From IMG/VR virus record IMGVR_UViG_3300045996_000464, positions 7,289-71,288 of that record: 64,000 bases of DNA, one strand, 5' to 3'. This document shows positions 1 through 64,000 of the stretch, piece after piece (the first letter of the stretch is position 1; every line of letters starts with the position of its first letter). Origin of the DNA: a virus. The notes below the pieces were generated by a model, which was not told where the DNA came from, made no database searches, and saw only the letters and a list, made by a program, of their open reading frames with translations. A program made the translations under genes and the position numbers.

Positions 1-780
1 GTGCAGTGGTCTTACAACCTCATCACATCGCGCACTCCCACCTATGCTGGCGAAGTGGTGCAAGTGTTGTCCGTCGCTTTCGACAAGTTGTCTATCACAG
101 GTAAGTTCGGCAAAGAGGGATCGCACGGTGTGTACAAGTCAGAGGGCCGACTTCGTAAGCGAACGAGCGAAGAGTGGAATACCAATCTACCCTACGGCGT
201 AGGGTTAGTACAAATGACAGCGTGGTTCCGCGAGTACTTTGCGATTGCATCACAGGGCGTTGACTCTAAAGAGAACTACGACGAGCGACCAGTGACGGTC
301 AAGTACCAGGGTGCGATTCTCGATGTCCCCGTAGACTATGGCAAGAGCGAGCATCTCTGGAAGGTCTACCCTGTGTCCTTTCCTAGCTATCGACGGGCAC
401 ACAACAACTTCGCGCCCGAGTGGAAGGTAGAGTGCGAGGTTGCCGAGCCTGACGCAAGCATCGCTCATACTGAGCGAGACTCAGCGATTGAGAGACTTCA
501 GCGAGGCGCACGTTGGCAGCCGATGAATCCGTATAGTGACCCTCTAGCTCGATACCTACCCAATGACTTCAATGACATGAACGCAAATCAGCGCAAGCAG
601 CTATTGAAAATCGCGCAACAGGAATTGGCGAAGGATAGCCACAATGTCGTGGACTACTTCAACGACATGATTCCGTCACTCAACTCTGAAACGTTCCGTG
701 AGCTACTCGCACAGGGAGCCTCTGCGCCTGTCATCACTAAGGCTAAGACTGACAGCACCCACAAGCCGAGAGAGGATTAA
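1..780 (+). CDS. tail/baseplate-region structural protein (possibly 5'-truncated)
   Basis: Long ORF at window edge, co-oriented with the baseplate module. Confidence 0.55.
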   Translation: MQWSYNLITSRTPTYAGEVVQVLSVAFDKLSITGKFGKEGSHGVYKSEGRLRKRTSEEWNTNLPYGVGLVQMTAWFREYFAIASQGVDSKENYDERPVTVKYQGAILDVPVDYGKSEHLWKVYPVSFPSYRRAHNNFAPEWKVECEVAEPDASIAHTERDSAIERLQRGARWQPMNPYSDPLARYLPNDFNDMNANQRKQLLKIAQQELAKDSHNVVDYFNDMIPSLNSETFRELLAQGASAPVITKAKTDSTHKPRED

Positions 781-781
781 A

Positions 782-1372
782 TTGGCCAGTTCATCAAACG
801 GATTCCTAACCTACAAGATCGGCAATGAGGTTCGCTCATTCCCTCTGTGGGTTATGGAGTTTAGTCAGCCATTGATGTTAAGTGGGTCATCTGCGCAGAG
901 CAGGACGCGCAAGCATTTCTATCCACGTTCGCATGCCCCTGGCGATATCGCTGTCAAAGGACGTTGCGAAAGCCAACACCACTATCAGGAGCTAGCTCAT
1001 TTCATCCGCAAGCATCAACGAGAGATGGTTGACATGCCAGCAAGTGAGCGCTTTACACGCATCAATGTCAGCAACCCAGGCTATCATCGGCTGCTTCGCT
1101 TGTCAATCCCTCATGAACCTCTCTATGTTCGCGGTTGGGTTTCCAACTTCAGCATCAGCAAAAGGGGTGTACATGCGCCAGCGCCTGAATACAGCTTCAA
1201 TTTCTTTGTCGTCTTTGATCAGAGCGCACGCGATATCGGTATTTCCCATCGCATCCAGAAGTACTACAGCGCAGCCGACTCGCGCACAGGTGCAGCTATG
1301 GAACAAGACGAGCTAAGGGCCGCAACAGATCGAGCCAGAACAGCAGCAGGTAAGGGGTTCTCAGAACGATGA
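782..1372 (+). CDS. tail/baseplate-region protein
   Basis: ORF 698..1372; TTG at 782 follows the upstream stop with GAGG before it; overlaps start of the hub gene. Confidence 0.55.
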   Translation: MASSSNGFLTYKIGNEVRSFPLWVMEFSQPLMLSGSSAQSRTRKHFYPRSHAPGDIAVKGRCESQHHYQELAHFIRKHQREMVDMPASERFTRINVSNPGYHRLLRLSIPHEPLYVRGWVSNFSISKRGVHAPAPEYSFNFFVVFDQSARDIGISHRIQKYYSAADSRTGAAMEQDELRAATDRARTAAGKGFSER

Positions 1373-3885
1373 AGCGTTTAGTCTACGCACCAAGGGTTGA
1401 GGCACTGATCAGACTTGAGAGTCAGAACAGGCTGATCGATGTAACAGAAGACATCATCAGCGGCAGCGTTTCACGCAAACTCAACGCCATGTCTACCGCG
1501 CAGTTGCAGCTACAGAACAAGTACGGCAAGTACACGAGCCGCAACATCATCCAGCCGATGGATCGAATTGTCATTCGCATGTCTAGAATGGGCGAGCCGT
1601 TTCTCGTCTTCTCTGGCTTCATTGACGAGTCTCCCTATGACCAGCTTTATCCTGGCCCTGTCAATCTTGCTGCATCAGATACCATCAAGCTGCTTCAGCA
1701 CACCTACTTTGATCCGGGACTCTTTGCAGTTCAGGGATTCCTACAGAGCTTGGGTTGGACGTACAATCTCGCCAATGGTCAGTTGACCGACAACCAAAGT
1801 CAAGGCAGGGTGGGCAACCTAGACCACAAGGGCGGCGTGGGTGACGTGCTTAGGGAGTTCCTCGTAGAGATTGGTGGTTGGCCGCGCACGTCTATTGACA
1901 TCCACAATCTGCCGCCCAAGTTCATCTCCGACATCACCAATGTCATGAGTGCAGCAGCGCAAGAAGCAAGCGACCAGTGGGAAGAGAATTTCGATTTGCT
2001 TGAGCGCCTGTATGGTATTAGCATCGAGGCACCTAGCGCTGACGTAGCCACCCCAGGCACCACGAACCCTGGCAACGTGTCTCTCGTGGATACAGCCCGC
2101 GCAGCGATCAAGGCGGGCTTCAAGGGAGAGGATTTGGTTAAGATCGTTGCAGTCACCATCCGCGAGGGTGGCGGGCGTTCTAACGCTATGAGCTACAACG
2201 GGCAATCGATTGGCTCCTACGGCTCAGGACTCTGGCAGATCGACAGCCAGCATACACCGGGCGGTGGCGGCACAGGGCTTCCACAGCCACCAGGAGTTTC
2301 ACCAGGCGTCTTCCACACTCTTAAGATGCCGTCCGACTGGAATGCTGTCAAGGGTTCACTGCCATCGAACGTGCGTACATTCATGGAGAACTGTTTTGAT
2401 CCTGTCTTCTGCGCACAGCAAGCATACACGATCTATCAGTCCTCTGGTATCGGAGCGTGGTTTGGTTATGCCAATGTCACTGCCGATGACATGGCTGCTG
2501 CGACCAAGGCAATCAAGGATGTGCAATCAGGCTTCAGCGCCACGAGTCTGCTAGTTACAAGTCCCACCACAAGCACGGCCTCAACTGCTGTTGCTCGCCA
2601 GTCTACACAGAACACGGTAGCGACAAAGTTGCTTCAGGTGGCAACAGAAGAGCTTGGCAACATGGAGCAGACATCTAATTGGTCGCCACGCATCTCCGAA
2701 TACTTGCGCATCACAGGCATCGCTAGCCCTGCGGCATGGTGTGCAGCATTCGTTGCATGGTGCTTCAACCAGGCGGGCCGACCCATTCACACTGAAATTA
2801 GCGGCATTGCCGCAGTGGCGAGCATTCAGAATTATGCCGAGGCGCACGGATGGGTGGTGAATCAGCCTAAGCCAGGAGACATCATCACCTTCCGGGCCAA
2901 CGATGGCTACCCTTCTAACGACCACACAGGGATCGTCACGAGCGTTAGCAACGGTGTTGTTCACACGATTGAGGGAAATACCTCTAACGGTGTACGCCGA
3001 CGAACCTACTCACAGGGAGCAGGTGACCATACCTACATTAGGGTTCCCGGCACGGGTGATACGGCAGGCGATGGAGGTTATGCGGGTGGCACTGATGTGG
3101 CGACTGTAACACCTGAAAGCATCGCCAAGATCGCCAAGGCATCCATCTTCAGTCTACAGCTACAGAGCAGTGACCCAATCCTCTCTAATGTTCTCAAGGG
3201 GCGCAGAGCGCTTGCTAATGATGTGCCACTGATCGAGTGGGTGCAGACGCTCACTGAGTCTTCAGGACGAGTCTTCTGCACCAAGCCCAACGGCGACTTC
3301 CTCTCATTCCACCCTGACCGTTTTGGCTACTTCAACTCTCGCACGCCGTATTTCCAGATCGCTGATGTCGAAGTGGTGGACTTGAATATCACCAAGAACG
3401 ACAGAGAATTGACGACGCACGTTTTCACGACCGGCTCTATGAGCAACAGCATCGGTCAGATCAACATCATTGACCAGATTGGTTCCATGTATGCAACGGT
3501 CGAAGACCCAGCGTTCAAGTATTTCATCGGCGCAGACATTGACCCGATCAGCTTCCTTAAGCGCTATGGCGCTCGACCTATGCAGCATCCGCTACCGCTT
3601 GTAAACCATCCCATGCTCTTGTGGATGGCATCGTGGACGAAGTTTGCGGAGCAGTGGTCAATGCAGTACAGCAGTGCAGCACAGTTCACCTTCATGCCCG
3701 AGCTACTGCCAGGAGGACTCGTAGCAATTGGAGACAGGCTTCAGATGTTCATTGAAGAGGTTACACACAGTTTTGACCTTGGTGGTGGATTTACCTCCCA
3801 GGCAACACTATCGTCACCGGCCTCACTCAGTTCGAAGTACAGCGATCTACCTATAGCAGGACTACCAGCAAGGAGCAGCAGCTAA
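1369..3885 (+). CDS. baseplate hub / tail-associated lysin with lysozyme-like and CHAP amidase domains
   Basis: IREGGG...GLWQI...FDP lysozyme/transglycosylase-like motifs; AWCAAFVAWC...DHTGIV...TIEGNT CHAP motifs; position in the baseplate module. Confidence 0.8.
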   Translation: MKRLVYAPRVEALIRLESQNRLIDVTEDIISGSVSRKLNAMSTAQLQLQNKYGKYTSRNIIQPMDRIVIRMSRMGEPFLVFSGFIDESPYDQLYPGPVNLAASDTIKLLQHTYFDPGLFAVQGFLQSLGWTYNLANGQLTDNQSQGRVGNLDHKGGVGDVLREFLVEIGGWPRTSIDIHNLPPKFISDITNVMSAAAQEASDQWEENFDLLERLYGISIEAPSADVATPGTTNPGNVSLVDTARAAIKAGFKGEDLVKIVAVTIREGGGRSNAMSYNGQSIGSYGSGLWQIDSQHTPGGGGTGLPQPPGVSPGVFHTLKMPSDWNAVKGSLPSNVRTFMENCFDPVFCAQQAYTIYQSSGIGAWFGYANVTADDMAAATKAIKDVQSGFSATSLLVTSPTTSTASTAVARQSTQNTVATKLLQVATEELGNMEQTSNWSPRISEYLRITGIASPAAWCAAFVAWCFNQAGRPIHTEISGIAAVASIQNYAEAHGWVVNQPKPGDIITFRANDGYPSNDHTGIVTSVSNGVVHTIEGNTSNGVRRRTYSQGAGDHTYIRVPGTGDTAGDGGYAGGTDVATVTPESIAKIAKASIFSLQLQSSDPILSNVLKGRRALANDVPLIEWVQTLTESSGRVFCTKPNGDFLSFHPDRFGYFNSRTPYFQIADVEVVDLNITKNDRELTTHVFTTGSMSNSIGQINIIDQIGSMYATVEDPAFKYFIGADIDPISFLKRYGARPMQHPLPLVNHPMLLWMASWTKFAEQWSMQYSSAAQFTFMPELLPGGLVAIGDRLQMFIEEVTHSFDLGGGFTSQATLSSPASLSSKYSDLPIAGLPARSSS

Positions 3886-3886
3886 T

Positions 3887-4909
3887 ATGTTGGGCGAGAG
3901 ACAGTTCAATCGAGAAACAGAAGAGCGCGCTATTCGTATTGAAGAAGTCAACGTGATTGAACACTACATCGTTGGGCGCGATGAATGGAACACGCCCATT
4001 CGGCTGTCGTTCCATTTCGTAGATTCTGTCGTTTCAGTACCCCAAGTGGGAGAGACATGGACTGCGGTTCGCAAGGGTGCTAGTTGGTTTCTCAGTCGCA
4101 ACGGCAGTTCTGGCAACAACATCGAGGGGCTATCCCCTGGCGATAAGAAGCTTGCGGCAAGTGGCGACCTTTATCTTGAGGGCAACGAAGTCAAGATCAA
4201 CGGCGTTAATATTTCCGCTCCTAGTGGTGTCGAGAATGACGAGGTAGGCGTTTGGGCTGGTGGGCCTACTGGCGCTTTTGTTTATCAGAAACTCACCAAT
4301 GCTCAGGTCGATGCCGCCGCAGGTATTGAGAAGTCAAAGCTTGCATCATTGGGCATTGTTGATGGTGATGTCAGTGCCATTTCTGCATCCAAGATTACCA
4401 GCTTGGGCGCAACTCTAATATCCCAGGTTTCTGTTGACACCCCCGTGGCTAGTATTTCATTTAGTGTTCCCCAGACTTTCACGCACCTTAAGCTTGTGGG
4501 CACCCTAGAATCTTCTGCCGCCGCACCAATTTCAGCGAGCCTTCAATGCAATAACGACACTTCTGCTGTTTACCAGTGGCTCCGTCACTCTGTTTTCAGT
4601 GGCACGATTGATCAGGGTTGGGCCGCAGCGCAGGCTTCCATATTTCTTAATCATATTGGAGCATCCAGCGGCGGGCCGCACGCACACTCCATCGAAATAA
4701 CAATGCCTAACTATCGTCGCACAGGTCACGCAGCAAGAAACATATTTTCTCAATCGGGCGCAAGCTGGAACAATACATCAGGCAGCCATTCCAAAAATGA
4801 AACGCATGGAGTATGGTCAAATGCCGCCGCCGTAACCTCAATTACGCTATTCCCATCATCAGGCAACTTCACGACTAAAACCTCTATGTCTCTTCTAGGA
4901 TTACTGTAA
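3887..4909 (+). CDS. baseplate spike-like N-terminus fused to a fiber/receptor-binding-like C-terminus
   Basis: VPQVGETW motif resembles the gpV/gp5 OB-fold; C-terminal AAVTSITLFPSSGNF resembles fiber tips. Confidence 0.55.
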   Translation: MLGERQFNRETEERAIRIEEVNVIEHYIVGRDEWNTPIRLSFHFVDSVVSVPQVGETWTAVRKGASWFLSRNGSSGNNIEGLSPGDKKLAASGDLYLEGNEVKINGVNISAPSGVENDEVGVWAGGPTGAFVYQKLTNAQVDAAAGIEKSKLASLGIVDGDVSAISASKITSLGATLISQVSVDTPVASISFSVPQTFTHLKLVGTLESSAAAPISASLQCNNDTSAVYQWLRHSVFSGTIDQGWAAAQASIFLNHIGASSGGPHAHSIEITMPNYRRTGHAARNIFSQSGASWNNTSGSHSKNETHGVWSNAAAVTSITLFPSSGNFTTKTSMSLLGLL

Positions 4910-5187
4910 TGCAAAAGCTAATTGTAAACGCTGATGGAGAAGTCGAATACGTCGAGCTAACCGAAGAAGAAATGGCCGCACTGGTTGCGGAGCAAGAGGC
5001 AGAACAAGCCCGACAATTAGAGTCTACAGAACGTCGAAATCGCGCGAATGACATATTAACAACACTCGAACAAGCTGATGACAATTGGGGCACACTAACA
5101 AACGCACAGAAGGATGCAGTGCTGCGATTAACTGTACGAGCAGTTGCAAAAATGGGGCGTCGGATGATGCACATATTAGGAGAGTAG
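4909..5187 (+). CDS. putative tail fiber assembly chaperone
   Basis: Small acidic protein (VELTEEE) directly after the fiber-like gene. Confidence 0.45.
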   Translation: MQKLIVNADGEVEYVELTEEEMAALVAEQEAEQARQLESTERRNRANDILTTLEQADDNWGTLTNAQKDAVLRLTVRAVAKMGRRMMHILGE

Positions 5188-5188
5188 G

Positions 5189-5656
5189 ATGAGCAAATCA
5201 TTCAGAATTACGAATGGCGATCTTGAAGTCGGAGTCGGCCGTTCTTATCAACAAGTTACAGGGCAAGCCAAGCTTTTCCAGGATTTGAAGCTCTGGGTGC
5301 TTGAGAAGATTGGCACTGATCCTGCCACGCCTACCTATGGAAGTCGCCTGGACGGCGGCGTAATAGGTGGAGAGGAAATTCCCTCCTACATTGGCCAGAC
5401 AATTACCCAAGAAAGGATGGCTGATATCGCTGCTGAGGTTTCGGACTTGCTTGCCCTCTACCAGGAAGAGCAGTTGGCGAAGATGCAGCGCGAAGCAATC
5501 TTGTACCAAGGGGAACACACCTTAGCCCCTGAAGAAATCCTACACCGTGTGGACGATATTAGCACCGCCCAGGTTGGCACCACCATCCTTGTGCGGGTAG
5601 CTTGCACCACACTGGCAGGTAACTCCTTTCGACTAACTATTCCCGCGAGCATCTAG
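5189..5656 (+). CDS. baseplate wedge protein (gp25/W-like)
   Basis: PTYGSRL motif, size, position before baseplate J. Confidence 0.75.
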   Translation: MSKSFRITNGDLEVGVGRSYQQVTGQAKLFQDLKLWVLEKIGTDPATPTYGSRLDGGVIGGEEIPSYIGQTITQERMADIAAEVSDLLALYQEEQLAKMQREAILYQGEHTLAPEEILHRVDDISTAQVGTTILVRVACTTLAGNSFRLTIPASI

Positions 5657-5658
5657 AA

Positions 5659-7425
5659 ATGGCTAGAACATCAGAACAGATCAGTCAGCAAATCCGAGCA
5701 GGGCTTCGCGTCTTAGACCCAGACATCTCAACAGAGGCGCTAACACCTGAGCGCAAGATCATTGACACGGTAGCTGAGGTTATGGCCGAGGCGAGTGTCG
5801 ATGAGTATGTTCTTGACTACATCCACGACATCGACACGAAGGTTGGCGTAGACCTTGACAAGTTCATCGCACTCTTTGGTTTTGCTCGCCAAGGTGGCCG
5901 ACGCGCTACAGGAACCGTTACCTTCTCGCGCGCAGAAGCGGGAGACGTTGACATCTCTATCCCTGCGGGAACGCAAGTCATCAAGCCTGCAACGGCTGTC
6001 TCTCCTGCCGTCATTTTCCAGACGACAGCTTCTGTTACTCTCTATCGTGGCACTCTAGCTGTCGATGCGCCCGTGGAGTGCATGTCTGTTGGCGAGATTG
6101 GCAATCTTCCTGGTGCTAGCATTATCGCTGCGACGAGCGCACCGGGCATCTCAGCAGTCACGAACGCTGTAGCTACGACCGGAGGCACAGCCGAAGAGAC
6201 AGACGCAGAGCTTCGTGTTCGATTCAAGAATACGATCTTCCGCAACATTGCCGGTACCCAAGATCAGTACCTTGCGCTTGCTATCGCTTCACGGTTCACC
6301 AAGAAGGCAAATGTCATCGGGCCAGCCAGCCGCTTCCTTGAGTACTTACAGATCAGCGCAGGCGCAGCGACATCTGTGCTGCCGTACTCCAAATATACCT
6401 ATGACTTCGACTATTATCTCACAGATGGCAACATCACCGATGAGACGTTCTACAACCCAGCAGCCGATTACACGTTCAACGACACGGTGCCACCTAGCAT
6501 CACTGTTGTCAACGCTACAGCGCTACCCAACTCTAAGGTAGTTCTACTAGAGCATACCTACACTTCTGCAAACTCGCGTAACGACCCAGCAACAAACGTT
6601 CTCAATTATGTGGATGTATTTGTGAGTGGTGCTGATATCGTTTCAGCTACAGAGTCAGCGGTGTTCCCGTCTACAGCAAAGAACGTGGTCAACTCGGCAG
6701 GCAACGCTTATCACACAGGCAACTGGAAGCGCGCAAGCGGTGCGAACCCCACGGTTGGCAATCGCATCCAAGAGCTTCTGTGGCAGCCTGCCGCAGGACT
6801 TCCCGCATCTATTACGATTGGGCCTAGCACCTTCGTCCTCAATACGGATTACTGGCTCGTCACAGACGTGACCATCAACAAGGGCAGTCGCCGCGCTCGC
6901 AACGCTATCGAGTGGGACGCACAGGGCACACCATCCCCGGCTCTCCCAGCAGCAGCAACAGCCTTCCAGATCACCTACACCTTCGATAAGCTCCCGATGA
7001 CGCTTAACGAGCTAATGGAGTCGCACAAGCAGGTTACCACAGACGTTCTCGTCCACTCGGCCACCGAGCGTTACTTCAACGTCTATCTCACGATCATGTA
7101 CACACCTGGATTCTCTACTGTCTCAACCAACACCGCTGTTATCACGGCGCTCACAGCATTCCTAGAGCGCCTTGACTTCGGCGCAGTCATTCAGGTTAGC
7201 GACATCCTCGATGTCGTCCATGACGTTCCTGGTGTAGACAACGTGCGCCTTACCTCATCTACGGAAGCCCCGTCAGATTACGGCATCCAAGAGGTAGCAG
7301 CCGATGGTGTCACTGAGATTGGCGCAGCTAAGACCAACGACTTCGCTCTTCAGGATTCAGACCTTCCTGTCCTCAACAACGTCTTCTTCCTACCGAAGTC
7401 ACAGAACACTTGGAGCAGCCTATAA
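5659..7425 (+). CDS. baseplate J-like wedge protein
   Basis: RATGTVTF, IPAGT and GGTAEETDAELRVR motifs; C-terminal VPGVDNV. Confidence 0.88.
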   Translation: MARTSEQISQQIRAGLRVLDPDISTEALTPERKIIDTVAEVMAEASVDEYVLDYIHDIDTKVGVDLDKFIALFGFARQGGRRATGTVTFSRAEAGDVDISIPAGTQVIKPATAVSPAVIFQTTASVTLYRGTLAVDAPVECMSVGEIGNLPGASIIAATSAPGISAVTNAVATTGGTAEETDAELRVRFKNTIFRNIAGTQDQYLALAIASRFTKKANVIGPASRFLEYLQISAGAATSVLPYSKYTYDFDYYLTDGNITDETFYNPAADYTFNDTVPPSITVVNATALPNSKVVLLEHTYTSANSRNDPATNVLNYVDVFVSGADIVSATESAVFPSTAKNVVNSAGNAYHTGNWKRASGANPTVGNRIQELLWQPAAGLPASITIGPSTFVLNTDYWLVTDVTINKGSRRARNAIEWDAQGTPSPALPAAATAFQITYTFDKLPMTLNELMESHKQVTTDVLVHSATERYFNVYLTIMYTPGFSTVSTNTAVITALTAFLERLDFGAVIQVSDILDVVHDVPGVDNVRLTSSTEAPSDYGIQEVAADGVTEIGAAKTNDFALQDSDLPVLNNVFFLPKSQNTWSSL

Positions 7426-10400
7426 ATGGCAACCATTCAGGAACTACGCGCACAGGGGGCGTTGACCGCTGTCGCCACACCAATTCCTGAGCCTCTTAAC
7501 GCACCACCCAAGTTCAACGAGAGGTTAAAGCGCTTTGGTGACCACTACAATCTGTCAAACGATTCTCACCTGTTTCGTTTTCTTGTTGCCCTTTGTGGCG
7601 ACACAGGCGCAGGTTCACTTAAGCGCGAGCTACTGCTTCCACGGCTACAGGCACAGCTAGAGTCAACGCACTTCCTCAACCTAGATCGCATCTATGGTAG
7701 CGCGCTCTTGCTGCCTCGCCTAGATGCAGAGCTTTATGCCTACAACCCAGAGAATGACATCCTTCAGCAACAGCAGTGGGCAGAGGTCTACGCAAAGGAT
7801 GCATCCTATAGGGCGCGTTGTCTAACGTGGATGCGCGCGATCATCGCTGGTTCTACTCTTGAGGGCATGAGCCTTGCTGCCGAAGCCGCAATTGGCGTGG
7901 AGTGCGACATCTTTGAGCGCTACAAGTATATTGAGAATCAGACGGCAGAGAATGCGCTGGGCGGCGGTTCCACCCAGAACATCGGCAAGACAACGAGCCG
8001 CAATGAGTTCGTCATCGTACCTCGATCACTGACGGTTTCTGAGCAGGAGAAGCGCCGCATCATGCGCCTTGTAGATAAACTACGACCCGTTAACACACTC
8101 TGCACTGTAGTCGCAGGAGATGAGGTTCGTTCCGAGCGCAGCTTCCAGACGGTTGCTGCCTCTTCTGAGCGATTCTACGTCAAGCGTCTAGTCAGCGGCA
8201 ACACAGCCATTAGCTGGCCGGACGTGGATATCTCACAGGGCGTCTGGGTAGAGAGCGCAATAGAGAAGGAAGCTCCCACGTTTGCCTTCATGGATCGACA
8301 GGAGGCCGTTACATACCTTGACGTTAGCAGCGTCGAGGCATCCACAGAACATGTCGGCTACTTTAACAAGCATCAGCGCCAGCTATTCGGGCACCTTGCA
8401 GAGTCTCCTGATGAGACGTACTACTACTCGGCTGATCGATCCTATGCCCGTAACATTGCGCCAGTGAACCTAGCTACGGCTTGGACGCGAGGAACCGGCG
8501 AAGCTCCACACGATATGATCGTGGTCAACAACCACTATCCGATTGGTTACTTCGCAGACACAGACACAAGCGCGTTCATCCAACAGCCACAAGAGAACTT
8601 CTGGGCATCGGTTGAAGAGTACGCACCCGCCAGTGAGACTCTCGTCTTCGATTTCGGCCGAGTCCGCCCGATCAACTTCATAGACTTCGAAATTTGCCAC
8701 AAACCAGTAGATTTTATCATTGAATACGATGATGCTGGCGTCTGGAAGACCGTTGAGCCACGTGAGGGATTGCCAGTGTCAATGAGTGTAGATTATCACC
8801 CGTCTCTGGCTAACCCTTGGCACTACTTCGAAATCACATTCGACCTACTTCAAACCCAGAAGATTAGGCTAACGATGACACGGCGCGAACGTCGCTTCCC
8901 GCTTGAGACAAGCGAACTATTCCCGTGGAGTATTGAGTTACGCTCAGCGCGACTCATGTACGTCATCGGACGTGCTTCTGACTTTATCGAGGATGAGGGC
9001 CAGGACGTTCTTGGCAACACCTTCCGCACTGAGCTAGATGTTAAGCGCGCGACCGTCATCTCGGAGTTGACAGACGATGATGCGTCTCTCACTGTCAGCG
9101 GCACGCCGATTACTGATGCAGTGCGCACAGCAAGCTTGGCAGGCGACGGTCGTGAGCCTGAAGGCACCTACGGCATCTGGGAGGCGACCACCAATCTGCT
9201 CACCAATGGTGGCTTTGAAGCCAACGCAACAGGGTGGACAGGCACAAACGGCACAGTAGCTCGTGACAACGCAAGAGCGAAATTTGGCACCTACAGCGGG
9301 CGCTTAACGATTACTGCCAGTGGATCAGCTACTTCTATGTCAGCAACCGCTACTATCTCTGGTGCAACCGCAGCGCGCAAGTACTCAGGATCAGTTTGGG
9401 TCTATGCCGACAGTACGCAGACAGGTCGAGACTTCGTTATCATCTTGCGTGAAACAGGTGGCGCATCAGGCGCGGCCGAGTCGCAAAGCGTGAAGACTCT
9501 TGCGGCGGGATGGAACCTGTTGACTCATACGCGCACCATCGCACAGAACGACCGCACAGGTGTGCTGATGGCGGTTGGCCCATCGAGCAATGCGGGTAAC
9601 TTCGCTACTCAGCGCTACTGGATTGATGGCGCACAGATTGAAGAGCAGCCGCTGATTACTCCTTATGTAGACACAAGTGGCTCTACTCAGACGCGCACAG
9701 CAGCACGGGTGCAGCTTCCTCCGAGCCTATTAGACGAGACTCAGGGCTGGGTTGCGATGCGAGTCCGTCTTGGTTGGGACAGCACCACTGAACCGGGTGA
9801 CGCCTACTTCTTCGACTGGCGAGATGGAGGTTCTGAGGGCATCTGGGGATTCTACAACGCCACAGGCAACAGCTTGAGCATCTTTAGAGGCAATGGTTCT
9901 GGCTCAACTGTATCTACTGCCTTCACTCCCTCTACAGCAGAAACAACTTTCATCTTCAAGTGGAGTGCCACTCAGCTTGGCATGGCAGCTAATGGTTTGA
10001 ACTTCGTCACTGGCTCCAATACGTTGATCCCAGACTTGGCAGCGGCATTGATGGATATTGGTCAGACAGCAAACGCCAGCCATCTTGACGGCAACGTACT
10101 CTGGTTCGCTGCTGGAACGGGCGAGCTAACGAATGCCGACGCAACCACCATCTACGGCTATGGCTCTACCGCTCCTGAATACACAAGGGATTTGCCAGGG
10201 GCAGCACAAGTCTTGTGGGATGCGGAGTCTAACACCTATCAGTACAACACAGGAAAGCCTGATCCGCTCAACTATTGGTCAAGTAAGCCCAACCCATCCC
10301 GGCATGGAGTTGAGGCACTCTACTTCGACCTGAGGCAGGGCGAGATTACAGGCACGATGGAATACTTGAACACCCAGTTCATGGACGAGCTTAACGAGCG

Positions 10401-11385
10401 CTCTATGGCTGACCTTGCGAACTACTACGCTGACGGCCAGATCATTGATGAGGTCTACATCGACCCGGTTACCTACGGCTGTGACATGCATTTCTACTAC
10501 TCAGACGACGACGATCCTGACTGGGACGAGAAGTTGTGGACGCCGATTCCACGACAGTACATCCTTAAGAGAGGCTTCTTCGCGCTACCTCAGCCGACTT
10601 ACGTGCGCTACTTCAAGATCGAGTTCAGTAATCTTGCGGCGATGCCTTATCAAGCACCTGAGTATCCATTGATCCCTGTCGTTCAGTACAACAGGTTCCC
10701 CTCTTGGGTTGAAGACTACTTTGCGATGGCCTACATGGATCGCCCGGTTACACCAGACCTTCTAGAAGTAGTTGAACAGGTCATCATTGATCCGATCAAG
10801 TTTGGATTCCAAAAGGTTAACGATAAGCTTGTTTCAAACTTTGAAGCAGAGCGTATCCTTCAAACACAAGACACAGACGATGAGGTTAGTGAGTACATCC
10901 ACGGCATCTTGCACACTGAGCATGTCGAGGATCGCGCGCATGTCGAGAGCAAGATTCAGTTTCGTTCGCCGCTCCAATGGCAGAGCGACCTTGTTGCCCT
11001 GCTCGACTCTAGTCGTGCCCTCTCTCGTGTAGCTATGGAAGCCCGAGAGGGCATCATCGACACCGGATGGTCAGCCGAGTTGGGCTTGCCGATTCATGAT
11101 ATCCCTCTACAGGCTTCTACGCAGAATCAGACGGAGAATATCAAAGAGAAGCAGACACCTATCTTGTGGTTCCCACGTCGAGCGCGGCATACCTACAAGA
11201 TCGTAGAGGCTCCGCTGACCAAGAAGCTAGCGTATTTCGCAGCCGTTAAGACCGTCAGCTTCCATCGTCGCAACTTCCAGGTCTACCATGACGAGGCCGT
11301 CTACTATGAGTCCTTGAGCGACAGCGCTCACATCGAAAGCACAGACTTTGTACAGAACGACTGGCGCTACGAGATTGAAACCTAA
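7426..11385 (+). CDS. baseplate wedge/tail protein with inserted carbohydrate-binding-like domains
   Basis: Follows baseplate J; internal NLLTNGGFE...IDGAQIEE module typical of tail carbohydrate-binding domains. Confidence 0.65.
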   Translation: MATIQELRAQGALTAVATPIPEPLNAPPKFNERLKRFGDHYNLSNDSHLFRFLVALCGDTGAGSLKRELLLPRLQAQLESTHFLNLDRIYGSALLLPRLDAELYAYNPENDILQQQQWAEVYAKDASYRARCLTWMRAIIAGSTLEGMSLAAEAAIGVECDIFERYKYIENQTAENALGGGSTQNIGKTTSRNEFVIVPRSLTVSEQEKRRIMRLVDKLRPVNTLCTVVAGDEVRSERSFQTVAASSERFYVKRLVSGNTAISWPDVDISQGVWVESAIEKEAPTFAFMDRQEAVTYLDVSSVEASTEHVGYFNKHQRQLFGHLAESPDETYYYSADRSYARNIAPVNLATAWTRGTGEAPHDMIVVNNHYPIGYFADTDTSAFIQQPQENFWASVEEYAPASETLVFDFGRVRPINFIDFEICHKPVDFIIEYDDAGVWKTVEPREGLPVSMSVDYHPSLANPWHYFEITFDLLQTQKIRLTMTRRERRFPLETSELFPWSIELRSARLMYVIGRASDFIEDEGQDVLGNTFRTELDVKRATVISELTDDDASLTVSGTPITDAVRTASLAGDGREPEGTYGIWEATTNLLTNGGFEANATGWTGTNGTVARDNARAKFGTYSGRLTITASGSATSMSATATISGATAARKYSGSVWVYADSTQTGRDFVIILRETGGASGAAESQSVKTLAAGWNLLTHTRTIAQNDRTGVLMAVGPSSNAGNFATQRYWIDGAQIEEQPLITPYVDTSGSTQTRTAARVQLPPSLLDETQGWVAMRVRLGWDSTTEPGDAYFFDWRDGGSEGIWGFYNATGNSLSIFRGNGSGSTVSTAFTPSTAETTFIFKWSATQLGMAANGLNFVTGSNTLIPDLAAALMDIGQTANASHLDGNVLWFAAGTGELTNADATTIYGYGSTAPEYTRDLPGAAQVLWDAESNTYQYNTGKPDPLNYWSSKPNPSRHGVEALYFDLRQGEITGTMEYLNTQFMDELNERSMADLANYYADGQIIDEVYIDPVTYGCDMHFYYSDDDDPDWDEKLWTPIPRQYILKRGFFALPQPTYVRYFKIEFSNLAAMPYQAPEYPLIPVVQYNRFPSWVEDYFAMAYMDRPVTPDLLEVVEQVIIDPIKFGFQKVNDKLVSNFEAERILQTQDTDDEVSEYIHGILHTEHVEDRAHVESKIQFRSPLQWQSDLVALLDSSRALSRVAMEAREGIIDTGWSAELGLPIHDIPLQASTQNQTENIKEKQTPILWFPRRARHTYKIVEAPLTKKLAYFAAVKTVSFHRRNFQVYHDEAVYYESLSDSAHIESTDFVQNDWRYEIET

Positions 11386-13385
11386 TGAGCCATAACCTCT
11401 ACACTAAGCTGGGAGAGAGTTTTGATATCTCTCCCGCACAACTAATAGACTATCGTCAGAGCGGAAGCGCCTATCAGACGATCAAGCACTACAACATCAG
11501 GTCATTCCATTCTGATACGTTGACGCGCAATTTCACCCAGGACGACTATGACTTCTGGGAGAACTATCAGTACCAGGATTACTCTGTTGGTGAGCCACGA
11601 TCTATCACTGGGCAGCAACTGATCAACCGCGACATGGCCAGCTTGAACACTCTTGACATGGGCGACATGGATGGTATGACCATGTTCCAGTTAGACTATG
11701 CTCAAACAGCTACAGGAAACGAAGAATGGACAACCGGGGCGGGCATCACCTTGGGCAGAGACGCAGCCAACAGGTACGTCAACCGCTTGGCCGTCAGCCT
11801 TAGCGCCGCAGAGCTTAAGGAGGTATCGTCTTTCTATGAAGACGACATCCTGACGGGCATGGAAGGCGACTACAACATCGAGCTAACGCTGTACGACTTT
11901 TCAGGCACAGGATTAGACCTGGCCAACTCTTGGCTTGACTTCTCGACTGACACTGGTTTCACGGCTGGCAACACGGCCAGCCTGCGGTTCTCCTTAACGA
12001 CCACAAGCCTAGCTGCCGTCCCTGTTGGTACCGAAACAAAGGCTATCTGGTCGAGAAGCTCTTTAGCAGCAATCGACATGACTCAGATCAAGGCAGTGCG
12101 ACTGCGACTCAAGGCAGGAGCTTCGCCGTTCACATTCATCACGAATGCGCTACGTGTGCTTCCGAATACCAGCCCGACATTGCCGCCCACAATGATCGAC
12201 ACCAAGCGAGGCATCTTTGTCAAGGCTCCCTCTCGTGATGGCGTGTTGAGCGACACCGCCGAGGCACTCAAGTTCTTCGACAAGACGAAGCCACGTAACG
12301 TCAAGGTGTACGCACGCTTCAACTCAGGTCACAATCCAACAGGCGCTGACAACAAGATTACCCTGTCGGCTCGCAATGAGGGGACAGCATCCAACAGCTA
12401 TGGGGTCAGTGCAGAGCTTACAGCACGAAACACCCAGAGTCGCTTGGCTATCACTGACTACACGGCCAGCGGAACTACCACCACATCATCTCCTATCAAC
12501 ACCAACATCCTAACAGAGAACACAGACTACTTCATGGTGCTAGAGGTCACAGACACTGCCGCCAAAGCATCTATTAGGGCAGTAGATGGAATCAATGTTG
12601 GCGCTGAAGTTTACTCTGTAACTGCCACAGTGACTCGACTGGATCGTGGCTATGTCGGCTGGAATCTAGCACCCTACAACCAGGACTTTACACTAGACTA
12701 TGTACAAGCACAGGATGCTACGTTCGGCTCATTCGTAACGACCTCCTTCAACTCACTCTCATGGGTTGAAGGTGCATCCCTGTTCACAGATCAATCCCCA
12801 CCTGCGGAGCTACTAGAGGACGGTGGCGACCCAATTGCTTGGGGCGATGCAACTCTCACTCGACTGACATCGTATGATTCCATTACTCGCACAGGCACAC
12901 TCAACCAAGGGGGCATCGTTTATGATGAGCCTGTGATGATGGGCACTGGCCGTCACGCTTATGTGCGTGGCCGCATCTGGCCTGAAGGTGGAGTTAATGG
13001 CACCTATCGCATCGCGCTCGTAGACGAGTACGACTCTGTTAGCTTCCTGGCTCAGATCACTGATCTTCTACCTAACAGGTGGAATGATTTTGAAATTAGC
13101 TTCGTTGATGAAGTCTTTGTTGTGCCCCTATTTCTGCATATTCAACAGCAGGGATATCATGCTGATACGTTCCGCTTAAGTGAAGTGCGAATTGATCACA
13201 ATGTCATTGCATGGGAAGCAACCGCAGATGCTACGAATTGGCAGCCATTCTTGAACACGTTAAACGAGCCGTATGGTGCCATCCACTTTGGCACTCCTGG
13301 CAAGGCAATTAAGCTGCGCGCTACAGCCTACTCAGATAGAGCATGGATTTCGAATTACAAACTTGTGCCGCACTACAAATTGTGA
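11385..13385 (+). CDS. tail/structural protein
   Basis: 666-aa beta-rich ORF translationally coupled to the upstream tail gene. Confidence 0.55.
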   Translation: MSHNLYTKLGESFDISPAQLIDYRQSGSAYQTIKHYNIRSFHSDTLTRNFTQDDYDFWENYQYQDYSVGEPRSITGQQLINRDMASLNTLDMGDMDGMTMFQLDYAQTATGNEEWTTGAGITLGRDAANRYVNRLAVSLSAAELKEVSSFYEDDILTGMEGDYNIELTLYDFSGTGLDLANSWLDFSTDTGFTAGNTASLRFSLTTTSLAAVPVGTETKAIWSRSSLAAIDMTQIKAVRLRLKAGASPFTFITNALRVLPNTSPTLPPTMIDTKRGIFVKAPSRDGVLSDTAEALKFFDKTKPRNVKVYARFNSGHNPTGADNKITLSARNEGTASNSYGVSAELTARNTQSRLAITDYTASGTTTTSSPINTNILTENTDYFMVLEVTDTAAKASIRAVDGINVGAEVYSVTATVTRLDRGYVGWNLAPYNQDFTLDYVQAQDATFGSFVTTSFNSLSWVEGASLFTDQSPPAELLEDGGDPIAWGDATLTRLTSYDSITRTGTLNQGGIVYDEPVMMGTGRHAYVRGRIWPEGGVNGTYRIALVDEYDSVSFLAQITDLLPNRWNDFEISFVDEVFVVPLFLHIQQQGYHADTFRLSEVRIDHNVIAWEATADATNWQPFLNTLNEPYGAIHFGTPGKAIKLRATAYSDRAWISNYKLVPHYKL

Positions 13386-13416
13386 TAGAATAGTAGTAGC
13401 GAAAGGTATACCTTAT

Positions 13417-15249
13417 TTGACCAAGATTTTACGGTGGGATGATTACCGTCCCACGTTCCTGAAAATGGAACAAGAGGCTCAAGCTCGTGCCCTGTTCCTG
13501 GAACCTCATCCAGACTACCCAGCCTATCTGCTGGTCAATTCCTTTGACCCGTTGTACGTGCATGCGCTGAAAGAGACTATCGGGGAGTATCGCGCAATCC
13601 ACAAGCTGAAGCTGGATAAGCTGTTTGAGGCTGCTGACGAAGAAGGCTTCGGCCCAATTGTGTATGCAGGAAACCCCGACGACATCTTCGACTTCCTCAA
13701 GAGACTGGACGATCCGTACCCTCACGACCTTTCCGTAACCTTGAAGCACTTTCAGTTGCGTGGGTACAACTACACCAAGAGTCTCGACAGCGCCATCATC
13801 AACTGGTCTACAGGTACAGGCAAGTCGGTCTATGCAGTGGCTCGCGCTAAGCATCTATTGCTAGATGGCGAGATTGACAAGGTGGTGGTTCTCTCCAAGA
13901 GCCACAACAAGAAGAACTGGCAGCGCACATTCGAACGTATCGGCGCACTACAAGCTGTGAGAGATGATGAGTGTGTTGGCTCCCCTAGCATGGCCCGTGA
14001 GCGTCGTGCGGAATTGTACAAGGACAATGATATCTTCATCATCAACTACGAGAAGATGCGCTACCGTCCTGAGCGAGAGCCGCGTCAGACCTTAGTGGGT
14101 GGCAGGAAGCGCCCTGCCGCCTCAGGAGACGGCCAGGAGCTACAGGAGGCTCTTAGAGGCCAGCGTGTGCTTTGGGTATGGGATGAGATGCCCTCCAAGA
14201 TGAAGAGCATGCAGACGGCCTGGTACAAGGGCGCACAGAAGCTGCTGAAGGTGACCAAGCACAACTACCAGATCGAGCTAACCGCTACGAAGGTTGAGCG
14301 TGACCCCGAGAACGTCTACGTTTGCACCAAAATCTTGGACAAGAACATCTGGCCTAGCATTTCAACGTTCCGATCCCACTACGCCAAGTCGATGTCTAAT
14401 TTCTCCCCATGGCAGGTTGCATCCTGGGACAAGAAGAAACTGCCCGAGATTGGCATGCGCCTCGCCCACATTACGCACGTGGCTGACAAGTACTCTGATC
14501 CTGAGATTCGGGATGAGTTCCCTGTAGATCACTGGGAAGATGTGTTGATCGACATGTCGCCCCAAGACCGAAAGCTCTATGACCATGTGAAGCAGGCCAC
14601 GCTTGAGGACAAGGAAGTGCTGACGTTCAACAAGTTGATCCCACTACAGCTAGTTTGCAATAATCCTCTTTTGTTAGAGTCTTCTGGCTCTGAGCTAGCG
14701 GCCCGGATTCTACAAACGGAGCGCGTCACAGACGCTTACTGCAACAAGCTCTTGAAGTTGCGTGACATCCTCGATGAGATTGACAGCAAGGTGGTCATCT
14801 TCACCAAGTTTACGAATCTCGGCACGAAGATGCTAATGCCTTATCTCGCGGCCTGGGGCCAGACGTTCGTCATCTATGACGGCAACGCTAACAAAAAGCA
14901 AGAAGCGCAAGACAGGTTCCGTGAGGACGATAGGATCAAGATTTTCCTGTCATCCGATGCAGGCTCTGACTCCATCGATCTTGAGCAGGCCACCACGGTC
15001 ATCAACTATGACTTGCCAGATAATCACTCGACGCTCATTCAGCGCGTCAACAGGATCAGTCGCCTCACGTCCACGGCAGAGCATGTTTTCTACATGAACC
15101 TAATCATGGCCGACACACTGGAAGAGAAGAAGCTTAAGCGCCTCCATGTTAAGCGGCAGTATGAAGAAGCTATTGATACCGACCTTGTAGAGCAGTCTGA
15201 GCTATTGACCGAGACGAACGTCGATTCAATCGACTGGCTTTTGGCCTAA
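13417..15249 (+). CDS. SNF2-like (SF2) helicase
   Basis: STGTGKS Walker A, WDE Walker B, LTAT motif III, INYD...QRVNRISR motif VI; TTG start after GAAAGG. Confidence 0.85.
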   Translation: MTKILRWDDYRPTFLKMEQEAQARALFLEPHPDYPAYLLVNSFDPLYVHALKETIGEYRAIHKLKLDKLFEAADEEGFGPIVYAGNPDDIFDFLKRLDDPYPHDLSVTLKHFQLRGYNYTKSLDSAIINWSTGTGKSVYAVARAKHLLLDGEIDKVVVLSKSHNKKNWQRTFERIGALQAVRDDECVGSPSMARERRAELYKDNDIFIINYEKMRYRPEREPRQTLVGGRKRPAASGDGQELQEALRGQRVLWVWDEMPSKMKSMQTAWYKGAQKLLKVTKHNYQIELTATKVERDPENVYVCTKILDKNIWPSISTFRSHYAKSMSNFSPWQVASWDKKKLPEIGMRLAHITHVADKYSDPEIRDEFPVDHWEDVLIDMSPQDRKLYDHVKQATLEDKEVLTFNKLIPLQLVCNNPLLLESSGSELAARILQTERVTDAYCNKLLKLRDILDEIDSKVVIFTKFTNLGTKMLMPYLAAWGQTFVIYDGNANKKQEAQDRFREDDRIKIFLSSDAGSDSIDLEQATTVINYDLPDNHSTLIQRVNRISRLTSTAEHVFYMNLIMADTLEEKKLKRLHVKRQYEEAIDTDLVEQSELLTETNVDSIDWLLA

Positions 15250-15572
15250 ATGCGACCCGGCTTCCTTACCTTGTGGTTCGCTTCTGCATACGCCTTGCGT
15301 GTCTGTTCCATGATAAGCTCGTAAGCCTCATCGTCTACGCCATTATGATCGGCGGCGATGCGCTCAATTTCCTTGATGGCTTGGATTATGACTGCCGGGT
15401 CAAGTATGCGCTTACTATCAATCGTTGTTTTCTCAGCGCTAACGCACTGGAAATCTTTGCAGCCGCACAAGTCATCTTGATAGTTGCAATGGCCAAACGG
15501 CTGATAACCAGCCAATTTCTCATGCAATGACCTAGAATGCCCGCAGTTGTCGCAGACCTGTTCTTTGATCAT
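15246..15572 (-). CDS. hypothetical protein with N-terminal Cys/His cluster
   Basis: CDNCGH..H...C...CGC motif; last gene of the minus-strand block. Confidence 0.6.
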   Translation of the reverse strand: MIKEQVCDNCGHSRSLHEKLAGYQPFGHCNYQDDLCGCKDFQCVSAEKTTIDSKRILDPAVIIQAIKEIERIAADHNGVDDEAYELIMEQTRKAYAEANHKVRKPGRI

Positions 15573-15736
15573 GTTCCAGGCAAAGCTCTAGAGGGCGAAC
15601 GGTCGGTAGCTTCTTTGTGCCGCTTCACGGTAACTTCAACCTTCTTAGTGCCAAGAAGGTAGGTGATTTCAAGATCATCAATCTTGGCTATCTCAGCAGG
15701 CATGCCGAGAAACGTTACCTTGTCTCCCTTTTTCAT
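15569..15736 (-). CDS. hypothetical protein (55 aa, MKKGDKV...)
   Basis: Hand-translated; ATGA overlaps with both neighbours. Confidence 0.55.
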   Translation of the reverse strand: MKKGDKVTFLGMPAEIAKIDDLEITYLLGTKKVEVTVKRHKEATDRSPSRALPGT

Positions 15737-16164
15737 AGAAGCTGCATCCTCTCGGCCATCTCTTCGATCACTGACTCAGGAATCTGACGATCCTTGGGGC
15801 GCGTAGCATTACGCGCGAAAGCTACCTCAAGTGGCACATCCACACGAATCACTTGAGTGTCGTAGCCGAAGACGTATGCGCCCATGAGGTAAGGTGAAAC
15901 TGCCTCCTGGGTCAGGTTGGTGTTGTCGATGATGATGTTGTGCATGTTCCTACTCATCTCAAGGATCGCGCGCCTCTGGTTCCAGTTATGGGCCTCGGCG
16001 GTGCGGGTCTTGTCGTAGTCGTAGTAGCTAGGGTCACCCATGTACCAAAACTCGTCAGTGGAGAAGATGAGCGCGCCAGTGGCATCAGCCAAAGCCTTGG
16101 CGACGGTAGACTTGCCAGAGCCTGGAATGCCTTGCATGAGTGTTAGCGTCTTCTTGGTCATCAA
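15733..16164 (-). CDS. P-loop kinase (AAA_33 / polynucleotide kinase-like)
   Basis: GIPGSGKST Walker A, STD, IIIDNTN, ARN..R...IP motifs. Confidence 0.8.
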   Translation of the reverse strand: MMTKKTLTLMQGIPGSGKSTVAKALADATGALIFSTDEFWYMGDPSYYDYDKTRTAEAHNWNQRRAILEMSRNMHNIIIDNTNLTQEAVSPYLMGAYVFGYDTQVIRVDVPLEVAFARNATRPKDRQIPESVIEEMAERMQLL

Positions 16165-16463
16165 GCTTCTCCCGTAGAGCTTATCCCGCCCGCTCTACAT
16201 TCACGACACAATCCTTGGACAATCGAAACCTGCCCAGCACGACATGCGCTACAGTCGCCAATACTAGGTTCACTATCAAGTATAGCAGATACCCGCCCTT
16301 CCGTCTGTTCAGCAACATAACATGGAACACAAATATCCCATTTGACGCCATCAGCATCTTGGGCGCACTCTTCTGATGTTAGTGATTCAAAACAAAGGCA
16401 ACAGAAAAGACAGTCATGTTCGGATGCTTTCTTGCCATGGAAGAGACATACAGGGTCAATCAT
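16161..16463 (-). CDS. Cys-rich hypothetical protein
   Basis: Several CxxC pairs; coupled overlaps with neighbours. Confidence 0.55.
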   Translation of the reverse strand: MIDPVCLFHGKKASEHDCLFCCLCFESLTSEECAQDADGVKWDICVPCYVAEQTEGRVSAILDSEPSIGDCSACRAGQVSIVQGLCRECRAGGISSTGEA

Positions 16464-16963
16464 AGATAGCTCGCATCATCGTCGGGGTGAGCAAGAGGAT
16501 CGTCGCTGTACCCATTGGCTTGTTCCGCGTCTACGCTGGAAGCCCCAACGCCCTGGCAAACGTCGCAGACCTGACGCTCGTGCAGGTGGCAATCGCAGGC
16601 AGCGTCCGGTGTGCTGGTCGCCCGGCGACGCTCTGCGCGCATCTCGAATGGGTCGAATGTCCGAGCGCCGTTTCTGTCCTCCGCGTCTACGCTGGAAGTA
16701 CGGAGCGCGGCGAGAGCAGCGCGCACCACCTTTCCGGGCGGAAACTTGCCTGAGACGAGGTAGGGCGTCAGCAGTTTCTCTGCTGTTCGTAGCGCCTGTG
16801 CAGCGTCCGGTGTGCTGGTCTGCTCCCGAGCGAGCGCGTCTCCTGCGGCGAGCAAGCGTGCGAGTCCCTCGTCGTCGTGGCAGACCTCACCGTGATCGTT
16901 CACAACGGCTTCGCGTGCCGCGCTCCACTCGCGTAGCGTGTCCTGGGCGGGGGGAACGCGCAT
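16460..16963 (-). CDS. mosaic hypothetical protein with internal repeats
   Basis: TSTPDAA and SSVDAE each occur twice; ATGA overlaps. Confidence 0.55.
   Translation of the reverse strand: MRVPPAQDTLREWSAAREAVVNDHGEVCHDDEGLARLLAAGDALAREQTSTPDAAQALRTAEKLLTPYLVSGKFPPGKVVRAALAALRTSSVDAEDRNGARTFDPFEMRAERRRATSTPDAACDCHLHERQVCDVCQGVGASSVDAEQANGYSDDPLAHPDDDASYL
16524..16820. repeat. two interleaved direct repeats (19 bp and 21 bp)
   Basis: TCCGCGTCTACGCTGGAAG at 16524 and 16680; GCAGCGTCCGGTGTGCTGGTC at 16599 and 16800. Confidence 0.85.
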
Positions 16964-17071
16964 CAGGCGTCGTCCTTTTTCTCATACCCGAGTAACCGCG
17001 CCATCGGCTTGGCGAGCCAATACCATATGACGAGCCAGCCGGACGCAAAACCGCTCAGCCACACGAACACG

Positions 17072-17284
17072 TCATGCCAAGTCATCGGCGTCTTTTTCCT
17101 TCACGACATTCGGCCAAGTAACTTCATAGTCCCACCGAGGATCAACGTGCCGCCCATCTGAGGTTTTGGCCCAGTGATTACTGCTGTGACCCTGTTCGCC
17201 CCGGCATCGGCGTGGCCCTTCGTCAAACTTATAGATGGGCGACAGGCTTTCACAGCGCGCTTTCGTGGATGAACCAGAAGTCAT
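17072..17284 (-). CDS. hypothetical protein (probably leaderless)
   Basis: ATG 6 nt after a TATACT -10 box. Confidence 0.55.
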   Translation of the reverse strand: MTSGSSTKARCESLSPIYKFDEGPRRCRGEQGHSSNHWAKTSDGRHVDPRWDYEVTWPNVVKEKDADDLA

Positions 17285-17290
17285 AAATTC

Positions 17291-17319
17291 AGTATAGCAG
17301 CCCAGGTTGCAACTGTCAA
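17291..17319 (-). promoter_or_regulatory. sigma-70-type promoter
   Basis: TTGACA-N17-TATACT on the minus strand. Confidence 0.75.
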
Positions 17320-17320
17320 G

Positions 17321-17626
17321 CTATCTGCCAACTCGCTCTTTCTCCCACATCATGCCACATAGCACGGAGCGGAAGAGATAGCCCTGAAGCATATGAGGAT
17401 CAACACCACCCTTGTTCTTGATGCTCTCGACAATCTCCTGTAGTCGCTCAGCGACATAGCGCTTCACGTCCTCCTGTTCCCAGTCCTTGAAGTCAAGATC
17501 GGGTGGCCAGACATAGCCATCACCCAATTCACTATCCCCAAGCAGACCTTGGGTTACGGCAACGTCAAGAGACTCGCTGTAGATTTCCCAGATGTCATTC
17601 AAAGGGTGCTGATTATTCGTGTCCAT
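17321..17626 (-). CDS. hypothetical protein
   Basis: 101-aa ORF in the minus-strand block. Confidence 0.6.
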   Translation of the reverse strand: MDTNNQHPLNDIWEIYSESLDVAVTQGLLGDSELGDGYVWPPDLDFKDWEQEDVKRYVAERLQEIVESIKNKGGVDPHMLQGYLFRSVLCGMMWEKERVGR

Positions 17627-17810
17627 CTCGCTTATTAGCTGGCGCTGATGACCCCTTTGATGTTAGCACGTCCCTGCCAACCTTCTTCATGGCACGGCGC
17701 TCAGAAGCAGGGATGGCCATCATGTCTGTAATGGCTCGCTCAAGCTCACGTACACGCCGCTCAGCGACAAGCGCTCGCGTCTCCCAGGTATTTTCGCTAG
17801 GGATGTACAC
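17613..17810 (-). CDS. hypothetical protein
   Basis: Coupled small ORF. Confidence 0.5.
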   Translation of the reverse strand: MYIPSENTWETRALVAERRVRELERAITDMMAIPASERRAMKKVGRDVLTSKGSSAPANKRDGHE

Positions 17811-17995
17811 TACGGTAGCTCCGCTTGTTCGAAAAGGGCAAGGACACGATCTATTTCCGCATCCATCTCTTCTTGAGAAAGGATAACGGCAAAAGCATCC
17901 AATATAGACAGGTCATGCCCACGTTTGGCAGCTAGCTGCTTAAGCCTTTCGTACTTCTCTTCTCTGGTCATGGTAGCTCCGGTGCGTTGCGCCAA
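17810..17995 (-). CDS. hypothetical protein
   Basis: Coupled small ORF. Confidence 0.5.
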   Translation of the reverse strand: MAQRTGATMTREEKYERLKQLAAKRGHDLSILDAFAVILSQEEMDAEIDRVLALFEQAELP

Positions 17996-18327
17996 CTGCC
18001 ACCCTTAGAGCGCATGATCGGGGTGCCATCCTCGCGCTGCTGCCAGATCATGCCAGGATCAATGCCGACAATCTTGCAGGCGCGCACATAGTCAGGCCAG
18101 AGCTTCTTTGGATTGCGAGGTTGCGCATAGCCACACAGGACGCACTTCTTGTGTGAAGCGCTAGACACGTGGCGATAAGTACTCTTGATGATCTTGCCAG
18201 CGGCATCCTCTTTCTCGTACTCAACCTCATGCCACCATGTGCCCTCAGTGGGCGGGTTCATCAATAGGCGACGGAGGTACTCTTCCTCAGTCTTGTTCTT
18301 CCACAGCTTGGGCTTACGCTTCGCCAC
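17968..18327 (-). CDS. hypothetical protein
   Basis: GTG start after GGAGG inside ORF 17968..18471; H..CxxC motif. Confidence 0.55.
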   Translation of the reverse strand: MAKRKPKLWKNKTEEEYLRRLLMNPPTEGTWWHEVEYEKEDAAGKIIKSTYRHVSSASHKKCVLCGYAQPRNPKKLWPDYVRACKIVGIDPGMIWQQREDGTPIMRSKGGSWRNAPELP

Positions 18328-18517
18328 TGTACCTCCGGTAAACGATTTGGGTCGAATGCTTCTGTTTCTCCCCTGGCTTACGAGCAAAGGAGTAACCGAT
18401 ATCGAAAATTTCATCATGCTCGTCAAAAAGATCGAGCTTGGCCTGGACATTAGCCTGATGTTTAGTAGCATTACCGTCCGTCTCGACCACTATGACATAA
18501 AACTTGCTACTCATCAT
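18314..18517 (-). CDS. hypothetical protein
   Basis: Small ORF tiling the minus-strand block. Confidence 0.5.
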   Translation of the reverse strand: MMSSKFYVIVVETDGNATKHQANVQAKLDLFDEHDEIFDIGYSFARKPGEKQKHSTQIVYRRYSGEA

Positions 18518-18689
18518 ATACCCTATAGATGATCAAGGTTGAATAGACACACTGGGCATTAGAAAGACTGATGCTATGCTTGACATCGAAAAGCTCCTTG
18601 GGTGGAACAATCTCAGCAAGCACAGCATTGACTCTTTCGTAATGAGGTTCTTCGTTGATCGTAACGATGTGTCTGGACTTGAGTGTCAC
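18507..18689 (-). CDS. hypothetical protein (probably leaderless)
   Basis: GTG 6 nt after TTGTGC-N17-TATACT. Confidence 0.5.
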   Translation of the reverse strand: MTLKSRHIVTINEEPHYERVNAVLAEIVPPKELFDVKHSISLSNAQCVYSTLIIYRVYDE

Positions 18690-18914
18690 CTATCCAGTAT
18701 ACCACATCTTCGTGTCACGCACAATTCTAATTCATCACTTGACATTTAGCTATTTATATGATATCACGCGCGGGCGCGCTAGTGGCAACCTATATAGGGT
18801 CTAATAGTTACTACGTAGTAAGATTGAGATGTTAGGTGAGAGAAGAGAGATACCTAGTTTCGGCGGCTAGCGCCGAGTAATAATTGGACATGTTCAATCC
18901 AACAAAGAGGTAAA

Positions 18915-19358
18915 ATGACTGGTCTACTATCAAACGCTGGTCGCTCATTCCTGCGAGCCTTCGCCGGTTCGTTGCTTGTTCTCCTTCCGGGAGTGCTGGC
19001 AGCGCCTGACGTGAACGCTATGCTAGGTCTAGCGGTTGCAGCACTAATCGCTTCGGTCGCCGCAGGCTTGAAGGCTCTTCAGGTCTTCGTTCCGCAGCTA
19101 TCGTTCCAGAGCTTTGTGCCTGGATTCGCTGGTACGCTGTTGGACTCTGCCGCACGAGCGTTCCTTGGTGCATTCCTGATCCTAGCTCCGGGCGTCCTTG
19201 GCGCACCGAACCTAGATCAAGGCAAGGCACTTCTCACGGCTGCTCTGGTCGCAGGCGTCACCGCAGCAGTCCGCGCACTACAGGCATTCTTCACTACAGG
19301 CGAGCCTGTTGGTGAGGCTGGCTTCGACGTGCCGGATCGAAAGCGCTTGGGAGTCTAA
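18915..19358 (+). CDS. putative holin (internally duplicated membrane protein)
   Basis: Two similar hydrophobic halves (RAF.G..L.L.PGVL.AP ... ALQ.F); GAGG RBS. Confidence 0.65.
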   Translation: MTGLLSNAGRSFLRAFAGSLLVLLPGVLAAPDVNAMLGLAVAALIASVAAGLKALQVFVPQLSFQSFVPGFAGTLLDSAARAFLGAFLILAPGVLGAPNLDQGKALLTAALVAGVTAAVRALQAFFTTGEPVGEAGFDVPDRKRLGV

Positions 19359-19508
19359 ATGGCTTTCGAGAAGACAGGACGTGAAGGTCTAGGCGACAAC
19401 GCGCCCCAGGTTCCAAACCCGGACGCAGCGCCCGACGATTCGCTCTTGGGCGCACCTGACGACGAGCCAGTGCCGCACGGCAATGGACTCGACGCAGACG
19501 ACGACTAA
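19359..19508 (+). CDS. small acidic protein (49 aa)
   Basis: Hand-translated MAFEKTG...DADDD; begins right after the holin stop, GGAG upstream. Confidence 0.5.
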   Translation: MAFEKTGREGLGDNAPQVPNPDAAPDDSLLGAPDDEPVPHGNGLDADDD

Positions 19509-19543
19509 ATCTGCTACACTAAGTAGTACTTGGCAAGTCGGCG

Positions 19544-19569
19544 CAGGGCGGGAGCAATCCCGCCCTTGC
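19544..19569 (+). terminator. GC-rich hairpin, putative terminator
   Basis: AGGGCGGGA-GCAA-TCCCGCCCT inverted repeat. Confidence 0.55.
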
Positions 19570-19633
19570 TATTCACCCGAGTCTATGATATAATGAATAG
19601 ACAAGGGAAAGAAAGACGAAAGGGGATCGAAAC

Positions 19634-19987
19634 ATGGCACTGACTGCATCGGAGCGCGAGACGACCATCAACATGGTGGACGATCTGGATCACATCGTGA
19701 TCAGCACGTCCCAGCGCGTCATGGTCACGCAGCTTCTCAACAACCCGAACGCCACGATCACCGAGGATGTCGTTTTCGACGGCACCCGCATGCTGACGGC
19801 TACGCTTCCGCTTGGCTCGATCACGGTGCGCAAGGCCGCAAAGGGTAGCATCCGCCGCGACAACGGCGGCAAGAAGCGCGAGATTACCGCTGCGCGCTGT
19901 GGCACCATCAAGGAAGACGGAAAGCCGTGCAAGGCCATCGCTGCCAAGGCGACGGGTTCCTGCCCCAAGCATCCGGCGAAGGTCTAG
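19634..19987 (+). CDS. hypothetical protein with C-terminal C-C-C-H zinc-ribbon-like motif
   Basis: RCGTIKEDGKPCKA...CPKH; AGGGG RBS; TATAAT upstream. Confidence 0.65.
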   Translation: MALTASERETTINMVDDLDHIVISTSQRVMVTQLLNNPNATITEDVVFDGTRMLTATLPLGSITVRKAAKGSIRRDNGGKKREITAARCGTIKEDGKPCKAIAAKATGSCPKHPAKV

Positions 19988-20098
19988 GAGGAAACATGAA
20001 GAACATCGTTGTCCTGATTCTCGATCCGCGTAGCTCGTTCAAGTCGGGCAATCAGGTTCCGTGGGTCTATCCGTTCAGCAAGAACTAGGGAGGGACTA

Positions 20099-20299
20099 AT
20101 GGCACAAAAGAACGCAAAGATGGGACACGCAAAGATCAAGGGTGGCGGCAAGGAGGTAGGTTCGAAGGTGAACCATCGCGTCACCGGCTCTGTCTCTCGT
20201 GGTTACACCGTTGTGAACGCAGCGGGTGAGGATCAGGGCTACCGACGCAACATGTGGGACGCCATCGATCTTCGCAAGGCGCTTGACAGTCGCGGCTAA
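20099..20299 (+). CDS. hypothetical protein
   Basis: GGGAGG RBS, 66 aa. Confidence 0.6.
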   Translation: MAQKNAKMGHAKIKGGGKEVGSKVNHRVTGSVSRGYTVVNAAGEDQGYRRNMWDAIDLRKALDSRG

Positions 20300-20331
20300 G
20301 TCTGTTAGACTGTAGAAGGTGATGTTCCACC

Positions 20332-20376
20332 GGGGTGGGAGTTTCCTCCTTTCCTCCCACCCCAAATTTCTTTTTG
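20332..20376 (+). terminator. intrinsic terminator
   Basis: GGGGTGGGAG/CTCCCACCCC stem followed by a T-rich tract. Confidence 0.6.
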
Positions 20377-20419
20377 TACGGACACTATAAAAGGGGCAAC
20401 GAGAACCACTAATATGTAC

Positions 20420-20448
20420 TTGACAGAGAGAACCCTGTCTGGTACACT
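20420..20448 (+). promoter_or_regulatory. sigma-70-type promoter at the start of the tRNA cluster
   Basis: TTGACA-N17-TACACT. Confidence 0.8.
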
Positions 20449-20468
20449 TTATAGACAGCAGTAAACTA

Positions 20469-20542
20469 GGGTCTTTAGCTCAGTGGAACAGAGCGGCGGT
20501 CTTCTAAACCGTAGGTCACAGGTTCGAATCCTGTAAGACTCA
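20469..20542 (+). tRNA. tRNA-Arg(TCT)
   Basis: Cloverleaf, anticodon loop CTTCTAA. Confidence 0.93.
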
Positions 20543-20593
20543 CTAGGATAGGCGGTTCGACTCCGCACCGAAAGGTTCCGGGAAAATCCGAAC

Positions 20594-20622
20594 TTGACAG
20601 CAAGATCGTCAGGTGGTAGTAT
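20594..20622 (+). promoter_or_regulatory. sigma-70-type promoter
   Basis: TTGACA-N17-TAGTAT upstream of a structured non-coding region. Confidence 0.65.
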
Positions 20623-20629
20623 GTTGATA

Positions 20630-20982
20630 GGTGCCTCCGACTCATGTGCTGGCGAGTCAACTCACCGAAAGTTTGGTGGGTAGGATGCAAAACCAAGGCC
20701 GCTTCTACAGGGTCAAGGGGGAGCAGAGAGAGCCTTTCACTCAACACGAGTGAGAACACTGTAGTAGCGCGTGGGATTGAACTACCCGCTGAGTTGCAGA
20801 AGCATGAACGAAGACTCTAGGTTCCAACCTAGGGAAACCGAAAAATGTGGAAACTCAAAGGCGGCGGGTTAGCAAGTGGCCTTTGATATATTACATGCCC
20901 CGCGCTTCTAGAGTCTTCTGACTCGACATAGTGTGATGCGATTGGTAAACGAAGTCGCCAAGGCTTCCCTGACCATCACACC
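20630..20982 (+). ncRNA. candidate large structured ncRNA (~350 nt)
   Basis: No plus-strand ORF; long-range helices GAAGACTCTAG/CTAGAGTCTTC and GTGTGATG/CATCACAC; GNRA loops; own promoter. Confidence 0.55.
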
Positions 20983-20986
20983 ATAT

Positions 20987-21059
20987 GGGGATGTAGCTCA
21001 GTTGGGAGAGCAATTGCTTTGCACGCAATAGGTCGCGGGTTCGACTCCTGTCATCTCCA
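20987..21059 (+). tRNA. tRNA-Ala(TGC)
   Basis: Cloverleaf with G3:U70. Confidence 0.95.
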
Positions 21060-21105
21060 CTTTAGCGCTAAACGTCTGGGCATAGCCGTAAAACTAACCC
21101 TTCGG

Positions 21106-21296
21106 CAGGACGTATGATCCCAGGTTGAAATTTACTGCCCTCTCAAGATAATATCTCACGACCCGTGTAAGCCGGGTGGGGTGGTCATTTGCAAGACCCT
21201 CTCCGGGTAGGAGGCCCAGCCGATAGGGCAGACATCGGCGGTCGTTACAGGCCACACTGTAACAGGGTGCGCCCTAAACAGCGTAACACGTCCTGC
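21106..21296 (+). ncRNA. candidate structured ncRNA
   Basis: GCAGGACGT/ACGTCCTGC closing helix; CTGCCCT/AGGGCAG and GTTACAG/CTGTAAC internal helices. Confidence 0.5.
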
Positions 21297-21345
21297 GCAG
21301 CCCGTTGGAGCATTGCGTTCCGCGAGGGATAGGCGGGGACACCAT

Positions 21346-21418
21346 AGGCAATTAGCTCAGTTGGGAGAGCGTCTGCTTTACACGCAGAGGGTCGGGGGTT
21401 CAAGTCCCTCATTGCCTA
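21346..21418 (+). tRNA. tRNA-Val(TAC)
   Basis: Cloverleaf, loop TTTACAC. Confidence 0.95.
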
Positions 21419-21551
21419 CTAGCGTTCGGATTCTGACGACACCGAACGTGGTGCATACACCGAAAAGTCAGCGGTGGGTAACTCCTAGAGATATGCACAA
21501 GCCGTGGCAACTGTAGCGCTCCTGATGGAGTGGCGAACCCTGCGGCTCCAT

Positions 21552-21633
21552 GCAGATATGGCGGAATAGGTATACGCGCTGGTCTTAGAAACCAGTGGGG
21601 TGACCCATGCAGGTTCGATTCCTGTTATCTGCA
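21552..21633 (+). tRNA. tRNA-Leu(TAG)
   Basis: Type II cloverleaf, loop CTTAGAA. Confidence 0.93.
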
Positions 21634-21764
21634 CTAGCTCTGGAAGGTCGAGACTTCGTAATTGCGGTCAGGCGCACAGAGCAGTAAGATCATCTCAGCA
21701 AGGTTTCTCAGGAGGGGATGGATAGCGGTTGCTGAGTGCTATCCATCCCCACAGGGGAATCCTC

Positions 21765-21838
21765 GGACGTGTAGCTAAGCGGCTCAAGGCAGGGGACTCT
21801 TAATCCCAAGATCGTAGGTTCGAATCCTACCACGTTCA
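21765..21838 (+). tRNA. tRNA-Lys(CTT)
   Basis: Cloverleaf, loop CTCTTAA. Confidence 0.92.
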
Positions 21839-21939
21839 TAGCAATGGGTACCGGGTAGTACGTGTGTGCGGCGTATCCGCATGGGCCATCGGTCAATCCG
21901 TCTAAGGTGTACAACAGGAACCCGACTTCATTGCAATTA

Positions 21940-22011
21940 GGATGCATGGCAGATTGGTTATGCAGGCGGCTCTTAACCGTCGAGATGTGGGTTCGATTCC
22001 TACTGCATCCA
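21940..22011 (+). tRNA. tRNA-Lys(CTT), second copy
   Basis: Cloverleaf, loop CTCTTAA. Confidence 0.9.
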
Positions 22012-22220
22012 CTAGTGTGGCCGGGGGCGTTCAGCCCTAAGGTAGCCGCAAGGCAAGGGAGTCTACGGACTCACTAGGTTCTAGTGACCTAGCCCTACGT
22101 CACACGCAATAGTAGCTGGTCGTGCGCCTATGACGGGCGTACATAGGGTTCGATTCCCTAGTGAGCCTGGAAGGGTCTACCGAGGGCGGCGTGGCAGAAA
22201 CCACGGATCAGTGAAGTTTA

Positions 22221-22300
22221 GTCCGTATGCTGGAATTGGTATACAGGCACGGTTGAGAGCCGTGTGCGGAAGCATCCGAGTTCGACTCTCGGTACGGACA
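22221..22300 (+). tRNA. tRNA-Leu(GAG)
   Basis: Type II cloverleaf, loop TTGAGAG. Confidence 0.92.
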
Positions 22301-22344
22301 TAGAAAGACCAAGATGCGAACGGTAATGTGTGGAGGTAATTCAC

Positions 22345-22407
22345 ATGACACTTGGTGGAATTCTAGTTGTAATTCTGATTGTTCTTGTTCTGCTCTGGCT
22401 ACTCTAA
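22345..22407 (+). CDS. 20-aa single-TM microprotein (MTLGGILVVILIVLVLLWLL)
   Basis: GGAGGT RBS; almost fully hydrophobic ORF. Confidence 0.6.
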   Translation: MTLGGILVVILIVLVLLWLL

Positions 22408-22424
22408 AGGCACAGAGCAGCCTA

Positions 22425-22498
22425 GTTCACGTAGCTCAGTCCGGTAGAGCTTTCGGTTGAAGCCCGAAGAGTCGGCGGTTCAAATCCGTCCGTGAACA
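22425..22498 (+). tRNA. tRNA-Phe(GAA)
   Basis: Cloverleaf, loop TTGAAGC. Confidence 0.92.
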
Positions 22499-22511
22499 CC
22501 TTTTGGAACCA

Positions 22512-22905
22512 CCTTCCCTGGGCAAAGCGGTAGCTCCGTGCGCCCTTATGGGTTGGTGGGTGGTATGGCGGAAAAGCGCCTAGTTGCCTTCTCGCAAGGC
22601 GGGTGGCTAGGTGTTGAACGCACGTCTGGCGAAAATCCTGGGCAACCAGGATGAGTAGTAGTCGAATGAAAGCATCATTGTTGTACCCAGGGGCTACCGC
22701 TGAGGGAGGCAATGGTGTGGGCGAGGCGCAACCTCGTACAGCGATGGCGCGGCAGCGCAGGAATGGTCGGAGAGAAACCTATGATAAAGGCAGCTTTGCC
22801 TCTCCGTGTGGGATGCCAAGACCCACTATCACATCCAAATCCTTTGATTGGATAGGACGACAGGGAGATACCACTGGGTGGTGTCGAGGCAGACAATTCT
22901 CCCAT
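22512..22905 (+). ncRNA. candidate large structured ncRNA (~400 nt)
   Basis: AGCGGTAGCTCC/GGGGCTACCGCT long-range helix; several GCAA-capped hairpins such as ATCCTGG-GCAA-CCAGGAT. Confidence 0.55.
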
Positions 22906-22909
22906 CCAT

Positions 22910-22983
22910 GCCCCATTGGATTAGTGGTTTAGATCGCTGCCCTCTCAAGGCAGAGAACACGGGTTCGAATCCCGTATGGGGTG
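22910..22983 (+). tRNA. tRNA-Glu(CTC)
   Basis: Cloverleaf, loop CTCTCAA. Confidence 0.93.
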
Positions 22984-23085
22984 CTAGCTCAATGAAGGTG
23001 GGCCGCTTTCATTCAAAACAGACTGGAATGGGCACTCACCAGAGAGTAACCGTAGGAAAATTATATGCTCCTGCGGGTTATTTGA

Positions 23086-23156
23086 TGGCGTATCGTCTAA
23101 TGGTAAGACGCGGGGCTGTTAACTCCGTTATTCAGGTTCGAATCCTGGTATGCCAG
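23086..23156 (+). tRNA. tRNA-Asn(GTT)
   Basis: Cloverleaf, U1-A72, loop CTGTTAA. Confidence 0.9.
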
Positions 23157-23266
23157 CTAAAATGAACCAGAGATGACGGGAACGACTTAGGGCGGGGGAG
23201 TTTCCCTCGTGAACAGCGAAAACTGTCGGAGAGAAAACTGGAAATCTGCGCCCTTGAAAGGCGTAG

Positions 23267-23339
23267 ACGTGTGTAGCTCAGTCAGGGAGAGCGGTCGGCT
23301 TTCAACCGATGGTCGTGGGTTCAAATCCCACCACAATGC
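23267..23339 (+). tRNA. degenerate tRNA, TTC anticodon on a Lys-like body
   Basis: D, anticodon (CTTTCAA) and T arms intact; outer acceptor stem mispaired. Confidence 0.6.
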
Positions 23340-23404
23340 AGACTTAATGGCGTGCTGCACGATCCGCAGCCGTGAAGCCTAGTCACGATACGACGGGCAA
23401 TTAA

Positions 23405-23476
23405 TCCCGGATGGCGAAGAGGAAACGCAGGCGGCTGTTAACCGTCCATTCGTAGGTTCGAATCCTACTCTGGGAG
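23405..23476 (+). tRNA. tRNA-Asn(GTT), second copy
   Basis: Cloverleaf, U1-A72. Confidence 0.92.
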
Positions 23477-23505
23477 CTAGTCTCGTAAGCAACACAGGAG
23501 ATGAG

Positions 23506-23870
23506 CATGAAGTAATGTAACAACCCTGCGTCCATAGGACACGAGGCGCGTGGCCACGAAGACCAAACCATGTTAGCCTTGAGGGAACACCTTATGTGGT
23601 TGGGGTGAATGTTACTGTCAGCCGAAGCGGGATCACGTCGCCAAGGAAGCCGGGAACGTCTTGCTAGGCAGCTAGTGCCATTGCGGTAACAGCTAGCTGT
23701 TGGGCCTAGTACAGCGAAAACTGTGCGGAGGGTCGCCCGTAAGGTAACGTTGATTATATTTGGTTTTGCTTCCCGTCGCTGCATTGCGGCTGGCGGGACA
23801 TTCATTTAGATGCTATTTATAGCTGGGCGGACAGCTAGAGCCGGGGTGATAAGCGTCGGCATCCGTCAAC
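23506..23870 (+). ncRNA. candidate structured ncRNA region
   Basis: Several helices; contains the GGGAACGTCTT...CAGCGAAAA motif; no plus-strand ORF. Confidence 0.45.
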
Positions 23871-23873
23871 CTA

Positions 23874-23961
23874 GGAGCGGTCGCATAGTTGGCCGATTGC
23901 GCGGGTTTGCTAAACCCGTATGTCTGAAAGGGCATCCAGGGTTCGAATCCCTGTCGCTCCG
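23874..23961 (+). tRNA. tRNA-Ser(GCT)
   Basis: Type II cloverleaf, G73. Confidence 0.93.
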
Positions 23962-24026
23962 TAGCTAGAAGTCGTCTCGCCGGTAAAGCCACAGGCTGTA
24001 AAGCGGAACCGTTCTCTAGCTTACTT

Positions 24027-24108
24027 GGAATGTGTCCGGGTGGTGAGGGCGCTGTCTTGAAAACAGTTGCGTCGTGAGGCGTTGCAGGTTCGAATCCTGT
24101 GCATTCCG
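24027..24108 (+). tRNA. tRNA-Ser(TGA), short atypical D-arm
   Basis: Acceptor GGAATGT/GCATTCC, loop CTTGAAA, long variable arm. Confidence 0.85.
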
Positions 24109-24202
24109 TAGAGTTAGTCCCGGTGTGTTGGCCCGTACAGCCAGAGTCCGGGCTTGACTAGGTTGATCGCCTAGGATTGCAGCATCAGAACCGCTAACTC
24201 GT

Positions 24203-24289
24203 GGTTACATCGCATAGTGGTCTAGTGCGCCCGCTTGGAAAGCGGGTTGGGAGGAAATGCCCTCGTAGGTTCGAATCCTACTGTAACCG
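24203..24289 (+). tRNA. tRNA-Ser(GGA)
   Basis: Type II cloverleaf. Confidence 0.93.
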
Positions 24290-24467
24290 TAGAGAAGATT
24301 GTAGACGATCTTGCAGTCGAAGGAATGTGTCGCCTGAGCAAGCAGCCGCATTCCAGTCTTCTCTTTAGTTTAGGTCATAGTAAGATGCGTTCGACTCGCA
24401 TTGAAAGCTTGGTGTGTCGCAGGGTCGTGCTGGCCAGCCCTCTGCGTGACTCCCTGATCTAAAGCTT

Positions 24468-24538
24468 GCGCGATACAGTCATGGCGACGAGTGGGCCTCC
24501 AAAACCTTACTGAGCGGGTTCGACTCCTGCATCGCGTG
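24468..24538 (+). tRNA. tRNA-Trp(CCA), atypical D-arm
   Basis: Acceptor GCGCGAT/ATCGCGT, G73, loop CTCCAAA; very small D-arm and irregular anticodon stem. Confidence 0.75.
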
Positions 24539-24688
24539 CTAAGTCCTTTGTTGCTTGCCGTCCGTGAGGTATCTAGAACCGTAGCGGGTAGCTCAGGGTT
24601 AGATTCCCTGATAGGGCCACAGCGCCCTAGGCTGAGGGAACCACGCCCTTAAAGCGTGGTATTCTCGGCAACACTGGACTCCGGTTTA

Positions 24689-24761
24689 GCATCGGGCGCG
24701 TCCGGTAGATGCAGCCGAGCTTATATCTCGGCAAGAGCAGGTTCGACTCCTGACCGATGTA
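24689..24761 (+). tRNA. tRNA-Ile(TAT), non-canonical fold
   Basis: Acceptor GCATCGG/CCGATGT, 5-bp D-stem, 6-bp anticodon stem around CTTATAT. Confidence 0.8.
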
Positions 24762-24879
24762 CTCTAGTGTGGCTACGTTGTGCTTGCTGGCACCATGGCA
24801 GGAAACTGAGGCTGACCGTCCCTGGCGTAGATGCGCACCACACTGGAATATTAACACCCTCTCTGACGTTGGAGTAAGT

Positions 24880-25140
24880 ATGGAAAAGACACTGTACAAG
24901 TTCTACGCAGACTGGTGCGGGCCGTGCAAGATCATGAATCCAGTGGTTGACAAACTAGTAAAGACTCATGGTCTGGTGTTGGTGTCTGTCAACATTGACG
25001 ACGAACCACATCGCGCGCACGATCACGATGTACGATCCATTCCTACGCTCGTCTTAGAGCATGAGGATGGCAGCAAGACTCGCGTGGTAGGCGTAAGGCC
25101 GTACTATGCAACCGAGCAGGCGCTAGGCTTAACCGCTTAG
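24880..25140 (+). CDS. trxA: thioredoxin
   Basis: FYADWCGPCK active site and VRSIPT; GGAG RBS. Confidence 0.9.
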   Translation: MEKTLYKFYADWCGPCKIMNPVVDKLVKTHGLVLVSVNIDDEPHRAHDHDVRSIPTLVLEHEDGSKTRVVGVRPYYATEQALGLTA

Positions 25141-25152
25141 CGTTTGCACCAT

Positions 25153-25229
25153 AGACGTGTATACCCTCGCTCTGATAAGGCGTAGAAAGGTTAGCAGGTT
25201 ACACAGTGGTTCGAATCCACTCACGTCTA
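25153..25229 (+). tRNA. rearranged tRNA-Ile(GAT) with a D-loop-like segment 3' of the anticodon arm
   Basis: Perfect acceptor AGACGTG/CACGTCT plus A73, perfect T-arm, anticodon arm CGCT-CTGATAA-GGCG; no D-arm at the normal position. Confidence 0.7.
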
Positions 25230-25412
25230 CTGGCGAAAGCCAATGTCAGGGCAATGCCTATGGACGTAGCGCTAGCCGCGACCATGGAACCGAAGGTCAG
25301 ATTGGATCGTTCTTAGATGGCCGGACTTTTCCGGTCTGCCGTTCGTGAAAACTGAAACCGAAATCCATGAGATGCTAGTAGGCGCGGGTACTGGCACCCT
25401 TTTTAGAAAGAA

Positions 25413-25569
25413 TGGCAATGCAGTAAGTGATTACAATTGGAGAAAGTGGCCGAACCCAACGGTGACCACGAGAACGTCTTGACACAAAGTGGACGAAAGG
25501 CTTAATTAGCTGAGTAGGTAGAAGCGGGTCGAGCGAAAAGCGTGCGAGTTGATCGGTGACGCATTGCCA
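25413..25569 (+). ncRNA. candidate structured ncRNA upstream of tmRNA
   Basis: TGGCAATGC/GCATTGCCA closing helix; GAGAACGTCTT...GAGCGAAAA motif. Confidence 0.5.
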
Positions 25570-25576
25570 GTTTTAT

Positions 25577-25915
25577 GGGGATGAAATGGTATCGATTGCC
25601 AAGTAAATGGCATAGTTGCGAGCAGTGGTGACCGAGGCCACTTAAATCACGGTCAAACCAATAAATGCAGAGAACACTTCTGTAGCAGACACCTTCCCGG
25701 CCGAATGGGCTGAGGATCGTCTAGCCGTCGCTGCGTAAACGGATCAACAGAAACGCAGTCCAATGGGACACCCGCGAGGCCATCCTAAATACAACGGGTC
25801 TTGCTGATTAAGGCGGCTCTTGCAGCCGTAACGGGACGCGGCACCTTAGCCAGCTACGCTCGTAGACGCTAGTTGTTTCTTGTGTAAGACGCGAGTTCGA
25901 CTCTCGCCATCTCCA
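25577..25915 (+). ncRNA. ssrA: tmRNA; tag (A)AENTSVADTFPAEWAEDRLAVAA
   Basis: GGGGATG/CATCTCCA Ala-type acceptor, stemless D-loop, 3' T-arm; ATAAAT-GCA resume site at 25667; tag ends in AA-stop. Confidence 0.95.
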
Positions 25916-26027
25916 CTTAAGTGTATCGCCCGCCCAATGCCGGTTGCCGCTGGCTACGGGGCAACGGGTACGGCGGCAACCGTATTCACAATATCGGCTG
26001 TAGGCCGAGGCGGTAGGTTATGAATCA

Positions 26028-26100
26028 AGCGGGTTACCATTCTGGTGAAAACGGGAGTCTCATAAGCTCTCCCAGACGGGTTCGATCCCCGTACCCGCTC
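26028..26100 (+). tRNA. tRNA-Met(CAT)-like, atypical D-arm
   Basis: Acceptor AGCGGGT/ACCCGCT, loop CTCATAA, good T-arm. Confidence 0.75.
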
Positions 26101-26149
26101 CCTTCGTCGCCTATCCGGTTAGGCTAATAACCCCGGTGTGGCGGCTCCT

Positions 26150-26221
26150 GGCACCTTGACCGAGTGGTTTAGGTAGTGGACTGCAAACCCACGCACGCGA
26201 GTTCGATTCTCGCAGGTGCCT
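26150..26221 (+). tRNA. tRNA-Cys(GCA)
   Basis: Cloverleaf, U73. Confidence 0.93.
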
Positions 26222-26275
26222 TGTGGTAACCCGATCAAATGACAGTCGTCATTCCTAAACTATCGGGAGGTTGTC

Positions 26276-26587
26276 ATGACCGTATACTACAGCCCTGAGC
26301 AGTGGAACCTAGAGCCGTTCGCGGAACTAGAGTTGACTGAGCCGGACTATAGCTTCGATCTGGTGGTCGTGTGGCGACACAAGGACACTGGCGAGTTGTA
26401 CTTCGCTCAAGACTCAGGATGTTCGTGCCCTTCTCCGTTCGAAGACTTCACTAGCATCGATGATCTGATCCTCTTGTCTACGGACAACGATTACGATTGC
26501 TTGATGCGTGTGACGGATCGAGCGGACAACCGCGCGAATCGTGTGAGCTTTCTACGGAAGGTTCACGCGGCGATGCAGACTGGATGA
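26276..26587 (+). CDS. hypothetical protein (DSGCSCPSPFE motif)
   Basis: GGGAGG RBS, 103 aa. Confidence 0.75.
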   Translation: MTVYYSPEQWNLEPFAELELTEPDYSFDLVVVWRHKDTGELYFAQDSGCSCPSPFEDFTSIDDLILLSTDNDYDCLMRVTDRADNRANRVSFLRKVHAAMQTG

Positions 26588-26633
26588 TGGAACGGTTGCA
26601 TGTTCGACCCATGCGCGTCCGCTGCTCGCACAA

Positions 26634-26707
26634 GCCCCTCTAGCCCAACTGGCAGAGGCAGTCGGCTTAAACCCGACACAGTAACGGTTCGAATCCGTTG
26701 AGGGGTA
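26634..26707 (+). tRNA. tRNA-Leu(TAA), short variable loop
   Basis: Cloverleaf, loop CTTAAAC; resembles actinobacterial Leu(UAA). Confidence 0.92.
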
Positions 26708-26710
26708 CTA

Positions 26711-26806
26711 GCTGTACATTGTTGGTTCGAATCCAACTCCCGGCACTCACGCCGGGATAGCGAAGTGGCAGACGCGCCCTGGCTCATAACTGGGGAGACG
26801 TGCGGT
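26711..26806 (+). tRNA. circularly permuted tRNA(CAT), Met-like
   Basis: Order is T-arm (26721-37), acceptor 3' strand TCCCGGC+A, linker CTCAC, acceptor 5' strand GCCGGGA, D-arm, anticodon arm with CTCATAA, AGAC; flanks GCTGTAC/GTGCGGT are complementary. Confidence 0.75.
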
Positions 26807-26886
26807 GTAGTCGAAGAGGGAAGGGAACGAATGTCTAAGCCAATCGGGTGGATGCTCGATAGCGACACGAAAACCTCCTGAGACGA

Positions 26887-26970
26887 GCAGGACTGGTGGA
26901 ATTGGTATACACGGCAGTCTCAAAAACTGCTGCCTTCACTGGCTTGCGGGTTCGAGTCCCGCGTCCTGTA
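26887..26970 (+). tRNA. tRNA-Leu(CAA)
   Basis: Type II cloverleaf. Confidence 0.94.
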
Positions 26971-27020
26971 CTTAAGCGTAGGTGAAAGCCCTACTGACAG
27001 CCTGGAAAGACGGGCACCAT

Positions 27021-27093
27021 GCCTCCGTAAGCTTAATGGTAGAGCTACGGTCTTTTAAACCGAGGGTTGCGGGTTCGATTCCTGCCGGGGGCA
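27021..27093 (+). tRNA. tRNA-Lys(TTT)
   Basis: Cloverleaf, loop CTTTTAA. Confidence 0.9.
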
Positions 27094-27245
27094 CTACAGA
27101 AGGAAAGAGCAAACCGTGACTGAGGAAGCTAACGGACGGATAAACACGAAGGTCGGTCGCGCCGATCAAGCTTCCTGCCCTTAATGAGTGGGTACTCACG
27201 TCGCGTAGGCCGTCCTATATCGCACCTTCTGTTTTAGATTCACAT

Positions 27246-27319
27246 GGCCCATTAGCTCAGAGGAATAGAGTGTCGCGCTTCGAACGCGAAGGTCGCAGGT
27301 TCGATCCCTGCATGGGTCG
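27246..27319 (+). tRNA. tRNA-Arg(TCG)
   Basis: Cloverleaf, loop CTTCGAA. Confidence 0.92.
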
Positions 27320-27589
27320 CTGGTGCTAGTAACGATGAGCGGAACGTAGCGTTAGGGATGAGGTTGTGGAGTCATGACGAAACAGCCAAGAGACAGCCCG
27401 TTGATCGCGTGACAGTCGCTCGTAACTAGAGTGTGAGACAGGTATGTCCGCCACGGCCTGAAAAGGAAGGTGCCTCCACCGGACGCACGATTAAGTGCAG
27501 GGATCAGGAGGGTAAATGTAACGGAGCGCTCCGAGCGACGACAGCCCCCGTTTCTTGCACGTCACCAACTTTTGTGATAGGATGTACCT

Positions 27590-27769
27590 ATGGCACAAAA
27601 GAAGAACGTAGCTCAGACATCTGGCTGGCGCGGCAGGCAAGACAAGACTCGCCAGGACAGGATGCCAGCAGGGCAACGAGCGCGAGCAGTAGCACAGCAG
27701 GATCGCGTAAGTTGGATGAAGGAAACCAAGCCTACGTGCAGCAGGCATTGGACGTATCGCGAACATTGA
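27590..27769 (+). CDS. basic hypothetical protein (59 aa, probably leaderless)
   Basis: Hand-translated MAQKKNVAQ...; ATG 6 nt after TTGCAC-N17-TAGGAT. Confidence 0.5.
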   Translation: MAQKKNVAQTSGWRGRQDKTRQDRMPAGQRARAVAQQDRVSWMKETKPTCSRHWTYREH

Positions 27770-27783
27770 AAACTTAGAGAAGC

Positions 27784-27858
27784 CAGGATATAGCTCAGCT
27801 TGGACAGAGTGCGCCCCTCGGACGGGTGAGGCCGTAGGTTCGAATCCTACTATCCTGA
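27784..27858 (+). tRNA. tRNA-Pro(CGG)
   Basis: Cloverleaf, C1-G72, loop CTCGGAC. Confidence 0.92.
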
Positions 27859-27929
27859 TCAGATGTATGCCTAGAGTTGTCGGCTCTGTAGGCACCGGGT
27901 GGCCACCCGATTAAATTGAACCGTCACCA

Positions 27930-28005
27930 CAGTGTGTAGCTCAGTTTGGTTTAGAGTACTCGCCTTGGACGCGAGAGGCCGTTGGTTCGAATCCAACCAC
28001 ACTGA
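27930..28005 (+). tRNA. tRNA-Pro(TGG)
   Basis: Cloverleaf, loop CTTGGAC. Confidence 0.93.
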
Positions 28006-28098
28006 TAGCACTCTCCGAGGGCGCTATATGCGTTAAGAAGCGGAGGTTCTCAAAGTTGGGCGAAAGCTCTGCGGCGAAGAGTAGGAGAGGGCGATTCA

Positions 28099-28173
28099 CA
28101 GGATATAGCTCAGTCTGGTTAGAGTACTTCGTTGGGGACGAAGAAGCCGCAAGTTCGAATCTTGCTATCCTGA
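28099..28173 (+). tRNA. tRNA-Pro(GGG)
   Basis: Cloverleaf, loop TTGGGGA. Confidence 0.93.
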
Positions 28174-28202
28174 CTCGATTCTCCGTACACGGAATAGGTG
28201 AC

Positions 28203-28442
28203 ATGTGGGCGAGAATCTTCTACGGGCCGAGCGATTGGTTCATTCATCATACTAACGCACGACAGCGAGCAGCCATTAACTTTTGGTTGCTCTTCATCTG
28301 GATCATTCCAGGCGTCTTCATCTGGTACGTACTGCGAGATGCGCTGTGGTTCGTAGGCTTCATGAGCATTTACGCAATCTGGGTTAGCCACTTCGGTGGA
28401 TTCAGCGCAGAGACGCCCGTAGAAAACGAGAATGGCGACTAG
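28203..28442 (+). CDS. small membrane protein (2 TM)
   Basis: ATG after AGGTG; two hydrophobic Trp-rich segments. Confidence 0.65.
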   Translation: MWARIFYGPSDWFIHHTNARQRAAINFWLLFIWIIPGVFIWYVLRDALWFVGFMSIYAIWVSHFGGFSAETPVENENGD

Positions 28443-28717
28443 GCTACCAACCTAGGTCAGTACACAAGCCTCCCACTGAGATGTGGGGCATCGGGACGAT
28501 ACGCCCCTCAAAAGGCGGAACGTCTTGATGTTTGGTGGACAGGTCACCGGACGGTCTTGCCTTGGCAGGATCGAGCAGCCCGGTAAAGTCGCACTCAATC
28601 GACGGTTAGAGTGTTGACAGAATTATAGGTGCGCGGCCTAACGGAGTCTAGTGGTGAGGGCTTTTCTCCCCGTCTTCACGCAACACTGCCCTGTTCAGAA
28701 CAGCGGTGTTGCTCCAT

Positions 28718-28788
28718 TCCTGGATCGTCTAACGGTAGGACAGCGGCCTCTGAAGCCGTATATGGTGGTTCGAATCCATCTCCGGGAG
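28718..28788 (+). tRNA. tRNA-Gln(CTG)
   Basis: Cloverleaf, U1-A72. Confidence 0.93.
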
Positions 28789-28810
28789 CTAGCCGCAAGG
28801 CTGAATTGTT

Positions 28811-29068
28811 GGTGCTTCAAGTCAGCGACGAGTCAAGGCCGTGTAGGGCCGCTTAAGCAGAGCCGTCTGAGCGATCACCTATGCGGGTGTTCGCGGTCGG
28901 TACAACTCGTAGACACAACGAAGCCTAACCTCACAAGAGTAGGTGGTGGAGGGTACCTAACCTGGGTGAAATTAGAAAACATGCATGGGTACGAAGACCA
29001 TAGCGGCCTGGGGAAACCACTGAGGGTATGAGGGAAAGTCTGCTCACGGAGTGAGCGGAGCCAGCACC
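28811..29068 (+). ncRNA. candidate structured ncRNA (~260 nt)
   Basis: GGTGCT/AGCACC closure and internal hairpins; lies between two tRNAs. Confidence 0.4.
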
Positions 29069-29082
29069 GTGTAAGGTACAAA

Positions 29083-29160
29083 GCCAGTTCGCCCAAGGTG
29101 GGCACGGCGGCTGTAACCCGCCCGTCTCAGACACGATAGGTTCGATTCCTATAGCTGGCA
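29083..29160 (+). tRNA. tRNA-Tyr(GTA), compact D-arm
   Basis: Acceptor GCCAGTT/AGCTGGC, loop CTGTAAC, long variable arm, 5-nt D-loop. Confidence 0.85.
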
Positions 29161-29256
29161 TAGTTGTGAAAGCCGCACAGAAGGGCAAAGGGTGCTTATG
29201 CCCGGACAGGTCTTGCTAAGGAAAATGACACCCCTCTTTAGCGTCACAACTAACTC

Positions 29257-29297
29257 GCTAGTATAGTAGTCTGGCTGACTACACCCGGCTGTAACCC
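29257..29297 (+). pseudogene. orphan 5' half of a tRNA-Tyr(GTA)
   Basis: GCTAGTA, D-arm and CCCGG-CTGTAAC-CC, then breaks off just before the HNH ORF. Confidence 0.7.
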
Positions 29298-29303
29298 TTT
29301 GTT

Positions 29304-29669
29304 TTGGGTTACATCGCGCAGGTAATTGGCATGAGAGACAGAAATGCTTATGCGCGAGACGTTACGTACCGTAAACCGGGACGCAAAGAGTACATAATAG
29401 CGTCTAACAAAAAGCGGCGAGCAGCAACCGTACAAAGGTTGCGCGATTACAAGTTAGAACATGGTTGCGCTGAGTGCGGCTTTAATGACTGCGCTAGTGC
29501 CCTAGACTTCCATCACCGTAATGGTGACGAGAAGTTGTTTAGCCTCGGTTCAGCAGCAGCCCAGGATTATGGATGGGATAGGCTCGCAGCCGAGATAAAG
29601 AAATGCGATATTCTTTGCGCAAATCATCATCGCATGAAGAATTGCAAATGTCACGCTAGCATGGTGTAA
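29304..29669 (+). CDS. HNH endonuclease (homing-type)
   Basis: CAECG...LDFHH...EIKKCDILCANHHR motifs. Confidence 0.85.
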   Translation: MGYIAQVIGMRDRNAYARDVTYRKPGRKEYIIASNKKRRAATVQRLRDYKLEHGCAECGFNDCASALDFHHRNGDEKLFSLGSAAAQDYGWDRLAAEIKKCDILCANHHRMKNCKCHASMV

Positions 29670-29725
29670 AGGTTGCACACTGGTCTGTAAAACCACGAGA
29701 CTAGGTTCGATTCCTAGTGCTAGCA
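29655..29725 (+). tRNA. tRNA-Tyr(GTA), short variable loop
   Basis: Acceptor GCTAGCA/TGCTAGC, loop CTGTAAA; overlaps the HNH stop codon. Confidence 0.88.
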
Positions 29726-29792
29726 CTCGATGAGATGATGACAAAGCTATCGGTCGTCACGCCTATGACCTAGGTCGAAGAGGATAGCACGA

Positions 29793-29868
29793 TCCAAGGT
29801 TACTCTGTTGGCACGGGTGGCGCGGCTTTGAACCGTTGCAATCGTGGGTTCGATTCCTACCCTTGGAA
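29793..29868 (+). tRNA. tRNA-Gln(TTG)
   Basis: U1-A72, loop CTTTGAA, irregular anticodon stem. Confidence 0.82.
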
Positions 29869-30031
29869 CTGAGCAGGAGAACTACATGGCGATTGAGGGC
29901 CACGAACCCAAGAGCATCGTCTAACGGATGAACCTGCTGCGGGTGTACGGGTCGTGCCGTTACCCTAAGTTGCACGAAGAGGCGTTTGACGGTAGCCACA
30001 ACTTCGCTAACCCAGAGGGAAACCGTCGCTT

Positions 30032-30105
30032 GATGCTGTCGTCTAGAGGCTTAAGGCACCGCCCTGTCACGGCGGATATCGCGGGTTCGAATCCCGTCAG
30101 CATCG
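30032..30105 (+). tRNA. tRNA-Asp(GTC)
   Basis: Cloverleaf, G73. Confidence 0.93.
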
Positions 30106-30209
30106 TATGGGTCACAGTAGGTGATTCAGCCGGAATCGGCAGCTAGTCTTGTACCTCCCGTTGGGGTCGTGCCCAACAATAGGGTGCTGTACATGTGCCC
30201 CGGCAGCAA

Positions 30210-30282
30210 CGCCCCTTAGTTCATTGGTCTAGAACGCCCGCCTGTCCAGCGGAAGAGACGAGTTCGATTCTCGTAGGGGTGG
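30210..30282 (+). tRNA. tRNA-Asp(GTC), second copy
   Basis: Cloverleaf, loop CTGTCCA. Confidence 0.88.
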
Positions 30283-30495
30283 CTGAATTCACTACTAATG
30301 AATCGTGGTCTGTGCCAACTGTCATAGACGCCGAACATACACAAGAACACCTTGCCATCGCGCGGGGTGATAGGAAGGTAACAAGCCTTGTGAATCCCAA
30401 TTCCTGGCAAGGCTGGATTGGGAACCTTCCGAACAAGGGTTACGTCCAGCGCCCCATCCGTAGAGGGTGGTAAGCGGGGGTAGCGTGCCCACCAT

Positions 30496-30569
30496 ATCAG
30501 AGTCGTCTAATGGTCAAGGACACCAGACTTTCAATCTGGGCAATGCGGGTTCGACTCCCGTCTCTGATA
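30496..30569 (+). tRNA. tRNA-Glu(TTC)
   Basis: Cloverleaf, loop CTTTCAA. Confidence 0.93.
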
Positions 30570-30638
30570 CTAACTCGATGGATATCACATCGGGGGCGCA
30601 TGGGGTGCAATTCCCATTAGAAACATGCGCTTGCTTTA

Positions 30639-30712
30639 GCATCAGTAGCTCAGTGGTAGAGCATCCGCGACATGGTAGCGGAAGGTCATGGGTTCGATCC
30701 CCATCTGGCGCT
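30639..30712 (+). tRNA. tRNA-like gene with a 9-nt anticodon loop (GACATGGTA)
   Basis: Normal D and T arms; TCCGC/GCGGA stem; anticodon not assignable. Confidence 0.7.
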
Positions 30713-30830
30713 CTGGTGATACGTAACGGTGGCCTACGCTTCGGCGGACAATAGTGCGCCTAAGTCGTATCACCAACATTCAGGTCGGAGCTTACCCGAT
30801 ACACAGGAAATCCTATTGTTAGGAGCTACT

Positions 30831-30992
30831 ATGTATCACCGATCTGATGCCAGTCTCCGACGCATCGCAAAGAAGCGCGCGAAGAGACATGGTACTACGG
30901 CAAAGGACTTCAAACGGAAGGGCTTGCGGAGGCGCTGGCTCGTTCATCAGCTAGCCGGACATAACGGCTACAAGAACACCGATTTGCCGTAA
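30831..30992 (+). CDS. small basic protein (53 aa)
   Basis: AGGAG RBS before ATG; Arg/Lys-rich. Confidence 0.55.
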   Translation: MYHRSDASLRRIAKKRAKRHGTTAKDFKRKGLRRRWLVHQLAGHNGYKNTDLP

Positions 30993-31033
30993 ACGACAAG
31001 GTGGACTCCTAAACGTGCAGGGGAGTCCGTCAC

Positions 31034-31105
31034 GCCAGCTTAAGCCTAATGGTAGGGCACATCCCTTGTAAGGATGGGGTACGGGTTCGATTCCTGTAGT
31101 TGGCT
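31034..31105 (+). tRNA. tRNA-Thr(TGT)
   Basis: Cloverleaf, loop CTTGTAA. Confidence 0.92.
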
Positions 31106-31107
31106 CT

Positions 31108-31184
31108 GTGGATGAAGCTAAAGTGGCCGAAGCTCTGGGTTGTGATCCCAGCGAAAGCGGGTTCAAGTCCCGTCATCCACCCCA
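31108..31184 (+). tRNA. tRNA-His(GTG)
   Basis: Cloverleaf, C73, encoded CCA; T rather than G at position -1. Confidence 0.92.
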
Positions 31185-31185
31185 C

Positions 31186-31260
31186 GGTGAACGGGTAGCC
31201 TTTGGCGGCTACGGCGGGTTGTGATCCCGTTGGCAGCGAGTTCGATTCTCGTCGTTTACC
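31186..31260 (+). tRNA. tRNA-His(GTG), extended D-stem
   Basis: G-1:C73; GTAGCC/GGCTAC D-stem. Confidence 0.85.
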
Positions 31261-31265
31261 CTTAA

Positions 31266-31379
31266 GCGGACGTAGCTCAGTTGATGAGAGCATCGTGGCG
31301 TTAACCCACTCGCGCTAGAGCGCTCTAGGTGCGGTGGCTGTCACGAAGGTCGGAGGTTTGATTCCTCCCGTTCGCTCCA
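31266..31379 (+). ncRNA. tRNA-Gly-like body with a ~44-nt structured insert replacing the anticodon loop
   Basis: Acceptor GCGGACG/CGTTCGC+TCCA, D and T arms; TCGTG/CACGA stem extended into a long hairpin. Confidence 0.7.
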
Positions 31380-31445
31380 TGTTCCGGTGTGGTTCCACGG
31401 TTCTCACATCGGCCGCTGACAGACCCGTGGTTCCTGTCAGCATTC

Positions 31446-31518
31446 GCCTGACTGGTGCTAATGGATAGCATACGTCGTTGGTATCGACGGGGACAGAGTT
31501 CGATTCTCTGGTTAGGCT
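31446..31518 (+). tRNA. tRNA-Thr(GGT)
   Basis: Cloverleaf, loop TTGGTAT. Confidence 0.92.
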
Positions 31519-31612
31519 TGTGACCCACTACATGGAGGCGCACACATGCGCAACTCACTTGCCCAAACCATGTAGGTAGCAATAGTGCTACCTCATCGTT
31601 TGGGAGGTAAAG

Positions 31613-31798
31613 TTGGCCAGAAAGTCTCAGGCCGAAATTGATCTTGGTTCTCTTGGCAAGGGCAAGAAGAAGGACAAGAAGAACAAGAATCGCAAGTACG
31701 GGCGTAACCTCAAGAAGTGCGCCAACTACCGCTTGCGCGTCGGTAAGCCCCTCGGAAGAGGCGTATCCGGCAACAAGCGCGGCAAGAGCCACGTTTAA
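31613..31798 (+). CDS. small highly basic protein (61 aa)
   Basis: GGGAGGT RBS before TTG; Lys/Arg-rich. Confidence 0.65.
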   Translation: MARKSQAEIDLGSLGKGKKKDKKNKNRKYGRNLKKCANYRLRVGKPLGRGVSGNKRGKSHV

Positions 31799-31802
31799 AT
31801 AT

Positions 31803-31877
31803 GGGAGTAGTCAAGGTTCAAATCCTTGCCCTGGCCCCACAAGGGTCGGGAGGTAGTGTTAGCGGGCGCACGCTCCC
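31803..31877 (+). ncRNA. YrlA-like / permuted tRNA-like RNA
   Basis: GGGAG/CTCCC closing stem encloses T-arm, then acceptor-like hairpin, then D-arm. Confidence 0.7.
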
Positions 31878-31925
31878 CTACATCATCGGGTATGGATTCC
31901 GCCCGAGGCCCAAAAGGGATCACCC

Positions 31926-31998
31926 GCCAATCAAGCTTAAGTGGCTAAGCGCCTGTTTCGTAATCAGGAGGTTCTCGGTTCGAATCCGGGGATTGGCT
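31926..31998 (+). tRNA. tRNA-Thr(CGT)
   Basis: Cloverleaf, loop TTCGTAA. Confidence 0.88.
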
Positions 31999-32039
31999 TA
32001 CACTCCTAAATCAAAACCCACCATTGTGTACGGAGACGC

Positions 32040-32291
32040 ATGAAGAAACTACTACTCGTTCCGGTCATGGCCCTCGCGCTGTTCGTTGGCGCAGCGGCAG
32101 CACCGGCTAAGACCCCGGTGTTCGGCACCGAGGATTCATGTGCGGCAAGCTTCTCAATCGAGAATGCTCAAGCATGTGGCTCTAACCCGACACCCTATAT
32201 CGTTCACTGTAGCTATAACTCATCCACTGGCCACTACTTCGTCGGCTGGTCGGACGGACGCTGGTACTACAACCCGAACGGCTGCTGGTAG
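32040..32291 (+). CDS. small secreted Cys-containing protein
   Basis: GGAG RBS; MKK-hydrophobic-AxA signal peptide; 4 Cys. Confidence 0.7.
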   Translation: MKKLLLVPVMALALFVGAAAAPAKTPVFGTEDSCAASFSIENAQACGSNPTPYIVHCSYNSSTGHYFVGWSDGRWYYNPNGCW

Positions 32292-32477
32292 AAACACGGT
32301 GGGCCACCAGCCGTTCAAATGGTGGCTATAAGGTTGGTTTCAATGAAAAAGAACACTGGAATCGCAGCTTACAGGCTGATCCTGCGGAAACGGCCATGGT
32401 ACCGTAGATGGTACGCCCTGACGCTCTATTTTTACTACCGTACTAAGATCAGGCTCACATCTCACCTGTAATGGGTG

Positions 32478-32552
32478 ATGAGTACGATCCTAATCCTAGT
32501 AGTTCTGGCCGTAATCCTGGTATGGGTTCTCTGGCCAGACATTCGGAGGTAA
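32478..32552 (+). CDS. 24-aa single-TM microprotein
   Basis: Hand-translated MSTILILVVLAVILVWVLWPDIRR. Confidence 0.45.
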   Translation: MSTILILVVLAVILVWVLWPDIRR

Positions 32553-32555
32553 GAA

Positions 32556-32663
32556 ATGTCAAAGGGTGACAAGGTAGAAGTACAGGCAGCGCAGAAGGGT
32601 AGCCCCAAGAAGGGTTCTGGCTGGCGCAACGTAGGCAAGAAGCTACGCCGAAAGAAGAAGTAA
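32556..32663 (+). CDS. 35-aa basic microprotein
   Basis: GGAGGT RBS; MSKGDKV...KKLRRKKK; TAATG overlap with the next gene. Confidence 0.6.
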   Translation: MSKGDKVEVQAAQKGSPKKGSGWRNVGKKLRRKKK

Positions 32664-32914
32664 TGAGCGAGCTAGAAGAGACAGCCAAGCGGCTAGCTAA
32701 GGCTAGCGAAACAATCTATTCCAAGGCGGATGAAATCAAGGCTGTCGCGGATCAGTTGCGTTCGGACGTAGATGTTCTTACGGAACGACTCGACGCGGTT
32801 GAAAGTGATGCAACTCACGTTGCAGAGAATCTAACCGCAACTAGTGAGAAGGTTGAGGGGCAGCAAGTTAAGCAGGATGATCGTCTAGACACTCTAGAGA
32901 ACGGCAACACATAG
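32663..32914 (+). CDS. coiled-coil hypothetical protein
   Basis: 83 aa with heptad-like pattern. Confidence 0.65.
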   Translation: MSELEETAKRLAKASETIYSKADEIKAVADQLRSDVDVLTERLDAVESDATHVAENLTATSEKVEGQQVKQDDRLDTLENGNT

Positions 32915-32985
32915 GCTATTAACTCAGTTGGGAGAGTACCTCGTTGACATCGAGGAAGTCACTGGTTCAAGTCCAGTATAGCCTA
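32913..32985 (+). tRNA. tRNA-Val(GAC)
   Basis: Cloverleaf, loop TTGACAT. Confidence 0.94.
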
Positions 32986-32990
32986 CTCAT

Positions 32991-33062
32991 GGGGAATTAG
33001 TGCTAACGGGAACACATCGGTTTTGCATACCGAAATTAAGGGTTCGACTCCCTTATTCTCCA
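32991..33062 (+). tRNA. tRNA-Ala(TGC), second copy
   Basis: Cloverleaf, G3:U70. Confidence 0.92.
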
Positions 33063-33082
33063 CTTTGTGCTATACTTAGAGT

Positions 33083-33226
33083 ATGACCGAGAAGATGAAA
33101 GTCAAAGGTTCCAGCGAGGTTGTCCAGGTCACCGGCAAGAGCGGCGATTATTACCGCGTCTACGTCAAGGGTGTGTCTGGTTACTATCACGACTGGTACC
33201 ACAAAGATCAGTTGACTCCCGCATAA
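33083..33226 (+). CDS. 47-aa SH3-like microprotein (probably leaderless)
   Basis: Hand-translated MTEKMKVKG...WYHKDQLTPA; ATG 6 nt after TGC-TATACT. Confidence 0.55.
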   Translation: MTEKMKVKGSSEVVQVTGKSGDYYRVYVKGVSGYYHDWYHKDQLTPA

Positions 33227-33295
33227 GTAGCTCAGATTGGCCAGAGCAGGTCGTTGCCAACGATCAGGTCGTGGGTTCGAATCCCATCTTATGCT
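33221..33295 (+). tRNA. tRNA-Gly(GCC)
   Basis: Cloverleaf, U73. Confidence 0.93.
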
Positions 33296-33345
33296 TAGCT
33301 CGTTCGTGGGTGAGGGTACCCAATATGACCATGTTCGGGCTTTCA

Positions 33346-33420
33346 AGTCTCATTAGTGTTAGCGGTTCAGCACTACAGTCTTCCAAACTGTAAGCATCGG
33401 TTCGAATCCGATATGAGACT
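33346..33420 (+). tRNA. tRNA-Gly(TCC)
   Basis: Cloverleaf, loop CTTCCAA. Confidence 0.9.
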
Positions 33421-33561
33421 CTTCCACGGACAGTCCTCGCAGGGTATCCTAGGGCAGTTAAACACACTGCGACCATTCGGCCCGAGACGGAGCTAGGTTG
33501 ACGGTATCAGAATGCAGAACATCTAGGGTCGTGTTTACTGATGAGGCTTAACCGTGGATAT

Positions 33562-33634
33562 GGTTGCGTAGCTCAGAGGATAGAGTGCCTCCCTGCGAAG
33601 GAGGAAGCCGCTGGTTCGATTCCAGCCGTGACCA
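33562..33634 (+). tRNA. tRNA-Arg(GCG)
   Basis: Cloverleaf, loop CTGCGAA. Confidence 0.92.
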
Positions 33635-33766
33635 CTAGACCGTATGTTCCAGATTGCCGCCGTTGACGAACGGGTCTGCCCCTGGACTTGAGAATCCAAC
33701 TCTTGCATCTAACGTGGATGTAAGCAAGGGTTCCAGACGGTCTTTCATGTACAACCCGGAGAAAGC

Positions 33767-33955
33767 ATGTACAAGGACGCAAACAAGTTGACGGTGCGCG
33801 AAGGATACGAATGGGCGCTAGCTGCCGCAACTGCTGCCGAGCATGGCAGTGGCTCTAGCAACACCCACGTTCCTGCTGCCTATCAGGCTGCATATGACGC
33901 TGGGTACAACTATGGCACCGCTGTGTTGAAGCCCATGAAGCGCAACACTCACTAA
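33767..33955 (+). CDS. hypothetical protein
   Basis: GGAG RBS, 62 aa. Confidence 0.55.
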   Translation: MYKDANKLTVREGYEWALAAATAAEHGSGSSNTHVPAAYQAAYDAGYNYGTAVLKPMKRNTH

Positions 33956-33957
33956 TT

Positions 33958-34257
33958 TGTAGCACAGACTGCGGCTGTCAGATTCAATCAACTGGCAGAG
34001 GAAAGTCCGGGCACCTGCTTGGCGGGAATTCAACCGCGCAAGCAAACGTTCACACGAGCCTAGGAGATGACCTTAACTTTTCGAAGTTAAGATGAATCGC
34101 TTAACTAGTAAGGTGGCGGGGTGCGACCCCAAGACGTGCGGCTGAGATGCTGACACAGGTAGGGGGCAGGTAGACGTGAGTCTCCCGCGATAAATAGCGA
34201 GTTAGATCGTAGTCCTTCCCCGCAAGGGGTTGACAGAACCCGGCTTATCGTGCTACA
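33958..34257 (+). ncRNA. rnpB: RNase P RNA (compact, divergent)
   Basis: P4 signatures GAGGAAAGTCCGGGC and ACAGAACCCGGCTTAT; P1 TGTAGCAC/GTGCTACA; P2 GACTGCGG/TCGTAGTC; P3 and P19 hairpins. Confidence 0.9.
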
Positions 34258-34266
34258 CTGTATTGC

Positions 34267-34461
34267 ATGAAGTTACAGCGTGAAACTGCGCCGACGCCCG
34301 ATGGCGAAATCCCGGAGTGGGAGCAGCTTTACTGCTGGTCATGTTCCGCCAACAAGCATCACCGTCTGGTCACGATGATGGATTCAGATCATGGCACAGA
34401 GGCTCTACATCAGTGCATGAATTGCAACACTGTTTCACAAGCGTTTTACCCTGCTACGTAG
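34267..34461 (+). CDS. zinc-ribbon hypothetical protein
   Basis: Two CxxC pairs; follows TTGACA-N18-TACACT. Confidence 0.6.
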   Translation: MKLQRETAPTPDGEIPEWEQLYCWSCSANKHHRLVTMMDSDHGTEALHQCMNCNTVSQAFYPAT

Positions 34462-34525
34462 CCAAGTGGTCTAAGGCAGCGGCCTCATAAGCCGCCACTC
34501 GTCAGTTCGAATCTGACCGTAGCGA
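34452..34525 (+). tRNA. tRNA-Met/Ile2(CAT)
   Basis: Cloverleaf, loop CTCATAA. Confidence 0.9.
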
Positions 34526-34526
34526 T

Positions 34527-34712
34527 ATGGCTAAAATAAACCAAGCAGCAGAGAAGCGGCTCAAGAACGAAGAGTACGCCAAGAAGTTCGAAAAGAAGAA
34601 GGAACCACAGGTTCGTGGCAAGAAGGAAAAGCCGAAGCCGAAGTTCGCTAATTGGTGTCGGGCTAAGGGGCATCCAGCATCTTGTCAGGTAGACGCATGT
34701 CCTCAGCCGTAA
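34527..34712 (+). CDS. small basic Cys/His protein
   Basis: 61-aa ORF directly after a tRNA. Confidence 0.5.
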   Translation: MAKINQAAEKRLKNEEYAKKFEKKKEPQVRGKKEKPKPKFANWCRAKGHPASCQVDACPQP

Positions 34713-34799
34713 AACATAATCATCTCACTAGGGATATCAAGCGCCCTGGTGTTTGCCCCAAGTGCGACGAGTATCACAAACGTCCAGGCGGGCAGCTAA

Positions 34800-34871
34800 G
34801 TCCTGGTAGCTCAGAGGAAGAGCTTTCGCCTCCTAAGCGAATGGTCGCTGGTTCGAATCCAGTTCAGGACG
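34800..34871 (+). tRNA. tRNA-Arg(CCT)
   Basis: Cloverleaf, loop CTCCTAA. Confidence 0.93.
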
Positions 34872-34984
34872 TTATGAAATGGTATTGTAGGCGTTGCGGG
34901 TACGTCATGAATGGTATAGCTCAAACGTGGCGCGGTGATGGCCCGTGGTGTCCCACACCAAAATGTAAGGGTATGAAACTAACG

Positions 34985-35058
34985 CGCGGGATGGAGCAGT
35001 CAGGTAGCTCGTCAGCCTCATAAGCTGAAGGTCGTAGGTTCAATTCCTACTCCCGCTT
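34985..35058 (+). tRNA. initiator-like tRNA-fMet(CAT)
   Basis: CGCGGGATGGAGCAG body, C1 x U72 mismatch, TTCAA T-loop. Confidence 0.9.
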
Positions 35059-35103
35059 CTAACCTCCTAAGTGTGGATTGTGACCACAACCGAGGGAGGT
35101 AGC

Positions 35104-35319
35104 ATGGCAGCAGTAAAGAAGGTCGTAGTTGGTACGGATGACCTTGTAGGTTGCAAGGTTATCAGCGTGGACTACAACGAGATGACTCTAGAGAAGGATG
35201 GCAGGCAGTTCTATGTCGAGCTAGAGGAAGAGGCGTACTGGAACACCATGTGTGACGGTTGTTGCGGCTGTGGTAGCGCACCAACTTACATGGTAGCTCG
35301 CGCCGATGCAGTTGAGTGA
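35104..35319 (+). CDS. hypothetical protein
   Basis: GGGAGGT RBS; CDGCCGC motif. Confidence 0.65.
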   Translation: MAAVKKVVVGTDDLVGCKVISVDYNEMTLEKDGRQFYVELEEEAYWNTMCDGCCGCGSAPTYMVARADAVE

Positions 35320-35335
35320 AAGGTACACAAGCACC

Positions 35336-35360
35336 AGCCCTCCTTCGGGAGGGCTTTTGT
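35336..35360 (+). terminator. intrinsic terminator closing the RNA cluster
   Basis: AGCCCTCC-TTCG-GGAGGGCT followed by Ts. Confidence 0.8.
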
Positions 35361-35370
35361 GTTTCTAGGC

Positions 35371-35399
35371 TTGACAACAGTTCGATCCTAAGCTACACT
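35371..35399 (+). promoter_or_regulatory. sigma-70-type promoter for the sortase operon
   Basis: TTGACA-N17-TACACT. Confidence 0.75.
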
Positions 35400-35433
35400 T
35401 AGAGGAAGTGTAATTCTAAAGAAAGGCGCAAAG

Positions 35434-36045
35434 TTGCGTAGATTTCTAGCAATCCTCGCGTTCGCTGTCGTAGCTGCTGTGGGCGTGGGAACGTCAGTCG
35501 CGGTAGCAAACGGCCCGGATACAACCACCATCTGTCATCTTAAGCCTGGGTTCCAGAACGGCCCTGGTGCAGAGTTCATTCAGATGGAAGTGCCCAATTC
35601 GGCTCTTGATGCACATCTTGCTCACGGCGATACTCTCGGCTCGTGCGGCGGCGGCGGCACAGTCACTGTCACTGTTCCGGGTGGGACGACTACGGTTACT
35701 GTTCCGGGCGAGACTGTCACTGTTCCTGGTGAGACGGTAACGCTTCCAGGTGAAACGGTCACGGTTCCAAGTCAGACAGTAACACTTCCGGGCCAGACGG
35801 TAACAGTAGAGAAGACAGTTGACCCAGTATCTGCGGTTACGGTGCCTGGGCCTACTGTAACAGTCACTGTTCCTGGGCCTGTCGGAGTGCCTACGCCGGA
35901 TCGACCTGTTGAGGTTCGCACGGTCGTTAAGAAGGCGAAGACGGTCATCAAGTGGAAGACGCGAACGGTCGTTAAGACCAAGATCGTTAATCGCTGCTTG
36001 CCACCTACACCGCCCCGTCCTCGTGAAGTCCCGTACACTCCGTAA
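35434..36045 (+). CDS. secreted surface protein with TVT(V/L)PG repeats; putative sortase substrate
   Basis: Signal peptide; TTICH...AHLAHGD..GSC domain; 7-aa repeats; C-terminal VPYTP. Confidence 0.7.
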   Translation: MRRFLAILAFAVVAAVGVGTSVAVANGPDTTTICHLKPGFQNGPGAEFIQMEVPNSALDAHLAHGDTLGSCGGGGTVTVTVPGGTTTVTVPGETVTVPGETVTLPGETVTVPSQTVTLPGQTVTVEKTVDPVSAVTVPGPTVTVTVPGPVGVPTPDRPVEVRTVVKKAKTVIKWKTRTVVKTKIVNRCLPPTPPRPREVPYTP

Positions 36046-36421
36046 CATTCTGATTCTGGGGGTGGTCAGCCTTGCGCTGGCTGCCTCCGCTTCAGCGTAC
36101 CCAAATACGATCTACATCCCCAAAATCGGCCTTTACGCCGCTTTAGCACCATCGCTCGACACTGGCCCGTGGTTGTACTGGCAGGACGAGGACACAGTAG
36201 CCATCGCAGGGCACCGTACAACGCATTCTAAGCCCTTCTCAGCAATAGATAGGCTTAGCCGGGGTGATCTTATCAGAACGCGCGGAAAGAACTACAGAGT
36301 GGCTAAGATTGTAGTGATTCGACCGTGGGAAACATGGGTATTGAATTGGCAGGGGCTTGTCCTCTCTGCGTGTACGCCCAAAGGCTCTGCTTCTCATCGC
36401 ATAGTTGTGCTGGCACGATAG
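36023..36421 (+). CDS. sortase (compact, class E/F-like)
   Basis: N-terminal hydrophobic anchor; IAGHRTTH, GD.I, LSACTP and RIVV give the His-Cys-Arg triad. Confidence 0.85.
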   Translation: MKSRTLRNILILGVVSLALAASASAYPNTIYIPKIGLYAALAPSLDTGPWLYWQDEDTVAIAGHRTTHSKPFSAIDRLSRGDLIRTRGKNYRVAKIVVIRPWETWVLNWQGLVLSACTPKGSASHRIVVLAR

Positions 36422-36449
36422 ATGTGCTAGACTATAGCCATGAAGAGTC

Positions 36450-36632
36450 GTGGGGCGTATGATTGGCCCTCCTGATCCGTATGAGATTGACACGTACCAC
36501 AAAGAGCAGAAGCGGCTGCAAGAGCTAAAGGTGGCCGCTGGTATCTGTCGCTGCATCCATTGCTCTGAGAAGGTTGATCGAGATGAGTACACATGGCCTG
36601 AGTGCGCTATGTGCTATGCTTTCTGTGATTGA
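36450..36632 (+). CDS. small Cys-rich protein
   Basis: CxxC pairs. Confidence 0.5.
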   Translation: MGRMIGPPDPYEIDTYHKEQKRLQELKVAAGICRCIHCSEKVDRDEYTWPECAMCYAFCD

Positions 36633-36731
36633 TTAAGTCTCGCTCTCAGCGAAAAGACTATATCTGTTAGTACACCTGGAAGGTGATCAGCGTCGAGTAA
36701 TATGAGAAGAGAATAACAAGTAGGAGACAGG

Positions 36732-38534
36732 ATGAGTGAGTTCGAACCAAGCGGCTTAGGCCGTACTATTTTTTCTGACAGGTATGCACGTACACCTGAA
36801 GAGACATGGCAAGAGGCGTGTGACCGAGTGGCCACGCATGTAGCACAGGCAGAAGAGAACGGAAAGGTCAAGAAATACGGTGACAGATTCCGAGAGCAGC
36901 TTTCTAGCGGTAGATTTAACCCTGGTGGACGCATTTGGTATGGTGCTGGCCGTCCAAAGGCTCAGCTTCTCAATTGCTTCGTTGTACCTACAGGCGACTC
37001 CCGCGAGGCTTGGGGGAAGACCGCCAATGACACCATCATCATCAGCGGCCTCATGGGTGGAGTCGGCATTAACCTATCCCCTATCCGTTATCGAGGCGCG
37101 GCGATTAAAGGGACAGGCGGTGAGGCTACTGGCGCAGTATCATTTGGCCAGATGATCAATGCCATTGGTAACACCATCCGTGGCGGTGGTGGCCGACGCA
37201 TGGCTTTGATGCTGTCGTTGGAGTTAAACCATCCTGACGTTGAAGAGTTCCTTAAAGTCAAGCTAGACCTAAAGGAGTTGAACAACGCCAACATCTCGCT
37301 CGTCATTCCAGAGAACATGCCCACTGAGCGGTTCCAAGAGATGGTCGAGAACAACGAAGACATCGAGCTAGAGTTCAATGGCGTCCCGAGCGGCAAGACG
37401 ATCAGCGCGGGTTGGCTCTGGGGTATGCTCGTAGAGAATGCCTACAAGAGCGGCGAGCCGGGTATCCTAAACGGCTATCTGGCCAACAAGATGAGCAACC
37501 TTTGGTATCACAAGAACCTCATCTGCACCAATCCGTGTGGAGAAATCTGGTTGGAAGAGTACGGCTGCTGCGATCTTGGCGCGCTCGTACTTCCACGCTT
37601 CGTAGAGGATGGCAAGTTCAACTGGGACGCATTCGATGAGAGTATCCGTCTCGGTGTGCGCTTCCTTGATAACGTCCTCTCCGTCAATCACTATCCGTTA
37701 GCTGAAATTAAGCAGAACTGCGAAGATGTGCGACGTATCGGCCTGGGAGTGATGGGCCTACATACGATGCTACTTGAGCTAGGGATGAAGTATGACTCTC
37801 CCGAGGCATTCAAGTTCGTGGAGAGACTCTTCAACACCATGAAGAACACTGCTTACGACGCTAGCATCAACCTTGCTATCGAGAAGGGCGCATTCCCGGC
37901 CTATGATCCCAGGTTCCTAGAGAGCGGTTTCGTGAAGACGCTCAAGAGAGGCATCAGGAACAAGATCAAGGAGCATGGAATCCGCAACTGCGCCCTCATG
38001 ACGATTGCGCCAACGGGTACAACCTCTATGGTCGCAGGGGTGTCTTCAGGCATCGAGCCTATTGCAGCCCCGGTCTACTGGCGCAACTATTTCAAGCCCA
38101 CGGGCGAGCTAGAACAAGAGCTAGTCGTAGAGGATGCATTCTACAAGTATCCTGAGCTAGTTCAATCAGCTATCGACGTGAGCCTGCGCGGCCATTTTGA
38201 GATGCAGAAGATTGTCCAGAAGCACATCGACAACGCTGTGAGCAAGACCATCAACATGGCTGAGGATGCCGACATTGAAGAGTTCGGCAAGCTATGGCTT
38301 GAGTACCTGCCGCACTGCAAGGGCACAACGGTGTACCGATTCGGCAGTCGTGAGAATGAGCCGATCAATCCTGTGCCCCGAGAGCAATGGAGTGAGGTAG
38401 TTCGCGGCACTGAGGTACACGATCAGATGACAGTTGAAGAATTCATGGCCATCGATTGTGTCGGTGGTGTTTGTGAGGTTCCGCAGGTGTGGGGTCAACC
38501 TCCTGTCCCTGAGAAGATGATCGACGTAGTATAA
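36732..38534 (+). CDS. nrdJ: class II (adenosylcobalamin-dependent) ribonucleotide reductase
   Basis: PGGR, LLNCFV, TNPCGE, IAPTGT, SSGIEP and C-terminal CVGGVCE; no NrdB-like gene adjacent. Confidence 0.88.
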   Translation: MSEFEPSGLGRTIFSDRYARTPEETWQEACDRVATHVAQAEENGKVKKYGDRFREQLSSGRFNPGGRIWYGAGRPKAQLLNCFVVPTGDSREAWGKTANDTIIISGLMGGVGINLSPIRYRGAAIKGTGGEATGAVSFGQMINAIGNTIRGGGGRRMALMLSLELNHPDVEEFLKVKLDLKELNNANISLVIPENMPTERFQEMVENNEDIELEFNGVPSGKTISAGWLWGMLVENAYKSGEPGILNGYLANKMSNLWYHKNLICTNPCGEIWLEEYGCCDLGALVLPRFVEDGKFNWDAFDESIRLGVRFLDNVLSVNHYPLAEIKQNCEDVRRIGLGVMGLHTMLLELGMKYDSPEAFKFVERLFNTMKNTAYDASINLAIEKGAFPAYDPRFLESGFVKTLKRGIRNKIKEHGIRNCALMTIAPTGTTSMVAGVSSGIEPIAAPVYWRNYFKPTGELEQELVVEDAFYKYPELVQSAIDVSLRGHFEMQKIVQKHIDNAVSKTINMAEDADIEEFGKLWLEYLPHCKGTTVYRFGSRENEPINPVPREQWSEVVRGTEVHDQMTVEEFMAIDCVGGVCEVPQVWGQPPVPEKMIDVV

Positions 38535-38573
38535 CATCTTGCAAGTTCTGCAAGAATCTGCTACACTGTAGAC

Positions 38574-38810
38574 ATGAGAGTTCCAGGCATTTCTAAGCCC
38601 AAGCATGAGGGGCATCACCCGTTGCTGTCAGAGGTAGTCGGCACTAAGCTGATCTACAAGACGCACCCCAATGGCAATAGGGCGCAACGTAGGTCTAAGC
38701 AGCGCCATCACCCTTACTTCACCAAGACGCGCACGGGCGGTCGTCTCTGGGAGATTGGCGTGCGCGACATGCACCGAGAACAGAGCCAGGAGAATAAGAA
38801 TGGCAACTAA
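38574..38810 (+). CDS. basic hypothetical protein (probably leaderless)
   Basis: ATG 6 nt after TGC-TACACT. Confidence 0.55.
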   Translation: MRVPGISKPKHEGHHPLLSEVVGTKLIYKTHPNGNRAQRRSKQRHHPYFTKTRTGGRLWEIGVRDMHREQSQENKNGN

Positions 38811-39111
38811 GGTTGCGCTTTGCAAGGACATGGTTCGGCCACGGATCGTAGAGAATCCATCCAGCAAGGGTGACGGTTCATTCTACGAGGTAGTCACGGG
38901 CACGCTCTTCAACGAGCCTGTTTGTGACTGCCCAGGCTATAACTTCAGGGGTCGCTGTCGGCACATTGCCGAGGCAGAAGAGACGCGCTGTCACTTCAAT
39001 CGCAGGCTCAGTGCAGGTGAGCGTCCTCAGGCGCATGGGGCTGAAATAGGCAAGTGCCCTGGCTGTGACGGCCCGCTAATCATCTTCGACTTTACGCCGG
39101 AGTTCGTATGA
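38800..39111 (+). CDS. SWIM zinc-finger protein
   Basis: CDCPG..FRGRCRH motif; AGGAG RBS. Confidence 0.75.
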   Translation: MATKVALCKDMVRPRIVENPSSKGDGSFYEVVTGTLFNEPVCDCPGYNFRGRCRHIAEAEETRCHFNRRLSAGERPQAHGAEIGKCPGCDGPLIIFDFTPEFV

Positions 39112-39241
39112 TCCACTGGCTCGCAATTTTCTGGCCGCACATTCTGTTCGTGTTGCTGATTGTTGCTATGTTTGCTGTTGCAATTTTTGCACCTACGTCA
39201 TGGGGCGATGGTGAAGACCCCTATGGTGGCACAGGAAGCCG

Positions 39242-39832
39242 ATGAGGCGCGAGCAGCGCTTAGCTCATATCGCTCGACAGCTATATGAGACGGTCGAGAA
39301 TGAGAGGGAAGTCAAGAAGAGCCGGGAGGATTTGCGCAAAGAGTTCTTTCGACTTCATGATGCTGGTCTAGGCGCTAACCACATTCTGCCAGTTAGGACG
39401 GTTGAGATTCCAGAGTCGTTCTTCAAGGCAACAGGTCTATCACAAGAAGAATTCGTCACAAGGCGCTTCCCCGGCTGGAAGGTCGAACATGTCGAGCTTA
39501 ACACGGTTGAAAAGAAGCGCACGTTTGTACTGAAAAGAGACACTAAATACGTTGCAGGGGTTGTGGACATAGAAGATGAAGGGCAGACGGTACGAGTCTC
39601 CAAAGAAGTCGTAGAATACAGTCCCGAGGTTGATTTCGAGAGCCTCAAGAAGGAGCGCCCCGACCTGTACCGCAAGCTGAAGAAGACGGTCAAGGTTGAT
39701 GTGCTAGATGACGATAAATTTGAAGCGCTTTTGGCAGAACACCCCGAAGAGTTGTCTGTGGTTGAGCGGCACCTTGTAGTTAAAGAGCCTGCGCTACGAG
39801 CCACAGTGAAGAGAGTCAAAGATGAAGAATGA
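39242..39832 (+). CDS. hypothetical protein
   Basis: 196-aa ORF in the replication operon. Confidence 0.65.
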   Translation: MRREQRLAHIARQLYETVENEREVKKSREDLRKEFFRLHDAGLGANHILPVRTVEIPESFFKATGLSQEEFVTRRFPGWKVEHVELNTVEKKRTFVLKRDTKYVAGVVDIEDEGQTVRVSKEVVEYSPEVDFESLKKERPDLYRKLKKTVKVDVLDDDKFEALLAEHPEELSVVERHLVVKEPALRATVKRVKDEE

Positions 39833-40127
39833 AGACCTAAATCTGGACACAGCAGCAGAGAAGATGTTTGGTTATCCCTACGCAAGCCTGTCAGCATGGA
39901 GCCAACAGCACGTGCGCGAGGTAGTGGCCAAGATGAAGAAACTGGACGCACCCTATACTGCCTCTCTGCCACGAGCAGATGATGTGGGAACAAGATTGGC
40001 AAACGAGAGATTAGCTCAGGAAAATGAGCAACTTCGATTGGAGAATGCAGACCTATGGCTAGAGAACACGGAACTACAGGAAGAACTAGCGAAGCTAAAG
40101 GCCGAGTGGAACCGCCCACTTTCGTAA
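39822..40127 (+). CDS. coiled-coil hypothetical protein
   Basis: C-terminal heptad repeats. Confidence 0.6.
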   Translation: MKNEDLNLDTAAEKMFGYPYASLSAWSQQHVREVVAKMKKLDAPYTASLPRADDVGTRLANERLAQENEQLRLENADLWLENTELQEELAKLKAEWNRPLS

Positions 40128-40660
40128 TGGCTTGCGGCCCAACGGGTGCGCGGCTGTCATTGACGCATATCTTGCAAGAGGATGTAGAGGGCTTAGCTGT
40201 GGTGTTCTATGACAACTACAAGGATGCACGATACACGGGTATTACTACCGATTATCGTCATGAGCTACAGCTAGCTACTCGTTATGCTGATGACATGATG
40301 CAGAAGAGGGATAAGCCAACCCTCTTTACCCACTCGTTGCTCGATTCTGTGGCCTATGCATCGTTGAAGCTTGAGCGCTACATGGAGCATGGGGCTGTCA
40401 GCGAATACACACAAGATAAGGCCATCTTGACGTTCGGCGTGATTGGTGCTATGTTCAAAGACACCTTCAAGGCTGACGAGGTTCTCTTTTTGACCATGTA
40501 TCGTGCAGAAGAAGGAGAAGCTTATGTCATTCAGGAGCGCGTGCGCATGATCCTTGAAGAGTTTAGCATTCCTTACACTGATTTCGATTTCTTCAAGGAA
40601 ACCACAGAGCGTGTGGCAAACGATGTAAGGAAGCGAGTCGAGAAGATCATTAATGGATAG
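40055..40660 (+). CDS. hypothetical protein, possibly a degenerate nucleotide-kinase fold
   Basis: SLLDSVAY segment reminiscent of AAA_28/NadR-type kinases; no intact Walker A; start uncertain. Confidence 0.45.
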   Translation: MAREHGTTGRTSEAKGRVEPPTFVMACGPTGARLSLTHILQEDVEGLAVVFYDNYKDARYTGITTDYRHELQLATRYADDMMQKRDKPTLFTHSLLDSVAYASLKLERYMEHGAVSEYTQDKAILTFGVIGAMFKDTFKADEVLFLTMYRAEEGEAYVIQERVRMILEEFSIPYTDFDFFKETTERVANDVRKRVEKIING

Positions 40661-41447
40661 AGAAACACTACTGAGCAACCTTCGCAGCCGTAAGATTGAC
40701 GATTCGACCTACGACAGGATTGAGAAGAGCTATCCGGTAGCTAAGGATTGCCCCACTTGTGGTGGTCGAGGCACGTACATGCTCGACTTCCAAGCCTACG
40801 AGTGTGATTGTGAGGTACAGATAGCCTTGCAACGTCACTATTTCCGCGCCAACATTGGCCGCGAGTACCACGACATCTGCCTAAAAGACTTTGATGGCGA
40901 CGATGCGGGCGTAGTTGTCCCTGCCGTGGAGGATTACCTTGCCAAGTTCGATGACAACTTCCACTACGGGCTGGGCCTGACCTTCAACGGCCCGTTTGGC
41001 ACAGGTAAGACTTTCGCTATGACGTGCGTGCTGAAGGAGTTGATCAAGAACGCTCGTGAAACGTACTTCATCACCTTCGAAGAGCTAATCAACATCTGGG
41101 GCAAGTCCTGGCACGACGACGATGCCAAGAGGCTGCTAGAACAGCGCCTGAAAACGGTCGAAGTCTTGGGTCTGGATGAGTTGCGCACTGATGCACGTAA
41201 CGCTGGCGGTTTCCTACAGAATGGACTTGATTCTGTCATCCGACACCGCACGTCGAATCTACTGCCAACTCTGATCACGACGAACATGAGCAAAGAGTCT
41301 GAGGCACAGGAATTCGGTAAGGTTTACTCGCTGTTGGCCGCTAAGAATACTCGCATCGAGACAAACGGGCATGATCGGCGTATGCAGGAAGTGCGCACCC
41401 GCAACTATGAGTTGAAGAAGCGAGGGGAGAGACGGCCAGTATGCTAG
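40653..41447 (+). CDS. DnaC/IstB-like helicase loader ATPase
   Basis: N-terminal CPTC..CDC; GPFGTGKT; LGLDE; TLITTN. Confidence 0.88.
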   Translation: MDRETLLSNLRSRKIDDSTYDRIEKSYPVAKDCPTCGGRGTYMLDFQAYECDCEVQIALQRHYFRANIGREYHDICLKDFDGDDAGVVVPAVEDYLAKFDDNFHYGLGLTFNGPFGTGKTFAMTCVLKELIKNARETYFITFEELINIWGKSWHDDDAKRLLEQRLKTVEVLGLDELRTDARNAGGFLQNGLDSVIRHRTSNLLPTLITTNMSKESEAQEFGKVYSLLAAKNTRIETNGHDRRMQEVRTRNYELKKRGERRPVC

Positions 41448-42709
41448 ACAACACGTCAATAGCCAAAGTAACTGCGGCACTGGACTTTGAACAGGAGTTC
41501 ATCAACCATTTGGCGAATCTTCCTTCCCTAGAGTACATCTTGCGCGAGGGCATTTCTCCTGATCTGCTTCTGTCGCCCCGAACCAAGTCTGTCTTCACTT
41601 TCGTCACACACCATTTCAACGCCAGCGGCCGTCTACCGGGCGCGAAGACCCTTAAGCAGGAATTCCCCAAGCTTGAGTTTGAAGAGCCTGAGACGACCGT
41701 ACAGTACGTTGTGGAGAAACTGCGTGACCGCTATCAGCGCAACGAGATTGGTGAGTTGATCGAGGCGATTGCCGAGGTAACGGTCAAAGACCCCAAAGAG
41801 GCGATGTCGAGGCTCCGTCAAGCTGCTTTTGAGATTGACAGGAACAGCACTAGTAACCGTCATCTCTGGTTACCGGGCGACCACAAGCTCTTCCTTCGCA
41901 ATCTACAGCAACAGGTGCTTGCGGGTGCTTTCAACGGCACTACCTGCGGCTACGCTGAGATTGACAAGTTCACCGGAGGCATCAAGGACGGCAACTTGGC
42001 CTACCTGCTTGCCCGAGAGAAGCGCATGAAGACCTTTAACGTCTGCATGGCGTTCATTGGGCAGGCTAGAGACGGCCGTAACCCCTACTTCGCCACATTA
42101 GAAAACACAGAGCAGGAAATCATGCTGCGTATCTCTTGTATTCTGTCGGGCTACTCGTGGGATTTGGCTCAAAGAGGTATTTTCACTGCCAAGGATTACA
42201 AGATGATCGACAAGGCATGGGAAGAGTTCAGTCAACACAAGTTTGCCATCGAGATGCCGCCAATGGACGAGCGCACGGTGCCCGCTCTTGTCTCAAAGGC
42301 CGACAAGGTGGGCGCAGAAGCCATCATCATCTCGCAGTTCAAGTACATCAAGGGCGTCAAGGACTTCTACCGCAGTGAGACAGAGGAAAAGGCAGAGGTT
42401 GCTATCGATCTAAAGCAGGCGGCTGTGCGCCCAGGTGCTGAGCGTCCCTTTTATGTCGAGGCACAGTTCAATCGTGGCGGCGATAGCATGGAAGAGCTTG
42501 AAGATTTCGATGGCAGCAAGGTAGGACTCACCGATATGATTGGTCAGGCTGCCGACACTCTTTACGGCATCTTTCAGAACAAGGATTTACGCGCGAATAA
42601 CACACTTGAATTCGGTATTCTTACAGCGCGCAATCATGGTAAAGCATCGTGGTATATCCAGACCGAATTGGTCAATAAAACCGAGTTCAAAGTAGCTTCT
42701 AGGAGATAG
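41441..42709 (+). CDS. dnaB: DnaB-like replicative helicase
   Basis: GYAEIDKFTGG, TLEN, AQFNR and IGQAAD motifs; between loader and primase. Confidence 0.8.
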   Translation: MLDNTSIAKVTAALDFEQEFINHLANLPSLEYILREGISPDLLLSPRTKSVFTFVTHHFNASGRLPGAKTLKQEFPKLEFEEPETTVQYVVEKLRDRYQRNEIGELIEAIAEVTVKDPKEAMSRLRQAAFEIDRNSTSNRHLWLPGDHKLFLRNLQQQVLAGAFNGTTCGYAEIDKFTGGIKDGNLAYLLAREKRMKTFNVCMAFIGQARDGRNPYFATLENTEQEIMLRISCILSGYSWDLAQRGIFTAKDYKMIDKAWEEFSQHKFAIEMPPMDERTVPALVSKADKVGAEAIIISQFKYIKGVKDFYRSETEEKAEVAIDLKQAAVRPGAERPFYVEAQFNRGGDSMEELEDFDGSKVGLTDMIGQAADTLYGIFQNKDLRANNTLEFGILTARNHGKASWYIQTELVNKTEFKVASRR

Positions 42710-42712
42710 AAA

Positions 42713-43243
42713 ATGGCAACAAAGAATGACGCGACACATGGTGGTGAACCGCTGTTTAGTAAGCGGTCGCCAAGTCACACTCATACTATTAGCACTACTG
42801 GTGTAGTTTCTGGGGGTGCGTTTGCGAGTGGCGGTGGTGGTTACGCATGGGAAATAGGCACTTCTTCGGGTACGGGTGGCCCATGGACGATGCCTGCCCA
42901 GCCTAGCCCTTATTTGCCTCCCCACTATACCTATCCTGGAACCACCTATCCTGGTACCACCTTTCCACAACCGATAGAAGGAACAGTAGGGATGATTGGT
43001 GGTGTGCCACATAGGTACGAGGGTGGCATTTGGGTTCAGATTGAGCCGAGTGACGAGACAGTGGGCGCACCTGAGGTTCGCATCGTCCTTGACGCAACTG
43101 CTATGCTTAAGGCACTGCGTGCATACCGGGACTTCCTAGATGAGATTCGGGATGGACTGGATGCAGAGACAGTCAAGATCGTAGATGACATCCTATTCGG
43201 CCTTGGTGAGGCTATCGAGGCTTTGGAGAAGCGTTGGACTTAA
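42713..43243 (+). CDS. hypothetical protein (Gly/Pro/Thr-rich)
   Basis: AGGAG RBS; TYPGT repeats. Confidence 0.6.
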   Translation: MATKNDATHGGEPLFSKRSPSHTHTISTTGVVSGGAFASGGGGYAWEIGTSSGTGGPWTMPAQPSPYLPPHYTYPGTTYPGTTFPQPIEGTVGMIGGVPHRYEGGIWVQIEPSDETVGAPEVRIVLDATAMLKALRAYRDFLDEIRDGLDAETVKIVDDILFGLGEAIEALEKRWT

Positions 43244-44385
43244 GCAAGATCAGACGAGGCGTGGTCGAAGACTTCACAGACTACTCCTATCTAGCGGGCA
43301 AGATTGATACTGAAGCTCTTTTGGAAGAGCTAGGGATCGATGTCGGCTTCAAGCAGAGTCAGCACCAGTGGATGTGTCACTGCCCTGACTTTGAGGGCAA
43401 CCACAAGCACGGCGATAGCTCGCCCTCGTTCGGCTTCAACGATGAGAAGCTTGCCTACAACTGTTTCGTTTGTGGCGGCGGCACCATCGTTGAGTTGGTC
43501 TGGTTGATGCGCCCTGAGATGGCACCTAGGTCATCTGGACAGGCCGATAAGGCTGAGGCGCACGATGCTGTCGTCACGTGGTTAGAGGGTTACGCTGACC
43601 TCAATTCTGAGACTGCGTTGAGTGCTAGAATTCACTCGATGCTGCACCCAGAAGAGGAAGACGACACATTGCCCGAAATCCCTGAAGACAACCTCTTCCA
43701 GTACAGGATGATTCACCCTTATCTCTATGAGCGTGGGCTGACTAAGGACATCATTGTTGACATGCAGGTTGGTTTCGATGAAGAGCATGCTGGAATCACG
43801 ATTCCGCACTTCTTCATGGGCAAACTTGTCGGCCTACAGCGCCGCCACCTGGCAACGTACACAGATGGCCCAAAGAAGGATCAGTATTTCTGCCCGCGCT
43901 GTGAGCTAGATGGCAAGAAGGTGCCCAAGTACAAGAACACGTCAGGGTTCCCCAAGGCCAACACGCTCTACGGTTATGATCGAATGAAGAAGTACCTCAA
44001 GGAAGAAGGTGCTTCGTCTGTCATCGTTGTTGAATCGCCCATGACTGCGCTCAAGTTGATGAGCATGGGGTTCAATCGTGTCGTGGCTACGTTCGGCTCG
44101 TTCTCTAGAGAGCAGGGGATGCTTTTGCTTGCGGTTCCGACCGTCTATTTCTGGCCCGACAATGACGCTGCTGGCTATGAAAATGCACAGCGTGCAGTCG
44201 AGACGTTAGGCAAGATGACGACGCTTAGAATTGTTCCAGTAGTGCTGAACGAGAAGGGTGACGCGGCTGATCTTCAGACCGCCGATGAGGTTATCGCCTA
44301 CCTCCAAGCTGCATACCCAAGCACTCTATTTGCGGCTAAAACAAGCGGTAAAAGGTTGCCGACACTAGCACAAATCGGTCGCTAG
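43234..44385 (+). CDS. dnaG: DNA primase (CHC2 zinc finger plus Toprim)
   Basis: CHCP..H.D..PSF...CFVC; YLYERG; PKYKN; VVES; PDNDAAG. Confidence 0.88.
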   Translation: MDLSKIRRGVVEDFTDYSYLAGKIDTEALLEELGIDVGFKQSQHQWMCHCPDFEGNHKHGDSSPSFGFNDEKLAYNCFVCGGGTIVELVWLMRPEMAPRSSGQADKAEAHDAVVTWLEGYADLNSETALSARIHSMLHPEEEDDTLPEIPEDNLFQYRMIHPYLYERGLTKDIIVDMQVGFDEEHAGITIPHFFMGKLVGLQRRHLATYTDGPKKDQYFCPRCELDGKKVPKYKNTSGFPKANTLYGYDRMKKYLKEEGASSVIVVESPMTALKLMSMGFNRVVATFGSFSREQGMLLLAVPTVYFWPDNDAAGYENAQRAVETLGKMTTLRIVPVVLNEKGDAADLQTADEVIAYLQAAYPSTLFAAKTSGKRLPTLAQIGR

Positions 44386-44413
44386 CGAACACTAATATAC
44401 GAGGTAGAAAACT

Positions 44414-44701
44414 ATGGCTATGAAGAAATTTGCAGACGGCGAAGGCAGGCTTGAAGTCCTTAAGGGACGAGAAGCAAACGTCCTTGCTGACTTCCAGCAG
44501 CGCCTTGGCGTCTATCAAGTCAGCGAGTTCTCTGACACTGATCGAGAGCAGTTGATGAAGGCTCTTGATGAAGCCCGAGCAGAGGATGAGGCAGAAGACA
44601 AGGAGCGCCGCGAGGCCCGAGAGGCTCGACAGCAGCGCAAGGAAGAGAAGGAAAAGGAAGAGCAGGGGGATGCACGTGAGTCTTCCACTGAACAAGGATA
44701 G
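44414..44701 (+). CDS. charged hypothetical protein
   Basis: GAGGT RBS, 95 aa. Confidence 0.6.
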   Translation: MAMKKFADGEGRLEVLKGREANVLADFQQRLGVYQVSEFSDTDREQLMKALDEARAEDEAEDKERREAREARQQRKEEKEKEEQGDARESSTEQG

Positions 44702-44948
44702 TCTTTCAAGGACTGTCCAGAATTTCACCCGTCAAGTTTTAGCCCTTGAAGCGCAATTGAAGTCAGAAAGATTGCTGCGACGAGAGGCAGAGCAAAAGAT
44801 TGTCGAGTTACAAAAGCAACTCGATGATGCGTTAGACTATAACAAATCGCTGATGGAAATGGATGAGAGATTCTAGGCGAAAGTTATAGTTGCGCTAAGC
44901 ACAATCACGTGCTACAATGTAAACAACTCAATAACGAGGGAGATATAC

Positions 44949-45755
44949 ATGGCAAGACAGTTTGAGAAGGGCACCGATGTTATCAAGAAGGCAGCGGAGT
45001 CCAAGAAGTCGAAGGGTCGCTACACCCCTAACATTTACTGGAAGGATGGCGACATCAAGACCATCGCATGGCTAACCGCAGGCGATGAGATTCCGAAGGT
45101 AAGGCTGCACAAGATGGTGCCCGTACCGGACGACAAGATGAAGAGCGGCACCCGTTGGGAGACGCTACTCTGTAAGAAAGACCCGTCAATGATCGAGGAT
45201 TTCGGCGGTGTCTGCGAGCTTTGTGATGAAGTCGGTCACGAGGCTACAGAGCAGTTCGTCGCGCTGGCAGTTGAGCTAGAGCCAGTCAAGGACGGGAAGA
45301 AGGTTACGGGGTTGAAGGTTCGCTACGTGACCAAGCCGAACAAGGATGGCGTTGACGTTGACTACCCGCAGTGGGGTATCGTCATTCAGTCCGCGTCCAA
45401 CTTCTTCGCGTACTACGGTGCATACCACGAGGCTAGTGGGGACATCCGTGAAGTGGCGTGGGAAATCCACCGTGAGGGTGGTTCACGTGACACCAAGTAT
45501 CACCCGTTCATCGTCATGAATGGCCCGAACGCGGTGCCGCTTCCTGACATGAGCGATTTCGCTGATGATCTTCCCGCACTGGAAGCACTACTTGAAGAGA
45601 TGGGTTCTGAAGAGGCTTACGCTCGTGTTGCGGGCGTCACTTCTGACGACATCCCAAGCTTCGATGACGAGCGAACAGATGATGGAACGCTTCCTTCGGG
45701 CGAGCGCGCCACTGAGTTTGCTAAGGTCAGGGAAGAAGTAGTCGGTAGCTACTAA
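44949..45755 (+). CDS. putative single-stranded DNA-binding protein (gp32-like)
   Basis: H...C...CELC zinc motif, R.G...DTKY, acidic tail; replication module. Confidence 0.65.
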   Translation: MARQFEKGTDVIKKAAESKKSKGRYTPNIYWKDGDIKTIAWLTAGDEIPKVRLHKMVPVPDDKMKSGTRWETLLCKKDPSMIEDFGGVCELCDEVGHEATEQFVALAVELEPVKDGKKVTGLKVRYVTKPNKDGVDVDYPQWGIVIQSASNFFAYYGAYHEASGDIREVAWEIHREGGSRDTKYHPFIVMNGPNAVPLPDMSDFADDLPALEALLEEMGSEEAYARVAGVTSDDIPSFDDERTDDGTLPSGERATEFAKVREEVVGSY

Positions 45756-45763
45756 GCCTCTGT

Positions 45764-46369
45764 TTGGTGTCTATCACGATCATCACAGATGGTTCTGCTG
45801 ATAACCGCGACGGGAGTGGTGGATGGTGTGCTATTGTACGCTATCCATCCTCCCTCGTGGAGTTGCAAGGATGGGCTGAAGGTACAACCTCCAACCGCAT
45901 GGAGTTGACCGCTGCCCTTGAAGGGCTAAAATCGATTCAGGTGCCGTCAGACATCGTTTTGGTGTCAGACTCCACCTATCTGATCAAGGCGTTTCGGCAG
46001 AACTGGATCGAGCGGTGGATGTGGGAGGAAGAGTGCGGCAACAGAACCAAGCCGCGTACCAACATGGACTTGTGGCATCAGCTATACGGCCTCAACAAGT
46101 ACCACAATGTCAGCTTCATCAAGATCAAGGGTCATTCTGGTGATTACTGGAATGAGCGGGCTGATAGGCTTGCAGATGAGGCGAGGCGAAGTAAGGTTTC
46201 AAACACGCATATCAACAAAGAGTGGATTGAAAATATACGGTGCGAAAGTATGGCACCGAATGGATCGAGGCAATGCAAGTTGCATCAAGGTCACACGGGG
46301 CGTCACTACTGGACAAACGGAAAGGCTAATGGTGTCGAAATTTACGGAACCAGTGCAGTTTCAGTCTGA
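45764..46369 (+). CDS. rnhA: ribonuclease HI
   Basis: TDGS, TSNRMELTA, SDSTY, N.DLW, KGHSG..WNERAD.LA. Confidence 0.93.
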   Translation: MVSITIITDGSADNRDGSGGWCAIVRYPSSLVELQGWAEGTTSNRMELTAALEGLKSIQVPSDIVLVSDSTYLIKAFRQNWIERWMWEEECGNRTKPRTNMDLWHQLYGLNKYHNVSFIKIKGHSGDYWNERADRLADEARRSKVSNTHINKEWIENIRCESMAPNGSRQCKLHQGHTGRHYWTNGKANGVEIYGTSAVSV

Positions 46370-46586
46370 AGTAAAGTACGGTGATATTGAGAACGACATA
46401 TACAGCTACGAATTTGACTATGAGCGCGAAATTGTGAACATAAAATTCCGTAGGTATATCGATGCAGATCGTGCAGGATTTTGCGGCTATGTGGGAGACA
46501 ATGTAATTTTGCCTATGGATTTGCTTCAAGAAGTAGCACGAAACATTTAAATATAAGGCCGGGTAAGGTCTATAGGATGGAGAATT

Positions 46587-46784
46587 ATGCAGTTCAATAA
46601 CGATGAAGAGCGCGTGAACGGCCACTTGATGGATTTTATGACTGAAGTCCAGGAGTGGGATTTACGAGCCAATCAGGACGAGCTAACGCGAGCTATTCAC
46701 ACCTTGCAGATGTTCGTTTTTCAGCATGCACTACAGCGCACGGGTGGTTTGAATGGAGGTTGGTATGGCGACCCCACTTCATAA
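46587..46784 (+). CDS. hypothetical protein
   Basis: GGAG RBS, 65 aa. Confidence 0.6.
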   Translation: MQFNNDEERVNGHLMDFMTEVQEWDLRANQDELTRAIHTLQMFVFQHALQRTGGLNGGWYGDPTS

Positions 46785-49700
46785 TCACACTCACGCTAGT
46801 CAGCTAGACGGACTGGCGACCCCAGCCGAAATCGTTGAGCGCTCTAGGCAGATCAACGTTGAGGCGGCTGGATGCACAGACCACGATCTTGTCGCTGGTC
46901 ATGTGGACTTCTACAAGACTTTGACTGAGGCGGGCGTCAAGCCCCTCCTTGGCATTGAGACGTACCAGACCATCGGCCCCCGCCAAAGCAATTTCGGTGG
47001 CCAGTCCACCAGAACGGCCGAGGGAACCAAGGAGAAGATCGACAACTTCCACCTGATTCTCGTCGCCATGAACAACGAGGGGCTGCGTAACCTCTGGGCG
47101 ATGAATTCAGAGGCACATGCGACCGGGTTCTACTACCATGGGCGCGTGGATTGGGAACTACTGGCCAAGTACAATGAGGGGATCATCGCCACGAGCGCCT
47201 GCGGTCTGGGGCTGCTCTCTCAGTCGCTTAGAAACAACCCGTTCATCCCTGATACTCAGACTCTGCTTGACAAGTACCTCTCCATCTTTGGTGACAGGTT
47301 CTATATCGAGCTAAGCACCTATTCAGAGGAATGGCAGCGCAATCTCAACTACCATCTCGCCAAGCTGGCGGGTGAAAGCGGCGTTCCGGTCATCTATGCG
47401 AACGATGCACACTACGCATTCCCGGAGCAGTACGATCTACACGAGACAATTCTGTGCATGCAGTACAACGAGAAGAAGAGTGACCGAACAGAGCCGCATC
47501 ACACACCCGACCTGTACATCATGAGCGAGAAGGAGGTAAATGAGGCATTCTACTACCTGCCGCAGCCTATCGTTGATGAGGCTATTGAGTCATCGGATGA
47601 AGTCGCGCGGCTGTGTGCCGTCAGTCTTCCTGAGTACAAGATGCATCTGCCTGTCTTCATTCCAGACAAGAAGTGGAAGACAGGGTTGGAGATGTTCTAC
47701 GACCTTGCGGTGGCAGGTTATCAAGAGAAGATCATAGCTCGTGGGCTTGACTCAGAAGTCTACATGGATCGCTTCAAGAGCGAGATGGATGTCATGGTCA
47801 AAGCCAAGCTGTGTGACTACCTGCTCATCGTGCGTGACGCGATCATCTGGGCGCGCAACAAAGGCTATCTGGTTGGGCCTGGACGAGGATCAGTGGGCGG
47901 CTCGCTGCTTGCCTATCTAATCGGCATCCATGAGATTGACCCGATTCGCTACGGCCTCATCTTTGAGCGCTTCTACAACATCGGGCGCGAGTCGTCTATG
48001 CCTGATATCGATGTCGATTTCCCGACCTGGGTCACTGACTTGGTGAAGAAGTACCTCTCCGACAAGTACGGCGAAGAGAATTGCGCCGATATCGGTACGG
48101 TCAGCACACTTCAACCGCGCGCCGCGATCCAGAAGCTAGGCAAGGCGCTTGATGAACCATTCAACGTGACGAAGGACATCTCTTCCTTTATTGAGAAGCA
48201 GATTAAGGCGGGCCAGCAGCCCACATGGGAGACAATCGATGCCGCGATGGCAAAAGAGTCGCGGATGCTGACATTAAAGGCGCATCACCCTAAGCTGTTC
48301 GAATACGCGCGCACGATGCACAAGCGCACGTTCACTTATGGCGTTCATGCTTCGGGCTTCATCGTCTCGGACGTGCCGCTCCGTGAGAACTTCCCGCTGC
48401 GCTGGAACACAAAGGAAAAGAAGGTCGTAACCCAGTGGGATATGCGCATCGCAGAGAAACTGGGCTTCCTCAAGATCGATGTCCTTGGATTGAGGAATCT
48501 TGATACTCTCATGGAGTACAACAACATCCTCAAGCAGCGCGGCAAGCCGACCGTAGACTTCCTGGACGTGATTCGCAAGGAAGAGGCTGGCGAGCTACCG
48601 GAAGAGATGTGGAGGCTCGTAGATGACGGCCTCACCGTGGGTGTTTTCCAGATCGAAGACGGCGTGATGGCCAAGTGGCTAGGCCGACACATGAAGTGCC
48701 GCAACCTAGAAGATATCGCTCTGCTCACCGCGCTTAATCGTCCCGCCGTTCTCAAGGCGCAGGCGCACGAGAAGGTCGTAGATGGTCGAGATGGCAAGCC
48801 GCATGGCGCTATGCATCCGTTGCTTGAGAAGGTGTGTGATGAGTCGTACAACCAGCTTGTCTACCAAGAGCAGTTCATCAACTTCTTTATTGAGCTAGGC
48901 TACGACCCCAAAGAAGCTGACAACATCCGCGCCATCGTCGGCAAGAAGAAGCGCAAAGAGATGGCTGAAGCTAAGCCTGAGTACCTGAAGCGCTTTATGG
49001 CGCACCCCATAACGGCGCAGTACATTCAGCAGATATGGCAGGACAATGAAGGTGTTGGCCTCTATGATCCTTCGTTGGCAGAGCAGCACGCTAACGTTAT
49101 TTGGGATGCACTAGAGGGTTTTGCAGACTACGCCTTCAACAAGGCCCACTCAGTCGAGTACGGCCTGATTTCGCTCTGGACGCTCTATGCTAAGTGGCTC
49201 AACCCGATGGAATTTTACCTTGCATCGATCAGATCGCTTGTGGCTGAAGGTCAGAAGGGTGAAGTGCCTCGCTATGTGCGCGAGATGAAACGCAGAGAGA
49301 TGGAAGTGTTGCCAGTAGACATGAACGAGTCGATGGCAGAGACAACCATTCAGGGCAATGCTATTCGCTACGGCTTCACAGACATCAAGGGCTTCGGTAA
49401 GGCCGCAGCTAACTGGCTCGTAGAGAAGCGCCCATTTGAAAGCTTCGATGACATCATCATCAAGGCTGAGATGGACGAGAATAAGATCACTCTCCGAAAC
49501 GGCACCCGCCGCATGGCCATCAATCGTGGCCACGTTTCCAAGTTGGAGCAACTAACCACCCTTGAGGGTGAAGAACTGTTCGACGTAGAAGAAGAGCTAT
49601 TGGGCTACTCTTTGTCTGATAATTCTGCTACAATACTAGAGGAATACGCAGAGCAAATTGAGGATACTTGCGTTCCCTACATCGCGCTTGAGAAGCCGGG

Positions 49701-49953
49701 GGCTTATTCGATTGCAGGTATCATCTCAGAAATCAAGATGAGCAAAACTAAAACAGGCGACCCTTTTGCCTGGGTGACCCTAGAAGACCAGCATGGCCAG
49801 ACCGTAGAAGCCACCGTGTGGTCACAGGAGTTGACGCGCCTAGCCTTTGCGTGGCGCAGGCGACAGGCTATCATCGCCAAGATCAAGGTGACTGATCGTG
49901 GTAAGAATATTACGCACGCGAAGGTACTGTATGCTAAGGGTGTTGAACTGTGA
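46765..49953 (+). CDS. dnaE: DNA polymerase III alpha subunit
   Basis: PHP domain (LHNHT..S.LDG, TDH), GPGRGS, PDIDVDF, KIDVLGL, FNKAHS; no intein seen. Confidence 0.96.
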   Translation: MATPLHNHTHASQLDGLATPAEIVERSRQINVEAAGCTDHDLVAGHVDFYKTLTEAGVKPLLGIETYQTIGPRQSNFGGQSTRTAEGTKEKIDNFHLILVAMNNEGLRNLWAMNSEAHATGFYYHGRVDWELLAKYNEGIIATSACGLGLLSQSLRNNPFIPDTQTLLDKYLSIFGDRFYIELSTYSEEWQRNLNYHLAKLAGESGVPVIYANDAHYAFPEQYDLHETILCMQYNEKKSDRTEPHHTPDLYIMSEKEVNEAFYYLPQPIVDEAIESSDEVARLCAVSLPEYKMHLPVFIPDKKWKTGLEMFYDLAVAGYQEKIIARGLDSEVYMDRFKSEMDVMVKAKLCDYLLIVRDAIIWARNKGYLVGPGRGSVGGSLLAYLIGIHEIDPIRYGLIFERFYNIGRESSMPDIDVDFPTWVTDLVKKYLSDKYGEENCADIGTVSTLQPRAAIQKLGKALDEPFNVTKDISSFIEKQIKAGQQPTWETIDAAMAKESRMLTLKAHHPKLFEYARTMHKRTFTYGVHASGFIVSDVPLRENFPLRWNTKEKKVVTQWDMRIAEKLGFLKIDVLGLRNLDTLMEYNNILKQRGKPTVDFLDVIRKEEAGELPEEMWRLVDDGLTVGVFQIEDGVMAKWLGRHMKCRNLEDIALLTALNRPAVLKAQAHEKVVDGRDGKPHGAMHPLLEKVCDESYNQLVYQEQFINFFIELGYDPKEADNIRAIVGKKKRKEMAEAKPEYLKRFMAHPITAQYIQQIWQDNEGVGLYDPSLAEQHANVIWDALEGFADYAFNKAHSVEYGLISLWTLYAKWLNPMEFYLASIRSLVAEGQKGEVPRYVREMKRREMEVLPVDMNESMAETTIQGNAIRYGFTDIKGFGKAAANWLVEKRPFESFDDIIIKAEMDENKITLRNGTRRMAINRGHVSKLEQLTTLEGEELFDVEEELLGYSLSDNSATILEEYAEQIEDTCVPYIALEKPGAYSIAGIISEIKMSKTKTGDPFAWVTLEDQHGQTVEATVWSQELTRLAFAWRRRQAIIAKIKVTDRGKNITHAKVLYAKGVEL

Positions 49954-50165
49954 ATCCAGATGTGCGTGAGGCAATTATGGTTTACCTCGATACTGGCAAA
50001 GAGGATTTGATCGAACTAAAATACCCCTCTGAAGCTTACGAACTACAAGAAGCGCTAGAGTTAGTGCGTGATGGGAAAGGTCACACTATCCTCATCTACG
50101 GCAAGACAGGCGAACATCTTTACCCAGTTGAGCGCATCATCAAAATTGAAACCATCAAGGAATGA
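49950..50165 (+). CDS. hypothetical protein
   Basis: Coupled GTGA overlap. Confidence 0.6.
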   Translation: MNPDVREAIMVYLDTGKEDLIELKYPSEAYELQEALELVRDGKGHTILIYGKTGEHLYPVERIIKIETIKE

Positions 50166-50168
50166 AGT

Positions 50169-51251
50169 ATGAGCATAGACAAGATTATGGCAGACCTGTC
50201 CAAGGACTTTGGGGACAGAATCTACAAGGCGTCGGAGGCACCACCCGTGAAAGTCATTCCAACAGGCATCACTAGTCTAGATATCGCCACTGGTGTAGGT
50301 GGCTGGCCACGAGGCACGCTCGTGGAGATTTTCGGCCGTGAATCAAGCGGCAAGACCGCACTTGGATTGTACACGATGGCCGAAGTACACAGGATGAACG
50401 GCTTTACTGCACTCGTTAACCTAGAGTCAGGCATCACACAGGAAGGGTGGCTCAACTGGGCTGTCGAGATTGCGCCGCCCTGGTTCGATCCCGCCCGCGT
50501 TGTCGTTATCAACCCTGCGCCAGGTTCTGAGGCTCTTGTGGCGTTCGGCAAACTGATTGCAAGCGGCGCGTTCGATGCCATCGTCTATGACTCCATCGGC
50601 GCAATGTCCACTGACAAGGAAATCCAGGCTGGCGAGTCAAAGCAAGCGTATGGCCAGTCAGCCCTCGTCACACAGTTGATTAAGCAGGCGGCACGTTATG
50701 CATACGAGAAGGAATGCGTGCCGATCATGCTGAACCAGATCAGAGATGACGCAGCAGGCCAATACATCGTTGAGAAAGCTCCTGGCGGTCACGCCAAGGA
50801 TCACTTCGCCACTTTGCGCGTGCATCTCAAGACCAGCAATCGTGACTGGAAGAAGATCAAGGCTCCGAACGGCGATCCGAATGCTGCTGACGAGTATCCT
50901 GGCTTCCGTGTCAACGCTCGCATCGTTAAGAACAAGGTTGGGCGTCCGCGCTACCCTGCCGGATGGAACTACTGGAATTACCCATCACCGGATGGCGTCA
51001 TCGGCATCGATACGTTCCAAGATACGGTAGATGTAGCACTTCGTCGCGGAGCGTTCCGCAAGGCGGGCGCGTGGTATTACCATGAGAGCTTCCCGGATGG
51101 TAAGCTCAACGGTGGTGTAGCTGTCTCAGCATTCCTTCGTCAGAATCCCAAGGTCTACGAGGAAGTCAAGACCAATCTGATCAAGGAAGCCTACAGCAAC
51201 CCTGAGCCGGTCGAGGAAGAGCGCGAGGTAATCACAGATGTTATTGTTTAG
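50169..51251 (+). CDS. recA: RecA/UvsX recombinase
   Basis: GRESSGKT, YDSIGA, NQIR, PGGHA, VKNK, KAGAWY. Confidence 0.93.
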   Translation: MSIDKIMADLSKDFGDRIYKASEAPPVKVIPTGITSLDIATGVGGWPRGTLVEIFGRESSGKTALGLYTMAEVHRMNGFTALVNLESGITQEGWLNWAVEIAPPWFDPARVVVINPAPGSEALVAFGKLIASGAFDAIVYDSIGAMSTDKEIQAGESKQAYGQSALVTQLIKQAARYAYEKECVPIMLNQIRDDAAGQYIVEKAPGGHAKDHFATLRVHLKTSNRDWKKIKAPNGDPNAADEYPGFRVNARIVKNKVGRPRYPAGWNYWNYPSPDGVIGIDTFQDTVDVALRRGAFRKAGAWYYHESFPDGKLNGGVAVSAFLRQNPKVYEEVKTNLIKEAYSNPEPVEEEREVITDVIV

Positions 51252-51347
51252 ACTAGCCAAGTTGGTTGTTCGGTTCCTCAATTGGACAGAGCGAAATGAC
51301 AATACTCGCAATTGGAATCCTTGGATTGTACGAAGGAAGATCGTGCC

Positions 51348-51713
51348 ATGAGAGCTAAGCACACTACAGGCATGGCGAAGGAGCATGAGGACTTCGTAGC
51401 GGAAACTTACGGCTGGGCCGCAGGCAGGCGCTCACCGTCTTCTGGGGCATCCTTCAATGACCCCGCAGATGTCGTCACTGACGTGTCTGTGATTGAATGC
51501 GAAGCAACCGAGGCGCAGAGTTACACGCTAAAGCGCTCGTTCTGGGATGAGGTAGTGGAAAAACAACACTCAGGCAAGACTCCCATGCTCGCCGTGAGGT
51601 TTCGTAGCCCCACAGATGGGAAACACCTAGATTTGGCTGTTGTTTCACTAGATGAACTGTCAGCCCTACAAGAGGAAGTTGAGGCATACCGCAATGAAGC
51701 GATCCAAAGATAA
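51348..51713 (+). CDS. PD-(D/E)XK Holliday-junction-resolvase-like protein
   Basis: E...RRSPSSGA...DV...IECE pattern. Confidence 0.65.
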   Translation: MRAKHTTGMAKEHEDFVAETYGWAAGRRSPSSGASFNDPADVVTDVSVIECEATEAQSYTLKRSFWDEVVEKQHSGKTPMLAVRFRSPTDGKHLDLAVVSLDELSALQEEVEAYRNEAIQR

Positions 51714-51900
51714 GTACGACATCACTGTCCCGCCGATGCGTATTCCTGGCACCCAAATTGACGCGCTGCGCTTCTTTGAAATGAATGGTCTGTTGGTGTG
51801 GCTTAAGCAGATTGAGGAAGAGTCTCAGCATGCCGTGGCAAAGCAAACCGCGAAGAGCATCCATGATGCAATTGCTAAGTCGCAAGTGGAGCCATCGTAA
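51694..51900 (+). CDS. hypothetical protein
   Basis: GAGG RBS, coupled. Confidence 0.5.
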   Translation: MKRSKDKYDITVPPMRIPGTQIDALRFFEMNGLLVWLKQIEEESQHAVAKQTAKSIHDAIAKSQVEPS

Positions 51901-52118
51901 TGGCATACCCATACGTATGTGACAATTGTTTAGATGGCAAGCATGATCAATGCGAGGGATCGAGAGATGTGCCGTCCGATCAGTATAGTATGCTAGGTGG
52001 AGGATTTTGTATCTGTTCGCACGGAGGGGAAGAATCACTGTTTGAAAAGGATCGTAGAGAGATGAGCCGCAAATCTAGAGAGGCACGGGTGTCGTCCGAC
52101 GCCCCTGATAAGGTATAA
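51900..52118 (+). CDS. Cys/His-rich hypothetical protein
   Basis: CDNC...H..C...CICSH. Confidence 0.55.
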   Translation: MAYPYVCDNCLDGKHDQCEGSRDVPSDQYSMLGGGFCICSHGGEESLFEKDRREMSRKSREARVSSDAPDKV

Positions 52119-52121
52119 GGT

Positions 52122-52904
52122 ATGGCGTTTGATAGCAAGAAGCTTCTCAAGACCCTGACGGCGGGACAAGGTTCGATCCTAGTCCCTCACATCGAGGCGT
52201 ATCAGTCGCGTGGCAAGTTCCCCGAGAAGTGGGAGATTGAGATTCGTAACTACAAGAAGAGCGACAAGCATTTTCACCCTTCGTCCCACTGCTTTACGCC
52301 GCCGCTTGAGCTATGGCAGCAGATGAAGGGTGTGGCTCCGAAAGAGAAGATCAGCCCTGCTCTCCGTCGCACGTTTGACTGCGGTCACATGTGGCATGGC
52401 TACCTACAGTCTATGCTCGTGGATATGAAGTTCGTTCACCCTCGTGGTGTCGAGCAGCACATCGTATCACGTATCGATACACGATACGGCCCGGTTATGG
52501 GTTCAGGCACGGGCGATCTTGTCGGCGTAACGATCCCGAGTCACGGAACGTGGCTCGTAGACATCAAGACGATGAACAAGCCCGAGTTTGAACAGGGCGC
52601 TAGCCAGTACACGCTCAAGAAGTGGGAGGCTCAGGTGTCTTGTTACATGGATTGGTTCGGTGCCGACAAGGCGATGGTGTTGGCCATTTGCAAGGACTCT
52701 CCGCACGCTATGCGCGAGTACCAGATCACCAAGAACCAGCAGTTGCTCAATGAAATCTACGACCGCTGGGGATTCGTCGGCATGCACCTGCGCGAGGGCA
52801 CTAAGGCTGAGGGCTACATCTATGCTGTTGATCCACTCCTGCTCAACCCCGGTGATAGTGTCTATGATGTCGAGCTAGCCAAGGAAGTGGGCGAGCAAGG
52901 GTGA
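52122..52904 (+). CDS. Cas4-like / PD-(D/E)XK exonuclease
   Basis: HPSS.C, G..WH, G..D, VDIKT, Q...YM motifs. Confidence 0.8.
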   Translation: MAFDSKKLLKTLTAGQGSILVPHIEAYQSRGKFPEKWEIEIRNYKKSDKHFHPSSHCFTPPLELWQQMKGVAPKEKISPALRRTFDCGHMWHGYLQSMLVDMKFVHPRGVEQHIVSRIDTRYGPVMGSGTGDLVGVTIPSHGTWLVDIKTMNKPEFEQGASQYTLKKWEAQVSCYMDWFGADKAMVLAICKDSPHAMREYQITKNQQLLNEIYDRWGFVGMHLREGTKAEGYIYAVDPLLLNPGDSVYDVELAKEVGEQG

Positions 52905-53323
52905 GAACCCCGTACTACGGCAATTCTCAGATCAACCAGAGCTTTGGTGTTGGTTCCACTATTCAAACGTATGACCCTAATTCATGGGGGCTTCGCAAGG
53001 AAGAGTTGCCCATCACCACAATGTTCAATCCAGTCGAAGAGGATTATACGCCCTGGCAATTGGATCGTTTTGCTGATGCCTTTCTTTGGGAACAGATTGA
53101 CCAAGGCAATCGCAATTACGAAGACCCATGCATCTTGATGTATGAGCATTTACATGCTCGCCGGAAGAAGGAAATTTACGTCGCGTCAGGCACGCCGGAT
53201 CAGACATTTGCATTGCATCATTCTCCTGATGGACAGATGCTTTACTGGCGAACACACCCTCAGGGACGAGCGGTTAACTCCGAAGAACAGCGCAAGAGTA
53301 ATGCAGCAGGCTTTTATCGGTGA
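52901..53323 (+). CDS. hypothetical protein, paralog of 54545..54892
   Basis: Shared ASGTPD and HP.GR.VNSE.QRK motifs. Confidence 0.7.
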   Translation: MRTPYYGNSQINQSFGVGSTIQTYDPNSWGLRKEELPITTMFNPVEEDYTPWQLDRFADAFLWEQIDQGNRNYEDPCILMYEHLHARRKKEIYVASGTPDQTFALHHSPDGQMLYWRTHPQGRAVNSEEQRKSNAAGFYR

Positions 53324-53400
53324 CGCCTGTATCGGACAACCCTATAAAGTAGTACAAACACAGCACTAATAGATAACCACCCCTTAACGCCTGTTGTTTA

Positions 53401-53430
53401 TTGACAACAGGCGTTTTTGTGTGCTACAAT
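53401..53430 (+). promoter_or_regulatory. sigma-70-type promoter
   Basis: TTGACA-N18-TACAAT with extended TG. Confidence 0.75.
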
Positions 53431-53445
53431 GAGAGGGATTGCAAA

Positions 53446-54066
53446 ATGAGAATTCTGGGCATTGACGGTGGCATGACCCGTCTAGGTATTGGAGCAGTAG
53501 AAATCAAAGACGGGGAGCTATCCCTCATTACCCATGGTGTTATCCGCAATCCTCGTGATCCCGAGCGTACCTTCAACAATCATCTCAATACAGGTATAGC
53601 TCAGATCGTCAATGACTTCCCTCGTGTGCTTGATATGGTCAGACCTGACCTTATCATTTCTGAGTACATTCCGGCTGGCAAGCTGGGATCAAATGACTCG
53701 CTGGTTATCGCCGCAGTTACAACCTGCAAAGTGATTGCATTTCAGTGGGGCATCGAGTGGAAGGACATCGCAGCCAACTCAGCTAAGAAGCAGTTGACTG
53801 GCGATCATAAAGCCAGCAAGACGCTGGTGCGCAATACCGTTTTCGACTTATTCCCGCTCGTAGAGGCTCGACACATGGCCGTCAAGGCTGAGCAGAAAGA
53901 ACGGGGAGAGAAACGAGACGGAATCCCACAAGATACATTCGACGCAATAGGAATTGCGGTCGTAGGAGCAAGCCTGTATGGCAACAGCAACGATGAACAC
54001 ATTGATTTGCCAAGAGTGCAATCAGGAGAAGCGCGAGACTCTGTTCTCGCTGATAGTCAGCGCTAG
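53446..54066 (+). CDS. ruvC: RuvC-like Holliday junction resolvase
   Basis: MRILGIDGG, KKQLTG..KASK, D.FDAIGIA. Confidence 0.88.
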   Translation: MRILGIDGGMTRLGIGAVEIKDGELSLITHGVIRNPRDPERTFNNHLNTGIAQIVNDFPRVLDMVRPDLIISEYIPAGKLGSNDSLVIAAVTTCKVIAFQWGIEWKDIAANSAKKQLTGDHKASKTLVRNTVFDLFPLVEARHMAVKAEQKERGEKRDGIPQDTFDAIGIAVVGASLYGNSNDEHIDLPRVQSGEARDSVLADSQR

Positions 54067-54544
54067 CAACCCGAGTAACGATACTGGTGAGGAAATCCGC
54101 GAAGATGTATGTCGCGCATGTAGACATGATGGTGCCACGGCTGATCAGAAGCACAAGATCATCCGCGAAGCGTATCGTCACTACTTGACCTTCAAGCAGT
54201 ACGTCACGGATACCGGGAACGATGTTATCGAGTACGCGATCCCCAAGGAAGCGGGCAGCGACGAGTTCGTCCCTGTCACTATCTCATTCTCTGACTTGCA
54301 GAGGGCACTGACACGCTTTAGCGACGGAGCTAGGGCCGAGGGTACAGTCCTCAGCAAGCGTAAAGAGCAAGCATTTTACCTTAACGTCATCCGCGATATG
54401 CTACAGCGTGATGTCGCAGAAATCATGGGTATCACCACCGTCTCAGTTGGCCAATATGTAGAGCAAGCAATGCTGCAACTGTGTGCTTACTACTTTGAAG
54501 ATGTACAGGACACTACAAATGTCCAAGAGACGGAGAATGAATAG
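53978..54544 (+). CDS. sigma-70 region-4-type HTH protein with N-terminal zinc motif
   Basis: LSKRKEQAF...QRDVAEIMGITTVSVGQY..QA; two CxxC pairs. Confidence 0.7.
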   Translation: MATATMNTLICQECNQEKRETLFSLIVSASNPSNDTGEEIREDVCRACRHDGATADQKHKIIREAYRHYLTFKQYVTDTGNDVIEYAIPKEAGSDEFVPVTISFSDLQRALTRFSDGARAEGTVLSKRKEQAFYLNVIRDMLQRDVAEIMGITTVSVGQYVEQAMLQLCAYYFEDVQDTTNVQETENE

Positions 54545-54892
54545 GTGAGAACTATGAGAACCCCGTACACATTCCGTAAAGAAGCGCTCTCTGAGTTAGA
54601 GCCATTTGACCCGTGTCGGTCTGATTATTCAGACCGTGAACTAGCCATGTACGCAGACAAGTTTCTGCGCGATGCCGGGACGAACGATACCGATGCGCCC
54701 ATCCTGTTTCAAGAGCATATTGAACCAAGGTGGCGCAAGGAAGTATCGCCCGCCAGTGGCACACCGGATGAGGCCATTACACATGCACAGTCCAAAGATG
54801 GGCAGACCATGTATAATCGCCAGCACCCGGAGGGTCGCAAGGTGAATAGCGAACATCAGAGAAAGTTAAACGGAGCAAGCTACTATAGATAG
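54545..54892 (+). CDS. hypothetical protein, paralog of 52901..53323
   Basis: Shared motifs as above. Confidence 0.7.
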   Translation: MRTMRTPYTFRKEALSELEPFDPCRSDYSDRELAMYADKFLRDAGTNDTDAPILFQEHIEPRWRKEVSPASGTPDEAITHAQSKDGQTMYNRQHPEGRKVNSEHQRKLNGASYYR

Positions 54893-54926
54893 GATCACGG
54901 GGCGGGGAGAGTAGAGGAACTAAACC

Positions 54927-55145
54927 ATGCCAAAACACATTGTAATTGCGGCAAATAGTTACGAGCGCGGTGCGAGTTATGCTCGCGAGAATGGACTGGT
55001 AGATGCGCGCATCTACACACCTGATAACCACAACACGATTAGGGGCAGGATGATTGACAAGTTGATTATTCTTGACCCATTGACTGATCATCAGAACAAA
55101 GTGTTGCTACCTGCGTTGATTGGCGCGGAGGTAACCTATGGCTAA
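54927..55145 (+). CDS. hypothetical protein
   Basis: GAGGA RBS, 72 aa. Confidence 0.6.
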   Translation: MPKHIVIAANSYERGASYARENGLVDARIYTPDNHNTIRGRMIDKLIILDPLTDHQNKVLLPALIGAEVTYG

Positions 55146-55740
55146 GGGTACAAGTTTACAGCAGGCTCATGATGCTCTGCCGATGAAGTCGGAGCCGCGC
55201 TGCAACATCTGCAACTCTGCATCACGCAAGAAGGTAGATCAGTTGCTGGCTGCACAGTTCAGCTACACGTCTATCGCTGAAGAGTTGGTGCGTTACGATG
55301 CAGACTTCAAGGGCAAAGAGCAAGACACGGTACGCAAGAACGTCGAGCGCCACAGCAAGCGCCACGTTGACATCAAGAGCAAGGCAATCCGCAAGATCGT
55401 AGAAGCCCGAGCTAGAGAGCAGGGCATTCTGCTTGAATCTGTTGAGGGTAAGATCACTTCCGGTCGAGCGTTGCTCGACCTGTTGATTGCCAAGGCTACA
55501 GATCAGGCGACTGACCCTGACTTCAAGGTGAAGTTCGCTGACGCTATCGATGCCGTCCGTATGCTAGAAGATGTACAGAAGATGGAGTTCCAGTCACAGC
55601 TTGAGGTTCTACAGCGCCAGGTCTGGGCCATCTCAACAGCAGTTAAGAATCAAGTGGAACCGAGCAAGCTGCCTGCCCTGATCAAGGAGGCGGAACGCCT
55701 GTTTGAGCTACGGAGCATCGAGCAGGAGTCGATGGTCTAG
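55138..55740 (+). CDS. putative terminase small subunit
   Basis: CxxC...H...H zinc/HTH N-terminus, helical C-terminus, upstream of the large terminase. Confidence 0.5.
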   Translation: MAKGTSLQQAHDALPMKSEPRCNICNSASRKKVDQLLAAQFSYTSIAEELVRYDADFKGKEQDTVRKNVERHSKRHVDIKSKAIRKIVEARAREQGILLESVEGKITSGRALLDLLIAKATDQATDPDFKVKFADAIDAVRMLEDVQKMEFQSQLEVLQRQVWAISTAVKNQVEPSKLPALIKEAERLFELRSIEQESMV

Positions 55741-55939
55741 TGTGCCCACGAAGGGAAACACTTAAGGGCGTGCGAATGGTGGCCGGTATACCACGAATCT
55801 CATCTCATATAGGTGGAACGTTGCGGGTGCGGGTGGTTGATACCCGTCTTTACGTGTATCGTAATTACGGAGATTGGACTGCGCACCCAGAACCACCCAA
55901 GATAGTTAAGCGTGGCTTGTTCAGGAAGGGTAAGAGATT

Positions 55940-56257
55940 ATGATTGACCTATACGAAAATGAAGTAGAGCTAATCTACGAAACGATCCAGAAGGTGCAGA
56001 CTAAATACCAGGATCGAGAGGCCAACGGAGCTAATCTGTTGGAGCTTCAGAACGAAGTCGTCGGCAGGCTGGCTGACCTGGGCTTTGGTGCCATCGTTGA
56101 TGTTACGCCCATCGTGGCGCACCAGCCCGTGGTGGTATCCATCACGGAGCGCCTAGACAAGGAGCCGTTCGACGCAGAGCGTAAGCGATGGGAAGTTAAG
56201 CGGCGCGTTGAGCGTGGCGAAGATAACCCTGACGACAAGATCGAAGGAGTAGTGTAA
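55940..56257 (+). CDS. hypothetical protein
   Basis: 105-aa ORF. Confidence 0.6.
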   Translation: MIDLYENEVELIYETIQKVQTKYQDREANGANLLELQNEVVGRLADLGFGAIVDVTPIVAHQPVVVSITERLDKEPFDAERKRWEVKRRVERGEDNPDDKIEGVV

Positions 56258-56463
56258 TGCTGCGATTGCTTCTCAGGGGCAGATGTGTTAGATCACTTCC
56301 GTTCTTTCACGTGTATTTCTTGACGACCACTGGTAAGCAAGTCTGCCCGAATTGCAACAGGGAGAAGTAGTGTCTACTACGCCTGCCAAAGAAGCATACA
56401 GATGCCCGAAGTGTAAGACCCCCGTCTACTTTGGCCTAACGCACAACTGCATCACAGGATAAC

Positions 56464-58461
56464 ATGAGCGGTGGATTCTACGAAGTACCCAACCTACTTG
56501 AGCAGTTCCAGTCTAGTCTTATTCAGGACTATGTTGGCATCATCGAGTTCGTAGAGTCGCCCAAGTACCTTGGCCGCAAGCTGTACCCCAGACAGCGCAC
56601 GCTGCTCAAGATTCTCTTCCTGCAAGACCTGGATGACTACGACAAAAAGGTTCTCAAGGAATGGGAAGCATCTGATGAGATTGAGGTTTGTCCCAAGCTT
56701 GATGAGCGCATCGCCTATCTCAAGCAGAACGGTTACAGCCACTTCCGCACCATCCAATTGGTCGGTGGCCGACGATCTTCTAAGGGTTTCATCACTGCCT
56801 GCTGCATTGCTTACAAGCTGTATTTAATGGCGCAGGTGGAGGACTTAGCTGACGAGTTCAACATCCCAGAGGGCAAGGAAGTGTATTTCAACATCGTTGC
56901 CAACTCTTTGGATCAGGCCATTGCTCACCAGTTCTCCGACGCTTCTGATGCCGTGCTAAGCACCAAGCCGCTGCATGCGCGCAAGCTAGTAGGCAAGGTG
57001 CTAGCTCAATCCATCAGCGTTAACACGCCAGGCGATCTTAGACGCGCAGCTATGTACCGTGCGTCAGGCGTCCAGGTCAACAAGGACATGGCGTCCCTGG
57101 TTGTCAAGGCCAACGGAACCAACTCCAACACCATCCGAGGATCAGCGTCCATCATGTTCGTCTTCGATGAGATGGCCCACCTTGTGGCGGGCGACTCTCG
57201 CATGTCAGATGACGAGCTATGGACAGCCGCTGTCCCGTCTGTTAACCAGTTCCGTGAGCATGGTATGATCTTCGCCAACTCGTCTCCCTATCAGAAGACG
57301 GGCAGATTCTACGAGCTTTACGAGCAGGCGTTTGAGCTTAACGAGAAAGAGATTGAAGAGGGCGGCGACGAGGCAGAACGAAAGGACGGCCCGCCTGCTT
57401 ACCCCGATCACTTCCTCTTGCAGTATCCTTCATGGGCACTGTACGAGGACTGGGACAAGTTCGATATGCCGCCACCCCAGGTCATGCGCCCTGAGCATGA
57501 TCCCATCGTCGCCTCAGAAGAGCGCCGCGATCCTGACACGTTCAAGGTCGAGTATCGCGCGCAGTTCGCAGAAGTCATTAACAGCTTCTTGCGTCCCGAG
57601 CTTGTGGATCGCATGTTCGATGCAGAGTGGAACGAGTCTGTCCTGGGCAAGGAGCTTCGACCGACATCGGGAGCCGTCTCATTCGTAACCTACAAGGGAC
57701 ACGGCGACCCCTCATCAGTCGGCCCAGCTAACTTCGGTATCGCTGTCGGCCACATTGAGACTATCGAGAATCCTGACACAGGAACACATGAGCAGCACGT
57801 GGTCTTTGACTTGATCGATGCGTTCTATCCCGAGGATTTCAAGAACCACACCATTGACTGGACTGAGATTGTTCCAGAAATTACCAGACTCATCAATGTT
57901 TTCCGCCCGTTCGAATGGACGTTCGACCAGTTCGACTCCACGATGGCGATCCAGACCTTGCAGAACAACCTCTCTCAGTTGGGTGTTCGTGAGACTATGG
58001 TCTATGTCAAGACAGCCACGTGGGAGGGCAACATGCGCAGAGCAAAGAACTTCCGCGCAGCACTTAACCTTGGCCGCGTTCATGCGCCACACCCCGACAC
58101 ATTCAATCCACTAGCAACCAAGAACAGTATCGATCTGGCTCGCTCTGAATTGAAGTTCTTGCAAGAGAAGAATGGCAGAGTGGATCGCCAGAAAATTGGC
58201 CCGGTACGAACGAAGGATATTGCAGACTGTATTATGGAGGTTACCGATGCGTTAATTGGTGACACGATTACTCCAAATACAACCGGAGTGAACAGTGAGT
58301 TTGCCCTCGGAGCCAAGGGAGGTTTCCGCTTAGGGTATGGAAATACGGAACAGTTTGCCGAGATGGCAGATTGGCATCGTGTTTCTGGATTGGATCGAAG
58401 TAAGGGCGGCGATGTCTGGGTGCCAGGGCGGCGCACAAGGCGTAACCAACGACCCTATTAA
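56464..58461 (+). CDS. terminase large subunit
   Basis: GGRRSSKG Walker A, FVFDE Walker B, SSP motif III, EYRAQF, nuclease Asp motifs (HGDP, FDQF, KDIAD). Confidence 0.9.
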   Translation: MSGGFYEVPNLLEQFQSSLIQDYVGIIEFVESPKYLGRKLYPRQRTLLKILFLQDLDDYDKKVLKEWEASDEIEVCPKLDERIAYLKQNGYSHFRTIQLVGGRRSSKGFITACCIAYKLYLMAQVEDLADEFNIPEGKEVYFNIVANSLDQAIAHQFSDASDAVLSTKPLHARKLVGKVLAQSISVNTPGDLRRAAMYRASGVQVNKDMASLVVKANGTNSNTIRGSASIMFVFDEMAHLVAGDSRMSDDELWTAAVPSVNQFREHGMIFANSSPYQKTGRFYELYEQAFELNEKEIEEGGDEAERKDGPPAYPDHFLLQYPSWALYEDWDKFDMPPPQVMRPEHDPIVASEERRDPDTFKVEYRAQFAEVINSFLRPELVDRMFDAEWNESVLGKELRPTSGAVSFVTYKGHGDPSSVGPANFGIAVGHIETIENPDTGTHEQHVVFDLIDAFYPEDFKNHTIDWTEIVPEITRLINVFRPFEWTFDQFDSTMAIQTLQNNLSQLGVRETMVYVKTATWEGNMRRAKNFRAALNLGRVHAPHPDTFNPLATKNSIDLARSELKFLQEKNGRVDRQKIGPVRTKDIADCIMEVTDALIGDTITPNTTGVNSEFALGAKGGFRLGYGNTEQFAEMADWHRVSGLDRSKGGDVWVPGRRTRRNQRPY

Positions 58462-58491
58462 GTGCAAACAAACCTATGGGGAATATACGAG

Positions 58492-59403
58492 ATGATCGTT
58501 GAAGAGAATGGCAAACTGTATAAGATCGATGAGGACACAGGTCTAGTCACCGAGGCGTCTGACGCAGACGTTGAGGCAGAGCAAGATTTGTCCGACGAGT
58601 TTCGCATTGGCGACCGTGTAGAAGTGGGCGGCGTGCTAGGCGAAGTCATTAGCATCACTGCCTCCGTTTACGGTGGCGCTTTTGGTGTACGCTTTGATGA
58701 TGGCAGCATTGACGAGTTCGTAGAGACGATGCTCAAAAGGTCAAGCGTCGAGAAGCCCAACTTCGAAACACCTATTCATGAGGTTCAGGCTCGTTTCGCC
58801 AAGTACGAAGAGATGCCTGGATACACCAACGACGAACTGACGCGCAAGGAAGCCGAAGCACGCTGGCTCAACCTCCGCGCGAAGTCACTTGTTACCGATC
58901 CTAAGCTTGCCCTCTCCGATCAGAATGAGCTTGGCCGCATCGTCCTCGTAACCGGCACTGACCTACTAGAGTTGAAGGAAGCCCGCGAGCAGTCAGAAGA
59001 GACTGCATCTTACCTTGGTAGCTTCAACAAGTATCGTCTTGCTAATGAAGTGCAGGGTGGCGGCGCGATCATGGGTCTTCATGGGGATGCATCGTGGCTT
59101 GAGGATGGCCTGGACGGTCTAGAGGTAGCTGAAACTACTGATGCAGACCTAGCTATCACTGCCACTGAGCTTGTTTCACAGTTCTCAGAGGGGCAGCTAC
59201 AAGATGATGAGTTCATGGCGGCTGCGCGCTCTTACCAGTATGACTACCTACAGATGGACGAAGCTGAGCGCACACACTTCGATTCGCTTGTAGAGAGCGC
59301 ACGCACAGCCCGACTCGCAGAGCTTCCCAAGATCGCCAAGCAAGCTAAGACTGAAGTTGAGGACGATCTAGCGAACTTCGACGCTTCGGCGCTGTACCTT
59401 TAA
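58492..59403 (+). CDS. hypothetical head-region protein with SH3/KOW-like segment
   Basis: FRIGDRVEV...VRFDDG; between terminase and portal. Confidence 0.6.
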   Translation: MIVEENGKLYKIDEDTGLVTEASDADVEAEQDLSDEFRIGDRVEVGGVLGEVISITASVYGGAFGVRFDDGSIDEFVETMLKRSSVEKPNFETPIHEVQARFAKYEEMPGYTNDELTRKEAEARWLNLRAKSLVTDPKLALSDQNELGRIVLVTGTDLLELKEAREQSEETASYLGSFNKYRLANEVQGGGAIMGLHGDASWLEDGLDGLEVAETTDADLAITATELVSQFSEGQLQDDEFMAAARSYQYDYLQMDEAERTHFDSLVESARTARLAELPKIAKQAKTEVEDDLANFDASALYL

Positions 59404-59414
59404 GGGAGGCACCG

Positions 59415-60992
59415 ATGTTTGAACTAGCGCTCAACTCAACAGAGAGGGCCAACAAGGCTGCTCTTCTCTTGGCACATGAACGATACTCCGCGCAGTTTGC
59501 CCCGTTTGTCAAGGGTCAACCAGCGCGACTTTCGTATGTCCAGGGTCAGATCGAGGCAATGATATCACAGGTGGCCGAGGAAGTCAAGGCCGAGGAAGAG
59601 GTTGTCCGCGAGCAGTTCCTGGCCTTCCTTAATGAGTCTGTTCACAGCCCCAAGAACAGCATTGATCCTGGCAACATTCACCACACTGACGTGAAGGATC
59701 ACGAGGAAGTGGAGGGTGCAGGACTTGAGGAAGCGCTTAACCCGCCTGGATTAAAGCGCGAGAAGCTAGCTAAGCGCAAGCTTCCTTTCTCAGTAGCTCA
59801 CTATGTGGGTCAGAAGATGTCGCCATCGATGATCAAGGGTATTCAGTTGCATGAAAAGATGGCAATTGATTTCACAGGCGAAGAGATGTACGAGATGTAC
59901 CCTGATGGCCCGGACGATGAGGACATCGATGCCCTGAACCACATGTGGGACAAGGATATGGCTGATCGTATTGAAGCCATCAAGCGCGACTTGCTTTACG
60001 AGGAAGACCCAGAGATACGTGACGAGATGTTCCGTGAGATGGGTGAGCTTCAGTTCAAGATTGACAATCCGGTTCCTCGTGACCCAACGGAAGAGGATGA
60101 GGGTGACGAGTATGAGATGGCAGAGCTTAGTCTCCGTGGTGGTGGCACTAAGAAGGGTGACGCATCCTGGAACATGAGCGACAATCCTGGTGTAGGCACA
60201 GGTCTTGGTGACCCAGAGCCTAAGATGAAGCCGGTCGATCAGTATGCCATGATGCAGTGCAACCTCTGTGAGCGAGCTAACTCACACTTTGAGGGCACTG
60301 AGGATGAAGTTATGGCCCACATTCAACAGGCACACGCGGAAGAAGTAGCGCGCGAGCAGGGCTATGGCACAGCACAGCCCCCGCAGCAGCAATTCTCTAC
60401 CGTCAAGGAGGCAGAGGTACCGCGCACGGATGAGGATGTGCCCGCAGCCGAGCCGCTCCCTCAGACACCCGCGACAGAGTTTGATGGCTACGTTCAAGAG
60501 CTAGCAGAACGCGCAGCAGCGCGCAAGTTCTCGCTCCCAGACGACGAGGCTATCCATTCGATTGCCAGTCAGGTAGGTGCATCACCCGATGAAGTCAAGC
60601 AACACCTTGTGGCCGTTGCTGTCTTTGGTGAGTCTACCGCTCGCAACGGGGAGTTTGGTGGAGACACCAATCCTCCTGAGGGCTACGAAGAGGTATCAGC
60701 GCAGGGTGTTGGTGGACGTATCGATGCCACAGAAGCGTTGATCCCGGTCGATCTAGTAGTCAGCAAGGTCGCAGAGAAGATGAACATGCAGCAAGACCTT
60801 GCGTACAACATGATCCGTGACCGCTATGGTTCTGATCTACCAGACAAGTACCATGCATCAGTCGCGGGGGAGGTTCATCTTTACCTGCCTACGCAGCTAG
60901 CAGGTAATCAGCAGCAACCGCAAGACCCCGAGGTTGGCCCGACACCACAGCCGATTCAGCCTCAAGCACCCGCGCAGCCCCAAGCATACTAG
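59415..60992 (+). CDS. acidic hypothetical head-region protein
   Basis: GGGAGG RBS; C2H2-like CNLC...H...H; Pro/Gln tail. Confidence 0.65.
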   Translation: MFELALNSTERANKAALLLAHERYSAQFAPFVKGQPARLSYVQGQIEAMISQVAEEVKAEEEVVREQFLAFLNESVHSPKNSIDPGNIHHTDVKDHEEVEGAGLEEALNPPGLKREKLAKRKLPFSVAHYVGQKMSPSMIKGIQLHEKMAIDFTGEEMYEMYPDGPDDEDIDALNHMWDKDMADRIEAIKRDLLYEEDPEIRDEMFREMGELQFKIDNPVPRDPTEEDEGDEYEMAELSLRGGGTKKGDASWNMSDNPGVGTGLGDPEPKMKPVDQYAMMQCNLCERANSHFEGTEDEVMAHIQQAHAEEVAREQGYGTAQPPQQQFSTVKEAEVPRTDEDVPAAEPLPQTPATEFDGYVQELAERAAARKFSLPDDEAIHSIASQVGASPDEVKQHLVAVAVFGESTARNGEFGGDTNPPEGYEEVSAQGVGGRIDATEALIPVDLVVSKVAEKMNMQQDLAYNMIRDRYGSDLPDKYHASVAGEVHLYLPTQLAGNQQQPQDPEVGPTPQPIQPQAPAQPQAY

Positions 60993-61011
60993 CCTAAGGA
61001 ACCGCCATTAG

Positions 61012-61299
61012 GTGGCCTGCAAGAACACCAGACACGCACGTAACGGACTAATTCCCAACTACTGTGAGATTCCAGGTTGTGAATTCGATTCGTTGATTAC
61101 GAAGCACCGTATTAAACCAGGGCGTCGGGGCGGTAAGTATATCCCCGGCAATGTGATTGGGTTGTGCCCTAACCATCACGTAGAAGCAGAGCAGGGGAAG
61201 TTTTCTCAGTTGGAATTGTTTGAGATTGTCCATCTGAGGTTGAGATTAGAACAAAGTAACACGAGTATGGAGATGGAACCGAATTATGGATGTGCTTAA
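61012..61299 (+). CDS. HNH endonuclease
   Basis: C...C...HRI.PG..GG.Y...N...LCPNHH. Confidence 0.85.
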   Translation: MACKNTRHARNGLIPNYCEIPGCEFDSLITKHRIKPGRRGGKYIPGNVIGLCPNHHVEAEQGKFSQLELFEIVHLRLRLEQSNTSMEMEPNYGCA

Positions 61300-63445
61300 A
61301 GGCTTCGATGAAGCCCAATATAGGATGGCAGCACTGCATACGCCGAAGGGTCACCGCCCTTCCACCGCGTTAGTGCAGACAGGCGACAGCCTGTTTCAGT
61401 CCATCGAGAATCGCAATTCAAATCTGATCGATGACTTTGCGCAGCGACGTTTGCGCACGGCTAATGCCGCAGGCGGCAGTGATGTCTACGCTACCATGCC
61501 GCGCATTTATACGCCCGTCGAGCAGTTCGAAATGCAGAAGATTCCGTACAACATCAGCAATGAGAAGGAGCGGTTCCGTCTGTACCAGTGGCTCGACCTG
61601 TTCTACCGAACCCACTACTTGATTCCTATCCTCGTAGACATCTTCACAAGGTTCCCACTCGTCGGGCTTGAGTTCCACTCGCCGGACAAGCATCTCGCAG
61701 AGTTCTACCATGAGCTATTCATGGATCGGCTCGACTACGAACACTTCCTAACCGACCTGGGTAGGGAGTACTGGACGTTGGGGCAGGCATTCCCGCTAGG
61801 TCACTTCAATGAGACTTTAGGCATCTGGGAAGAGGAAGAGCTACTTGACCCAACGATGGTCAAGGTGCGTCAGTTCCCGATCATCGGCGGGCAGCAGTAC
61901 TACTTGTCCGCTGAGGGCATGGACTCCCTGCGCAACATCGTCTTGAAGAAGGAACCGCGCGAGGTCTACTATCTCTTGGAGCGTGACTACCCCGAGTGGA
62001 TTCCATTCTTGACGGCGAAGAAGGACATCCCTGTGTCGAACGTGCTGCTCAAGCAGGTGGCTTTCAAGGCTTCGCCACGTGATGACTACGGTACGCCGAT
62101 CCTGTTGCGGGCACTGCGCACACTCATGCACGAAGAGAAGCTGCTTGCGTCACAAGATGCTATCGCTGAGCGCTTGTATTCTCCGATGATCATGGTCAAG
62201 CTGGGCATCCAAGACATGGGCCAGCAGCGCGGCCCGTGGATTCCGACACCGGCTGAGGTTCAGGAAGTACGTAACACCATGGACATCGCCATGTCATCTG
62301 ACTTCCGAATGATGGTTCACCACTTCGGTATCGAAGTACAGAACGTCTTTGGTCGTGAACAGATGCCCCGCCTTGACGCCGACTTCGACCGTATCGAGCG
62401 CCGCATCATGCAGACGTTCGGCATTAACCCCTCACTACTCTCAGGTGGAGCGGCATCACAGCCTTACGCATCGAGCGCGCTACAGGCAGAGTTCCTCAAC
62501 CAGATTCTACGCACCTACCAGGGCTACCTTAAGCGACACTATGAGTCGCGCGCTTACATCGTAGCTGAGGCCCAGGAACACTACGCATACGACAAGCGAG
62601 GCGACACCCGCATCCCGATCATCGAAGAAGTCATGGAGTATGACGAGGAAACAGGCGAGCCGATCATCGTGCAGAAGAAGAAGCTGATGATCCCCGAGCT
62701 TCGCATGAAGGTTCTCGACCTACGAGACGAAGCCACCCAGCGCCAGTTCCTACAGTCACTCAAGCAGCAGGGTGTGGCTATCCCAGATCAGCAGATGGCG
62801 ATGGGTATGTCTTACGACTTCGAAGAGTTCCTTGCGCAGACCGAGGAAGAGATGATCGCCAAGACTGTATCGCAACAGGAGGCAAAGGTCAAGACCTACG
62901 ACATCCTAACCGCGAAGGGTCTACCGATTCCGCCCGAGCTTAAGGCAGAGGTTGAGGGTATGGCTAACTTCCAAGGCCCACAGCCAGGAGACAGCACAAC
63001 TGTTGGAATCGATCCGCTTCAGCAAGGCGAGGAAATCGTCATGCCCGCACCGCCAGGAGGCACGCCAGCTATTGGGCCGAACAATCCGCAGCGTGGTCAG
63101 CGCCCTGAAGTTTCAGACGAGCGCAATCCTATCCCGCCGCCAGGACAGGTACCGAACAACATGCCTACGCTTCCGGGAGTTCCCGGTCAGCCGGGTATGC
63201 TAGGTGTTCCAGGCGCACCAACCCCAGCATTCGGGCCGGGTTCAAGACGCACTAGAGTAGAGGCAACACCTGATGAACCCAAGGATTACAAGCTGCCGCG
63301 CAAGAAGAATGCAAATATGCAAATTCCGACCTTGCGCGACGGGGCAAAAGATGCTACACTAAGTGAGGACGAACAATATGAAGATGCATCCCCGGTCGCG
63401 CCGAGCCAAGAGCATGAGGCAGAACAGCGCGGATCAGAAGTTTAG
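61286..63445 (+). CDS. portal protein
   Basis: Size, YGTPILLRAL motif, position after terminase, Pro-rich tail. Confidence 0.75.
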   Translation: MDVLKGFDEAQYRMAALHTPKGHRPSTALVQTGDSLFQSIENRNSNLIDDFAQRRLRTANAAGGSDVYATMPRIYTPVEQFEMQKIPYNISNEKERFRLYQWLDLFYRTHYLIPILVDIFTRFPLVGLEFHSPDKHLAEFYHELFMDRLDYEHFLTDLGREYWTLGQAFPLGHFNETLGIWEEEELLDPTMVKVRQFPIIGGQQYYLSAEGMDSLRNIVLKKEPREVYYLLERDYPEWIPFLTAKKDIPVSNVLLKQVAFKASPRDDYGTPILLRALRTLMHEEKLLASQDAIAERLYSPMIMVKLGIQDMGQQRGPWIPTPAEVQEVRNTMDIAMSSDFRMMVHHFGIEVQNVFGREQMPRLDADFDRIERRIMQTFGINPSLLSGGAASQPYASSALQAEFLNQILRTYQGYLKRHYESRAYIVAEAQEHYAYDKRGDTRIPIIEEVMEYDEETGEPIIVQKKKLMIPELRMKVLDLRDEATQRQFLQSLKQQGVAIPDQQMAMGMSYDFEEFLAQTEEEMIAKTVSQQEAKVKTYDILTAKGLPIPPELKAEVEGMANFQGPQPGDSTTVGIDPLQQGEEIVMPAPPGGTPAIGPNNPQRGQRPEVSDERNPIPPPGQVPNNMPTLPGVPGQPGMLGVPGAPTPAFGPGSRRTRVEATPDEPKDYKLPRKKNANMQIPTLRDGAKDATLSEDEQYEDASPVAPSQEHEAEQRGSEV

Positions 63446-63737
63446 TGTAGAATTCTTGGCAACTCTTGCTGCTGTGCAGGAAGAGATGATTGCTAAGACT
63501 GTCGCCGCTCAGTGGCTAGAAGTCGAGCGGCTAGTTTGCAATGGGTTCTACGTGAACTTGGAGAGACTATGCGCAAAGTAAGCGGTGGCTATCTGCTAGA
63601 CTGTGGGCACCAGCAAGTTGTATCGTCCCACAGATTAAGTATAGCACAAAATGGACAAGAGCAACATGCCGTATGGTGTGTGGAGTGCAACGACTGGACG
63701 GCTCTAGCACCTTTTGTATCCGAAGAAAGGCAACCAG

Positions 63738-64000
63738 TTGACGACACCGAGGTATAACGACCACGATGGAATGACTCTAACCGAAGCTGCGTTAGAGCTA
63801 CAAGGAACAGGACTGACTCGCAATGCACTCAAGAAGCGTTGCGACCGCAACACCATCGAGTACTTCTTAGACTCTGATGGCGCAAGGCGAATTCCCCATA
63901 CGGTCATTGCCAGGATGGGTGAGCGTAGGCTAGACGATCTGCCGTACAACCCCTACGATTACCACCCGAAGTTCGACGTTCCGGTGGCAGAAATCTGGGG
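63738..64000 (+). CDS. partial HTH (excisionase/MerR-like) protein
   Basis: Hand-translated MTLTEAALEL...RNALKKRC...GARRIP; open at the window end; start uncertain. Confidence 0.5.
   Translation, partial: MTTPRYNDHDGMTLTEAALELQGTGLTRNALKKRCDRNTIEYFLDSDGARRIPHTVIARMGERRLDDLPYNPYDYHPKFDVPVAEIW

Follow-up and report, generated by a model that had tools for sequence, protein, structure and literature searches.

A phage tRNA array carrying its own RNase P RNA gene, a probable translation-support module

Within a 64 kb window (the whole stretch of DNA analyzed here, 64,000 nucleotides of a linear IMG/VR contig of 71 kb with an estimated completeness of 48%), we identified a co-oriented block of ~15 kb (20420-35360, + strand) that combines 45 tRNA genes and a tmRNA with an RNase P RNA (33956-34263) that we judge genuine despite a score below the Rfam cut-off. 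The block is probably a translation-support module of a large phage equipped with its own RNase P RNA. Its sole syntenic relative found, the metagenome locus L151, has the same tRNA order and an RNase P RNA homolog at the same array position.

Organization of the array

From 20469 to 35059, ARAGORN called 45 tRNAs and a single tmRNA, every one on the + strand, and it found no further tRNA or tmRNA in the rest of the 64 kb window. The RNA genes, tRNA-like elements, and boundary signals of the block are:

20283..20622, + strand, trio of sigma-70-like promoters at the array head (20283-20311, 20420-20448, and 20594-20622; consensus matches only)
20469..35059, + strand, 45 tRNA genes with 37 distinct anticodons for 19 amino acids
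20554, 22147, 26724, and 31815, orphan T-arm motifs
23270-23341, + strand, tRNA-like element whose anticodon arm is of Glu(TTC) type and whose acceptor stem is weak (RF00005, 52.6 bits)
24468-24539, + strand, degenerate tRNA-like element, called tRNA-Trp(CCA) at a relaxed threshold only (ARAGORN -ps90)
25153-25229, + strand, tRNA-like element with an acceptor stem, a T arm, and a degenerate core (RF00005, 30.7 bits), upstream of the tmRNA
25577-25918, + strand, one-piece tmRNA with tag peptide AENTSVADTFPAEWAEDRLAVAA (ARAGORN; RF00023)
26028-26102, + strand, odd tRNA-Met-like gene whose anticodon loop is enlarged (ARAGORN)
31266-31379, + strand, tRNA-like RNA of 114 nt with encoded CCA (RF00005, 47.6 bits)
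33956-34263, + strand, divergent type A RNase P RNA of 308 nt (RF00010, full model 1-367)
35336-35355, + strand, intrinsic terminator at the block end (8-bp stem with 6 GC, then a T run)

The Rfam tRNA gathering score was reached by 37 of the 45 tRNAs, and the eight below it (22221, 24026, 24689, 26028, 29083, 29793, 31187, and 31446) all have 7/7 acceptor pairs. CCA is encoded only in tRNA-His (31108-31184), leaving 44 tRNAs without it. Given the ARAGORN boundaries, T lies directly 3′ of 41/45 tRNAs (binomial p 2e-23) and TAG directly 3′ of 15/45 (binomial p 2e-15). A standard tRNA-Trp is absent among the 45 array tRNAs; the sole Trp candidate is the element at 24468-24539, which has a T-arm motif at 24517 and no Rfam match at E up to 5. 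The tmRNA scored 108.3 bits (RF00023 gathering score 47, model 1-374).

At least nine tRNA-like oddities occur in the block, including the four orphan T-arm motifs. The RNA at 31266-31379 folds with normal acceptor, D, and T arms and a long, extended anticodon arm; relaxed ARAGORN settings describe it as a tRNA with a 35-nt insert, and no counterpart was detected in L151. In contrast, the tRNA-Met-like gene at 26028-26102 (Rfam tRNA, 24.8 bits, under the gathering score) is 84% identical to L151:3627-3700, which occupies a different position in the L151 array. The RF00005 match of the Glu(TTC)-type element (23270-23341) spans model positions 4-67 only.

The promoter at 20420 reads TTGACA-17-TACACT, with further matches at 20283 and 20594, and the exact pattern TTGACA-N17-TAnnnT occurs eight times in the window versus 0.97 expected by chance. 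Promoters are grouped at the block start and a single strong terminator stands at its end, with another promoter-like site beyond it at 35371; inside the block, no + strand terminator of comparable strength was found. Regional totals of promoter-like (13 vs 10.7) and terminator-like sites (17 vs 13.8) were not above those of shuffled sequence. The original prediction of one co-oriented ~15 kb block, running from a promoter at 20420 to a terminator at 35336 and holding about 45 near-canonical tRNAs (most without encoded CCA), a tmRNA, an RNase P RNA, and at least six aberrant tRNA-like genes, agrees with these results. Its "rearranged" tRNAs do not: the tRNA-like elements are degenerate or extended, and no permuted tRNA was seen among them. 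That the block is polycistronic and transcribed one way is plausible from these consensus signals.

Small protein genes and structured spacers

Thirteen ORFs in the spacers (2.7 kb) are coding-like or conserved. The protein genes described here are:

24880-25140, + strand, thioredoxin gene (PF00085, E 1.9e-17; codon LLR 0.16 per codon)
26276-26587, + strand, DUF7574 protein gene (PF24459, E 5e-23; phrog_6881, E 6e-19)
27590-27769, + strand, very basic ORF of 59 aa, conserved in the arrays of two more distant relatives
31613-31798, + strand, very basic protein of 61 aa with the motif KYGRNLKKCA.YR (codon LLR 0.32)
34527-34712, + strand, basic protein of 61 aa with the motif NWCR..GHPA.C, directly downstream of the RNase P RNA
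35071-35319, + strand, acidic Cys-rich protein of 82 aa, the final gene before the terminator (codon LLR 0.29)

Several of these are conserved elsewhere, including the three basic proteins; small basic proteins had also been noted in the block in the original prediction. The 31613-31798 protein is 74% identical over 31 aa in L151 and has four other homologs at 63-82% identity. In both phages, the NWCR..GHPA.C protein gene follows closely on the RNase P RNA, its L151 counterpart (L151:3436-3585, 55% over 56 aa) starting 33 nt after the L151 RNase P RNA, and it has three other homologs (73-79% identity). The Cys-rich protein is 39% identical over 57 aa in L151, and the 27590-27769 ORF has 47.5% identity over 40 aa with homologs on one contig (L078/L144/L157) and in locus L158, both inside tRNA arrays and on the same strand as those tRNAs.

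A further 7.9 kb (53% of the block) belongs to no known RNA gene and to no convincing ORF, and this fraction bears on a different reading, namely that the spacers themselves are the products: tRNA processing would free discrete, functional structured ncRNAs, and the array would be chiefly an ncRNA cassette. We consider this reading unlikely, although partly supported. Spacers fold better than coding sequence, as the original prediction of many structured spacers had it (mean z -1.88 for 34 spacers vs -0.31 for 34 length-matched coding controls; z < -2 in 13/34 vs 2/34; Mann-Whitney p=4e-5), with single spacers down to z -5. Non-decoding tRNA-like elements are also present, one of which (26028) is conserved in L151. 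However, the strongest-folding spacer (21635-21764) is mainly one perfect 14-bp hairpin with no complex fold, no Rfam family was matched in the spacers at E up to 5 other than tRNA-clan matches, and no spacer-specific repeat family was found, all 20 families shown being derived from tRNA bodies.

Comparison with L151, the check proposed for spacer conservation across related arrays, likewise went against the ncRNA cassette. By blastn, spacer segments were alignable to L151 only within small ORFs conserved as proteins, and syntenic spacers differ in length, up to two- to three-fold (407 vs 607, 914 vs 374, and 113 vs 350 nt, this phage vs L151); for the 5′ two-thirds of the array, no relative was found for comparison. 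Spacer content turns over between relatives, and its visible conservation is all at the protein level. The silence of blastn on the spacers is weak evidence, since blastn missed even the RNase P RNA homolog in L151 and is therefore blind to RNA conserved in structure only. On balance, the spacer content that is conserved is mostly protein-coding, and the remaining folded spacer most likely represents processing or stability structures and decayed tRNA copies rather than dedicated ncRNA genes. This part of our interpretation is the weakest, with 53% of the block unaccounted for and significant structure in the spacers.

Release of further RNAs from tRNA precursors has a precedent in phage T4, whose tRNA cluster precursors also yield the stable non-tRNA RNAs C and D (species 1 and 2), released by tRNA-processing enzymes, with RNase P supplied by the host. 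Unlike T4, the phage described here would bring its own ribozyme, and its stable spacer RNAs are hypothetical. Mitochondrial tRNA punctuation, in which tRNA excision from polycistronic transcripts matures the RNAs in between (PMC3790967), offers an analogy of mechanism only and no homology; the processing here is predicted, and the RNAs in between would be small-gene messages and possibly spacer RNAs.

The RNase P RNA and its occurrence in viral tRNA arrays

The RNase P RNA scored 64.4 bits (E 6.7e-18; 7e-18 to 7e-21) against an Rfam gathering score of 100. Like bacterial type A RNase P RNA (RF00010; E. coli M1 RNA, rnpB), it matches the whole model and has P1-P3, P5, P15, and a P4 pseudoknot with its bulged U, the substrate-3′-end-binding L15 GGU, and consensus CR-I (33998) and CR-V (34233), the last two spaced 220 nt apart, inside the range of many cellular type A RNAs. 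It differs from them in being phage-encoded within a tRNA array, with no rnpA nearby, and in scoring below the curated cut-off. The catalytic domain is intact in sequence and structure, and an extra GNRA-capped hairpin was read from the sequence between P2 and P4. Between the P5 strands, the place of the specificity domain, are 104 nt that do not align to model P7-P14, so that tRNA-elbow recognition may be impaired or different. Minimal type T RNase P RNAs of the Thermoproteaceae are without a specificity domain; the phage RNA resembles them in keeping the catalytic domain and reducing the substrate-reading half, but it retains those 104 nt and is bacterial type A, not archaeal.

Comparison with the L151 homolog (L151:3091-3403) argues that the RNA is real despite its sub-cut-off score, given the shared position and compensated core helices. 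Pairing is complete in both RNAs for P1, P2, P3, P4, P5, and P15, and, with two sequences compared, eight base pairs are changed on both sides (6/7 pairs in P2, 1/8 in P4, and 1/4 in P15). CR-I, CR-V, the bulged U, and the L15 GGU are kept in both, and no shared fold of the specificity segment was demonstrable between the two. At the level of sequence and structure, then, the proposal that the block has "its own maturation ribozyme" holds.

The placement of an RNase P RNA gene within a tRNA array is a recurrent feature of large viral contigs. RF00010 matched 25 of 40 viral records scanned (22 above the cut-off), 14 of 20 RNase P loci examined sit among 6-17 tRNAs, and 17/76 CR-I motif loci in IMG/VR have at least five co-oriented tRNAs within 2 kb. 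At cellular rnpB loci, at least five tRNAs were nearby in 2/80 cases, and 76/80 had 0-1 tRNA within 2 kb. Other viral array loci carry shorter RNase P RNAs (207-243 nt). Our literature search found no paper describing RNase P RNA genes inside viral tRNA arrays. The RNA appears dispensable in this lineage, as it is absent from the nearest other relatives (G001, 95 kb and 60% complete, and locus L158) and from all four cultured relatives scanned (Finch, Stormageddon, Pupper, and Cali). No rnpA was found in any of five RNase-P-bearing viral records, four of them rated complete.

This patchy occurrence, together with the unconventional specificity domain, would also suit an accessory weapon: the RNA would then be a decoy or regulator, not a working enzyme of the phage, and might, for example, soak up host RnpA or compete with host RNase P RNA and so redirect or stop host tRNA maturation. 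In favor of this, too, no phage rnpA was found, so that the RNA must meet the host protein. Yet a sponge needs no full catalytic core, and all core features are kept, down to a compensated P4 pair; moreover, many unrelated large phages carry the gene in an array of the very tRNAs that it would presumably process. We therefore regard a decoy as quite improbable. Still less credible is a functionless, decaying relic of host rnpB picked up by chance, to which the low Rfam score, the divergent specificity domain, and the absence from relatives might point: the gene occupies matching array positions in two phages that have diverged to 72% DNA identity in their RNR genes (79% for the RNR itself), with every core helix paired, those eight doubly changed pairs, and intact conserved single-stranded motifs.

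Phage identity and proposed role of the module

The window encodes baseplate, tail-lysin, terminase, portal, Pol III alpha, DnaB, primase, RecA, and RNR genes. Its portal shares 39-42% identity with the portals of actinophages (227 records, among them 209 from Mycobacterium phages). The contig represents part of a phage genome; the phage would be a large, probably lytic soil myovirus and a distant relative of the Mycobacterium cluster C, Gordonia, and Rhodococcus type of actinobacteriophage. That the block is an integrated element, either a prophage or a host tRNA-array island as in mycobacterial chromosomes and plasmids, is extremely doubtful. In its favor are the tRNA array units on mycobacterial chromosomes, plasmids, and phages (PMC5966550, PMC12803027), the additional RNase P RNA copies carried by two mycobacterial genomes (PMC9569102), and a contig that covers only about half a genome. 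Against it, virion and replication genes lie on both sides of the block, the flanks showed no host-like genes, the IMG/VR classification is linear and not provirus, and no tyrosine or serine recombinase (integrase or resolvase) occurs in the 71 kb, all at odds with the earlier label "integrated".

Further parallels come from mycobacteria and their phages. Cluster C mycobacteriophages are, like this phage, large myoviruses of the actinophage type that carry a tmRNA and dozens of tRNAs in one orientation; such arrays are found in Bxz1/Cali-type phages and in Mycobacterium array units, and have been proposed to make their carriers independent of host tRNAs or to counteract defence (PMC5966550, PMC12803027). 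The presence of an RNase P RNA sets this array apart from those of the four cultured phages scanned. In the part of their report available to us, Behra et al. (2022, PMC9569102) describe extra, probably horizontally acquired RNase P RNA copies in Mycobacterium austroafricanum and M. sp. YC-RL4, with conserved catalytic residues, an altered specificity domain, and no assigned function, along with an extra tmRNA in M. austroafricanum that they trace to a Mycobacterium phage. Compared by description, the phage RNA is similar in being an additional RNase P RNA with conserved catalysis residues and an altered specificity domain, whereas the mycobacterial copies lie on bacterial chromosomes beside an endonuclease gene and are not described there as phage or tRNA-array genes (PMC9569102).

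For the translation-support module, we infer transcription, processing, and RNase P activity from sequence; a search of RNA sequencing runs found none that contains it. Transcription would run one way from the sigma-70-like promoter cluster to the single intrinsic terminator, yielding long transcripts in which the 45 tRNAs, the tmRNA, several tRNA-like RNAs, and small protein genes are interleaved. RNase P would cut the array RNAs at their 5′ ends and an RNase Z-type endonuclease at their 3′ ends, the latter in keeping with the lack of encoded CCA and with the U that follows nearly every 3′ end, and a host enzyme would then add CCA to the tRNAs. Excision of the tRNAs would also free small-gene messages and folded spacers as separate pieces. 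The phage RNase P RNA, a predicted type A ribozyme in which the catalytic domain is complete and the specificity domain short and unconventional, most likely forms a complex with the host RnpA protein, since no phage rnpA was found. Its likely role would be to increase or safeguard 5′ processing at a time when phage precursors abound and the host's own RNA synthesis is being turned off.

The RNase P RNA and its tRNA array

In the 64 kb, ARAGORN identified 45 tRNAs and one tmRNA, every one of which lies within 20469–35059 on the + strand. Acceptor stems have 7/7 pairs in 43 of the 45 tRNAs (6/7 in the other two), 37 of the 45 reach the gathering score of Rfam RF00005, and the set comprises 37 distinct anticodons and 19 amino acids. 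Trp is represented solely by a degenerate element (24468–24539) recovered only under a relaxed threshold, and the tRNA-His at 31108 is the only one of the 45 with an encoded CCA. The tmRNA belongs to RF00023 (108.3 bits against a gathering score of 47, model positions 1–374) and carries, according to ARAGORN, a tag of 23 residues. Results from ARAGORN and Rfam thus bear out the original prediction of co-oriented tRNAs, mostly without encoded CCA, accompanied by a tmRNA. A permuted tmRNA called by ARAGORN under relaxed settings (25137–25829) and a match to the Rfam model tmRNA_permuted (26.6 bits, E = 0.045) are probably artefacts, presumably because a tRNA-like element at 25153 adjoins the complete one-piece tmRNA.

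Within this array, a permissive Rfam scan matched the whole RNaseP_bact_a model (RF00010, positions 1–367) at 33956–34263 (64.4 bits, E = 6.7e-18), below the curated gathering score of 100 bits. A homolog (L151:3091–3403; RF00010, 33.4 bits, E = 4e-7) is present in L151, a metagenome locus that was located by a scan anchored on the RNR gene. The L151 RNR is 79% identical to that of the window at the protein level and 72% at the DNA level, and the first 5.5 kb of this locus are syntenic with window positions 31034–36700. The shared order is Thr, His, His, ..., Thr, Thr, Val, Ala, Gly, Gly, Arg and Met, followed by the RNase P-like RNA and then by Arg, Met and RNR. A tRNA-His with the anticodon ATG (A at the wobble position) also occurs in the window (30639–30713), in L151 (815–888) and in an unrelated viral array (L127:2878–2956); in bacterial tRNAs, A34 is normally confined to tRNA-Arg(ACG).

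The conserved regions CR-I (33998) and CR-V (34233) of the window RNA are both identical to the consensus, and helices P1, P2, P3, P4, P5 and P15 are fully paired in the window and L151 RNAs alike. The two RNAs were compared via covariance-model alignments; MAFFT misaligned their 3′ half because of a 79-nt insert in the L151 RNA. In the register of the E. coli P4 model, the P4 pseudoknot with its bulged U forms 8/8 pairs in both phages, with one compensatory change from G-C to A-U. Two-sided changes that keep the pairing distinguish the window from L151 at 6/7 pairs of P2, 1/8 of P4 and 1/4 of P15, and P1 and P3 differ in both length and sequence while being perfectly paired in each phage. Also kept in both RNAs are CR-I, CR-V, the bulged U, the J5/15 GGTGCGA motif and the L15 GGT, the last within the motif AGGTAGGG; in E. 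coli, the L15 GGU pairs with the 3′ CCA of the substrate. A compensated and fully paired core of this kind is the pattern produced by selection on a working catalytic domain, which argues against a relic.

The specificity domain (S-domain) is short and cannot be aligned to the model, and our claim is limited to this and does not extend to which helices remain. Model positions corresponding to P7–P14 are replaced by unaligned inserts of 35, 34 and 35 nt, with P7 deleted in the alignment. The segment between the P5 strands measures 104 nt in the window and 83 nt in L151 and folds into two stem-loops in each, and RNAalifold on these two segments yielded no established shared fold. Describing the window RNA as shortened overall was considered and dropped, as its CR-I to CR-V spacing of 220 nt is shared by many cellular type A RNAs (203–223 nt). 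Judged from its sequence, then, this is a type A RNase P RNA that is carried by a virus, has a divergent S-domain and lies within a tRNA array. The original prediction that the block has its own maturation ribozyme gains from the intact, covarying core and the syntenic L151 homolog, with cleavage of pre-tRNA being a predicted activity.

Viral setting and distribution of RNase P RNA genes

The 71,288-bp linear IMG/VR viral contig, of which the window covers bases 7289–71288, has a CheckV completeness of 48% and represents part of a large actinophage-type myovirus. Genes outside the block encode a portal and a terminase, baseplate J, a tail lysin and large tail proteins, together with RNR, Pol III alpha, DnaB and a DnaC-like loader, primase, RNase H, RecA/UvsX, RuvC and a Cas4-like exonuclease. 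The portal protein is 39–42% identical to those of Rhodococcus phage Finch, Gordonia phages and cluster C mycobacteriophages, and its search matched 227 records, all at <60% identity, 209 of which were Mycobacterium phages. The block had been proposed to be integrated, a suggestion that found no support: the record is classed as linear, phage genes flank the block on both sides, and no integrase or resolvase (PF00589, PF00239) was matched in the 71-kb record, although at 48% completeness this is not final.

Contigs carrying near-identical pieces of the viral contig were found in four soil DNA runs, and no RNA run was among the sequencing runs listed as carrying block sequence. Over the block, these soil contigs are short, at ~2–4x depth, with a sole recurrent difference from the window at 32492, and their near-identity makes them uninformative on conservation; joints and high-depth bins over the block correspond to tRNAs of other organisms. 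The cumulative GC skew of the window reaches its minimum at ~18–20 kb (region ~16000–20000), next to the point where the array begins, and climbs steadily beyond it. Genes on either side of this minimum are mostly on the + strand, and it may mark a replication origin or terminus.

A blastn search with the window RNA against 50,697 phage records gave zero matches, and exact pattern scans of viral contigs using the window CR-I/CR-V spacing or the L151 CR-I variant each gave 0 loci. The exact CR-I 15-mer itself occurs at 76 places in 75 IMG/VR records, and the contexts of these loci are bimodal: 17 of the 76 have at least five co-oriented tRNAs within 2 kb (9–28 each), and 53 have none. We scanned 40 whole records with RF00010, comprising 29 of the 75 CR-I records (long contigs were chosen) and 11 RNR relatives, and obtained matches in 25, of which 22 were over the cut-off. 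These viral RNAs are 207–379 nt long, and among the matching records are some of 168–463 kb that are rated complete or have terminal repeats. Among the 20 viral RNase P loci examined of the 25 (the count omits L121, L124, L125, L128 and L139), 14 lie among 6–17 tRNAs, whereas 76 of 80 cellular rnpB control loci with similar spacing have 0–1 tRNA within 2 kb, with a maximum of five.

In five RNase-P-bearing viral records, four of them rated complete, no RnpA was found, and one of the five encodes a CCA-adding-type enzyme. The RNase P RNA gene is not universal in the lineage of the window phage: it was not found in the related contig G001 (RNR 66% identical, 95 kb, 60% complete), in the related locus L158 (RNR 68%) or in the four cultured relatives scanned (Finch, Stormageddon, Pupper and Cali). 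A blastn search of phage records with a canonical viral RNase P RNA (from locus L122) matched 11 records only, from which absence from cultured phages does not follow. The matches comprised uncultured "Bacteriophage sp." contigs, two Acinetobacter phage MD-2021a records and one mislabelled Salmonella assembly. Short RNase P RNA matches were also observed in three dense viral arrays of 8–13 tRNAs, namely a 207-nt match at L140 (G023:82201–82407, 118 bits), a 243-nt match at L141 (G021:74342–74584, 85 bits) and a 221-nt match at L142 (G028:101792–102012, 72 bits); these RNAs look like catalytic-domain-only forms.

A full-text literature search, which excluded subscription journals and bioRxiv supplements, found no paper describing a phage-encoded RNase P RNA. 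In a term search, a paper on huge phages mentions tmRNAs and not RNase P (PMC7162821), and the words phage, plasmid and virus are absent from the Bcheck paper (PMC2996960). The nearest precedent is the report of two mycobacterial genomes that carry extra RNase P RNA homologs whose specificity domains are altered, with horizontal transfer suspected (PMC9569102).

Spacers, small genes and tRNA-like elements

RNA genes and tRNA-like elements occupy 4,392 nt (29%) of the block, and 13 ORFs with gene-like codon use or conservation account for 2,688 nt (18%), leaving 7,861 nt (53%) in neither category. Genes in the spacers include one for a thioredoxin (E = 2e-17) and another for a DUF7574 protein (E = 5e-23). 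By codon usage, twelve ORFs score a log-likelihood of 0.1 or more per codon, where in-frame genes average 0.27 and out-of-frame readings −0.40. ORFs 31613–31798, 34527–34712 and 35071–35319 are conserved at the protein level in L151, and ORF 27590–27769 in the arrays of G001 and L158. The small basic proteins of the original prediction include two conserved 61-aa basic proteins (31613–31798 and 34527–34712), which have more homologs on other metagenomic contigs (63–82% identity) and conserved Cys-containing motifs, and for which Atlas and PHROGs searches of the small proteins returned no function. The Lys-rich 61-aa product of 34527–34712, with an invariant NWCR..HPA.C motif, is encoded shortly after the RNase P RNA in each of the two phages, separated from it by one tRNA in the window and by a gap of 33 nt in L151 (counterpart at L151:3436–3585), and could be a nucleic-acid-binding partner. 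Two tiny and strongly hydrophobic ORFs were also observed between tRNAs. One (22346–22407, ~20 residues) has an upstream GGAGG and a poor codon score (−0.67), and the other (32475–32552, 25 residues) has a neutral score (−0.02) and lies directly upstream of a 35-aa basic ORF (32556–32663) with its own GGAGG site.

The spacers fold better than coding DNA, in agreement with the original prediction that they are structured. Mean fold z (25 shuffles each, with the 914-nt spacer omitted) was −1.88 for spacers and −0.31 for length-matched coding DNA of the same phage (P = 4e-5); 13 of 34 spacers fell below −2, compared with 2 of 34 coding controls, and some reach −5. The best-folding short spacer (21635–21764) contains a perfect 14-bp hairpin (z = −5.2, with 0/200 shuffles as stable) and matched no Rfam family. 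All listed repeat families in the block derive from tRNA bodies.

The check proposed with the original prediction was whether spacers are conserved and shuffled as units across related phages. Shuffling fits one case in the array alignment with L151: a tRNA-Met-like gene with an enlarged anticodon loop (26028–26102), 84% identical to L151:3627–3700, follows the tmRNA in the window and the RNase P RNA in L151. Elsewhere in this comparison, syntenic spacers differ in length (407 and 607, 914 and 374, and 113 and 350 nt in the window and L151, respectively) and DNA alignment by blastn is confined to tRNA bodies, RNR and two segments within conserved ORFs. In other loci compared at the DNA level, nothing except tRNAs aligns to the window. 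However, blastn missed the L151 RNase P homolog, so conservation of structure alone could escape it. The block may, as originally proposed, be an ncRNA cassette, but we consider this the less likely reading. Spacers that are large and poor in ORFs are found mostly in the 5′ two-thirds of the array. Portal and DUF7574 searches in viral contigs gave no useful relative, a thioredoxin search gave only two distant matches (32–36%), and the 11 loci found with the tmRNA 3′ end pattern share only a tRNA-like end of 29–35 nt plus one 20-nt match (L362); as a result, this part of the array has no relative for comparison.

Rfam searches and folding identified the following tRNA-like elements in addition to the array's tRNAs:

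23270–23335, + strand, tRNA-like match (Rfam gathering-score scan)
25153–25229, + strand, tRNA-like match (permissive Rfam scan)
31266–31379, + strand, tRNA-like 114-nt RNA (Rfam match 31266–31376, and fold)

The last of these has normal acceptor, D and T arms, and its anticodon arm is a long imperfect helix of ~25 bp. It has an encoded CCA, found otherwise in the block only in the tRNA-His at 31108, and no counterpart was detectable in L151. Unable to decode, it may serve as a decoy or be a substrate for processing. Outside the default gene calls there are five T-arm motifs (20554, 22147, 24517, 26724 and 31815). The orphan T-arm hairpins at 20554 and 26724 are 6–10 nt past complete tRNAs (Arg 20469–20543 and Leu 26634–26708, respectively) and have the appearance of a duplicated tRNA 3′ portion.

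Predicted transcription and maturation of the array

The promoter at 20420 and the terminator at 35336 that had been predicted were both found as consensus motifs. TTGACA-N17-TAnnnT sites cluster at 20283, 20420 and 20594, a strong hairpin with a T run occupies 35336–35355, and a further site of the same type follows at 35371. This exact pattern occurs eight times in the window (0.97 expected), and no + strand terminator within the block is as strong as that at 35336–35355; counts of looser promoter-like and terminator-like matches were not above those in shuffled sequence. From these consensus promoters and the terminator, we infer that the block may be transcribed as a single polycistronic RNA. 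A promoter-like match at 34230, inside CR-V of the RNase P RNA, is probably coincidental.

With ARAGORN boundaries, T directly follows the 3′ end of 41 of the 45 tRNAs (P = 2e-23 against the spacer background) and TAG that of 15 of the 45 (P = 2e-15). This T or TAG(C) after tRNA 3′ ends (20543–35059) is likely a 3′-processing signal. RNase Z-type processing, as characterized in B. subtilis, prefers CCA-less precursors with U after the discriminator. CTAG is also denser in the block (5.6 per kb) than in the rest of the window (3.0 per kb).

Under the model that we propose, the block would be transcribed as long precursors, cut at tRNA 5′ ends by RNase P with both host and phage RNAs, the latter borrowing host RnpA, and cut at 3′ ends by an RNase Z-type activity, with CCA added by the host. 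The purpose would be to ensure, during takeover, that capacity suffices to process the ~50 substrates of each transcript. Excision of tRNAs would also separate small-gene messages and spacer pieces, comparable to phage T4, where RNAs C and D are released beside tRNAs by excision. Mitochondrial tRNA punctuation is a similar case, as excision there separates the intervening RNAs (PMC3790967). A more far-reaching reading, which we consider unlikely, is a self-contained, virus-encoded RNA maturation system, in which a remodelled S-domain would be tuned to the phage's own long precursor and the conserved basic 61-aa Cys/His protein encoded next to the RNA would possibly substitute for RnpA, and in which punctuation of the 15-kb transcript would free tRNAs, tmRNA, small-gene messages, stable folded spacer RNAs and tRNA mimics for takeover or counter-defence.

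Activity of the viral RNase P RNAs would bear on the escape of phages from host shut-off and tRNA-targeting defences. A total of 7.9 kb of well-folding, non-coding-looking spacer is also unusual for a phage genome. RNase P is generally viewed as a housekeeping ribozyme common to all cells. If the viral RNase P RNAs are active, this ribozyme would be a component of the translation toolkit of large phages, the presence of its gene would identify tRNA arrays as units equipped with processing capacity of their own, and the viral forms would represent natural experiments on trimming and rebuilding the substrate-reading half of RNase P.

Follow-up and report, generated by a model that had tools for sequence, protein, structure and literature searches.

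A 77-nt element on the + strand of a viral sequence (25153..25229) has the acceptor stem, anticodon loop and T arm of a tRNA-Ile(GAU) gene and no D arm in the usual place. This raises the question of whether it is a damaged tRNA gene or a tRNA whose D arm lies elsewhere in the molecule. The window, as the term is used here, is the whole 64-kb stretch of DNA that was analysed, part of a 71,288-base IMG/VR virus record rated ~48% complete. From the sequence comparisons below we consider it probable that the element belongs, as an intact gene, to a conserved and phage-borne family of non-circularly permuted tRNA-Ile, likely to be charged and to decode AUC and AUU.

The element and its setting in a phage tRNA array

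Genes in the window are those of a large tailed phage, including baseplate, tail-lysozyme, ribonucleotide reductase, DnaB helicase, DnaE polymerase, terminase and portal genes (PHROG). The polymerase shares only ~30% identity with its counterparts in Rhodococcus, Gordonia, Mycobacterium and Streptomyces phages. A tRNA array with 45 tRNA genes and a tmRNA gene (ARAGORN) spans 20.4-35.1 kb of the window. Directly upstream of the element is a thioredoxin gene (24877..25140, +, PHROG 22), which ends 13 nt before it and provided a synteny anchor for relatives, and downstream is the tmRNA gene (25577..25918, +; Rfam RF00023, 108.3 bits, and ARAGORN), in an order that is the same in two relatives (L006 and L007). 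No tRNA-processing or RNA-repair enzyme was found near the array (Pfam, 20 window ORFs; PHROG, 11 window ORFs), and PHROG scans of 11 window ORFs and six ORFs of MAG loci indicated no partner protein. Across carriers, the neighbours of the gene vary from thioredoxin in the window to a nucleotidyltransferase in Streptomyces cluster BE phages and tRNA genes elsewhere, with no recurring protein.

Read from its 5′ end on the + strand, the element begins with the acceptor stem 5′ strand AGACGTG (positions 1-7, 25153..25159), which forms 7/7 pairs with CACGTCT at 25222-25228, and it ends with the discriminator A73 (25229); CCA is not encoded at the 3′ end of the window copy. U8 and A9 (25160..25161) stand as in canonical tRNA and are invariant in 27/27 family members, an invariance that is partly forced by the search patterns and holds too for members found by synteny or by a covariance model. 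U10 A11 C12 C13 (25162..25165) would correspond to the D-stem 3′ strand (canonical 22-25), with A11-C13 pairing to G37-U39. C14, at canonical 26, and the anticodon arm follow (25166..25183); U15-U31 map to canonical 27-43, with a U15.U31 mismatch, four base pairs (25168-25171 with 25179-25182) and the loop CTGATAA, which holds GAT at 25174-25176 and has C32, U33, A37 and A38 in canonical numbering. In the linker A32 G33 A34 A35 A36 (25184..25188), N32 and G33 are assigned to canonical 44 and 45, and AAA is a surplus connector back to the D stem; its GAAA is invariant in 27/27 members, GAAA being fixed by one search pattern. G37 G38 U39 U40 (25189..25192), the equivalent of the D-stem 5′ strand (canonical 10-13), covaries with 25163-25165. 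The D-loop equivalent AGCAGGTTACA (25193..25203, A41-A51, canonical 14-21) places A41 at A14, G42 at R15, G45 G46 (25197-25198) at G18 G19 and A51 at A21, and A41, G45, G46, C50 and A51 are invariant in 27/27 members. C52 (25204..25204) maps to canonical Y48 as the Levitt-like partner of G42 (25194). The remainder is the T arm AGTGG/TTCGAAT/CCACT (25205..25221), with 5/5 pairs in the window copy, and the acceptor 3′ strand. Only TATACCCT separates the acceptor stem from the anticodon stem, which a stretch of 22 nt in turn separates from the T stem. Across the family the D helix has just three base pairs plus U.U, and the anticodon stem combines four Watson-Crick or G-U pairs with a U.U or U.C mismatch. 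The window copy keeps all family-invariant nucleotides and has no mispairs. A sequence-only reading of the window had pointed to the perfect acceptor stem, A73, the perfect T arm and the CTGATAA loop, all of which are read directly at 25153-25229, and had remarked that TATACCCT alone links the acceptor to the anticodon arm, in agreement with the sequence.

Standard tRNA models recognize this element poorly. The Rfam tRNA model RF00005 matches exactly 25153-25229 at a marginal 30.7 bits against a gathering score of 29 (E 0.00044, 1.4 kb searched), in an alignment where 4 nt stand for 15 D-arm model positions and the variable region gains 18 nt. ARAGORN gives no call for 25153-25229, neither in its run on the window nor with seven option sets, including mitochondrial mode. 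The folding energy is ordinary (z -0.85; 40/200 shuffles fold equally well), and the centroid fold of the window element already holds the ACC:GGT helix. Of the features that define RF00005, the element has the 7-bp acceptor stem with discriminator, the 5-bp T stem with T-psi-C loop, the 7-nt anticodon loop, U33 and purine 37, and it lacks the D stem-loop between position 9 and the anticodon arm. By these structural features the element fits the definition of a tRNA in all but the position of the D arm.

Several other elements of the array are unusual in their own right. Inside the array, a stretch of 308 nt matches bacterial RNase P RNA class A (33956-34263, +; 64.4 bits against a gathering score of 100, E 7e-18, model positions 1-367) and may be a reduced phage-encoded RNase P RNA. 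A tRNA at 31266-31379 (+; Rfam, 47.6 bits) has acceptor, D and T arms of good quality, but its anticodon loop carries ~35-37 surplus nt, among them the palindrome CTAGAGCGCTCTAG; ARAGORN reports it, as Ala(GGC), in intron mode only. A tRNA-like gene at 23270-23335 (+) has the anticodon TTC (Rfam, 52.6 bits, model positions 4-67) and is missed by ARAGORN because the outer three acceptor pairs are unformed; it has exactly the same 5′ flank and start (TAGACGTGT) as the permuted Ile gene. Atypical array tRNAs at 30639-30713, 24689-24762 and 26028-26102 are a tRNA-His(ATG), a tRNA-Ile(TAT) and one tRNA-Met(CAT), of which the tRNA-Ile(TAT) (24.5 bits, as tRNA-Sec) and the tRNA-Met(CAT) (24.8 bits) are both under the Rfam tRNA threshold. 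A Trp-CCA tRNA was not found within the window.

A conserved family with covarying helices

At least 27 distinct members with the same layout, all 76-77 nt long, were collected from the soil phage of the window, Streptomyces cluster BE phages, other viral contigs and MAG contigs; phage-like contigs with members had been binned into gut, rumen and other MAGs. The sequence-only reading had held that a lack of homologs or covariation and of aminoacylation would speak for a decayed pseudogene, and the members collected, together with the covariation described below, exclude that alternative.

Synteny provided one route to members. A scan of metagenome contigs with an alignment of thioredoxin relatives returned at least 80 loci, four of which (L004-L007) share the window neighbourhood of tRNA-Ile(UAU), thioredoxin and an Ile-type gene, followed by tmRNA in L006 and L007. 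In the slot after thioredoxin, L004 and L006 have a canonical tRNA-Ile(GAT) and L007 has the 77-nt permuted layout. The central 52 nt of the L007 gene differ from the window at three positions, and its acceptor and T stems differ from those of the window yet still pair, which makes it unlike a fresh pseudogene. These L007 stems are nearly equal to those of the canonical Ile-GAT genes in L004 and L006, whereas the cores differ. The shared shell points either to recombination that replaced the core within it or to host-specific constraints acting on it. In L005 the slot holds a tRNA with an 8-nt anticodon loop (CCTTATAA, L005:1054-1128), which ARAGORN reports as tRNA-???.

Pattern searches provided the others. 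A scan for the 5′ motif GTATACCCT-N4-CTGATAA returned at least 77 loci; 28 of the 77 listed have the full layout and 49 are unrelated matches. Many of the true matches are Streptomyces cluster BE phages (Samistivirus and relatives), where the element is flanked by a nucleotidyltransferase gene and an FtsK-like gene. With the 77 nt as a BLAST query, at least 40 Streptomyces phage records were matched, and in 38 of the 40 listed the site is unannotated. Public annotation is inconsistent among MK494112.1 (75265-75341; L197:1996-2072) and 38 other Streptomyces phage records. One genome per prokaryote species was also scanned, positions 8-15 and 37-40 being unconstrained in the pattern; of the 10 loci listed, eight are true members, all in MAG contigs. 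Canonical tRNA genes stand beside the element in 6/8 of these MAG loci and in 19/21 loci examined overall. Two extended MAG loci contain dense arrays (22 and 28 tRNAs per 20 kb). Their contigs, 363 and 410 kb long, also encode some phage-family proteins and are probably huge phages binned with bacteria. One member (L117) came from a 3′ motif scan of viral contigs.

A covariance model (R1) built from 25 distinct sequences, the window copy included, matched the window copy at 93.2 bits over positions 1-77 of 77, with the next-best window match at 21.9 bits. It was searched against 75 of the 115 loci L101-L215, leaving aside second loci on the same contig, near-identical copies of chance matches and loci overlapped by searched ones, as well as L203, L204 and L216-L224. 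Two further members missed by all patterns (89.2 and 78.4 bits, both outside the training set) and one degenerate copy were found in this way. Each of four whole records searched, L189's record having been left out, has exactly one copy. One 7.2-kb viral contig (L133) carries three permuted-type genes at 1495-1571, 2258-2330 and 2894-2970; the first has a GAU anticodon, the second is shortened and degenerate (44.8 bits), and the third has a UAU anticodon (78.4 bits). Another array with two permuted Ile genes includes a 96-nt ARAGORN tRNA-??? with a 4-letter anticodon (acca) (L179:1674-1769, -).

Other searches returned nothing further. The 1.6-kb neighbourhood had no nucleotide match in a phage collection, whether near or distant matches were sought; among viral contigs, the exact 22-nt 3′ end and a 26-nt central pattern each had 0 matches, and scans anchored on thioredoxin, the ORF at 26276-26587 and DnaE gave distant relatives or none. 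The thioredoxin-alignment scan of viral contigs listed 33 loci at ≤44% identity, with no family member by R1 over L084-L116. In four soil DNA runs searched with 24877-25600, only short contigs were recovered, and the pieces over the element were identical and added no variation.

In the alignment of 25 sequences, 98.2% of 500 pair cells are paired, against 70.3% in shuffled sequences and at most 44.8% with slid partners, and double-sided changes are found in 16/20 pairs. All seven acceptor pairs have such changes, with 98.3% of cells paired; the T stem has them in four of five pairs, with invariant equivalents of T54, psi55, C56 and A58, and the anticodon stem, which is 100% paired, in two of four. 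The ACC:GGT helix (25163-25165 with 25189-25191; columns 11-13 with 37-39) is paired in 75/75 cells of 25 homologues. Its pair 11:39 is AU in 18, CG in six and UA in one sequence, and G:C in a further member (L179b); 12:38 is CG in 20, UA in four and AU in one, and 13:37 is CG in all 25. Variants across the family (CTC/GAG, TCC/GGA, CCC/GGG, CAC/GTG and GCC/GGC) are always paired. RNAalifold, unguided, predicts the same structure including this helix, and the top mutual-information pairs are all helix pairs, 11:39 and 12:38 among them. The claim that GGT pairs with the upstream ACC and is followed by the D-loop-like AGCAGGTT is therefore borne out by full pairing, compensatory changes and RNAalifold, and the ACC/GGT covariation suggested as its check appears as double-sided changes at 11:39 and 12:38.

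The window copy has the features that define the family, namely the helix 11-13:37-39, then AGCAGGTTACAC (A-R-N-N-G-G-U...C-A-Y), and G42:C52. Columns 42 and 52 are G-C in 10, A-T in 11, G-T in two, A-C in three and G-G in one of 27 members, a covariation with a Fisher p of 0.005 that is uncorrected for relatedness. Equivalents of U8, A14, G18, G19, A21 and G10:C25 are invariant, and 32/77 columns are invariant in total. The main patterns fixed positions 7-15 and 20-26, or 20-26, 33-36, 41, 45-46, 50-51 and 58-60, so invariance at these columns is partly forced by the searches; just four members (L007, L117, L179b and L133c) were found without some of the pattern constraints. On the covariation and the spread of members, we regard a real conserved gene family with these helices as almost certain.

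Other pairings and origins were considered and rejected. Pairing of ACC with a GGT at 45-47 leaves eight broken cells and has zero double-sided changes. A partial duplication of the 5′ half of the T arm as the source of the insert lacks covariation, as does a class-II-type variable arm (33-36 with 47-50), in which 34:49 is mostly mispaired. An attP-type tRNA fragment does not fit a gene in which the 5′ acceptor strand is present and whose family is conserved in lytic-type phages.

A proposed exchange of two internal blocks and the predicted fold

The order of the element is 1-9, then D-stem 3′ strand, 26, anticodon arm and 44-45, then D-stem 5′ strand and D loop, then 48-76. By this mapping it is a canonical tRNA (1-9/10-21/22-47/48-76) in which blocks 10-21 and 22-47 are exchanged. 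ARAGORN recognized none of 26 native sequences, and all 26 were called tRNA-Ile (25 GAT and one TAT, the window copy among them) when columns 10-36 and 37-51 were exchanged in silico, with the swapped D-loop stretch accepted as a D loop in 26/26. The program is tolerant, as swaps with borders shifted by one position still gave 26 and 24 of 26 calls; at a shift of four positions, 2 and 10 of 26 were called.

In the proposed structure the core would be non-circularly permuted, with two middle blocks trading places and the ends unmoved. After U8 A9, the chain would run through U10 A11 C12 C13 in the role of the D-stem 3′ strand, position 26, the GAU anticodon arm, 44-45 and the AAA linker, and the D-stem 5′ strand G37-U40 and the complete D loop would come last, leading straight into Y48 and the T arm. 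The secondary structure would be a three-way junction in which the 3-bp D helix encloses the anticodon arm, and probably stacks on it, leaving the D-loop strand free to contact the T loop. Canonical tRNA is held together by the contacts U8:A14, R15:Y48 (Levitt), G18/G19 with psi55/C56, and G10:C25, and we infer an L shape with these same contacts for the permuted RNA. The fit of the direct links 9->22, 45->AAA->10 and 21->48 to this shape was reasoned from textbook tRNA geometry. We hold the block-swap mapping and the L-shaped fold with the usual tertiary contacts to be very probable. The sequence-only proposal of a rewired tRNA that rebuilds its D stem and elbow from a new strand order accords with the 26/26 block swap, the covarying D helix and the R15:Y48-like pair.

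Like canonical tRNA-Ile(GAU), the element has a 7-bp acceptor stem, A73, a 5-bp T stem, a T-psi-C-type loop, CUGAUAA, a length of ~77 nt and all tertiary-contact nucleotides, and it is found in phage tRNA arrays and in the same slot in relatives. Unlike it, the element has its D-stem 5′ strand and D loop 3′ of the anticodon arm, turning the cloverleaf into a three-way junction, an anticodon stem of four pairs and a pyrimidine mismatch, and a G-AAA linker and a direct 21->48 link in place of the variable loop. Mammalian mitochondrial tRNA-Ser(AGY) and nematode mitochondrial tRNA-Ser are described, in the part of the source available to us, as flexible molecules that have lost the D arm and the G18 G19/T-loop contacts (PMC7609411). 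The element shares with these D-armless tRNAs a short connector with no stem-loop between acceptor and anticodon stems, but has a moved, covarying D helix, a D loop with GG and a canonical T loop. It is not of the D-armless mitochondrial type, since the D helix and D loop are present and only moved.

Permuted backbones are known from tRNA mimics, which together with non-circularly permuted ribozymes come closest to the element as precedents, with the YrlA tRNA-like domain as a circular and the TYMV tRNA-like structure as a non-circular case; the permuted tRNA-like folds given in the available part of the 2024 ARTEMIS paper are mimics only (PMC11472068). As in these mimics, a tRNA-like three-dimensional shape, in the element a predicted one, would arise from reordered strands with the D-loop/T-loop elbow contacts kept. 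The mimics sit in larger RNAs and do not decode, whereas the element is a free-standing 77-nt gene with acceptor and anticodon arms in a tRNA array. The Rfam YrlA model (RF02553) has no match at the locus at E up to 10; an unrelated weak match lies at 31228-31296 (24.4 bits against 69).

Probable isoleucine identity and competing explanations

The anticodon loop reads CTGATAA in 25 members, whereas L179b has CTGATAC and L133c has CTTATAC, so that all anticodons are GAU or UAU and specify isoleucine. That the sole deviating anticodon, UAU, is also an isoleucine anticodon indicates that the design is Ile-specific. A73 is present in 17/17 members checked, and CCA is encoded in 3/17. No other GAT anticodon was found in the window by ARAGORN (45 tRNAs) or Rfam, which upholds, within the 64 kb, the view of the element as the only GAU reader of its tRNA set; a canonical Ile-GAU gene is possible elsewhere in the source genome, as the record is ~48% complete. 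Likewise, no GAU reader besides the permuted gene was found in a virus genome of 171 kb (rated 100% complete), where ARAGORN finds 38 tRNAs and zero Ile, or in a 49-kb stretch of Streptomyces phage Daubenski with its tRNA cluster. In two loci (L193 and L214) a canonical tRNA-Ile(GAT) is immediately downstream of the permuted gene, and the permuted form is therefore not simply a substitute.

Most likely, the RNA would be cut from the tRNA-array transcript and receive CCA, and host IleRS would charge it via the anticodon loop and A73, so that it reads AUC and AUU for the phage. We favour, with some reserve, charging with isoleucine and use in translation. For the fuller claim of a natural elongator tRNA with a rewired backbone, L-shaped, charged by IleRS and decoding, in large phages of Actinobacteria, Bacteroidota, Firmicutes and other bacteria, the balance of the comparisons tips only slightly in favour.

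The conserved tRNA shape could also serve a task other than decoding, such as a decoy or sponge for a nuclease, toxin or modification enzyme acting on tRNA-Ile, or a regulatory or priming RNA. The adjoining canonical tRNA-Ile(GAT) in L193 and L214 suggests a function beyond that of the canonical form, and the extreme conservation of the core across phages of very different hosts, with the 32 invariant columns, is consistent with such a role, as are the Ro-like RNA-binding protein, RNA ligase and polynucleotide kinase encoded by Daubenski and a PHROG 850 RNA-binding protein in L215. However, the decoding features are all kept (7-nt loop, U33, A37, Ile anticodon, A73, sometimes CCA, and 12 bp of acceptor plus T stem), the gene is the only GAU reader in three otherwise broad tRNA sets, it takes the place of a canonical Ile gene at a syntenic site, and no protein partner recurs beside it. 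We consider a non-decoding task unlikely.

An alternative fold would make the CUGAUAA hairpin the D arm and the GGUUAR stretch the anticodon loop of a tRNA-Leu (UAG in the window, UAA in EGole), and the two GenBank records of Streptomyces phage EGole, out of the 40 listed, do annotate a tRNA-Leu for codon UUA at the site. This fold is highly improbable: its pair 34:49 is unsupported, with A opposite A in 14, G in 10, T in two and C in one sequence, columns 43 and 44, which would serve as its positions 37 and 38, change freely and usually hold pyrimidines, and its spacer from acceptor to hairpin would be 8 nt. CUGAUAA and CUUAUAC are the exact Ile anticodon-loop signature, and the block swap reads as Ile in every case.

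The transcript might instead be cut and religated into canonical order to yield an ordinary mature RNA, as for the circularly permuted tRNA genes of some algae, which are permuted at the gene level only, their transcripts being circularised and recut into normal tRNA. Some carrier phages do encode an RNA ligase and a polynucleotide kinase, but the two ends of the gene already form an acceptor stem with each other, hence this is not a circular permutation, and a return to canonical order would take three cuts and as many ligations. At the block borders no conserved bulge-helix-bulge or splice-like motif was seen, and the junctions (U8 A9 U10; G33 AAA G37; C50 A51 Y52) are the most conserved parts, which fits a role in the mature fold, leaving religation scarcely credible. 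The genes of Cyanidioschyzon and other algae are cited in the accessible part of PMC10085705, and the element resembles them in having tRNA parts out of canonical order. It differs in that its ends are normally placed, with adjacent internal blocks exchanged and probably kept in the mature RNA; with both gene ends pairing as an acceptor stem, it is not a circularly permuted tRNA gene.

A decayed or rearranged pseudogene or a chance tRNA-like match, which the ARAGORN miss, the Rfam score barely over threshold and the unexceptional folding energy might suggest, has a negligible probability against compensatory changes in four helices among 27 distinct sequences from unrelated samples and hosts and a window copy with every family-invariant nucleotide and no mispair.

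Significance of a probable permuted tRNA-Ile

To our knowledge, all known decoding tRNAs share one strand order, and the reduced mitochondrial forms merely lose arms. The permuted tRNA-Ile, if it functions as proposed, would show that a natural tRNA can keep its fold under a changed topology, and would be the first tRNA, among very few natural RNAs, to keep its three-dimensional core under a changed strand order. It would also offer a new scaffold to structural biologists and tRNA engineers, and would extend the very recent idea of non-circular RNA permutation to a tRNA. According to the part of Eckert et al. 2023 available to us, no non-circular permutations were known in natural RNAs before that work, and no tRNA case is reported there among the non-circularly permuted ribozymes (PMC10085705). 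Those ribozymes, as far as that part describes them, share with the element a rearrangement of blocks within the molecule that keeps helices and conserved nucleotides, in a different class of RNA. No description of such a tRNA was found in the full-text literature searched, which consists of main texts with few subscription papers and includes the available parts of PMC7609411, PMC5389517 and PMC13092985, and the strand-swapped design seems to be undescribed so far.

For phage biology, a gene missed by standard finders means that phage tRNA complements appear without the AUC/AUU reader that they probably have. Cultured carriers exist in the Streptomyces cluster BE phages, which grow on S. griseus or S. 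lividans, making the proposal directly testable. In some phages the permuted form may offer something that the canonical form does not; that the design evades host tRNA nucleases is speculation. If the proposal is true, the restriction to isoleucine and the occasional canonical copy alongside would point to a specific pressure on tRNA-Ile during infection, which could be a host or phage factor that recognizes canonical D-arm connectivity, or altered decoding via the 26/44 hinge.

Follow-up and report, generated by a model that had tools for sequence, protein, structure and literature searches.

A circularly permuted tRNA-like element with an anticodon arm in a phage tRNA array

Does the tRNA array of a phage encode a complete tRNA-like molecule whose halves stand in reversed order, and if so, is it a tRNA, a mimic of one, or a remnant? 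This question is raised by a locus in IMG/VR virus record IMGVR_UViG_3300045996_000464, of which positions 7,289 to 71,288 were analysed (64,000 nucleotides, referred to as the window). At 26709-26811 on the plus strand, a T arm and a 3' acceptor strand lie 5 nt 5' of the matching 5' half, which comprises the 5' acceptor strand, the D arm and a CAU anticodon arm. A previous sequence-only reading had interpreted this element as a circularly permuted tRNA gene split in the variable region, and all element coordinates that it gave were confirmed in the sequence. The parts of the element and the neighbouring tRNA genes are as follows.

26634..26708, plus strand: upstream tRNA(TAA), whose variable loop is short (ARAGORN; Rfam tRNA, 53 bits at 26634-26707)
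26709..26717, plus strand: 5' strand of the closing helix at the variable-arm position, with GCTGTAC at 26711-26717 (RNAfold, duplex energy)
26721..26737, plus strand: T arm with a 5-bp stem and the canonical T loop TTCGAAT (sequence)
26738..26745, plus strand: 3' acceptor strand (7 nt, 26738-26744) and discriminator A 26745
26746..26750, plus strand: linker loop CTCAC closing the acceptor stem, predicted RNase P leader plus 3' trailer
26751..26757, plus strand: 5' acceptor strand, with a predicted RNase P site 5' of G26751
26758..26776, plus strand: TA, D arm (26760-26775, with a 3-bp stem and with GG and AGA in its loop) and G26 (ARAGORN drawing of the swapped form)
26777..26795, plus strand: anticodon arm with a 6-bp stem (2 G-U pairs) and loop CTCATAA, CAT at 26785-26787
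26800..26809, plus strand: 3' strand of the closing helix, GTGCGGT followed by a G bulge and TA (fold, duplex energy)
26887..26971, plus strand: downstream tRNA-Leu(CAA) (ARAGORN, Rfam)

The element begins 1-3 nt after the upstream tRNA(TAA). Its two acceptor strands form 7 of 7 Watson-Crick pairs, and each of the 28 designed pairs (28 of 28) is either standard or G-U. The positions that are usually invariant in tRNAs (U8, A14, U33, the GG of the D loop and the T loop TTCGAAT) proved intact on inspection, and between the two halves no part is missing or duplicated. The T arm gave a local match to the Rfam tRNA model (model positions 36-71, 15.5 bits) and was the best orphan match of a purpose-built HMM of 3' halves; the corresponding 5'-half HMM was too weak to recover the 5' half of the element itself. 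The two G-U pairs of the anticodon stem are adjacent. This stem can alternatively be drawn with two linker bases between the D and anticodon stems, and the canonical combination of a 5-bp stem and a single base 26 is not found. The linker begins with CT, like the trailers of 25 of the 40 array tRNAs; it lacks CCA, only C74 being encoded.

The contiguous canonical order of the tRNA family (RF00005) is absent from the element, whereas all parts and invariant bases are present after re-ordering. In native order, neither ARAGORN nor the Rfam gathering search for RF00005 gave a call. When the halves were swapped by script, with CCA added and a variable region of 24-29 nt, ARAGORN at its default threshold recognised a tRNA in 18 of 18 junction variants, 15 of them as Met(cat). 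An initial trial with a variable region of 29 nt and CCA not added gave no call. The controls yielded 0 calls among 500 shuffled sequences, 1 among 500 random windows swapped alike, and none for the native order. The scoring of the re-ordered sequence, which had been proposed as a check, thus agrees with the intact pairs: the halves form one complete, circularly permuted, tRNA-like cloverleaf. In a scan of the whole window, the element was the sole T arm with a 7/7 Watson-Crick complement and the start of a D arm at most 40 nt further on. The minimum-energy fold of 26709-26811 (RNAfold) recovers the helices of the element with the exception of the D stem; the z-score of the fold is -1.3 and not significant. 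In silico, the two pieces co-fold to a cloverleaf.

The helix formed by the outer flanks is less distinctive. Positions 26711-26717 pair with 26800-26806 in 7 bp, three of which are G-U. The sequence-only reading had noted that the flanks can pair and regarded this helix as a variable-arm clamp. Its energy is weak (-8.6 to -9.1 kcal/mol), and depending on the control, 2.7% (geometry-limited), 7.7% or 14% of random spacer pairs equalled it. The closing helix is therefore statistically weak and near chance level. Moreover, its first bases are also part of the trailer motif CTAGC, which is found after several other array tRNAs.

Permuted tRNA genes occur in Cyanidioschyzon, other algae and Thermofilum. 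In these genes, a bulge-helix-bulge is cut by the archaeal or eukaryal splicing endonuclease, and a circular intermediate leads to an ordinary one-piece tRNA. In the element studied here, by contrast, no bulge-helix-bulge is seen by eye but a plain 7-bp flank helix with one G bulge, and the likely product would be two pieces instead of one. The presence of a tmRNA, a class A RNase P RNA and genes for RecA, DnaE and a sigma-70-like protein indicates a host of bacterial type. Neither a splicing endonuclease nor an RNA ligase was detected among the 75 ORFs scanned with Pfam and the 32 scanned with PHROGs, a set in which many ORFs belong to no family and which lacks half of the genome. The circular, subsequently ligated intermediate that had also been considered finds no counterpart in the fold or among these ORFs. 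A bacterial precedent for a two-piece product is the tmRNA from permuted ssrA, whose transcript is cut into two paired RNAs with a tRNA-like CCA end. Unlike it, the element contains neither an mRNA-like reading frame nor pseudoknots. Matches to the Rfam model RF04321 were weak and artefactual and lay elsewhere than the element. Phages and other viruses also offer precedents, contrary to the sequence-only reading, which knew of no permuted tRNA in a phage: YrlA-type permuted tRNA-like RNAs have been reported in 22 phages (PMC4201824, Table S2), and a permuted tRNA in the prasinovirus BpV1 (PMC3673656). The algal, Thermofilum and BpV1 genes and the element have in common that, within one tRNA, the 3' half precedes the 5' half in the DNA and that standard finders miss the gene.

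Bacteria and mycobacteriophages carry YrlA (RF02553), a tRNA-like Y RNA (Chen et al. 2014, PMC4201824). YrlA of M. smegmatis has the order T arm, closed 7-bp acceptor, D arm. It is cut in vitro by RNase P RNA at the predicted site, and cleaved, CCA-tailed molecules are present in vivo (PMC4201824). The element shares with YrlA the succession of T arm, acceptor-like stem closed by a short loop, and D arm, and T and D loops are tRNA-like in both. The 7-bp acceptor, A73 and C74 are the same as in M. smegmatis YrlA (PMC4201824, Supplementary text 1). According to the same supplement, actinobacterial YrlAs also have an anticodon-like hairpin, the loop of which is in Gordonia YrlA identical to the 7-mer of the element. 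Furthermore, YrlA is found in phages infecting actinobacteria, the same broad group as the phage of the window. Cluster C mycobacteriophages, in which both Ro60 and YrlA occur, have portal proteins about 40% identical to the one encoded by this phage.

The two differ in how their ends are closed. In YrlA, the ends close at the position of the anticodon stem and an extra hairpin precedes the T arm. The element has its anticodon arm directly after the D arm, where a real tRNA carries it, and its ends meet at the variable-arm position. Among 14 YrlA-like elements that were folded, the 3' strand comes directly after the D arm in 13, and one (L160) has an intervening hairpin. The pairing of the ends beside the T and D arms that runs into the Ro-binding stem of YrlA is not found, as the anticodon hairpin intervenes; because the closing helix starts 3 nt past the upstream tRNA, there is no room for the 5' strand of a Ro-binding stem. 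With the Rfam YrlA model the element scores 13.6 bits against a cut-off of 69, and the match covers model positions 29-81, the T-acceptor-D core, alone; tRNA-tRNA junctions of the same contig reach a similar 12-24 bits. A GNCGAAN0-1G motif was not found 5' of the element. The GTCGAAG at 26810-26816, 3' of the element, was rejected as a Ro-binding motif, since the motif occurs 73 times in the window, which is chance level. YrlA is further marked by a Ro60 (TROVE) gene on the same strand within about 4 kb; the 71-kb record, which is 48% complete and may thus miss a distant copy, gave no TROVE match.

The order T arm, 7-bp acceptor hairpin, D arm is common in viral contigs. Two narrow pattern scans gave 49 distinct elements, a tally that includes those of the window, of Streptomyces phage Jay2Jay and of L123. 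Of the 20 matches of one pattern, 9 had a 7/7 acceptor hairpin that was not flanked by a full tRNA on either side, as did 45 of the 116 matches of the other; the patterns themselves fixed only 3 of the 7 acceptor pairs. CCA follows the discriminator in 13 of the 49 elements (0.8 expected, P 5e-13), and position -1 is a pyrimidine in 34 of 48. Both features fit an opening of the hairpin to a tRNA-like 3' end. Ordinary tRNA dimers aside, every unit of T arm, 7/7 acceptor hairpin and D arm that was examined falls into this recurrent structured class; many units are tandem or have an encoded CCA, and most are located in records without a viral Ro60 gene. The class is mostly unannotated, and its described part is YrlA. 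The element of the window falls into a less common subclass, in which an anticodon arm is retained 3' of the D arm.

In five analogues of this subclass (G007-G011), T arm, acceptor, D arm and anticodon arm follow one another as in the element. These analogues score 38-42 bits with model R1, and all five are located inside phage tRNA arrays on the tRNA strand, as is the element. After swapping, ARAGORN recognised a tRNA in 48-53 of the 72 variants made of each. The 7-bp closed acceptor is common to the element and the five analogues, as are a pyrimidine at linker position -1 and an A at -2 (5/5 analogues). A hairpin resembling the anticodon arm starts 19-20 nt past position 8 in the element and four of the five; in the exception, G009, the hairpin has an 8-nt loop and was placed separately. 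The element lacks a further hairpin that is present in every one of the five analogues, where it stands between the anticodon arm and the closing helix; the anticodon loops of the analogues also differ from that of the element. The T arm of G008 is identical to that of the element, and its loop differs by one base.

In a six-row alignment of the element and its analogues, 97.9% of the cells are paired compared to 71.3% after shuffling, and slid controls give 31-47%; 18 of 28 pairs change on both sides. These pair counts are biased towards the structure, as the analogues were chosen for having these helices and the alignment was fitted to model R1. Between the closely related G010 and G011, the acceptor, anticodon and closing stems have undergone compensatory changes. 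In the anticodon loop, 5 of 7 bases differ between the two, a pattern more in keeping with a mimic than with a decoder. The records that contain the five analogues, three of them 87-94% complete, have no Ro60 (TROVE) gene either. With blastn against GenBank phages, G007 and G010 gave no match, and the match of G009 was discarded, since it was just a Tyr/Ile tRNA junction of Bacillus phages.

A relative in a cultured phage is found in the tRNA array of Gordonia phage GodonK, where it is unannotated (R1, 40.7 bits); two such unannotated units lie there at about 81.44-81.69 kb of NC_048176.1. The 8-mer of the 5' flank of the element recurs in GodonK with the same spacing to the T arm. The GodonK and Jay2Jay units resemble the element in array position, tRNA strand, canonical T arm, 7-bp closed acceptor and D arm; an anticodon arm is missing from the Jay2Jay unit and from the first of the GodonK units. 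In eight actinophage genomes, the eight top-scoring R1 loci listed overlap annotated tRNAs, save for the YrlA-like unit of Jay2Jay, and were set aside; the same applies to both R1 matches in BillNye. Phages E3 and Pupper contained no R1 match.

The search for homologues that had been proposed thus produced these analogues, with compensatory changes in the acceptor and closing stems of G010/G011, but not a close homologue of the element. DNA-pattern scans of viral_contigs and metagenome_contigs yielded none, three pattern matches in viral_contigs being chance matches inside coding sequence. Relatives were not found in viral_contigs via the DUF7574 ORF and DnaE, and blastn of 26600-27000 against GenBank phages matched the flanking Leu tRNAs and not the element. 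Consequently, there is no covariation for the locus itself. No RNA runs containing the element were found, and the window holds no paralogue of either half (best local scores 15 and 18).

Further genes of the window are the following.

15733-16164: polynucleotide-kinase-like ORF
25577-25918: ordinary one-piece tmRNA (ARAGORN, Rfam)
33956..34263, plus strand: phage-encoded RNase P RNA-like gene in the same array (RF00010, 64.4 bits, E 3e-19)

The RF00010 match, which falls short of the 100-bit cut-off, spans the full model and includes the conserved P4 strands GAGGAAAGUCCGGGC and ACAGAACCCGGCUUA. It is possible that this RNA is the processing enzyme of the element. No promoter- or terminator-like site was found on the plus strand of 25900-27400. 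In related Streptomyces phages, RNA ligases adjoin the DUF7574 gene. Rhodococcus phage E3 was dismissed as a relative, because its DUF7574 homologue is not near tRNAs. The minus-strand ORF 26563-26868, which overlaps the element, belongs to no family, also overlaps a tRNA and is not regarded as a gene. An 8-mer, GTGCGGTG, shared with the insert of a 111-nt tRNA was disregarded, as it occurs at chance frequency (3 found versus 2.35 expected).

The explanation we tentatively prefer, which falls a little short of being probable, takes the element for a functional gene whose circularly permuted, tRNA-like RNA is of the YrlA kind and falls into the subclass with an anticodon arm: a mimic matured to a nicked, CCA-tailed two-piece RNA and not a routine decoder. 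It is based on the completeness and exactness of the element, the recurrent order, the CCA enrichment in the class, the precedent of M. smegmatis YrlA, the five analogues and the pair counts, and also on the kinship to cluster C phages and GodonK and the phage RNase P RNA in the array. It is opposed by the missing close homologue, the lack of an RNA run with the element, the near-chance closing helix, the low YrlA score, the absence of a Ro60 match, the extra hairpin of the analogues and the degenerate-looking tRNAs of the array.

From these data, we infer the following maturation. The element would be transcribed together with the tRNA array. Its 5' end would arise from trimming of the upstream tRNA(TAA), and RNase P cleavage at the 5' end of the downstream tRNA-Leu(CAA) would free the 3' side. 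The host RNase P or the phage RNase P RNA may then recognise as a tRNA the closed 7-bp acceptor with the T arm stacked on it and, by analogy with M. smegmatis YrlA (PMC4201824), cut between C26750 and G26751. The CUCAC tail would be trimmed and CCA added. Cleavage at this site, 3' trimming and CCA addition had already been proposed in the sequence-only reading; in M. smegmatis YrlA, which that reading did not cite, this proposal has a direct experimental precedent. The presumed product consists of a first piece of about 40 nt with the T arm and the CCA end and a second piece of about 60 nt with the acceptor 5' strand, the D arm and the CAU anticodon arm, which might be kept joined by the acceptor stem, contacts of the D and T loops and the flank helix. 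As a tRNA mimic, it could be a partner or decoy for tRNA-binding proteins, candidates being the host Ro60/Rsr particle or tRNA-targeting enzymes. On the whole, the earlier interpretation is partly supported.

A true decoding tRNA is an unlikely alternative. It would function in two pieces, or in one after ligation at the flank helix, and would carry Met via CAU and A73, or Ile after lysidine formation; the break would be harmless at the tip of a long variable arm. In agreement with this, the element has a canonical anticodon loop (CTCATAA), A as its discriminator and intact signatures of acceptor, T loop and D loop, the swapped form is tRNA-Met according to ARAGORN, and the break is located where an arm protrudes in class II tRNAs. 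The co-folding of the two pieces, the CCA enrichment across the class, the polynucleotide-kinase-like ORF and the ligase genes next to DUF7574 point in the same direction, and of cleaved, CCA-tailed M. smegmatis YrlA its authors state that it "could potentially be aminoacylated" (PMC4201824). The loops of two analogues are canonical as well (CTTGTAA and CTATTAA), but those of the others are non-canonical or 8 nt long (TAGTAAT, ATATAGA and CTCAATAA). Routine decoding is argued against by the 6-bp anticodon stem (or, alternatively, the two linker bases), by the three other CAU tRNAs of the same array and by the loop that is not kept between G010 and G011. The adjacent G-U pairs and the lack of a ligase among the window ORFs scanned likewise speak against a decoder.

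Alternatively, the same mimic might never be cut and persist as a closed, one-piece, tRNA-shaped RNA of roughly 100 nt like YrlA of S. Typhimurium, a rather improbable case. No cleavage was seen for S. Typhimurium YrlA and D. radiodurans Yrn1 (PMC4201824), the minimum-energy structure of the element is the one-piece fold, and the loop encodes C74 but not CCA. However, the 7-bp acceptor stem, described as the likely determinant of RNase P cleavage and absent from the uncleaved examples, is present in the element and in M. smegmatis YrlA (PMC4201824), and the CCA enrichment of the class points to an exposed 3' end.

It is similarly improbable that the element is a functionless, decaying relic of a tandem tRNA duplication, in which copy 1 lost its 5' part and copy 2 its 3' part. 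The array offers material for such events: it contains tandem tRNA copies (31108-31184, 31187-31261 and 31266-31376) with spacers of 2-4 nt, an HNH endonuclease gene, orphan T-arm hairpins, and weak, interrupted or degenerate-looking tRNAs, so decay products do occur here. The near-chance closing helix, the lack of a homologue and the lack of an RNA run with the locus are compatible with decay. A relic, however, would require two deletions that both stop at the same small group of bases in the variable region and leave exactly the parts of one tRNA. In addition, as no paralogue in the window resembles either half, the duplication would have to be old, yet pairs and invariant bases are intact. 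Finally, the whole order is common to the five analogues, and the non-dimer units examined all belong to the recurrent class, with many of them tandem or encoding CCA.

The record was assembled from a metagenome, and tRNA arrays are rich in repeats. That two tRNA fragments were fused into an assembly chimera, which the sequence-only reading had listed among the outcomes that would overturn it, nevertheless has a negligible probability, because short Logan contigs from two runs of two independent soil studies, X1 (26624-26786) and X4 (26667-26817, containing the whole element), one of which may itself be the source sample of the record, bridge the junction with 0 differences. These contigs show no variants within the element, and hence no covariation.

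If elements of this kind are real RNAs, then ARAGORN, tRNAscan-type tools and the Rfam cut-offs are blind to a common component of phage tRNA arrays. The subclass that has every part of a tRNA including the anticodon arm stands between the mimics of the Y RNA type and real tRNAs, and it makes an old question testable, namely the role and chargeability of the tRNA-like module in bacterial Y RNAs. A bolder and improbable generalisation is that phage tRNA arrays hide chargeable split tRNAs: the element would be cut by RNase P (perhaps by the phage RNA), CCA-tailed and aminoacylated via CAU, and would deliver Met or Ile as two pieces. In the bacterial world, it would then be the first decoding tRNA of a permuted or split kind, and the nick in the variable arm might resist host defences that target the anticodon loop or the acceptor. 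A culturable phage with related elements is GodonK, which grows on G. terrae 3612. The RNase P RNA-like gene of the window, for its part, suggests that some phages bring their own tRNA-processing ribozyme.

The permuted arrangement of this tRNA-like element (26709–26811, + strand) is real, and the sequence-only description of its parts was borne out on reading the sequence.

Parts of the element, read from the sequence
26721–26737, +, T arm
26738–26744, +, 3' acceptor strand
26745, +, discriminator A
directly 3' of A26745 and before the 5' acceptor strand, +, linker CTCAC
26751–26757, +, 5' acceptor strand, perfect complement of the 3' acceptor strand

The 5' acceptor strand is followed by TA, a 3-bp D arm, a G, and a 6-bp anticodon stem with the loop CTCATAA. 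The anticodon arm is followed by AGAC and then by a strand that pairs with 26711–26717. In a scan of the window, this was the sole T arm with a 7/7 Watson-Crick acceptor complement and a D-arm start. RNAfold recovered the described fold except for the D stem; the folding energy was unremarkable (z -1.3). Exchanging the halves had been said to give a well-formed tRNA, and ARAGORN at default settings agreed for 18 of 18 variants with trimmed joins and CCA, 15 of which were called tRNA-Met(cat). An earlier join of the swapped halves, with 29 nt in the variable region but lacking CCA, was not called. In the controls, 0 of 500 shuffles, 1 of 500 likewise-swapped random windows and none in native order were called. 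The weak part of the element is the flank helix: the postulated pairing is present, but its energy of -8.6 to -9.1 kcal/mol is matched by 2.7–14% of control flank pairs.

The source IMG/VR record comprises 71.3 kb and is 48% complete (CheckV); the window covers its bases 7289–71288. Proteins encoded in the window include tail and baseplate proteins, a DnaE-type polymerase, RecA, ribonucleotide reductase, terminase and portal. The portal and DnaE are about 40% and about 30% identical, respectively, to proteins of actinobacteriophage myoviruses (Mycobacterium cluster C, Gordonia phage Pupper, Rhodococcus phage Finch). The element is placed between two tRNAs of an array (20469–35059) with 45 ARAGORN tRNAs and a tmRNA, all on the + strand, to which an Rfam search added a few further tRNAs. 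No promoter- or terminator-like sites were found near the element on its strand.

A relaxed Rfam scan yielded a partial match of 13.6 bits to YrlA, a tRNA-like Y RNA (RF02553), over the T arm, acceptor hairpin and D arm. This score is not specific, because tRNA–tRNA junctions of the same contig score 12–24 bits; the YrlA idea is apt nonetheless. A crystal structure of the YrlA tRNA-like domain reportedly exists. According to Chen et al. (2014, PMC4201824), YrlA is a tRNA-like RNA with the same order of T arm, closed acceptor and D arm as the element, and adjoins Ro60 genes in more than 250 bacteria and 22 phages. This source also states that the YrlA of M. smegmatis has a 7-bp acceptor stem and is cut in vitro by E. 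coli RNase P RNA at the predicted site, that a cleaved, CCA-tailed form is present in vivo, and that the T arm stacked on the 7-bp acceptor stem is the likely determinant of cleavage. It further describes, for actinobacterial YrlAs, a hairpin with an anticodon-like 7-nt loop as in the element; in Gordonia the loop 7-mer is identical to the element's anticodon loop. Unlike in the element, however, the anticodon-like hairpin of these YrlAs lies 5' of the T arm, and the two ends of the RNA pair with each other at the position of the anticodon stem (PMC4201824). Among cultured relatives, we confirmed YrlA-like units in mycobacteriophage Cane17, adjoining its gene for the Ro60 domain (TROVE), and in Streptomyces phage Jay2Jay (39.8 bits), directly 3' of a tRNA and 5.5 kb from a TROVE gene.

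The proposal that RNase P and 3' trimming remove the linker is plausible and has a precedent in the M. smegmatis YrlA (PMC4201824); the cut itself is expected by analogy. Since the element has the feature named there as cleavage determinant, RNase P would recognise the T arm on the 7-bp acceptor stem and cut between 26750 and 26751, after which the CUCAC tail would be trimmed and CCA added. The two predicted pieces co-fold to a cloverleaf in silico, and the acceptor loop begins with CT, as do the trailers of 25 of 40 array tRNAs. A gene resembling class A RNase P RNA likewise lies in the array (33956–34263, +, 308 nt; 64.4 bits at a cut-off of 100, E 3e-19). It spans the full model and has both conserved P4 strands; its product may cut the element. 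Such a gene was found in 1 of 12 other viral records (G006:11709–11908, 200 nt) and in none of five related GenBank phages. No mention of a phage-borne RNase P RNA gene was found in the titles and abstract openings covered by a literature search.

Two narrow patterns, in which the T loop, three acceptor pairs and the D-arm start were fixed, gave 20 and 116 matches in viral contigs. The other four acceptor pairs were complementary, with neither side in a full tRNA, in 9 of the 20 and 45 of the 116 (about 2% expected by chance). The distinct closed-acceptor elements thus number 49, a count that includes the element of the window, the Jay2Jay unit and that of viral locus L123. They form a mostly unannotated class and are common in viral contigs (IMG/VR loci L160–L296; also records G012, G002 and G004). 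Several are paired in tandem, with Rfam YrlA scores of 30–39 bits, and up to five follow each other in G012:206261–207609. CCA follows the discriminator in 13 of 49 elements (0.8 expected, P 5e-13), and 34 of 48 have a pyrimidine at position -1, a sequence pattern that would be consistent with a hairpin opening to a tRNA-like 3' end. In 13 of 14 folded elements the 3' strand adjoins the D arm, which is the plain YrlA topology; the exception, L160, has a further hairpin after the D arm. A viral TROVE gene was found in one of six records with closed-acceptor elements (G006) and in none of three that are 91–100% complete. Most closed-acceptor elements occur in records that lack this gene, two complete proviruses among them.

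Close homologues of the window's element were found neither by exact-pattern scans of viral and metagenome contig collections nor by scans of viral contigs anchored on neighbouring proteins, and blastn of its locus against GenBank phages matched the flanking tRNAs only. Matching run contigs held no variants inside the element and no RNA run contained it, so that this locus alone gives no covariation or expression signal. A hairpin at the place of the tRNA anticodon arm, 19–20 nt after position 8, occurs in the window's element and a few others, and five of these others match the whole order of T arm, closed acceptor, D arm and anticodon arm.

Analogues in five viral records (R1, our own model)
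L298:3201–3296, +, in G007; R1 38.3 bits; anticodon loop CTTGTAA; record 94% complete
L299:3179–3278, +, in G008; R1 40.2 bits; anticodon loop CTATTAA; record 88% complete
L300:3199–3293, -, in G009; R1 42.3 bits; anticodon loop CTCAATAA (8 nt); record 87% complete
L301:3247–3343, +, in G010; R1 40.3 bits; anticodon loop TAGTAAT; record 11% complete
L302:3229–3316, -, in G011; R1 40.2 bits; anticodon loop ATATAGA; record 16% complete

All five lie within tRNA arrays on the tRNA strand, and each was called a tRNA by ARAGORN after swapping in 48–53 of 72 junction variants. Their records contain no TROVE gene above the cut-off, and the YrlA model detects the core only or nothing (0–29 bits). The T arm of the G008 analogue is that of the window's element, and the acceptor loops differ by one base. 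An extra hairpin between anticodon arm and closing helix is present in all five analogues, whereas the window's element lacks it. When the six sequences were aligned, 97.9% of cells were paired, compared to 71.3% after shuffling and 31–47% with partners slid, and 18 of 28 pairs changed on both sides; this count is biased, because the helices themselves were the ground for picking the rows, and our own model served to fit the alignment. Compensatory changes in the acceptor, anticodon and closing stems of the close pair G010/G011 are a cleaner signal. The anticodon loops of this pair differ at 5 of 7 bases. The cultured Gordonia phage GodonK contains two tandem, unannotated closed-acceptor units in its tRNA array (about 81439–81690 of NC_048176.1; L304:1490–1741), and its complete genome has no TROVE gene. 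The first unit (R1 40.7 bits) has a 5'-flank 8-mer in common with the window's element. For the second, R1 gives 26.9 bits and the YrlA model 38.2 bits. CCA is encoded in the loops of both. On the opposite strand, a short ORF annotated as hypothetical (gp205) overlaps one of the units.

It is possible that the element is a chargeable two-piece tRNA that takes part in decoding. Against routine decoding stand its 6-bp anticodon stem, the three other CAU tRNAs of the array and the unconstrained anticodon loops of the analogues, and for these reasons we prefer to regard the element as a tRNA mimic. The element is best classed as a new variant in the YrlA-like family of permuted tRNA mimics, one with a full anticodon arm, closure at the variable-arm position and no Ro60 gene nearby; membership tests placed it outside YrlA proper. 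A relic, as might be suspected in an array with tandem tRNA copies and degenerate tRNAs, is improbable: two deletions converging on the same few bases would be needed; the window holds no paralogue similar to either half, yet every pair and every invariant base is intact; and the same architecture recurs in other phages. An assembly artefact is ruled out, because the junction is crossed with 0 differences by short contigs from two sequencing runs, each of a different study.

A full-text literature search, which covered a minority of subscription journals, listed no bacteriophage with a permuted or split tRNA, also when directed at YrlA and tRNA-like RNAs of phages, and at Y RNA and Rsr in papers from 2015 on. 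One permuted tRNA has been reported for the prasinovirus BpV1 (PMC3673656).

In one soil contig (sequencing run X4), 26676 in the upstream tRNA's anticodon arm is joined through 5 letters of other sequence to 26720, where the element's T arm begins; a related tRNA of ordinary type that shares this T arm is a possible source. The array holds further unusual genes. A tRNA with anticodon TAA (26634–26708, +) has a short class I variable loop, yet was named Leu by ARAGORN, and a tRNA with anticodon ATG (30639–30713) was named His.

Weak or missed tRNA genes of the array
24468–24539, +, weak tRNA-Trp(cca) with an odd D arm; ARAGORN at lowered threshold only; array otherwise without Trp
25153–25229, +, tRNA-like gene; Rfam tRNA 30.7 bits; missed by ARAGORN default
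23270–23335, +, tRNA-like gene; Rfam tRNA 52.6 bits; missed by ARAGORN default

In the tRNA at 31266–31376 (+, Rfam 47.6 bits), 44 nt separate the anticodon-stem strands; ARAGORN in intron mode called the gene tRNA-Ala(ggc) and placed a 35-nt intron upstream of the anticodon. The insert contains a perfect 14-nt palindrome and is far below group I intron size. The spacer 24542–24688 (+), between two tRNAs, folds with z -4.1 (0 of 200 shuffles as good) into a closed multi-branch structure in which a T-arm-like hairpin is abutted by one of 6 bp, alongside a 7-bp stem whose loop is CCUUAAA; the spacer may encode a second RNA of the tRNA-like or Y-like kind. T-arm-like hairpins outside called tRNAs lie at 20033, 20551, 22144, 24385, 26598 and 31812 (+), with a TTCNANN loop and a 5-bp stem (4 of 5 pairs at 20551), and may be relics or further tRNA-like modules. 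An HNH endonuclease ORF (29304–29669, +) lies within the array. ORF 15733–16164 (-) encodes a polynucleotide-kinase-like P-loop protein (AAA_33; PHROG polynucleotide kinase), near which no ligase was recognised. In Streptomyces phage BillNye, a DUF7574 homologue adjoins a polynucleotide kinase and two RNA ligases.
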